Part shown: piece by piece, positions 1 through 32,000 of the stretch | Position numbering within the stretch: the first letter of the stretch is position 1 | How the letters are laid out: each line of letters opens with the position of its first letter | NCBI GenBank assembly: GCA_018985225.1 | Contig: JADGIF010000008.1 | Location: 15,731 to 47,730, forward strand | Origin: Amoeboradix gromovi X-113 | Taxonomy: Eukaryota > Fungi > Sanchytriomycota | Length of the DNA: 32,000 nucleotides | Reading direction: 5' to 3' | The notes under the pieces: generated by a model | Databases searched by the model: none | Seen by the model: the letters and a program-made list of their open reading frames with translations, nothing else | What the model was told of the DNA's origin: nothing | Program-made: the position numbers and the translations under genes

Positions 1-2237
1 TTAGAAATAGCTGGAATCTTAGTAATACTAAATCCTGTTTTCAAAGATTCCAACGACTTGTGAATAAGAATTGTTTTGGCTTGCAAATTGAACTGTCTTT
101 GTTCAACCTTGCTCAATTTTGCCAGATTCGTGCTTTTCTCGATTCTTAATCGTTGGCATTCAATAAGGATCTTATGCAAATTTGAATTAAAAGCTATCCT
201 ATTTCTTAATACATGGTGATTCATGATCAATGGGGATTTCTGGGCAAGAACCGAGTAACTTGATTTTACAGCGTCCATTTGGTTTTGGAATGCAGAGATC
301 CTAGCTAGTGTATGAATCAGCCTCACTCTATAGCTTTCCAGTTTAAGTAGCTTTAAATCCGAGTCATCTTTCTCAGTTTTCACCTTTTTCAGGGCATCTG
401 ACAAGAGTTCGTTCTCGTCATTTAAGCCTGAATACTTTGAATTTAGGTTCTTGACATCCGTATCCAGGATGCTATTTTTAGCTGCGCCCTGCTTGTACTC
501 CTCGTTCAGCTTCAGCAATAAGAGTTGTACTTGTTCTTTTGTCTTTTTCAGCTTTGCTATGTTTTCTACATATTTAATATGCTCATACTCCAACGCAAGT
601 TTTTCCAAAGAGCAGTCCTGCGTGATTTTACTTATTGAACTTTGGATCTCTGTGCTATCTACAATTTTACTTTCGATCTTGTTGATTTTTGAAAGTGTTT
701 GAAGCTGCAACTCCTGCAACAAGGCTTGTTCCACTCTCTTTCTTTCAACAGATTTGTTCAGAGTAATGAGACTTTCATTAACTGTAATCCAGCGCTTGTT
801 TAAAAAGGTTGTTTTATTATACAGCGCCAAACTTTGTGTTTCCAAAGTATTTTTCTTACTCTCTGCTATACTGATGTCTCTCATGATGCTGCCATGCTCT
901 GCTGATATCCTCATATATACAGAGCAACTTTCATCAGATTCTAATTGCTTCTTTTGCAGCTGTAACTTTAAGTCTCGATCTTCAATGGTGAGCAAATCCA
1001 ATTTCATTTGAATTTCCTCAGCACTACGCTTAAGGGACTGATCTTCCAGAGTACACCTTAAGACGTGACTTTTTAATAAGGCTGTAAAAGACTTTAAACT
1101 GTATAAAGTTTGCTCCAAATCGTTTACATGTGCAGTAGATATGTTTAAATCTTTACCAAGCATAGAATAGGTGCTCTCAAAGGCTGCTAGCAACTTGGAT
1201 GAATTTATATTCAGAACAAGCAAGTCCTGCTTCTGATTTCTTTGTTCTATCAATTTTGTGCTAGTTTTTGTGATTTTGGCAGCCACATTTTTTAATTGAG
1301 AGTTTGCCATATTTAAACTTTTATTCTCGTTTTGGACTTGATTATAAATAGTCAAGACTACTTTTCTCTTGTTGTGCAGCTTAAACTCAATTTCTCTTAA
1401 AACTTCTTGTGATTTCAACAACTTCTCTTTTTCTTCATCGAATTTCAATTTTATAACATTCAGCTCTTCTAGTCTCTCTTCAAAAACGATTTGGATATCA
1501 TTTATACAGTTTACTTTCAAGTCTAGATCAGTCTGAAGCTTGTTACTCTTTTCAGACTCAGCAATCAGAGCTGCACTAGATGAATAAACAGCGCTTTTCA
1601 GCAGCTGATAATTAGAGTTTATTGTATTGTGCTCATCTTGTTTCTGTAAGTACATCATCTTCAGATGCTCAATTCTTTTTACCGTGTCATCTAGTGAAGA
1701 CTTCTTGTACTCCAGAGTAGACAGAGACTCTGAAAGTACAAGAGTATTATTACTGATAAGCTGAAGTTTTGCAGATTTTAGACCCATTAGAGATTGAAAA
1801 TCAGCTCTTTTGGAAGCTAACAAATCGTTTAATTTTAAGACCACTGCTTGCTTTATTGATAACTCGGCCTTCAATCTGGAAATTTCAGATTTGTACTCAG
1901 ACAAGTCTACAGAAGAGCTTGATGCTGGAGTCTCTTTAAGACTTTTGATTCTTTTTTCTAAATCATATTTTGAATGTTGCCAAAACTTATCTTCTTCAAA
2001 ATTGCCCAAAGTACCCTGCAGCAAATTTCGCATTGTCTCCAATATTTGATAGGCGATTATTTCATCAGGAAAGTCATCTTGCAAAATCAGATGGTAATTT
2101 TCGTTTTGCACCATATACGTTTTTAAGAAATCCAATTTATAAGCAGAATCTACAACCATCTTCGTCACAATGGTGTGATAATCACTTGCTCTTTGGATAA
2201 GTATATTCAAAAATGCTTCGTCATCAACTGCAACCAT
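1..2237 (-). CDS. Long coiled-coil protein (>=745 aa), 3' end outside the window
   Basis: Not in the ORF track because it has no stop inside the window. Manual translation from ATG at 2237 (MVAVDDEAFLNILIQRASDY...) stays open to the window edge. It is rich in L/E/K/S/Q with heptad-like periodicity. Confidence 0.85.
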   Translation of the reverse strand, partial: MVAVDDEAFLNILIQRASDYHTIVTKMVVDSAYKLDFLKTYMVQNENYHLILQDDFPDEIIAYQILETMRNLLQGTLGNFEEDKFWQHSKYDLEKRIKSLKETPASSSSVDLSEYKSEISRLKAELSIKQAVVLKLNDLLASKRADFQSLMGLKSAKLQLISNNTLVLSESLSTLEYKKSSLDDTVKRIEHLKMMYLQKQDEHNTINSNYQLLKSAVYSSSAALIAESEKSNKLQTDLDLKVNCINDIQIVFEERLEELNVIKLKFDEEKEKLLKSQEVLREIEFKLHNKRKVVLTIYNQVQNENKSLNMANSQLKNVAAKITKTSTKLIEQRNQKQDLLVLNINSSKLLAAFESTYSMLGKDLNISTAHVNDLEQTLYSLKSFTALLKSHVLRCTLEDQSLKRSAEEIQMKLDLLTIEDRDLKLQLQKKQLESDESCSVYMRISAEHGSIMRDISIAESKKNTLETQSLALYNKTTFLNKRWITVNESLITLNKSVERKRVEQALLQELQLQTLSKINKIESKIVDSTEIQSSISKITQDCSLEKLALEYEHIKYVENIAKLKKTKEQVQLLLLKLNEEYKQGAAKNSILDTDVKNLNSKYSGLNDENELLSDALKKVKTEKDDSDLKLLKLESYRVRLIHTLARISAFQNQMDAVKSSYSVLAQKSPLIMNHHVLRNRIAFNSNLHKILIECQRLRIEKSTNLAKLSKVEQRQFNLQAKTILIHKSLESLKTGFSITKIPAIS

Positions 2238-2288
2238 TCTAAATTGACCTTTCAAATTTAGAAAAAATCTCCATTGTTTCTAATTAAA

Positions 2289-3152
2289 ATGTCTTCTAGT
2301 GCACAGGATGCTTTGAAATTTTTAGAATCTTTGGAGGGGGACCTCCAAAGTAAACAAGAGCCAGTAAAAGAAGAAATTTCGGATATTAAAAACATAAGTA
2401 CAGAATCTGACTCTACACCACCTATAAAAGAGCAACCCAAAACTACAGAATTGGATTCAAAAACACAAAAAGATCAAGGGCAATACAAACTTCCGACTTC
2501 TTTCTCATTCGGTACCTTTAATACAGCGCTCAAAACTTATTTGAAAGAAGAAAACGTTCAAAAAGCCAAAGAGAATGTGTCAAAGAATGTTTCTTCGATG
2601 GCTAGCGCATTCATCTCTTCGTTCAATGTCCCTCCTTCATTGCAAATTAAGTGTAATGTCAATTCCCCTCTTCCTTTAAATCAAGATACCAAATATACAC
2701 TTCAAGAGATTTGGGGTAACGCTACTCACGGTAGATGGGGGTTTGATTATGATGTCAAGGAAAATCACAAAGTTCTGTTTAGCAATAACTGGAATGAATT
2801 GGTGTCTGTTATTAAATCAGATGTTAAACAAACAGATGACCTAAGCATAACTCTCATCATTAATCAGTTTCGATGGCTAGATGCAGAGTTTAACAATGAA
2901 AATACTACTGGGAACAGCATCGATAGCAAGGAAAAGACTATATCTTCAACATACAAAGATACTGAAATGGAGTCAAACCTAGACTTGCCAGCCCAACTAA
3001 AATTAGAAGGCTATGTTTTTTTAATAAAAGTGCTGGATATTGTAGAGGTTGGATTAATTCACGGAAGATACTGCCAAAACATGCTTTGGGGATTGATTGA
3101 AAACGCTTTTGAACAATGCGGTCGTCAATTTCAGCTCAAGTACGCTAAGTAA
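2289..3152 (+). CDS. Hypothetical protein, possibly Mtc1 (maintenance of telomere capping 1)-like
   Basis: First ATG at 2289 (the track starts at an upstream TTG). The N-terminus MSSSAQDALKFLESLE resembles the 'aL.FLd.L' start of fungal Mtc1 proteins and is followed by a low-complexity linker. Family call is from memory and tentative. Confidence 0.5.
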   Translation: MSSSAQDALKFLESLEGDLQSKQEPVKEEISDIKNISTESDSTPPIKEQPKTTELDSKTQKDQGQYKLPTSFSFGTFNTALKTYLKEENVQKAKENVSKNVSSMASAFISSFNVPPSLQIKCNVNSPLPLNQDTKYTLQEIWGNATHGRWGFDYDVKENHKVLFSNNWNELVSVIKSDVKQTDDLSITLIINQFRWLDAEFNNENTTGNSIDSKEKTISSTYKDTEMESNLDLPAQLKLEGYVFLIKVLDIVEVGLIHGRYCQNMLWGLIENAFEQCGRQFQLKYAK

Positions 3153-3185
3153 ATTTTATATAATCGCTATTACAATTATTTATTA

Positions 3186-4079
3186 CTATACCAAGATACA
3201 TTGATTTTCAATTTTGTGCCACTGATAAACATCCAATGCCAAGCAATAAGTTGCCAAAGCAGCAAATAACGCAAACCAATGCCAGATTTGATGACTGTGA
3301 AATAGGTAATCAAAGGCTCCTGGTGCATATCTCTCAGGGACTCTTAGTGCGTATATACAAGCGCCCCCAACATAAAATACTGTCATCAAAATCAGACCGA
3401 AAGCTCCCATCATTCCAGCAAACGGAAAAACCAATGAGTTGTTATAAACGTGTAAGAGAGATGGGATAGCACTAGAAAAACCAGTCGCCATGTAAACATA
3501 CACCCTAATTAAGGGATGCTTTTTGAAATAATCGACAAATGATCCGACAACTCCAACCATTGATAAAGACCCAATGAAAGTCAAATGAAGAATCTGGGAT
3601 TCGGCGCTGCAATAATAGAGATAATATGTCACAATCATGGATGATCCCATTACCATAAAACTAATTCCAGAATAATCTAAACACGCAAAGAAATTATGAG
3701 TTTTTATACATTGATTGCAGTGCAAGTGGAATAAGGTAGAGCATAAGAAACATTTGATTGAGCAAATGCAAAATACTGAAAACATAAGTTTATCCATGAG
3801 ATCAAACTCTGTATCCCAAATCCAAATATCATATAAAATGTAAGAAAATATCAAGGTAGCAAGTATATGAATATATATATTGCCAGTTTCGTTATGGAGA
3901 TAAGTCAAAGATCTCCAGCTTTCTTTGAAGTTCTTTGAAATTCTGTAACCATCTAATATATATGCATTTCGGGCGTATATTGGTGCTTCATCTCTTTTGA
4001 AAACTCTTCTAATGGTTTTTTCTTCTAGCTTTTCATCAACTTGGTATGAGACTGAAGTATTCGATCTACGAATTAGCAT
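3186..4079 (-). CDS. PAQR / adiponectin-receptor / IZH family (hemolysin-III domain) membrane protein
   Basis: Motifs HNETGNIYIH, STLFH, LDYSGIS and RVPERYAPGAFDYLFHSHQIWH, with about 7 hydrophobic segments. Confidence 0.95.
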   Translation of the reverse strand: MLIRRSNTSVSYQVDEKLEEKTIRRVFKRDEAPIYARNAYILDGYRISKNFKESWRSLTYLHNETGNIYIHILATLIFSYILYDIWIWDTEFDLMDKLMFSVFCICSIKCFLCSTLFHLHCNQCIKTHNFFACLDYSGISFMVMGSSMIVTYYLYYCSAESQILHLTFIGSLSMVGVVGSFVDYFKKHPLIRVYVYMATGFSSAIPSLLHVYNNSLVFPFAGMMGAFGLILMTVFYVGGACIYALRVPERYAPGAFDYLFHSHQIWHWFALFAALATYCLALDVYQWHKIENQCILV

Positions 4080-4127
4080 TTGAAACAGGTTCCAGGATCA
4101 GGAGATTCCTGGGACACGCTCTACAAT

Positions 4128-4519
4128 TGGGACATCAAATATAAAAACTGGACTAACTTTCTGTAACAACTTGGAAGATTATTTCAGCTTTATTACTTTA
4201 TGGATTTAAGAGACGAGTGGACATTCAGCTAGTTGCGGAGTTGACGAGTATAAAAGGAAAATAATGATGTTAGTATAACATTACAAAATGACCCTAGAAA
4301 ATAGTACCGTCTAAGAAAATGCACCTTTTGCTTAGATGCTCAAAGACCTCATATATTTGAACGAGATGCAGGGTCTTCTAGTTTTATTTTGAAGAGGGGA
4401 TTGAAAGTAATGAAAGAAAGTTGGTATAATAGAAGATCTTTTATTAATGATAGCATTTCCTCCTTATGGAGCACCTTCTTTAAAAACGAGTTACTCTAGT
4501 TTTTATATTTGATGTCCCA
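4128..4519 (+). mobile_element. TIR element copy 1 (392 bp), non-autonomous, carrying a degenerate TnpB/Fanzor-like C-terminus
   Basis: Left TIR TGGGACATCAAATATAAAAACTGGA and right TIR TCTAGTTTTTATATTTGATGTCCCA, flanked by AT...AT. Frame 4305-4499 reads YRLRKCTFCLDAQRPHIFERDAGSSSFILKRGLKVMKESWYNRRSFINDSISSLWSTFFKNELL*. Frame 4202-4261 reads GFKRRVDIQLVAELTSIKGK. Confidence 0.9.
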
Positions 4520-5681
4520 ATGAACAAACAGCAATATGCTTGTCCTGTATCACGTTATTCAGTTAAATTAATCAACTATTGATGGTTCTACCTAATAGCT
4601 CTCACGCTTTTCAATAATCCCTGGTTCCTTTCTGAGATTGATTGCGGCAATGACCAATGGATGGCAAAACTTTCACAAGTTTAGCGTCTTGTAGTACATA
4701 GGACTCATTGATTATTTTCCCACACCAGCAGATGTCCAAGTAAGTTCTTTCATTATCAATAATGCTTGGATATAACTAAAGTATTAAATTTAGGTTTCTG
4801 AATACGCAATTGCTTTCTTTAGTAAAGTTGGATGTGTTTGTGGCCTAGTTTACCGCGTGAGATATGATCCAGATATCTATGGAATACTAGGCAGGTCGGT
4901 AGTGGCTTGAATTTAATGGAAATTGATAGTCTAATAAATTTTGAGTGCCAGTGCTGCTTTAAGCAAGTAACATCTAGAAATCATTTGTTAAAATGCGTAG
5001 ACTTCATTAAATTCGCTAGATCTTGCTATAATGTCAGTACGTATGCTCAATTAGAGATGCTAGTCCATGTAAGAGGTCTAATATTTATTAGTAAATAAAA
5101 TTTATATCCTGTTTGACTCGCTTTTCGTCTCCTTACTTATACACTGAATCTCAGATTTTTATTTATTGAAACAAGAAAAATACTGTATAGCAACTAGAAA
5201 GGAAATAAAAGCAAGCAGCTAAAAGATAAAGAATCGAGTTAACAGTTTTACAATGTTCAATACAAATGTTCCCTAAACTGTAGTACTGTCTTCCTAGACC
5301 TTGCAATGTCCATAAATTAACAAGGTCATGAAAAACGACAAAATTGAGTCAGACGCGGAAGGCTTCTTCAAAAGCGATATCGGCCCCACATTGGAATTAA
5401 AACTATGAAGAAAGTGAAAGAACGTGATGTGAAGTAACGCTATATTGTTATGGCATTGCAGCACAACTAAAACTGTCACCGATGAATTTCAAATAGGATA
5501 CAAACGATTGCGCTTGGTAGAAAGACTTAATTTTGATTGTCTCTTAGTTTGGGGCAAAAGAAGAGGTATAGATGAGAAATAGCTGACACATAATAGAGTA
5601 TGGAAGAAATTCTAGTAGACTGGTTTTACTTTTTTGAGACATTTGTTTTAAAACGTCCATTAATTTTTTGGAAATTCATTC

Positions 5682-6783
5682 ATGTCTATCAAGTCCATCA
5701 AAAGTGTATCCACAGTCAGAAGACCACCAAAATTGTTGTCACATACTGATTCTAAAATAAACAATGCCTTCATCAACGGTATTTACTATGTCCATTCTCT
5801 TAAAAAGTTAAAGGATTTTAATCTGCACCATCAGCAATCTGGTATAACATCGAACATAATTTATTGTGATTTCCAGCTCAAGATGAGCCAATTTGGGTAC
5901 TATTACTTGTATTCGTTTATTGAAATTGACGATTCCAGCGTCTACGACTTCGAATTAAATAGTGGCGAGTTGGAAATATTTAAAGCTGATGATTTCAAGA
6001 TCGGCAAACTTATTGCTTGTGGTAATAGTTGCAAAATCACTTTAGATTCAGGGGTTTATCTGCTAGCAATTTCATATAAACACCAGATTGATGGTGCAGT
6101 TGATGATGACCTTGTCACGTACTCTAACTCACCTGATGTATCATTAAAATACTCTTCCATAGGTGTAGCGTGGCCTTTGAATGTCAGAAACATTGAACAG
6201 CAAGTGATTCCAAAGACAAAGTGTCAGTTGCCCATAAGTTCTTTATTCACCCCGACAAAAAACGAGTTGAAATATTTACAAGTAGACAACAATTCAGTAA
6301 GTAGCATGTCATCAAGAGCCCCACAAAGACGACCAATGGCCCCGAATAAGTTAAAACGGCGCAGTTCTGCAGACCCAAATGAAATGCGAGATATTTTAGA
6401 ATACAAGGAGCATTTAGAGAGACAGTTGCATTATTATTCAAGCGTTTATAATATTAATATAGATGGCAAATCATACAACCCAAATGTTGTCTACAGTACT
6501 CGGAATTTCGTTTGATGAATCTTCTTCAAACGAAAACGTAGATTACTCAGAGTCCTTGGTGAATGAATGCAATTCTAAAGACAGAGAATCATCTTTTTCA
6601 CCACTTAGATTGCAGAGCAGTTTGGAGTTTATGAAGAATCTATGCATTTCATCACTGCTTAATCTATTGAAGAAAGAATACAACAAAAATACAATGACAA
6701 CAAGCGATGCATTGGAACTAGTTGAAGATGTTCCAGTTGAATTGTGGGTTACAGCAATTGTTAATAAATTGGAATTACAATGA
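5682..6783 (+). CDS. Hypothetical protein (~360 aa), predicted join(5682..6443,6463..6783)
   Basis: Overlapping out-of-frame ORFs 5682..6515 and 6463..6783 fuse in frame (...QLHYYSS|MANHTTQML...) when a 19-nt GT..AG intron at 6444-6462 is removed. Confidence 0.7.
6444..6462 (+). other. Predicted 19-nt spliceosomal intron GTTTATAATATTAATATAG
   Basis: GT..TAG, ends TTAATATAG (A at -6), phase 0, and joins two ORFs. Confidence 0.7.
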
Positions 6784-6890
6784 TCTCAACTTCTAGAATT
6801 TCTCTTTTACAATAGATGAGTAAATGTTATCTTATTAGTGACCGAAACAACTTCTAAGCACATATCGCTGTGACGTATCTAGTAACTCAC

Positions 6891-7165
6891 TAACTAACTC
6901 TCTGAAGTAGTTTGAATTATTATTTCAAGTGTGTATTAACCGATAGTAAATTAAATTAATCAGATTGGTTGCACCTTTTGCCCAGACACTCAAAGACCTT
7001 ATTTGAGAGAGATAGTGGGTCACCTTGTTTTATTTTAAAGAGAGGAATGGCATTAATGAAAGAAAATTGGTTTGAAAGAAGAGCTTTTATTAATAATGGT
7101 ATTTCCTCCTTATGGAATACCTACTTTAAAAAAGACTTGGTCTAGTTTTTATATTTGGTGTCCCA
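6891..7165 (+). mobile_element. TIR element copy 2, left TIR missing (5'-truncated)
   Basis: Aligns by eye to copies 3 and 5 from about 6891 to the right TIR GTCTAGTTTTTATATTTGGTGTCCCA. It encodes LFERDSGSPCFILKRGMALMKENWFERRAFINNGISSLWNTYFKKDLV*. Confidence 0.9.
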
Positions 7166-7282
7166 TGTATCCTTATCATTCCCATTTCAGGGTAAACGTA
7201 TAACTTGGATTATGAGGGTACCTGATTGGCCAATCTCTAATTTGTAATTATTACAAAAAAAAGATCACTGTACTCCTTGAAA

Positions 7283-8320
7283 ATGTTTAACAAATTCAAA
7301 GCAATGGCAGAAGAGAAGGTTACTGAGAAGTTGTCTTCAATGAACCTTGGCTCATCCTCTTCTGAAAATGCAAAATCAGACTCCAAAATTGAAATTGTAA
7401 CACTAAGCGAAATCCCAAAAGATGCAAAGCGCAAAGCATTGTTTGTTGGCATCAATTACTTTGGTACCAAGGCTGAGCTGCGAGGCTGCATTAATGATGT
7501 TAAGAACATTCGCGAGTGGCTAGAACAGAACTACAAATTCGATGAAATGAAAGTTTTAACAGATGACAACAAAGATGACATGCCAACTCACGCCAACATG
7601 GTTTCTGCATTCAAATGGCTCGTAAAAGATGCTAAACGTGGAGATAGTTTATTTTTCCACTTTAGTGGCCATGGTGGATTTATCGCTGACAAGGACAATG
7701 ACGAGCATGATTGTCAAGATGAGACCATTATCCCAGTAGACTATGAAAAAGCAGGCCAAATAACTGATGACGAGTTGCATGAGTTATTAGTTGTAGGATT
7801 ACCGGAAGGCGTTCGTTTAACTTGTCTCTTTGACTGCTGCCATTCTGGTTCTGCTCTAGATTTGCCATTTACTTATTTAGATAATGGTAAGATTGAGGTC
7901 ATCGTTAACGATTCCAACTTTCAAAATGTTGCAGTTCAGTCTTTAATGCAGAGTGGGTTAAAATTCATTTCAGGAGAAAAGGATAAGGCCTTCCAGGAGC
8001 TAGGTGATAACGTAAAGCTGTTCTTGAAAAATAGAGATAAAAAGGGAAATCCATCTGCCAAGGAAAAGTTAGCAAGTGCTGATGTGATCATGTTTAGCGG
8101 TTGTAGAGATGAGCAAACTAGTGCTGACGCAGTACTGGCTGGTAGGCCAACTGGTGCTATGACTCATGCTCTTATTAAATCATTGTCTGAGCATGGGCAT
8201 AACCAATCTTTTGTTGATCTATTAAAGAACATCAGAATTAACTTAAAAGGACAGTTTACTCAGATTCCACAGCTAAGTTGTGGTAAACCATTAGATATGC
8301 GATCTCCTTTTTCATTATAA
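7283..8320 (+). CDS. MCA1: Type I metacaspase (peptidase C14)
   Basis: RKALFVGINYFGT, LRGCINDV, catalytic His in FSGHGG, catalytic Cys in FDCCHSGSALDLPF, SGCRDEQTSAD and QIPQLS. First ATG at 7283. Confidence 0.95.
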   Translation: MFNKFKAMAEEKVTEKLSSMNLGSSSSENAKSDSKIEIVTLSEIPKDAKRKALFVGINYFGTKAELRGCINDVKNIREWLEQNYKFDEMKVLTDDNKDDMPTHANMVSAFKWLVKDAKRGDSLFFHFSGHGGFIADKDNDEHDCQDETIIPVDYEKAGQITDDELHELLVVGLPEGVRLTCLFDCCHSGSALDLPFTYLDNGKIEVIVNDSNFQNVAVQSLMQSGLKFISGEKDKAFQELGDNVKLFLKNRDKKGNPSAKEKLASADVIMFSGCRDEQTSADAVLAGRPTGAMTHALIKSLSEHGHNQSFVDLLKNIRINLKGQFTQIPQLSCGKPLDMRSPFSL

Positions 8321-8343
8321 GTAGAATAAATCTATTTATTGCA

Positions 8344-9639
8344 TTATCTTATTATTTTGATCCCAGTCGGAAGTTGCTTATCGAAATACTCACAAATTGC
8401 TTTTACATACGTAAATGTTTCTGGTGATAATAAATATTTGTCTCCTGTTTTTGTCAAGGTCATGAAAAAGACTGAATTCATTTCGATCATATCAAACACT
8501 GGGTTGTTTAAGTTGTGTTCAAAATCTGAAGTCATGAGTATTACACCCAGCTTGATCCCAAACTCGATAAATACACTTTTTATATGTACAAACTCTGATA
8601 AGAATGAAATGATATCCGCATGATCGTGTACAGTGTCTATATCAAATAGAAATGAACATTTTGCAAGTCTAGCAAAATTGCCATTTCGTAAAGTAGGAAA
8701 CTTGTTTTTAATCTTCATTTGTATCTTAAATTCCTGAACCGTTAAAACGCTAAACAGATCATCAAATAATCCAATATCTAAATAGTCATCACTCTCATAG
8801 TAGAGGGAATCTAACTTTGGTATTATAGACCAATCCAGGTCAATTAATGACTGAAAAGGAATCTTGTTTAGCTCACTTCCACAAAAGAATATATGGCCAA
8901 CTAATGGAAAAGATCTAAAAAACATTTTCAACAGCTCTTGTGGGGAATAATTTTTGAAAATGGAAGTACAAGACAAGCAGAACATTTTGATTTTATTCGA
9001 TCTGCTGAAGTCTTTGATGTTGATAAACTCGCAGTCGATTAGAGTAAGTATACGAATATTGAGGCATTTTAGAATAAATGTAAAATTCTTCCAGTTTACC
9101 AACGTTTGAGCAATTTCAACGCTGTACAGTGCTTTTAAATTGTACATGAATGCGAAGTTAAAAGAACAATGATCTTGAGGTGCAAATCTTATGTGATTGC
9201 AAGTGATGTTCCACTCTACGATATTTACAAAATCGGGATGGATATCAAGATCGACCCGAAATAAGTCATATGGTTTGATATAGGAGACCATTTTTTTAAA
9301 TTTCTTAAATGTCCTATTGTTGGGCTTCTTTTTCATTTCAATCAATAAGCGAATCCGGTAATCTGGAACATTAGCACGTATTGCATCTAAATAAGACAAC
9401 TCTTGCAGTATGAATTCATCATCCAGAACAAAAGGGTATTCTTGATGTTTAATTGCTAGATTGTATTGCAAAGCCAGCTTTGGAACCATATTCATTCTTT
9501 TTAACCCTTGCTTACGTAGCCATCTAAAAAACTCAAAGTCAAATTCTTTTTGCATCATTGTTATCAAGCTTGTAATAAAGTCTTCGTCCACGTCTGAGAC
9601 ACACTCTTGGACATCACGATTTTTTGCTAATTTTCTCAT
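8344..9639 (-). CDS. Hypothetical protein (~431 aa), possibly LRR/RNI-like
   Basis: Long intact ORF with first ATG at 9639; the track start at 9678 is a TTG overlapping the next gene. Only loose LxxLxL-like segments (LKALYSV, IRILTLIDC, LDSLYY) are seen, so the family is not established. Confidence 0.7.
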   Translation of the reverse strand: MRKLAKNRDVQECVSDVDEDFITSLITMMQKEFDFEFFRWLRKQGLKRMNMVPKLALQYNLAIKHQEYPFVLDDEFILQELSYLDAIRANVPDYRIRLLIEMKKKPNNRTFKKFKKMVSYIKPYDLFRVDLDIHPDFVNIVEWNITCNHIRFAPQDHCSFNFAFMYNLKALYSVEIAQTLVNWKNFTFILKCLNIRILTLIDCEFINIKDFSRSNKIKMFCLSCTSIFKNYSPQELLKMFFRSFPLVGHIFFCGSELNKIPFQSLIDLDWSIIPKLDSLYYESDDYLDIGLFDDLFSVLTVQEFKIQMKIKNKFPTLRNGNFARLAKCSFLFDIDTVHDHADIISFLSEFVHIKSVFIEFGIKLGVILMTSDFEHNLNNPVFDMIEMNSVFFMTLTKTGDKYLLSPETFTYVKAICEYFDKQLPTGIKIIR

Positions 9640-9665
9640 GAGAATCCCTGTTTGAGATTTGTAGA

Positions 9666-10634
9666 ATGGAAAAATCACTTCAAAATTATTTACGAGCTAA
9701 AAATGCAATTTCTTTGGAAGAATTCGAAAAAAACATAACAGACGACAAAGAATTGATGGAACTGGTACTGAAATATATTTCAAGACAAAACAGTCGAATA
9801 AAGTACAAATGTTTACAGTTATTTGTTACCCTGACAGATAAGAAAATTATCGATTTATTTTTTGATAATCTTAAAAAGTTTGTAAACCATGTTCTGAAAT
9901 CGTACAGCGCACCTCCAATATACCACAATAAATCCAGACAATTACTTTTTACATTAATTGAGAATAACTACAATAGCCGCGATCACCCAAGATTAAAGAT
10001 GGCATACTTCTATTTGAAGAAATCGTTTCCTGAATTTCATCAAGTCATACATTCAGAAACCTCGAAAAGACAGAAAATTCAGGATATTGAGTCTAGCAAG
10101 TCAAAGATGCACAAAAGCATTATAAAAGACCTGAATACAATACAAAATGAAACGAAATCAATAATATCGGATGTGGAGAATGTTTTTAATGAATATATTC
10201 CTGATTTCAAGTCTAATGGTAAAATAACTGATGAAATACCCACTGGAATCACCAAAACTCTGAATCTACACATATCTGTGAATCTTGAGAAATACAATCT
10301 CACTAACGAGCAAAACTCTACACTTTCCAAGTCTCGCGATTTAATTGACTTCAAGTATATTCCTCAATTAAAATATTTTGATGTAAAAATTAATCAGTTT
10401 TCTATAGCTGATGACATGCTAATCCAGTCTGTATACAAGGAACTGGCAGAGTTGAGAAGTATACTCAAGCAAATGAGCATATTTTCAATCAGAACTGTTA
10501 GCTCTGAGGAAGTAGACTCAGATGATGATGATTTTGAAGAAGTATTTGTTCCAAGAAAAAGAAATGCTTCTTCTGAACTTATGGTGGGTGGTAGAAAGAA
10601 AACGAGATTGGACCTATCCAACTTCTTGGCTTGA
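9666..10634 (+). CDS. UVSSA-like protein (N-terminal VHS-like helical domain), apparently lacking the C-terminal region
   Basis: NSRIKYKCLQL...APP...LKMAYFYLK and the acidic DSDDDDFEEV tract resemble UVSSA as recalled. It ends in a basic NLS-like tail (RKR...RKKTR). Confidence 0.55.
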   Translation: MEKSLQNYLRAKNAISLEEFEKNITDDKELMELVLKYISRQNSRIKYKCLQLFVTLTDKKIIDLFFDNLKKFVNHVLKSYSAPPIYHNKSRQLLFTLIENNYNSRDHPRLKMAYFYLKKSFPEFHQVIHSETSKRQKIQDIESSKSKMHKSIIKDLNTIQNETKSIISDVENVFNEYIPDFKSNGKITDEIPTGITKTLNLHISVNLEKYNLTNEQNSTLSKSRDLIDFKYIPQLKYFDVKINQFSIADDMLIQSVYKELAELRSILKQMSIFSIRTVSSEEVDSDDDDFEEVFVPRKRNASSELMVGGRKKTRLDLSNFLA

Positions 10635-11089
10635 TAGCATCTGGGAGATGATTTTGTCAAGATAGTCCCAGGGGCAGGTCAGAATAACTCTTGGGAAAAT
10701 TTCTCATCCTATTGACCTATTTAGACGCTTTACTGACAGCCCTTTTTGGCGAAGTCAGGCACATATGCTACATATTCTACGTTGGTAGAAGCGTTGTTGT
10801 TCGCATGAAAGAATTTCTCTTGTTTTCTTCCTCTTGAAGCACGAATTAGGAACCCTTTTCTACTTCTGATTCATTTATAACGTTTTAAATGCAGAAAAAG
10901 CGCATAAGAAACACGAGCCGTGTTCATGTAAGCATAGTAGCTTCACTGTTTTTATCATCATAGTTATTATAGCTGCATAAAGGGCTTCAATTTTTTCTAT
11001 GAAAACACCACAGGAAGTGCGTCAGACTTATGTGTAGACTCTATCTCATATACCATAAACTGTGTGAAACTTGACTTTGACCTCCTCTC

Positions 11090-12076
11090 ATGGACTTTAT
11101 TAGGAAAAAGTTGTCGGGTTTTTGGTGGCCATCCGATAATTTAGTCATTGAATCCGAGACCAAGCTGTTAAACATGTGCTCTATCCCGTATTCAATTGAG
11201 CTCGTGGAGTTATCAGAAAAGAAATACATAAACACGTTTAGGATACAGTCTAAAACAGAGGATAAGTCTCTTGTTATGACCCATGGTTTCGGCGCAGGAC
11301 TAGCCTACTATTTTTTAAATTTTCCAAGCTTATCAACATTGGCTAAAACCCATGGCATGTCGGTTTATGCGATAGATTGGTTAGGAATGGGCAGGTCATC
11401 TAGAAATGCCATCAACTCGTATGATATTAAAAGTGTAGAGAACTATTTTATTGATGCATTAGAAGAGTGGCGGGTTAAGTTGAGAATTCGCAAAATGATA
11501 TTGCTTGGCCACTCATTTGGAGGATATTTGTCTGTTGCTTACTCTCTAAAATATCCCGAGCACGTAGAAAAACTGATCTTAATCTCACCAGTGGGGTTTT
11601 CTGAAAAGCCAATGGCTAATCCAAGATCTCACCCAAAATGGATAGAGTTATGTTGGTATTTTAACATCACACCTCAACTGCTTCTTCGCTTTTTGGGTCC
11701 TTTCGGCAAAATTTTAGTTTCTAACATGGCGAAAAATCGCTTCATGTTTTTAAACAACGAGCAATTAGAACATATTAAAGATTATATGCTGCATATAAAT
11801 ATGAATACAGGTGCTGGCGAATTTGCTATGAATCCTCTATTGATGCCAGGTGCATATGCTAGAGATCCATTAATACATCGATTTCGTAACATACGTTGTC
11901 CCACGGCATTCATATATGGAAAGACAGACTGGATTCACACAAGTGCTGCTTATTCGTGTATAGAATCCCACCCCTTCCCTGATTTGCACAATATTCAAAT
12001 TTGTAATGGTGGCCACTTTATGTTTTTAGATAATTCAGAAGAATTTAACAGCCTTTTAATAAACATTTTGGTATAG
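11090..12076 (+). CDS. Alpha/beta hydrolase, ABHD4/ABHD5 (Cld1/Ict1)-like lipid hydrolase/acyltransferase
   Basis: HGFGAG, YAIDWLGMGRSSR, nucleophile elbow GHSFGGY, LILISPVG, YGKTDW and the C-terminal GGHFMFLD (HxxxxD). Confidence 0.92.
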   Translation: MDFIRKKLSGFWWPSDNLVIESETKLLNMCSIPYSIELVELSEKKYINTFRIQSKTEDKSLVMTHGFGAGLAYYFLNFPSLSTLAKTHGMSVYAIDWLGMGRSSRNAINSYDIKSVENYFIDALEEWRVKLRIRKMILLGHSFGGYLSVAYSLKYPEHVEKLILISPVGFSEKPMANPRSHPKWIELCWYFNITPQLLLRFLGPFGKILVSNMAKNRFMFLNNEQLEHIKDYMLHINMNTGAGEFAMNPLLMPGAYARDPLIHRFRNIRCPTAFIYGKTDWIHTSAAYSCIESHPFPDLHNIQICNGGHFMFLDNSEEFNSLLINILV

Positions 12077-12182
12077 CTGCCTTGGTCATTTCTATGTGTT
12101 TTTAGCCATTTAACGATTTAGGATATAAGGAGGAATTTGGTCAGGAGGCTAGAATTAATAATTTTTGATACTTCTCCACTGC

Positions 12183-12449
12183 ATGTCAACTTTACCATCG
12201 AAAAGACAATTAGAGACATTGGACGATGAACGAACATCTAAAAAACAGCATTATGATGATTTTAAATTTGAAGCACCCACCTATTCTTGGAAAACAATAC
12301 CGTATAAAGCCCTGACTTTACTATTAGTGTGTAATGGCATTGTGCTAGTAGTCGGTCTGACGTTTACTCTTGCAATTAATATTTTGATGATGGCTCTGGC
12401 CTTTGGTCCTTTTATTGCCCTGATACTTTTGCTTAGCAGATGGAAATAA
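12183..12449 (+). CDS. Small membrane protein (~88 aa) with a long C-terminal hydrophobic hairpin
   Basis: ATG at 12183, charged N-terminus, then about 42 hydrophobic residues. The stop overlaps AATAAA as in neighbouring genes. Confidence 0.55.
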   Translation: MSTLPSKRQLETLDDERTSKKQHYDDFKFEAPTYSWKTIPYKALTLLLVCNGIVLVVGLTFTLAINILMMALAFGPFIALILLLSRWK

Positions 12450-13054
12450 ATCTTGTTACTCAATTTTGATCCTCCACTATTCTCTCTGCAAGATTAAAAG
12501 TTATTTAACCTTACCTCTCTTTCTTAGCGCTCTTCAAGCTAAAAATTACGATTAGCAAATGCTGCAAAATCATTAACAAACCCCATCAGATTCTAAACAC
12601 AGCCTCTTTACTTAATAAATCGGTCTATAAACAATCCAAATATTTTTTTTTGTTTTCTAAACTATATTGAATGCCTAGAATTTGATAGATTAGATGGCTA
12701 ATCGATGGTATCGGTTTCTGGTTTGTATCACGTGCACCACATTAATTTTATTCAAGGAAAGAGCTCAGGGAAGATAAGCTCGCACCAATGCAGTTGACGA
12801 TATCAATGTAAATTGTTGTCTAGCAATTGTCATACTACTAGTAGTTTATCAATTCTTACTGGGTAATTCATTTAGGGTGATTACGTTAGCTATATTGCTC
12901 CAATATACTCTCTTTATAGTCTCAAACTGCATGAAAAAGCATATTAAGGACCGGTATAATAATAAGTTCCACTGTAAAGAAAAAGAATTACATTGATAGA
13001 ATAGAATGACGTATTTACTATTCAAACTTATAAAAAGTGTGGCGCTCCGAAGAT

Positions 13055-13248
13055 AATCAATTTGGGGACATATACATTACAAGATGTCATTTGGAATTAG
13101 ATAAAGAACATAATACTTGAAGTATATTTATCCCAATTCGATTTTACTGCAGGGTATTGGAATCATGAGCAACAGCTATAACTTAGCGACTGGCTTTGTC
13201 AGTTTTTCTGTGGAAACACTTGAGTTCCTCGTAAACCAGGACTTTTAG
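13055..13248 (+). pseudogene. Decayed coding fragment A, homologous to 28646..28847 (-)
   Basis: Ends ...LLQGIGIMSNSYNLATGFVSFSVETLEFLVNQDF*. Nucleotide similarity to the second copy is visible over about 200 bp, with frameshifts and stops upstream. Confidence 0.65.
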
Positions 13249-13297
13249 CGAGGAATCTATGTCTCAATTGTTGAATAAATTTACTATCTGAAAGATC

Positions 13298-14397
13298 CTA
13301 GCCCTGTCTCAGTCGCTCTACCAAAGCCTGTCTCATTTCGTCTTGGGATCTAACCTCGTCTTGGATATCATATACCTCTTGTGCATGGTCTGCTGCCAAG
13401 GGAGGATTAGTAAGCGCATCATGCACTTTAGTTACGAATTGGACCACGTTAACGGCCGTTCTGAATCTATTTAAATGGGTGTGTATATTAGGTAGTAGGT
13501 TGTGGCGCTAAGTGAGTAATAAAGTACGCCTATCTCTGCTGGTTTCCTGCCCAGCGTCATAACATTGTTCAACCACGGATGACTTAATGCTTCATCTGCG
13601 GATAGTCTCTTGAGTGGATCTACGATCAGCAAGTGCTTTATAAAGTCTTTCGCTTCTGCGCTAATTGAATTCCAGTCGCCTTTGTTAAATCGATAGTTTC
13701 CACTCATAATTCGCAAGTGCTCGTCTAACCCTTCATCCTTCTCTAGATTTTCAAAGGGAGTATATCCACAAAGTATAAAGTATGCAGTAACTCCAATTGA
13801 CCACATGTCTACGGATTGATTGTAAGGCTCGCCTAGTAATATTTCCGGAGCCACGAATCCTTTCGATCCAGCTGGGCTGAGAAGTGATGGTCTATCTAAA
13901 GGGTCTATATGTGCTGCCAATCCAAAATCTACTAATACTAAATCTAATTTGTCTTTGTGTACAAAAACAACATTTTCAGGTTTTATATCTCTGTGCACTA
14001 TGTGTTTGCCGTGAAGATATGATAGTGCACGTAACAGTTGTTTTATAATTATCTGAGCATGCCCTTCATCAAAGTGCTTTAATTTTATTAGTTTGTCCAT
14101 TAGCTCACCTCCGTTCAATAAATCCATTATTACATAAAGAAAGTGCTCCTCATAGTAGTAGTCTATTAAATGGATTACATTAGGATGATTTAATTGATTC
14201 ATAATAGCAATTTCATTATAAACATACCGATCTAATTTTTGTAATTTTAGCATGCTTAAATGGAATTTCTTACATGCATATAAGGCTCCGCTGGTGTGTC
14301 TACAAGCATAAACACTAGCAAAAGTACCTTCACCAACTTTGTTTTCGATTTGATATTGATGTTTATTCAGAGGTAAAATAAATCCATTTTCAGACAT
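13298..14397 (-). CDS. Calcium/calmodulin-dependent protein kinase (CaMK I / Cmk1-2-like), ~359 aa, complement(join(13298..13507,13528..14397))
   Basis: GEGTFASV, ACK, HRDIKPEN, DFG, APE and DMWSIGV. Removing a 20-nt intron adds RHNLLPNIHTHLNRFRTAVNVVQFV..., the autoinhibitory/CaM-binding-like segment, and the frame stays open to TAG at 13298-13300. Confidence 0.92.
13508..13527 (-). other. Predicted 20-nt spliceosomal intron GTACTTTATTACTCACTTAG
   Basis: GT..TAG, ends CTCACTTAG (A at -6), phase 0, and restores the conserved CaMK tail. Confidence 0.85.
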
Positions 14398-15005
14398 GAA
14401 AATTAATGAGTTTCAACCTATATTTGAGACAGAAAATAAGAAACTGATACCATCACATTGGAAAGGAGTTTTAATTCATAAATTTAGTCAGTTTCGCAAG
14501 AGAACCTTTATTTTAAGGACTCCATTGCCGATCAGCTTTGCCTAGGTGCTGTTATGATTCTGTGCAACTTGTTTCGTCTTTATATAAGATTTGATAGCGA
14601 TAACATGGCAATGGCAATCTTACCTATTGATTCTTTCAGGCGGCATCTCAGTGGCTTCACTAGTTTGATGGGACTTGTCTCTCGAAGTTATAAGATTGCA
14701 AATTATGTCCCCTGAGTTGGGAGTTAATTATTCTACGTTATATAGAAAGACACTACTATGTTCTATGAAAATAGATGCTGAGAGTGTTAAAATGATGATT
14801 TAAGAAAAGAAAGATTTTTTAGCTATTATGAGGAAACACCCTATAAAAAGTTCCAAAAAATTTAGAATACAGATCTTATCAAACCATTACAATAGCATTA
14901 AGACCATCATTAGGACCTGGAAACTCGAAATCCTATTGAAAAAGCAGCTTAAACGTTGTTGTCCGCCAACGCGATGAGAATTGATCGCTAATTAGTGGAT
15001 ACATA

Positions 15006-15310
15006 CGGGACATCAAATATAAAAACCAGACTAGCTTTCTGAAATTGTTTGAATTATTATTTCAAGTTTCTATTAACCGATAGTAAATTAAATTAAATTA
15101 ATCAGATTGGTTGCACCTTTTGCTTAGATACTCAAAGATCTTATTTGAAAGAGATATTGGGTCATCTTGTCTTATTTTAAAGAGAGGGATGACATTAATG
15201 AAAGAAAAGCGGTTTGAAAGAAGCAGGACTTTTATTAATAATAGTATTTCCTCCTTATGGTGCACGTACCTTAAAAATGACTTGGTCAAGTTTTTATATT
15301 TGGTGTCCCA
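15006..15310 (+). mobile_element. TIR element copy 3 (305 bp), short form
   Basis: CGGGACATCAAATATAAAAACCAGAC ... GTCAAGTTTTTATATTTGGTGTCCCA, flanked by TA...TA. The track ORF 15111..15350 is the element's residual coding frame. Confidence 0.92.
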
Positions 15311-15481
15311 TAGGATTAACAGAAACGGGGAAATTGAAGTATCCCAATAAGACAAATTTGTATGCGCTTTATGAAATTAAATTTTTCCTGATTACTGGAT
15401 CTAGAGCAGAATAAACTCTCGATTTTCTATAGATCGCACAGGAGCCCAAAAATCGCATTCCTTGTTTGAGGATTTCAGTGA

Positions 15482-16618
15482 ATGGAAGCTACTATATATC
15501 CCAGCATTTCTAGGTTATTAGATACCAAAATTCATGTTCCAGTACATATTCATGTATATAACATTTTAGACATTGAAAGGAATGGTGTATTGCCGAAGGA
15601 CATTTCATTCTCAAAAATGCAAAAATCTAAAATATTCGGCAAGTCTATAATAAACGGGCTAAAACTGTTTAAACAACAGCGATTAAAAGAGATCAGTATT
15701 CTAATAAAAGTACTAAATACAACTAGAGTAGTTCAAACCAATTCTGACAGATGCTTCAAAGAGACCTTAGTAATTGATTTATTTGACACCAATATCAGCA
15801 CAATAAATATAACTGCTGTTGTATCTAATATCGAGTATTATGGAGAATCTTATGTATACCCTATTGATGGATACGCCGTAATTAGTGACATTGATGATAC
15901 TATGCGTATTGCTGACGGCTATGACCTGTATCAGTTATTGTCGTCTTCACTGTATTATAATTATACACCAGTAGAAGGCATGCCTTCTTTATATGAGAAC
16001 TGGAGGAAAAATAATAACTGCCGTTTTTATTATGTCACTACAAGTCCAGATCAATTATACAAGGAGGTGTCTAACTTAATCAAGACATACAACTTCCCAA
16101 AAGGTCATTACATGGGTAGACACTTCAGATGGTATTATAATGACTCTCAGGTTAGTCATTCAGACACAATTGCAAAATTAATGCCTTCAGAGGGTAACAT
16201 CATGATAAATGAACACCGTCAGGCTGTTGTTAATGATACCGCGTATCAGCAAGCAGATAAAGACATGACAGAAACAATTCAACATATTTTAACCGAGCAG
16301 GACAGAGAAATGCTGATTTATAATCACAAGTATTTGAGCATATACGAGCTGGTTGATTCACACCCATTGACTAAATTCGTTTTAATAGGCGATGATACCG
16401 CTCAAGATACATATATATTTAGTAAAATATACTCGCATTTCCCAAATAGAATAAAAAAGATATATATCAGACATGTTTGTAAAAACCATCATTTATTACT
16501 AAAGAGTTCTTCAGCCAGAGAAATTCAGAACTTGCAGGATGCCAAAAATGCGTTAAAAAATACGCCTCATGTAATATTCCTTCATCCATCGGAGTTGCCA
16601 ATAAATTTTAATTTTTAA
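15482..16618 (+). CDS. App1-family phosphatidate phosphatase (HAD-like, DUF2183)
   Basis: VISDIDDTMR (DxDxT), FYYVTTSPDQLY, FPKG, FVLIGDDTAQD and IYIRHV. Confidence 0.88.
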   Translation: MEATIYPSISRLLDTKIHVPVHIHVYNILDIERNGVLPKDISFSKMQKSKIFGKSIINGLKLFKQQRLKEISILIKVLNTTRVVQTNSDRCFKETLVIDLFDTNISTINITAVVSNIEYYGESYVYPIDGYAVISDIDDTMRIADGYDLYQLLSSSLYYNYTPVEGMPSLYENWRKNNNCRFYYVTTSPDQLYKEVSNLIKTYNFPKGHYMGRHFRWYYNDSQVSHSDTIAKLMPSEGNIMINEHRQAVVNDTAYQQADKDMTETIQHILTEQDREMLIYNHKYLSIYELVDSHPLTKFVLIGDDTAQDTYIFSKIYSHFPNRIKKIYIRHVCKNHHLLLKSSSAREIQNLQDAKNALKNTPHVIFLHPSELPINFNF

Positions 16619-16626
16619 ATTTAATC

Positions 16627-17469
16627 TTATTCCAATGCATGAATATCGATTCTTTCTTCATTTAATATGTAGAGCACATCTTTTGATACAGTAGCATTCA
16701 GTATAGGCAAATCATTTTCTTCACACTTCAGAGTGAATTGCAGACGAGGGGACTTCATCATATCTAAATGAACTAGCATGAAATCAGACATGGCTAAAAT
16801 ACCATATTTGGTGGATTTCAGTACCTTTGGAGTAAACGGGAGGTCATATTGGGTTAATGTTTGATAATGATCATCAAAAACATCAAGTTTGCATAGAGAA
16901 TTTTGAGCATAAACAATAGCAAAAAACGACATTTCCATGTCCAACACGTCACTCCAATCCACTTTTAGACTCACTGATTTGATACTGACCATGGAAGAAC
17001 GAGTGTAAACAACTATATACTCCTTATATTGGACTAGAACATGATTACGACTGGATTTGATAGATTTACATTTAATAAACAGATGCGGTGTAAATAGTGA
17101 GTTCTTTTCGTCCCCTTTTATCCAATTTAACGTGTTGATACCTGCTTCGTTACAATAAATAGCACCAATAGTGTCGAAATGAGCAAGCAACGGGCGTTCA
17201 TGCAGCAGTAAACTATGATTTGATGGAAGAATCTGCACGTAATGAGGATGCTTGATTTGCAGCAATACGCCATCACCAATAAAATACTCACCAAAGTGTT
17301 CTTTGTCGTTGATGATGCAGCCAGTGGATGTTAATTCAATTACTTGATTATGAATTACGGCAATGTCAATTTTATTTTGATCTTTGACAGTCTCATACTG
17401 TTTTTGCTTTTTCTCTATACGAGTACGTTTGGACACTAACGATCTGTACAGTGAGTTGAAATCTGTCAT
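16627..17469 (-). CDS. Hypothetical protein, beta-strand-rich (possible degenerate beta-propeller)
   Basis: Intact ORF with first in-frame ATG at 17469 (the track start at 17508 is GTG). It has repeated short beta-strand-like segments but no recognisable motif. Confidence 0.65.
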   Translation of the reverse strand: MTDFNSLYRSLVSKRTRIEKKQKQYETVKDQNKIDIAVIHNQVIELTSTGCIINDKEHFGEYFIGDGVLLQIKHPHYVQILPSNHSLLLHERPLLAHFDTIGAIYCNEAGINTLNWIKGDEKNSLFTPHLFIKCKSIKSSRNHVLVQYKEYIVVYTRSSMVSIKSVSLKVDWSDVLDMEMSFFAIVYAQNSLCKLDVFDDHYQTLTQYDLPFTPKVLKSTKYGILAMSDFMLVHLDMMKSPRLQFTLKCEENDLPILNATVSKDVLYILNEERIDIHALE

Positions 17470-17540
17470 GAGGTATGTACCTTGTTTTATGAGCAAAGCA
17501 GAAATCACATTCTGGAAATATATTTATTTTATGAAATGAA

Positions 17541-17897
17541 TCAATACAGAGTAATACTTTCCGCATTAAGTGGAAGATACTGTGGAAGTACTTTGGTTTT
17601 TCCTAATTCTGTTTTGAAAGGATTGACATAACCTCTTTCTTTTGATGCTTCCAATATGCGCACAGTGTTTCTATCAGATTCAGCCTGTAGAAAAGGCAAC
17701 AGCGATATGCGTAGCCATGCTTTTTCTCTTTTTAATTCCTCCTTCTCTTTAAATCCCTTTAAAAAGTGATACCACCCATATCCCATTATACCTCCAACTC
17801 CTAATAGAAGTATTACACTTGATGGGCCTTTGGGTGGAAGATTTCTTTCGTACTTTATTGCGCCAAATCCACTTTTTGGAGGCAAATCTTGTTTCAT
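17541..17897 (-). CDS. NDUFA13: NADH:ubiquinone oxidoreductase subunit A13 (GRIM-19)
   Basis: MKQDLPPKSGFGAIKYERNLPPKGPS, one TM segment, then ELKREKAWLRISLLPFLQAESDR. Confidence 0.93.
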   Translation of the reverse strand: MKQDLPPKSGFGAIKYERNLPPKGPSSVILLLGVGGIMGYGWYHFLKGFKEKEELKREKAWLRISLLPFLQAESDRNTVRILEASKERGYVNPFKTELGKTKVLPQYLPLNAESITLY

Positions 17898-17943
17898 ACG
17901 ATTTCGAATAAATCAAAAAATCATTGCATTGAAAGGGTGACAC

Positions 17944-18783
17944 ATGGCTGTTCTTGATCAGTTATATTCTTATTTGCCTTTCGGTTCAAGCCCTTCAGTT
18001 GTCGATTTAAACAATAAATTTGTTCTGATAACTGGTGCTTCATCTGGTATCGGCCTCGGTTTCTGTCATATCTTGTTGAAAAATTATCCTCACGTCAAAT
18101 TGGTGGTTGTAGATTTGGTCAAACCGGACTTTCAATGTACATTTATCAAATGTGATTTAAGCAAATCTGCAGAAGTTAAAAAGGTGTTTTTGGATATTTC
18201 TGATAAGCACGGCATTCCGGATGTATTCATCTTAAACGCTGGTGTTCAGCACTCTGTTAGCCTTGAAGACGTTTCCGATGAGCAATATGAGAGAATTATC
18301 AATGTCAATTTCAAAAACTCCTACTACGCTGTAAAACCTTTCCTAGCTGGTTTTAAATCTCGCAAATCGGGCCATTTAATCTTCACTTGCTCTGTTTGCT
18401 CTTTTATATCTGCTCCGAATGCAGTTCCTTACTGTGCGTCAAAAGCAGCACAATATTCATTTGCTGGTGGATTAAGAAGCGAACTGAATGATTTCAATGT
18501 TCAAGTGTCTACTTTAACACCCGGACATATCAAAACAGCTATGTTTAAAGACTATAAAGTTAAGTACGACTGGTTAACACCGTCCATGACTCCAGACTAT
18601 GTTTCCCATGCTATTTTTAACATCACCCAAAAGCAGTCTTCTCAGCAATGGATGCAGCCAATGTTTACCATACTAGGACCTTTAAGTATGCTGTTTCCAC
18701 CTAGGATGTATTTGTATTTGCAAAGATTGACAGGCGCAGATGTGGCAATTCAGGTAGCACCGAAAATAGTGGAAGCTAAATAA
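17944..18783 (+). CDS. Short-chain dehydrogenase/reductase (classical SDR)
   Basis: ITGASSGIG, LNAG, catalytic YCASK and PGHIKTAM. Confidence 0.95.
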   Translation: MAVLDQLYSYLPFGSSPSVVDLNNKFVLITGASSGIGLGFCHILLKNYPHVKLVVVDLVKPDFQCTFIKCDLSKSAEVKKVFLDISDKHGIPDVFILNAGVQHSVSLEDVSDEQYERIINVNFKNSYYAVKPFLAGFKSRKSGHLIFTCSVCSFISAPNAVPYCASKAAQYSFAGGLRSELNDFNVQVSTLTPGHIKTAMFKDYKVKYDWLTPSMTPDYVSHAIFNITQKQSSQQWMQPMFTILGPLSMLFPPRMYLYLQRLTGADVAIQVAPKIVEAK

Positions 18784-18806
18784 ATCAAGTTATTAAAGTA
18801 ATTCAT

Positions 18807-20055
18807 TTAGTTTATTTCCTTGGAGTCAGAGTCGACTTTAGCAAACTTTGCGGCCTTCTTTTTTTTCAAATATCGATATCCAAAAAATGCAATTATTAAC
18901 AAAGCTAACAAGCCAAACGTGAGTCCCAAGCCTAGAGCTAATTTGTTCACATGGCTGCAATCTAAATTAAAAAAAAGTACCTGGCATCGGTAGAGTGTTC
19001 AGTTGGAAATTATTAAGAGGAGCCGTGGAAACATTGAAACTTTTAGAAGCAGTGACGACCACTGAATCACTTCCTAAACTATCTTGGCCCAGTTCCCAGA
19101 AGAAAATACCTCTCAAGTTGTTTTTCTTTATGTAATCCACCTTGATTTGCACAGACTGTGAGTCCTCAAAAGTGGTAAACAATCCAGACTCTGCATTGTA
19201 ATACCAAGGCACTTTAGAAGCGTCATCAAAGTAACGATTGCCCTTGTCAGTATCATTAATTTCTTTGTTTTTAATAGCTACATCACAATTGTTAGTGCAA
19301 GCGCGGAACAGACCATGTTTATCGTCGCCCTTTATAACCTCATATTGATAGGCATATAAAGGAATACCCAATGCAATCTTGTTATAAGGCACATTAAGTG
19401 CTAGTAGCGATTTAACTCCTCTTTCTGAACTGTGGTCAATATTAGGATTATTAGGATTATGAGTAAACGGAGCTAAATGACTAGCATACCCTCCCTTGAG
19501 ACTTGCGTCATACGCCATCAAGTTGAACCAGTTGAAATAAGAATGGCAATCTTTCAAATTGTAGTTCTTTAAATATTCAGGTACACTTGGTACTGCAGCG
19601 GTTAGTTCAAAAGTGGAGTTTAGCTTTGCTCTTATATCTTTGGAGAGCTGCACAAAATAAGTGCCTTGACCAGACTCGGGATATTCCCAATCTAAGTCCA
19701 CACCGTCCAAGCCATAGTTCGTTAACAAGTTGTTTAAGTCATCGCCTAGTCTAGCTCGCTTATCTGGGTCTTGTGCAACCGGAAGAAAGGAAGAGACCCA
19801 CTTCGAACCACCCACGGAAAGGTAGATCTTCAGATGTGTATTTTTCTGTTTCACCTCTAAAAGGTTGTTCAAATATTTTACAGCACAGCATTCGTCGCAG
19901 TCCTCATCACCAAAAATTAAAGATCCGTCATCTGTGTTGATGTTAAGAAAGCTGAAATTTATATGGCTCAACTTTGACGCTGGAATAGCATTAAAATCAA
20001 TTGGTGACCAAACACTGGTGTACCCAATGACTACCTTTGAGTTTGTTGCGTTCAT
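18807..20055 (-). CDS. GH18 chitinase 1 with C-terminal transmembrane anchor, complement(join(18807..18961,18981..20055))
   Basis: LSVGG, LDGVDLDWEYP (DxxDxDxE), NLMAYD, LGIPLYA and FFWELGQD. After intron removal it ends PDCSHVNKLALGLGLTFGLLALLIIAFFGYRYLKKKKAAKFAKVDSDSKEIN*. The N-terminus is uncertain. Confidence 0.92.
18962..18980 (-). other. Predicted 19-nt spliceosomal intron GTACTTTTTTTTAATTTAG
   Basis: CCAG|GT..TAG, phase 1, A at -6, at the same position as the intron in the paralog. Confidence 0.88.
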
Positions 20056-21275
20056 GTTTGACGAAAGGAGTGTCCAATTGTTCGATTTGCATCTAAGAAT
20101 GCAACATTTGCAAGGAGAATTAATTGGGGTATGTCATAGCCAATGAATTAAATAAGAATTCAAACACTTCCATCTCCTAGTTAATTTGAGGCCGCTCCAA
20201 CCTAAACAAAGATTTCAAAATAAATAGTTCTTTCTGTAATCGTGTGTTTTTTGTGCCTCTCCACATATACTTTGTAATGGAACTAATTTGGGATACAGAA
20301 ACTTGGAGCTGGGGATATGTCTAACACAGATCAGGTAAAGAGTTAGTACATCTAATTTGGGGCATTTAATGAAAATTTAATTAATTAACTATTACTAATA
20401 CTGCATTTGCGAACCAACTAGCTATGAGCAATAGGTTAGATGCTATATTCCCTGGTTGTCTGCACCTGGGAAGTGTGAACTCTGAAATACTTCAGATCTT
20501 CACAATTAGCGTAGGCGTTAATAAAATGATTTTGGATATCACAGCAAACACTAGCGTACCGAATTTTTATAAAATTTACCATGTTTGATTGCTTAGAGAT
20601 TAGACAAAATATTCTGCTATCATTCTTTCACCGCTTGTTAGAATGCATCCGATAACCTGACGATTGCTGTAACACTCATTCACGTTTACATCCACAGCTA
20701 TATTACCGCAGTGCTCAATCTAAATTACAGACTCTTATGATAGTGAATGCTCTTTTACCTGCCATCATCTACATTACGGATTTAGCAGTACTAAGTTCTG
20801 GAGTAAATATTACTAATTTCTAGCTTCTAGCTGAGAAGGATTTGAACACCTCTACGATTGTGTTTGTAATTTACATCATCATAGCAAGTAATGCTCTATT
20901 GTCTCTAAACATGAAAGAATGATAAATTCTAGCAAAGTACATAATAAGGTCAATAAATAGATTGGATACTTTTGTTGCCGATGAAAAGGCTGAGATGATC
21001 TCTTTTGTTGTCTTTAAAACTTTTCTGGCATTGAGTGGGCGCAGTGAATGCTAAAGCGTCCTTATGATTTTTTCCTGGCATTCCTTAGTAAATACATGAT
21101 GGTTAACAATTTATAGAAACTGCTGTGTAAGTTTGCACATACAAAACGAAACCAACTAAGTCCCTTCTCTTATAGACAGTGAGAATGATATATTTGCAAA
21201 GCTCAGTAGCACCCTACTTTGTAACAAATGGTGTTAAATAAGCTGATAGTTATTAATATAGCTAGACTTATTTTT

Positions 21276-21310
21276 GAGAAAGCTCAATCTTCTTTTATAT
21301 TGATGTCTCA
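21276..21310 (-). repeat. Degenerate left-end-like remnant abutting copy 4
   Basis: Minus strand TGAGACATCAATATAAAAGAAGATTGAGCTTTCTC versus family left end TGGGACATCAAATATAAAAACTAGACTAACTTTCTG. Confidence 0.55.
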
Positions 21311-21730
21311 TGGGGCACCAAACAAAAAAACTAGGCCAAGTCGTTTTTAAAGTTGCTGCTCCATAAGTAGGAGATACTATTAGTAATAAAAGTCCTGTCA
21401 AACCAATTTTCTTTCATTAACATCATTCCTCTCTTTAAAATAAAACAAGATGACCCAATATCTCTTTCAAATATATGAGCTCTTAGAGTGTCAAGGCAAA
21501 AGGTGCATTATCTGTTCCTTTTTCTTCTTACCACCTTTCGTATAACTTAATTTTTGTTTTCTCTTCTTATTAATCATTGTATCTAAGAATTTGATGGACA
21601 AAAAGCTTTTATACTAAAATAGTTTACTTGGACCAGTCAGATTAATTTAATTTACTATCGGTTGATACACTTGAAATAATGCTTCAAACTGTTTCATCAA
21701 GTTAGTCTAGTTTTTATATTTGATGTCCCA
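21311..21730 (-). mobile_element. TIR element copy 4 (420 bp), long form, reverse orientation
   Basis: Left TIR at the 21730 end (TGGGACATCAAATATAAAAACTAGAC), degenerate right TIR at 21311. Frame 21507->21331 reads CTFCLDTLRAHIFERDIGSSCFILKRGMMLMKENWFDRTFITNSISYLWSSNFKNDLA*. It has an extra 124 bp (21508-21631) relative to the short form. Confidence 0.9.
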
Positions 21731-21741
21731 TACGTTTATTT

Positions 21742-23098
21742 TTAATGATTTGCCTGTGACAGGGATCGATTTGACTTGTTGGAACTCAACTTGTTCGTAC
21801 TTATTTGTTCATCAGTGTCTTTCTCTATTTTCTTCAAACTTATGTCCTGGTTCCGTTTAAGCAGCCTCTTTGCTTTTGTCTTTTTATAGAATTGAAATAC
21901 AAATGCAGATATTATAGCTATGGATGCTGCCCCAAATCCCAATCCTAGCCCAAGAGCATATCCATTTATTGACGGAGAAGCGCATACTACATCAAAATAT
22001 AATACCTGGCACTGTTAATGGAAAATATACATCAGATGTTGGACTCAAAGTTAAATTCATTTTATCAGCGACCGCGGTAACAACAGAGCTGTCGTCTAAG
22101 TTGTCCTGCCCTAGCTCCCAGAACATGGCTCCCTTTAGTGCTTTTGAAGATATGTAGTTAATTTTGTGCTGCACCGAGTCCACATCTTCAAATGTAGTAA
22201 ACAATCCAGAATCTGGACTATAGTACCATGGAGCCTTTGCTATATTATCGAAATAGCGATTTCCTTTACTAGTTCTGCTTATATCCATGTTATTTACGAA
22301 AATATCACACTTGGAAGTGCAAGATTGAAAAAGTCCATTATTATTGTTATCGTTTTTAACAACTTGATATTGATAAGCGTAAAGGGGTATGCCCAAAACA
22401 ATTTTACTGTAAGGAACATTCATCGAAACTAGCGATTTAATCGCAGAATCTGCGCTGGCATCCTCAATTGGATCTAAAGGATTGTGGTATAATGGAGATT
22501 GATGGCTCGCCACTGTGCTACCTACACTTGCATCATATGACATCAGATTAAACCAGCTAAAAATTGGGTTAGCCTCTTCAAGATTGTAATTCTTTAAAAT
22601 ATTTGGAATGCTTGGTATAGCAGCCGTGATTTCATATTTGTACCCTAACTTCGCCCTCAAATCTTTTCCTAATTGAACAAAATAAGTTCCTTCGTTAGGA
22701 AGCGGATATTCCCAGTCTATATCAACCCCGTCTAAGCCATGTGTTGTAATTAGATCACTGATATCAGTTACGAACTTCATTCTTTTTACCTCATCTCGAA
22801 CTACTGGCATAAAAGATTTAACCCATGTCGCACCACCAACTGAGAGGTGAATCCTTAAGTGTTTGTGAGTTTGTTTTAATTGCAGCAAACTATTTAGATA
22901 GTTTATTGCGCAGCATTTATTGCATCCATCGTCTCCGAATATTATTGAACCATCATCAGTGTTTAAATTCAGGAAGCTATAAGCTATGTGAGTTAACTTA
23001 TCAGCGGGTATTTTGTTAAAATCTATAGGAGTCCAAATACTCGCATAACCAATAACAACTTTTGAGTTTGAATCCATGCTTTCTGGCCTAGTGTCCAT
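21742..23098 (-). CDS. GH18 chitinase 2 with C-terminal transmembrane anchor, complement(join(21742..21986,22006..23098))
   Basis: LSVGG, LDGVDIDWEYP, NLMSYD and MFWELGQD; colinear paralog of chitinase 1. Intron removal joins ORF 21742..21942: PVCASPSINGYALGLGLGFGAASIAIISAFVFQFYKKTKAKR... Start ATG is at 23098 or 23077. Confidence 0.92.
21987..22005 (-). other. Predicted 19-nt spliceosomal intron GTATTATATTTTGATGTAG
   Basis: CCAG|GT..TAG, phase 1, A at -6. It contains the apparent stop of the unspliced ORF. Confidence 0.88.
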
Positions 23099-23495
23099 AT
23101 GTGTCAAACTCTACAGTTTTTATGCAATCATAGGCTTATCCTAAACTCGTCGCCCAAACAGTTGGATGGATTTCAAGCGTCCTATCACTAAAGCTTCCAC
23201 CTTTCAAGGGAAGATAGCTAAAAACATGAGATTATCTTAAGCAGGAATGCAAATCTTTCGATACAGTTTTATTGAGAGCACTGGTACAGCCCAAAAGATG
23301 TTGGCAATTATGTGAGAGAATACATCGTGTGTTATATTCTACCCGAGTTTATCATAATTTTAAAGCTTTATCAATCATTGACCAGTTAGATTCAGTCTAA
23401 ATCAATTCTTTCACAATAGATTAATTAATCCACCGCATTTACTTTTTATTTGAAGAGATAAATCCAGTAGTAAGAAAGTCGTGATACCCCGCGTG

Positions 23496-25178
23496 ATGTC
23501 AAACTTGATTAACTTGGATAGAATTCCTTCTATCATAGAAGATCGAATTCAGAAATATATTGAAGAGTTCGAAACCGAATCTGATGAACCCCGTCCTGTG
23601 TCGATTGTTTATGGGACTTGGGGAGTAGGTAAGTCAACTCTGTTAAAACAAATAAAAAAAAACGAAAACAACGAACACAAAGCGTTGGTGATTCGTTTAG
23701 ATGCTGCAGCTGATGCTGGATTCTTATCTGAACAATTAAACAGTGAGTATTTCTTGAAAAAGATTGAAACTGCCAAAAAAGGTGATGATGTATTTTGCAA
23801 GTTCGGCAGATTGTATAAGAAATATATATCAGACGATATGGGACTGCAAATGCAAGCAATAAAAAACATGCTTATCTTTCCAGTTGTCATCGTTATAGAC
23901 CAATGGGATTTATTGCCTAAAACGCACCCTTGCTATAACATCCCAATGGTTCATAATAACAAAGCCCCATTGTATATTGTTGCTGGTTCTGGATCTTGGA
24001 ATCCTAAGCTATCCATTTGCTCAGATAGATATAACGAGTACAAAAAGCTATTCATGGATGATCTGTATGTTCATGTTGGCGCATTGACAGAAGCTGAGTT
24101 TAAAAGCGTTAAGGCAACGAATCCAAGCAGAATTAAAATGTCGAGGGAGATGATATTCATTAAATCTAATGGCATATTCAGACTTGTTAACTCGATTATT
24201 TATTCCGAGGAGTCTGAATGTGATGATATAATAGACTCGCAGCTCGTTGGAAACGTAGACAGAGTTTTGCTTAGAGCAAAGGATGAATACAATGAGTGGG
24301 CGCGGAAAGAAACAATTGATAACCTGGCAACAATGCTTAGGTATAGTGAAACAGATAATGATGTGGAACTGCCAAAGGAATTCTGCAGAATCAGTGGAAT
24401 TGTAAGTGACCAAAGTGACAAATTCTCTCATCCCAGATTTCAAAACGCCATTAAAAAAGTGTTGCTTGAAGATAATGTTTTAATAACGTTATTCCAAATC
24501 TTAGCACAATTAGGATTGGACCCTGATGTTAACCATTCCATGCTAGGTACATATTTTGAAGCCATATTTTGGAAGCAATCCAAAAATATAATGACTTTAA
24601 AGCTCGTATGTGAAAAGCCCTGTGTCACAAATTGTAAAAAGGCGATAAAAGAGTCATTTGATGAACTAATGGATGGAGGTATACTGACATTACAATGGGA
24701 GAGCGTAGAGTCTTTGGACAAATCAACTGATTTACAGAATCATAAAAACACATACGGGGTGTTGATTAAAATGAGTCCTAATTTTCCATTAGTTGATTTT
24801 GTGTTGGCAAAAGAGGTGGGCAATGAAGTACACATTTATGCCATTCAAGTCACCATTCAATCTTACGAAGAGCACAAGATGACAGAAGAATATTATGATG
24901 AGCAAGCAATACGATGCTACAAGTATGGGATAAAGAGGAAAGGTGATGGCGGATTCATGACCAGGTTTGGGATGAAAAATCAGACTATTCGCGATTTACT
25001 GATTCAAACATTTAGCAATGGCAAAGCCGCCAAAGTCATTTATGTTTTTATTTCACCCAAGCAGACAAAATTGCCTAGTAAAAACTGTTTCTATATTCCA
25101 CAGACAAAATGGTTTTCTGCGAGCGATACGTGGGTTAAAAGATATCTTGATGCTGCAAAATTGGAGATAGTGAAATAA
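23496..25178 (+). CDS. Crinkler/RHS-type (CR) effector-like protein: P-loop NTPase + restriction-endonuclease-fold domain
   Basis: Walker A GTWGVGKST, Walker B-like VIVIDQWD, linker LGTYFEAIF, and C-terminal PNFPLVDFV...IYAIQVTI...H, typical of CR-REase domains. First ATG at 23496. Confidence 0.75.
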   Translation: MSNLINLDRIPSIIEDRIQKYIEEFETESDEPRPVSIVYGTWGVGKSTLLKQIKKNENNEHKALVIRLDAAADAGFLSEQLNSEYFLKKIETAKKGDDVFCKFGRLYKKYISDDMGLQMQAIKNMLIFPVVIVIDQWDLLPKTHPCYNIPMVHNNKAPLYIVAGSGSWNPKLSICSDRYNEYKKLFMDDLYVHVGALTEAEFKSVKATNPSRIKMSREMIFIKSNGIFRLVNSIIYSEESECDDIIDSQLVGNVDRVLLRAKDEYNEWARKETIDNLATMLRYSETDNDVELPKEFCRISGIVSDQSDKFSHPRFQNAIKKVLLEDNVLITLFQILAQLGLDPDVNHSMLGTYFEAIFWKQSKNIMTLKLVCEKPCVTNCKKAIKESFDELMDGGILTLQWESVESLDKSTDLQNHKNTYGVLIKMSPNFPLVDFVLAKEVGNEVHIYAIQVTIQSYEEHKMTEEYYDEQAIRCYKYGIKRKGDGGFMTRFGMKNQTIRDLLIQTFSNGKAAKVIYVFISPKQTKLPSKNCFYIPQTKWFSASDTWVKRYLDAAKLEIVK

Positions 25179-25696
25179 AATATCTATGACTATTTACAAC
25201 TTGATTTATTGAATGACTTAGACAAGATGCTTGTAAAAGAATTTATTTGTCCTTTTGGGATTAGTGACTAACACTTTCTTTGTGATTTGAAATAAAAATA
25301 TTAATCGGTTAAAGACACGATATTTAACAATAATTTTTTGATTTAATTGCGCTCTTCTCCAATAGATGGCCACATATAGAATCCCATAGAAAAAATAGGT
25401 ATTACGATAATGATTGCTTTAGCTGATCTACAATACATCTGATTCAAATTTAAAATCATTTGCTAGTTGCCTGGAAAAAACGCATTGTAGACGAATAGTT
25501 CCAAAGTGCTACTTAAAGTTCTCGATGCGTAGCCTGGCATCTCGCTTAGAAATTTCTAGGAGATCAAAATTATTCATTTGCGTTTAAAATTACGCTAGAA
25601 CGTCATAATTTCAAGCGCGTACAGAAATTGAGCATTTAATTGTAAATATCAAGAAAGAATGGCGCTTTATTTTTCAAAACGTTTTTGAATCAACTT

Positions 25697-27268
25697 ATGC
25701 CTTTTGGATTGTACAACGACGTACAATATTTATGTAGCATCCATCAAGTGCTACTTATTTATTCCTCGATGTCACTGGAAGATATATCCAATGCCCTCAC
25801 TCCGATATCGCCTAGTATTTTAATTATTGAATTCTCTAAATCGTTTATATATTCTCTATTTGTTGACCCTAACTTGTCTAAATACAACATCGTAATACTC
25901 AAATATAAGCCGGATATATTTATGGATCTATCGATTAGTTTGTTGAAGAGAATATTATCGAAACGCAGCAACTTAAAGTTGATCATTTATAATTCGACTG
26001 CTGAGATGAAGTCTTATTTCAATAACCCAGGCATTTTGGAGTTCTATACAAACGAATGCGATGTTTACTATTTAGACCAGCCTTGTTCTAACATTGTTAA
26101 TTCCATAACATTTACAATAAAGCATTTGTTGAAGAATGATTCTGCTGGTACAGTTCTTGTCTTCTGCCCCGGTATAAATGAAATCAGCCAAATCAAAAAT
26201 GACTTGCAAGCAGATTCAATCAATGTCCAAGTTTGCCAAGGCGCTGCAATCCCATCATTTACTAAAAGTAGAATTGTTTTAACAAGCAATGCAGGTATTG
26301 CGGCAGACTATGTTGTTGATTCTGGAGTCACCCGAAATGTTTATTATGATGGTGTCTGCAACACTTTGATAACTGAGCATATATCAGATTATGAAGCAAA
26401 CATTAGAAGTCGATTTGCGAATACTAAATTATTTAGGTTGTACACACAGGCAGAATACAACGCGTTTACAAAATCTTGTACCAACCAGCAAGATTACGCC
26501 CAATTGGTCTACTTATTGCTATGCTTAAAATGCAAAAATCCAGTCTTTTTCGATTATTTTAACAAACCCAATTTGTATTTGTTGAACTGTGCAGTAGTAC
26601 AACTATTCCAATTATCGTTTATAAACAGCTGCGGTCTGTTGGATAACTCTGCAGAAACCTTCAAAGAAGTCCCATTGCATCCGCGGTACCTAAGAGTAGT
26701 TTCTTCGGCGTTCGACTTTAAATGCCTGGTTCCAGTACTAAAAATGATTTCAATGTGCCATGTTAAGGAGCTTTTCCTTACAAAGAACAGAAAGCAACTA
26801 GAGCAAGTACAAGAACCATTTAAGAGTGAGCATGGTGATTTGCATTCATATTTGAATATTTTTGATTTGTTTCTTAAAAATGGAGATAAATGGTCTGCAA
26901 AGCATTCATTAAATACCAAGGAGCTAAATAAAGCAGTGCGCCTATATAAGAAATGTAAAGCAGCAATAAAAGCAGCAACGAAAGTGGATTTCAGTGCCTC
27001 ACAGGTAATAAATAACGATTCCATCAAGAAATCATTTATAGACGGATTTTTTATGAATGTCATGGTGCTAGACGGTATTAGGTATAAAAGGCTAGACGAT
27101 ATTTTCGTGGATATACACCCTAATTCAGTGCTATATAACGACATGCCCAAATGGTGTATATACATAGAGGGACTTAAAACAAGCAAGTTATTTGTGCAAC
27201 ACGTCATGACTGTGGATTGGAAATGCGTAAGAGACAAAAGAGAATTTTACGAGTTTAAAAGTACTTGA
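25697..27268 (+). CDS. DEAH/RHA-family helicase homolog (DHX35/Prp43-like) with degenerate ATPase motifs
   Basis: DPNLSKYNIVIL, LLKRILSKRSNLKLII, VLVFCPGINEI, YVVDSG, FRLYT, HA2-like EVPLHP and OB-fold IHPNSVLY...PKW are recognisable. Walker A, DEAH, SAT and motif VI are not intact. Confidence 0.85.
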   Translation: MPFGLYNDVQYLCSIHQVLLIYSSMSLEDISNALTPISPSILIIEFSKSFIYSLFVDPNLSKYNIVILKYKPDIFMDLSISLLKRILSKRSNLKLIIYNSTAEMKSYFNNPGILEFYTNECDVYYLDQPCSNIVNSITFTIKHLLKNDSAGTVLVFCPGINEISQIKNDLQADSINVQVCQGAAIPSFTKSRIVLTSNAGIAADYVVDSGVTRNVYYDGVCNTLITEHISDYEANIRSRFANTKLFRLYTQAEYNAFTKSCTNQQDYAQLVYLLLCLKCKNPVFFDYFNKPNLYLLNCAVVQLFQLSFINSCGLLDNSAETFKEVPLHPRYLRVVSSAFDFKCLVPVLKMISMCHVKELFLTKNRKQLEQVQEPFKSEHGDLHSYLNIFDLFLKNGDKWSAKHSLNTKELNKAVRLYKKCKAAIKAATKVDFSASQVINNDSIKKSFIDGFFMNVMVLDGIRYKRLDDIFVDIHPNSVLYNDMPKWCIYIEGLKTSKLFVQHVMTVDWKCVRDKREFYEFKST

Positions 27269-27992
27269 ATTACCACCAGATACTTCCTTTAATAATCCTA
27301 TCTTCATTACCTTTACCAAGGATGAATGATCATATAGCTCAGCGTCATCTTACTTGAGCAACAAATAAAATAAAATAAATTTATTGTTCTTAATGTGATG
27401 AAGCCTATGATTCAATTATTTGATCTAATTTTCGTGTTTTATGCTGCATTTTCTAAATTAATATGGTATTTCTCAGTGAAAATTATTGTCATTGACGAGC
27501 TCATCAATTATCAGCTGTCCCTATCTACCATCCTTGAAGTTTGACTTACCTAAGCGTTTACTTGAGGAACTGCCCATTTAAGACTCATACAAATCATAGT
27601 TAACCACAAGCTGTCTCAGTATTCATGATCACATTTGGTCAATAGAAACTTAACGTTCCGCCAATTAGACGTCCTAGACGTTAAGAGCAGACATCTGTAG
27701 CTGATGCTGATGTTTGTTCCTAATTCCGTGTAACTTAGCGATTTCATGTTATTTTGTAAAACAAAAGATAAATGATTTTAACTTCCTAATTGTTATTGGT
27801 TCAAAGATCTCAGAGTGCGCTAAGTTGACAATTTATTCATGGGACCTCGACACTCCAAAAATAGGTTGCTCTTCGAAACAACAGTCTTTTTGACTTTTAT
27901 TTCATGATTTTGGGTTCATTGGGCGCTACTAGATATTAATGATTCTCTTTCTCTTCTCACCCACATTTACCCCAGTCTAGTTTTCATGGAGC

Positions 27993-28577
27993 ATGTCTCA
28001 GATGTCAAAGAGTGCATTGAAATTTATATTCCCATTCTTTGGAGATAACAGATTTAGTGACACAGAGTCTAATGGTGTCCCAGATGGCAATAATGACGAG
28101 ATACAATTGACTGAACTGGAACTATTAAAAATGGAAAACAAAAAATTGGGTACCGAGATTGCTACGCTAAATTCCGAAAAAAAGAGATTAATGCTAGACA
28201 TGGAATGCATAGAGATGGAGAACAGAGTTTTAAGAGGTTTGAAGAAACAAATTAATCAACCGGAATCAAAAACTATTTTATCCACTAGATATGACTCTTT
28301 TATTGACGATAAAGCATTAGAAAGTGAGACGGGAAAGCTTAAGAGGCTTTTAAAATCGTCCAACGAGGAGGTAGTTGCACTGAAAAATGCAAATTGTAAT
28401 TTAGTACTGCAACATGAAAAAGAGCTAAATACTTTTATGAGATTGCGTAGTAAAGAGAAAGACTTGGCATTGCGATTAAGGCTAGAAATCATTCAAAACA
28501 GATCTTTTATTGAGCAGTATAGACTGGACTCACGCGCATCAAAGTCAGATTTTCAAGAGGCAATATTATATCAGTAA
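27993..28577 (+). CDS. Hypothetical coiled-coil protein (194 aa)
   Basis: Intact ORF with heptad-like L/E/K-rich helices. Confidence 0.65.
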   Translation: MSQMSKSALKFIFPFFGDNRFSDTESNGVPDGNNDEIQLTELELLKMENKKLGTEIATLNSEKKRLMLDMECIEMENRVLRGLKKQINQPESKTILSTRYDSFIDDKALESETGKLKRLLKSSNEEVVALKNANCNLVLQHEKELNTFMRLRSKEKDLALRLRLEIIQNRSFIEQYRLDSRASKSDFQEAILYQ

Positions 28578-28645
28578 ACATGTTTGGCATCAAAAATAAA
28601 ACTCTGATAAGTATTTCAGGGAAAGTGTTTACCCCATACTTCTCA

Positions 28646-28847
28646 TTAAAAGTCCTGATCGGCTTGAAAATGAAGAGTTTCCACAGATAAGTTATCAAAG
28701 CCAGTCGCCCCATAATCGTGTTTGCTTACGCTTCACTACCTTGAGGCGGTGCTACATAGGACGCACTTAAGCATATGCTCCTTGTTGCCATATGCTCTCT
28801 ATCTACTTCCGAACTACATTTGATCCATGTGTATCTCGAAATTGGTT
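28646..28847 (-). pseudogene. Decayed coding fragment B, homologous to 13055..13248 (+)
   Basis: Ends ...SVSKHDYGATGFDNLSVETLHFQADQDF*, with the same terminal QDF* as fragment A and in-frame stops upstream. Confidence 0.65.
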
Positions 28848-29412
28848 TAATTCAAAATACTACACATCACACTTGTACCGTTCCTCGAGTTTGTAATCAT
28901 ATGCTCTGTAGCGGTTTATAAGTTAATACAGTCTCTTTGCATCATACCGCGATCACCTTGACAATTTACTACCTAGACTTCTGATGCATATTTCTCGATT
29001 TTTTACACCGTTGAATAAGAAATTACTCACCGAACAAAACAGAGGACCGCTTACTGTATTAGACCCCGACTCTTCTCAATGCAACAACCAGGCTTATTCT
29101 AATAAACTCGATAGCTGACATTTATATTGACAAGGTGCTACATTTCAGATGGCTTCTAATGAAGAAACTGCAATACGATGAATACAAAGGCAGTGAGTTA
29201 TAAAGGATGAGCCATCAATGGATTGTTTAAAGTTAAAGTAGCTGGATGTGGGATTCTATTCAGTATGAGCTTTAGTTGCAAAATTATTTTGATCTATGAA
29301 TAATAGGATTGAGGTACCTAATTTAAAGCCAGTGTTGCTTTTACAACAGATACCACATATACCATCAGGACAAGAACTTTGAATTTAATTTTAAACTATT
29401 TACTATCGCTTA

Positions 29413-29802
29413 TTAGTATTTTGACGAAAGAAAGGTATCTTTACCAATTTCAAATTTAGTTATAAATTCAAGAGATTCTCCTAATGTGGCCTGGTCGCAC
29501 AATCTGGAATTCTCAAGCAACATATCACATCTTGGGCATGTGAAGCAGAAGCAATCTACTGTCTTACAGCTCTGAAGTCTTATTAGATTTGCTCTCTCTT
29601 TATCATGTTGAGAGCGACACATAGACTTAAGTATATCACTTACAAAAGGACAGTGTATATCCCACCAATGCTGTCTTGTTTGATCCACACTACCAATAGT
29701 TAAGGAATCATCAGATGAAGATATGCTGTTTATCAGTCTATGAGAGTATCTCTGTTGATTAAACTTTTCTATATTTGTATTTCTGGTCTCGATTTGATTC
29801 AT
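29413..29802 (-). CDS. Small hypothetical Cys-rich protein (129 aa)
   Basis: ATG-initiated ORF, divergent from DPH5, with a CKTVDCFCFTCPRC cluster. No family recognised. Confidence 0.5.
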   Translation of the reverse strand: MNQIETRNTNIEKFNQQRYSHRLINSISSSDDSLTIGSVDQTRQHWWDIHCPFVSDILKSMCRSQHDKERANLIRLQSCKTVDCFCFTCPRCDMLLENSRLCDQATLGESLEFITKFEIGKDTFLSSKY

Positions 29803-30016
29803 AATCGTAATTCAAGATAACGCTTCCTTTTATATGGAAAAAAGACGTTTGGCAATCACATATTTTGGAACCCTTGTTGACCAAAATCGTGTCAATAAAA
29901 AATTGCAAATAATAATATTTAGGATGTTCCGATAACATTCGTTATTACAAGTTAAACACTTTCGATCGAAATAGTTCATGTGATCGAGACTATTAAAACC
30001 TCCTGTTACAAATCAC

Positions 30017-30868
30017 ATGCTGTATCTGATCGGTTGTGGATTATCCGATGTAGAAGATATATCGATTAAAGCTTTGAGGATAATAAAAAATTCAGACAGG
30101 GTTGTTCTAGAACATTACACGTCTATTTTAAAAAGCAACTTTAAAGAAATGGAAGATTTTTTTGAATGTAAAGTTGAAATCGCAGATCGGCAGTTTATCG
30201 AAGAAACACCTGACTTTCTAGAAGCTGCAAAAACTATGGAAGTATGTTTATTAGTTGTTGGAGACCCGTTTTCGGCTACGACGCATGCCGATTTGTTGTT
30301 GCGAGCGCATGAAATGAAAGTAGAAGTTCGGTCCATACACAATGCATCCATTTTGAATGCAGTTGGCAGTTGTGGTATATCGTTGTATCACTATGGTCAA
30401 ACTGTTTCCATTCCACTTTGGGAGGACTTTTGGAGACCTAGTTCTTATTATGAGAAGATAGCTAAGAATCTTAATCAAAGCCTTCATACTCTTTGTCTGC
30501 TAGACATCAAAGTTAAAGAGCCCACATTAGAAAGCTTGGCTCGAGGTAAAAGGGAATATCTTCCTCCTCGTTATATGAATGTAAATACTGCAATTGAACA
30601 ACTTCTTGAAATCTCATCAAACATGGAAGAACCTATCTTATCAACGGAAACTCTTGTGGTGGCTGCTCTTAGAATTGGAACGGACGATCAGCAATATGTT
30701 TGTGGGAGTATGCAACTATTAAAAGGCATGGATCATGGCGCACCTTTGCACTCCATGATTATCCCAAGTTGTGATATCCTGCATGAAGTTGAATGGGATT
30801 TGCTAGATATCATAAGTGTTGATAAAGGGTACACTAGAACTATGAGATCAAGGCATCACAAGCAATAA
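30017..30868 (+). CDS. DPH5: Diphthine methyl ester synthase
   Basis: MLYLIGCGLSD, LEHYTS, LVVGDPFSATTHADL, IHNASILNAVG, YGQTVSIP, HTLCLLDIKVKE and GAPLHS. Confidence 0.97.
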   Translation: MLYLIGCGLSDVEDISIKALRIIKNSDRVVLEHYTSILKSNFKEMEDFFECKVEIADRQFIEETPDFLEAAKTMEVCLLVVGDPFSATTHADLLLRAHEMKVEVRSIHNASILNAVGSCGISLYHYGQTVSIPLWEDFWRPSSYYEKIAKNLNQSLHTLCLLDIKVKEPTLESLARGKREYLPPRYMNVNTAIEQLLEISSNMEEPILSTETLVVAALRIGTDDQQYVCGSMQLLKGMDHGAPLHSMIIPSCDILHEVEWDLLDIISVDKGYTRTMRSRHHKQ

Positions 30869-30873
30869 TAAAT

Positions 30874-31677
30874 CTATTCTGATTTACTTAATTTCGATGG
30901 AGGCCATGGCACTAAAATTGAGGTTGATTTTTCATACTCTTGATATCGAGGATCCTTACCATACTTCTCATTGCACTTGGACAATGGAATACCGCTAACA
31001 CCAAGCAACAAGGTGGAAGTAAAAATTGGAGACAATGACCCTAACGCTAAGAATTTTAAAGGCAGGGATCTACAACAATACAGCCAAGCAAAGGTCCAAG
31101 TGCAGATCTCAAAAAAATAATTCGGATGCTGAGAATATTTCCATAGCCCAGTATAGGTAAAACCTGGGTCAGATTGCTTCCTGTTTGCCTTGTAATTCCA
31201 TTTTTCTTGATCTGCTACTGCTTCTAATAAGACACTAGAGATCCATCCACAAGCCAACAACTTGTCAAGGAGGGTTAATGGCTTTATTACGGGATTTAAG
31301 TTCATCAGTATTAACGGTGCTTGAATCAAGGTGCACCACAGCGCTTGAAATATCCAAACGTTGAAAAATGCTAATCTGTTATTCTTAAACTTTTCAAATC
31401 TAGTATCGCTGTTGGTTTTGTACATCCTATATGCCAAGAAGCCACCTAATCTTACTGCCCATCCAATGCTAACAGCATTCGCAATCATATGATATGATGA
31501 TTTATTTTTCATTGCAAAGACGACCAAGGCAATATGGGTTAGTGCACCACTTAGATCGTAAAGTTTCTCGCTATAATAGTAGGTACTAGGAATGCCCACA
31601 GCAGCCTGAATCCCCATTGCGATGCCGAAAGATTTGAACAGCATTTCGAAATGTTTCAGAAATAATTTAGAAATCAT
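30874..31677 (-). CDS. DUF1295 / steroid 5-alpha-reductase-like membrane protein
   Basis: SEKLYDLSG, WAVRLGGFL, DTRF, EAVADQEK, TGLWKYSQHPNYFFE and VSGIPL. The start could be the second Met (31644). Confidence 0.92.
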   Translation of the reverse strand: MISKLFLKHFEMLFKSFGIAMGIQAAVGIPSTYYYSEKLYDLSGALTHIALVVFAMKNKSSYHMIANAVSIGWAVRLGGFLAYRMYKTNSDTRFEKFKNNRLAFFNVWIFQALWCTLIQAPLILMNLNPVIKPLTLLDKLLACGWISSVLLEAVADQEKWNYKANRKQSDPGFTYTGLWKYSQHPNYFFEICTWTFAWLYCCRSLPLKFLALGSLSPIFTSTLLLGVSGIPLSKCNEKYGKDPRYQEYEKSTSILVPWPPSKLSKSE

Positions 31678-31682
31678 ACAAT

Positions 31683-31967
31683 TCGGACATGAAATATAAA
31701 AACCAGCCTAACTTTCTGAAACAGCTTGAGTCATTATATCAAGTGTGTATTAACCGATATTGAAATAAATTAAATTAATCTTATTGGTTGCACCTTTTGC
31801 TTAGACACTCAAAGACCTTATTCGAAAGAGATAGTGGTCATCTTGTTATAATTTACAGAGGGGAATGACATAAATGAAAGAAGAACTTTTATTAATAACA
31901 GCATTTTCTCCTTATGGAGCACCTACTTTATAAACGGCTTGGTCTAGTTTTTATATTTGGTGTCCCA
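31683..31967 (+). mobile_element. TIR element copy 5 (285 bp), short form
   Basis: TCGGACATGAAATATAAAAACCAG ... GTCTAGTTTTTATATTTGGTGTCCCA, flanked by AT...AT, with a short internal deletion between repeated GAAAGAA motifs. Confidence 0.92.
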
Positions 31968-32000
31968 ATTGGCTATCGCTAAACATTCAGTTGCCAAAAA

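Follow-up and report, generated by a model that had tools for sequence, protein, structure and literature searches.

The ghost omegaRNAs of Spu-1 in Spizellomyces punctatus are functional (PMC10432273), and the TIR and TSD have been predicted to form parts of Fanzor1 scaffolds (PMC10711439). Fanzor proteins carry the fingerprints DPG, an alternative Glu six residues before a CxxC, the CxxC-CxxC pair and a following Asp, with TDG for Fanzor1 (PMC10711439). A literature search for a link between Amoeboradix and Fanzor found no paper. In our study, a 32,000-nucleotide stretch of the Amoeboradix gromovi genome (contig JADGIF010000008.1), hereafter the window, was analysed, and by analogy its architecture matches that of the known Spu-1 ghost loci. 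The copies it contains are probably MITE-like non-autonomous internal-deletion derivatives of a Fanzor1 TIR transposon, to which a ghost-locus guide model would apply.

A 26-nt TIR pattern with at most 3 mismatches was found 7 times in the window as compared to 0.00 expected from shuffles, and the five copies listed by a first-pass annotation were all confirmed at their coordinates. The TIRs of about 26 bp that it had assigned to all of them are present in copies 1, 3, 4 and 5, whereas copy 2 has no left TIR and starts about 25 nt inside the element. The features are as follows.

4128..4519, forward strand: copy 1, complete miniature element of deletion type A (TIR matches, alignment)
4122..4127, forward strand: left-flank motif TACAAT of copy 1, candidate target site/TAM plus duplication
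4128..4158, forward strand: left TIR of copy 1 (TIR pattern)
4257..4499, forward strand: Fanzor1 C-terminal remnant of copy 1 (profile and tblastn matches)
4394..4463, forward strand: upstream long hairpin in the C-terminal tail of copy 1, candidate omegaRNA stem
4467..4519, forward strand: terminal hairpin of about 53 nt in copy 1, candidate omegaRNA core
6891..7165, forward strand: copy 2, deletion type C, left TIR lost, remnant from 6970
about 7038-7111 and 7113-7165, forward strand: hairpins of copy 2
15006..15310, forward strand: copy 3, complete, deletion type C, remnant from 15112, left flank TACATA
21311..21730, reverse strand: copy 4, complete, deletion type B
21512..21577, reverse strand: putative ORF start of copy 4, ATG plus about 20 basic codons
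21331..21507, reverse strand: Fanzor1 C-terminal remnant of copy 4, open up to the stop in the TIR
31683..31967, forward strand: copy 5, complete, deletion type C, remnant from 31789, flanks AATT/AATT

The remnant of copy 1 runs in the order of linker, second CxxC, RuvC-III ERD, tail and then a stop inside the right TIR, and is interrupted by an in-frame stop at 4302-4304. It was matched by the family profile at iE 4.6e-19, copy 1 itself being part of that profile, and in tblastn by the independent protein P0007 at E 5e-8. Copies 1 and 4 can be read in one frame up to a TAG inside the right TIR, as had been noted earlier. Copy 4 also probably retains the start of the ORF, which by eye resembles the N-termini of P0013, P0007 and P0009 and has the same start as P0005. 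Two GH18 chitinase paralogues flank copy 4, one on each side.

The profile of copies 1 and 4, searched against 1.84 billion proteins, gave 8 matches from a single family, one of them a 616-aa protein, and full-length relatives of 515-642 aa were found by way of the retained peptide. The search with the window's TIR yielded a complete 2.07-kb element on a metagenome contig (L012), with TIRs at 151-181 and 2191-2221 that differ very little from those of the window and a 642-aa ORF whose stop codon falls within the right TIR, as in the window copies; L018 is a second complete element. L004, about 70% identical to the window copies at the DNA level, has the same right TIR joined to the upstream RuvC-II region. 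The complete TIR elements contain no TnpA gene and are of the eukaryotic transposon type, not IS607. Sister copies of the L012 element sit on giant-virus contigs. The window copies descend from a Fanzor1 ORF overlapping the right end, and their derivation by internal deletion from a Fanzor-encoding DNA transposon, proposed in the first-pass annotation, is borne out by L012, L018 and the motif set.

The motifs in P0013 are TDG at 321, GVDPG at 355, E570, CxxC at 577 and 603 and ERD at 616, and five further proteins have their equivalents, so that RuvC-I D, rearranged E and RuvC-III D are all present in the full-length ORFs. RuvC-I G-x-DPG was found in 6/6 full-length relatives, including two with window-type TIRs, and is deleted from the window copies. 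The rearranged RuvC-II Glu lies six residues before the first CxxC (E570/C577 in P0013, with equal spacing in the five others), and CxxC...CxxC is followed by the RuvC-III Asp, the second CxxC and the Asp being kept in copies 1 and 4. The WED motif reads TDG in P0013 and P0016 and SDG in the other relatives. The zinc-finger spacers of P0013 have 22 and 11 residues as compared to 12-18 and 4-8 in the published TnpB search pattern. The divergent RuvC-III (ERDxGSS) pointed out earlier was recovered in intact relatives too, in the context ERDxxS[AS], and is therefore a clade signature and not a product of decay.

In the ESM Atlas, NCLDV proteins with Cas12f1-like_TNB/DUF8286 make up the nearest clusters (score 0.98); the Atlas model of P0007 has a TM of 0.70 to NCLDV TNB clusters and of 0.64, by row, to a TnpB cluster; Pfam Cas12f1-like_TNB matched P0002 at E 9.6e-6. 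Our own AlphaFold models, of low confidence (pLDDT 38 and 49), gave no significant fold match; the weak matches of these low-confidence models were to RuvX, Cas9, Cas12 and IscB (Z 4.5-5.4), their best viral rows were Cas12f1-like TNB proteins (E 0.05-0.08), and these fold searches are not counted as evidence. The 64-aa peptide alone retrieved nothing meaningful from Pfam or PDB, and PDB HMM searches with the family alignments did not reach SpuFz1. Neither the peptide nor the full-length relatives retrieved a related locus from viral and metagenome contigs, and the TIR search of IMG/VR and tblastn against phages likewise gave no matches. It is hardly credible that the peptide is part of a DDE transposase, comes from some unrelated zinc-finger gene or reflects a chance frame; the peptide alone is without a Pfam match and the atlas neighbours of a weak model include DDE_3 proteins (at a TM of about 0.27, which is not meaningful), whereas L012 and L018, the profile matches, the Atlas clusters and the motif set contradict such an origin. 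The outcome named in the first-pass annotation as refuting it, a parent ORF that codes for a DDE transposase or for some other protein lacking the RuvC fold, was not what was found, as the relatives carry the Fanzor fingerprints. The parent is a Fanzor1 specifically, not a TnpB or a Fanzor2, and the window copies are almost certainly of Fanzor1 origin.

The left ends have the flank ACRWW in common, with the variants ACAAT, ACATA and ACGTA, and this is a candidate TAM. The termini are GGG/GAG..CCC/CTC throughout and most end flanks read AWWT; the AATT duplication is perfect at copy 5 and L018, matches in 3/4 positions at copies 1 and 3 and L016, and is poor at copy 4 and L012. Both the ends and the duplications look like those of Sola2, whose termini follow the rule GRG..CYC; a duplication of 2 bp (AT/TA) combined with T..A termini accounts for the window copies about as well. 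No transposase was evident on reading the ORFs of the window and of the fetched elements, nor was a transposase-like ORF evident by eye in the intergenic gaps of the window.

The right stretch of about 200 nt, claimed earlier to be kept by all five copies, is indeed retained (80-89% pairwise identity), though by three deletion types (copy 1; copy 4; copies 2, 3 and 5) and not by five independent deletions, since the deletion junction and a 4-nt frameshift are the same in copies 2, 3 and 5. Synonymous bias, another of the earlier claims, holds in the 27-codon core CTFC..KRG, mainly between subfamilies (copy 1 vs copy 4: pS 0.40, pN 0.11, Fisher p=0.011; copy 1 vs L004: Fisher p=0.0002), and there is little or none in the 32-codon tail to the stop (copy 1 vs copy 2: pS 0.19, pN 0.20). 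The summed contig depth over copy 1, whose subfamily is the deepest-covered in the sequencing run, is 115,000-153,000 as compared to 38-40 in the flanks; it is not a true copy number and suggests a family of hundreds to thousands of copies. There are 22 contigs with a match starting at 4122, and loose contig ends at 4262/4264 show that less-deleted copies exist. A VxExTS trace in copy 1, considered as a degenerate glutamate motif, was rejected, the family profile giving it no support; the same loose ends suggest that its region was cut by a further deletion.

TIRs alone suffice for MITE amplification. The copies may have the same Fanzor1 origin and be inert MITEs with no functional guides today, the host Fanzor possibly being dead, and the retention of the right 200 nt may be due to chance inclusion in a few deletion masters or to a requirement of the transposase for subterminal sequence. 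The common junction and frameshift of copies 2, 3 and 5, the presence of only three independent deletions in the window and the loss of the left TIR from copy 2 fit such inertness, whereas each of the five types of deletion (the three of the window and those of L004 and L005) retains at least about the last 190 nt, and on the whole we regard it as rather unlikely.

The hairpins bear on the same question. The terminal hairpin of about 53 nt folds at 12/12 right ends and at 0/8 left ends tested, with z of -1.6 to -5.1 (12/12) as compared to -0.6 to +1.2 at the 8 left ends, these and all other z-tests having been made on segments picked after the fold had been seen. In this hairpin the right TIR pairs with a degenerate inverted copy of its own sequence that lies further inside; the 5' arm has only 42-58% identity between window and viral copies, and double changes are found in 3 of the 13 consensus pairs. 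The hairpin is conserved and right-end-specific, the left-flank motif is shared and the repeat depth is very high. With z of -1.8 to -2.8, the hairpins of the window fall short of those in the intact viral elements (-4.2 to -4.6), as decay would lead one to expect, and this too would suit inert MITEs. The upstream hairpin, with z of -2.0 in copy 1, -2.7 to -3.8 in copies 2, 3 and 5 and -0.6 in copy 4, is present in the fungal family, as an insert that is absent from the viral elements. Its loop is deleted in copy 5. The clustering of indels between copies in this loop and the presence in L005 of the hairpin-bearing right end a second time, in inverted orientation, both argue against inertness.

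The hairpin may also be read as a DNA-level feature for end recognition (the inner inverted TIR copy), with the protein a non-cutting or repurposed Fanzor. The nature of the 5' arm as a degenerate inverted TIR agrees with this, as do L013, where the 53-nt hairpin has no adjoining Fanzor coding sequence, the replaced Asn of RDxNAA and the CxxC-to-Asp spacer of 11 residues as compared to the published 4-8. It is nevertheless very improbable, because the D-E-D triad is intact in 6/6 full-length proteins and the hairpin is found at right ends only and tolerates many G-U pairs, which suits RNA.

Both ends without an intact Fanzor ORF, as in a ghost locus, were found in copies 1, 3, 4 and 5, copy 2 being without the left TIR, and the structured right end of L012 and L018 is kept in the window copies as the same predicted terminal hairpin. 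The Rfam search gave no match. The flank-derived 16-mers are, in 4/5 cases, unique in the window or match only low-complexity A-rich sites; the flank of copy 4 is a TIR remnant. Predicted structure and analogy support the window copies as omegaRNA ghost loci, and the chances that at least some of them make loadable guides may be put at about even.

In the ghost-locus model that we favour, the parent would be a TIR DNA transposon having as its sole gene a Fanzor1 RNA-guided nuclease of about 600-640 aa. A cut-and-paste transposase encoded elsewhere, probably Sola-type, would recognise the TIRs and would have amplified a few deletion masters. The omegaRNA scaffold, we propose, coincides with the right end and extends over the final codons, and for this reason each derivative carries the 3' end of the gene along with it. 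Transcription through the right end would supply the scaffold and about 15 nt of the copy's own flank as guide, as in the Spu-1 ghost loci; an intact Fanzor1 acting in trans may then cut the empty allele of the insertion site, with a TAM of about ACAWW at the left flank, and this cutting would favour retention or copying of the insertion. More speculatively, and on balance doubtfully, the divergent Fanzor1 lineage may move between giant viruses and the sanchytrid fungus on one TIR system, the compact parasite genome of about 10.5 Mb being seeded with about a thousand guide-only copies, each with a different flank-derived guide, for which an intact but rare, or a virus-borne, nuclease would act in trans. 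If true, no larger natural guide repertoire would be known from eukaryotes; should no RNA be made, the copies are still a major Fanzor-derived MITE family of a reduced fungal genome.

This study has revealed a divergent Fanzor1 clade, missed or below threshold in Pfam, NCBIfam and PDB sequence searches. It offers a test system with the intact genes P0013 and P0016, a predicted scaffold and TAM and many natural scaffold variants, and touches the open question whether ghost loci give guides in trans and help to maintain transposons (PMC10432273). That giant-virus contigs and the nuclear genome of a fungus have this TIR in common gives a concrete lead on virus-mediated Fanzor spread.

Spu-1 (PMC10432273) is alike in being a single-ORF element of about 2.1 kb with inverted repeats of about 30 nt and no internal transposase, in its many ORF-less copies retaining the right end, in its zoosporic fungal host and in the conservation of a motif immediately outside the left end (CATA in Spu-1; ACAAT, ACATA or ACGTA here). 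Unlike Spu-1, the ORF here enters the TIR, so that the ghosts carry the last 60 codons or so; the ghosts are of 275-420 nt and apparently far more numerous, and sequence similarity to SpuFz1 is not detectable. The dictyostelid Sola2-associated elements DFa-1/2/3 and PPa-1/4/5 (PMC3627910) also have a Fanzor1 within a TIR element, and 4-bp AWWT-like duplications that the flanks here may match, whereas their TIRs are 12-21 bp as compared to about 26-31 bp here and Sola transposase sequence is absent from every element fetched here. The Fanzor1 elements of Nucleocytoviricota and insect viruses (SfAV, HAgv-1; PMC10711439, PMC3627910) are likewise non-autonomous TIR elements with Fanzor1 only, in large DNA viruses, with an RNA scaffold predicted to include the TIR and the TSD. 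In contrast to these, the present clade is divergent (ERDxxS[AS]x[FY]IxxRG, longer zinc-finger spacers), and viral contigs share its TIR, in nearly identical form, with the nuclear genome of a fungus that has it at high copy.

The peptide retained in the copies gave no match by itself in Pfam or PDB. A profile built from copies 1 and 4, searched against 1.84 billion proteins, found eight hits, all from a single family that includes the 616-aa P0007, and follow-up searches added P0009, P0010, P0012 and the intact gene P0016. Seven loci were identified by an exact search of metagenomes with the window TIR. The metagenome contig L012 carries a complete element bounded by TIRs (151-181 and 2191-2221). 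Its single 642-aa ORF runs over the right end, and the stop falls within the right TIR, with a codon context matching that in the window. A second complete element is found on L018, and its protein is 70% identical to that of L012. The motifs [TS]DG, G-x-DPG, two CxxC and ERDxxSA are present in 6/6 full-length proteins, as is a glutamate six residues ahead of the first CxxC. DPG and the glutamate before the first CxxC form the Fanzor fingerprint, and TDG is characteristic of Fanzor1 (PMC10711439). In the ESM Atlas, P0007 and the intact gene P0013 adjoin Nucleocytoviricota clusters with Cas12f1-like_TNB/DUF8286. Moreover, the family locus L004 has the same right TIR as the window copies and about 70% DNA identity to them, and its upstream stretch matches the RuvC-II region of the full-length protein, which ties the fungal-type element directly to the parent protein. 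Structure predictions of our own gave weak models, which are left out of the evidence. Judged by its sequence, the parent of the window copies is a Fanzor1. The first-pass annotation had taken the copies for internal-deletion derivatives of a Fanzor transposon, and the full-length relatives with Fanzor motifs, including L012 between window-type TIRs, bear this out. The RuvC-III, which it had called divergent, keeps the catalytic Asp; its odd context is a clade signature, given ERDxxSA in all six full-length proteins and the L004 tie. The more distant relatives P0012 and P0010 likewise lie between GAG/GGG..CTC ends (L016 9822-11614 and L007 ~7935-9770). L016 carries a 36-nt TIR of its own, and both this and its terminal hairpin lie downstream of the stop, so the overlap of ORF and TIR is variable within the clade.

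The features of the window are as follows.

4128-4519, forward strand, copy 1
6891-7165, forward strand, copy 2
15006-15310, forward strand, copy 3
18967-20055 and 21992-23107, two tandem GH18 chitinase paralogues flanking copy 4
21311-21730, reverse strand, copy 4
23481-25178, 565-aa ORF with an N-terminal P-loop/STAND-like NTPase
25685-27268, DEAH-helicase-like ORF, in which Pfam detects the OB-fold only
31683-31967, forward strand, copy 5

The C-terminal stretch of the 565-aa ORF resembles by eye a restriction-type nuclease, presumably as in Crinkler-like proteins, and the motor motifs of the DEAH-helicase-like ORF look eroded. All five copies lie where they had been placed, and the claim of shared TIRs fails only at copy 2, which is without a left TIR; the TIR pattern has 7 matches in the window against 0 expected. 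As claimed, all copies retain about 200 nt at the right end, and in copies 1 and 4 a single frame stays open to a TAG within the right TIR. About 60-100 nt of the left end are also retained in every copy. Copies 2, 3 and 5 have a common deletion junction and 4-nt frameshift, so the window holds three deletion events. Copy 1 has some 20 extra codons upstream of the common remnant, with an in-frame stop, and loose contig ends at 4262/4264 in the same DNA run indicate that less-deleted relatives are present there. A partial TIR-like 8-mer lies at 4111-4118, just upstream of its left end. By resemblance, copy 4 seems to have retained the start codon together with about 20 basic codons. Immediately past its right end is a degenerate left-TIR remnant (21293-21310, reverse strand), which may account for the imperfect duplication of copy 4; the abutment suggests that copy 4 inserted within or next to an older copy. 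The synonymous bias reported earlier holds between subfamilies in a 27-codon core (copy 1 versus copy 4, pS 0.40, pN 0.11, p=0.011; copy 1 versus L004, synonymous excess p=0.0002) and is not clear in the 32-codon tail. The core pattern fits parents diverging as working genes prior to the deletions.

The terminal ~53 nt are predicted to form a hairpin by pairing of the TIR with a degenerate inverted copy of itself that lies further in. With the TIR held fixed and the 5' arm shuffled, this hairpin was right-end-specific (z of -1.6 to -5.1 in 12/12 right ends and -0.6 to +1.2 in 8/8 left ends), for predicted structures in segments picked after inspection. Between window and viral copies the 5' arm is just 42-58% identical and the TIR 85-100%, and 3 of the 13 consensus hairpin pairs have a double change. 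In the fungal family the tail is longer and holds a second long hairpin, with indels clustered in the loop of the latter. The right-end structure is consistent with an omegaRNA scaffold of which the TIR is a part, which is also the prediction for other Fanzor1 (PMC10711439). In an element variant on L005, the hairpin-bearing right end recurs in inverted form as the left end (62-144), which makes two guides possible. On L013, the 53-nt hairpin (2131-2183) stands without Fanzor sequence beside an unrelated 308-aa ORF, amid tandem repeat-protein genes like those on the giant-virus contig L009; it is either a minimal element or one with different cargo.

The flanks before the four intact left ends are TACAAT, TACATA, AACGTA and TACAAT; WACRWW, a motif derived from those same four sites, occurs at a frequency of 0.006 in the window. 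Further, 22 contigs have matches that begin at the first base of the motif (4122). The motif, absent from viral copies, parallels CATA, the TAM of SpuFz1, at Spu-1 (PMC10432273). The ends can be read in two ways. In one, the termini are GGG..CCC and the duplication is 4 bp and AWWT-like, with perfect repeats at copy 5 and L018, a reading that resembles Sola2-associated Fanzor1 elements (PMC3627910); in the other, the termini are T..A and the duplication is a 2-bp AT/TA. No transposase is evident inside the elements or within the window, for which the first-pass annotation had said the same.

Abundance is high: summed contig depth (one DNA run, 2,017 records; not a copy number) is 115,000-153,000 for copy 1, 7,000-27,000 for copy 2 and 38-40 for the flanks, which we read as hundreds to thousands of family copies. 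The window is represented in that DNA run and in no RNA run. Two family fragments are found in the EukProt set of Amoeboradix gromovi, and the proteins of the window itself are likewise entries in EukProt. Its published assembly is 48.7 Mb raw and 10.5 Mb cleaned with 36.3% GC (PMC8371127), and the window GC is 35.5%. Copies with the same TIR also lie on contigs with NCLDV major capsid protein, D5 primase and VLTF3, L012 being too short for a viral marker. The capsid ORF on the family contig L011 is:

L011 7913-9130, reverse strand, NCLDV capsid ORF

L018 has a further TIR remnant at ~6820-6847, 3 kb from its element, and L015 has element ends at 127 and 1243, about 1.1 kb from each other, so the family is multicopy within viral contigs.

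The hairpin of the window copies folds more weakly than that of the intact elements, and the main rival explanation takes the copies for MITEs that are inert today. As ghost loci, the copies would be mobilised in trans by a TIR-recognising transposase, and the 3' tip of the gene would be retained because it is also the scaffold. Transcription through the right end would then yield the scaffold and a flank-derived guide, with which an intact Fanzor1 encoded elsewhere in the genome or supplied by a virus could cut empty alleles. In architecture the copies are of the ghost-locus type, and by that analogy they would work like the Spu-1 ghost system. New here are the divergent clade, the retention of coding remnants by the ghosts, the scale that the family apparently reaches and a TIR that giant viruses share.
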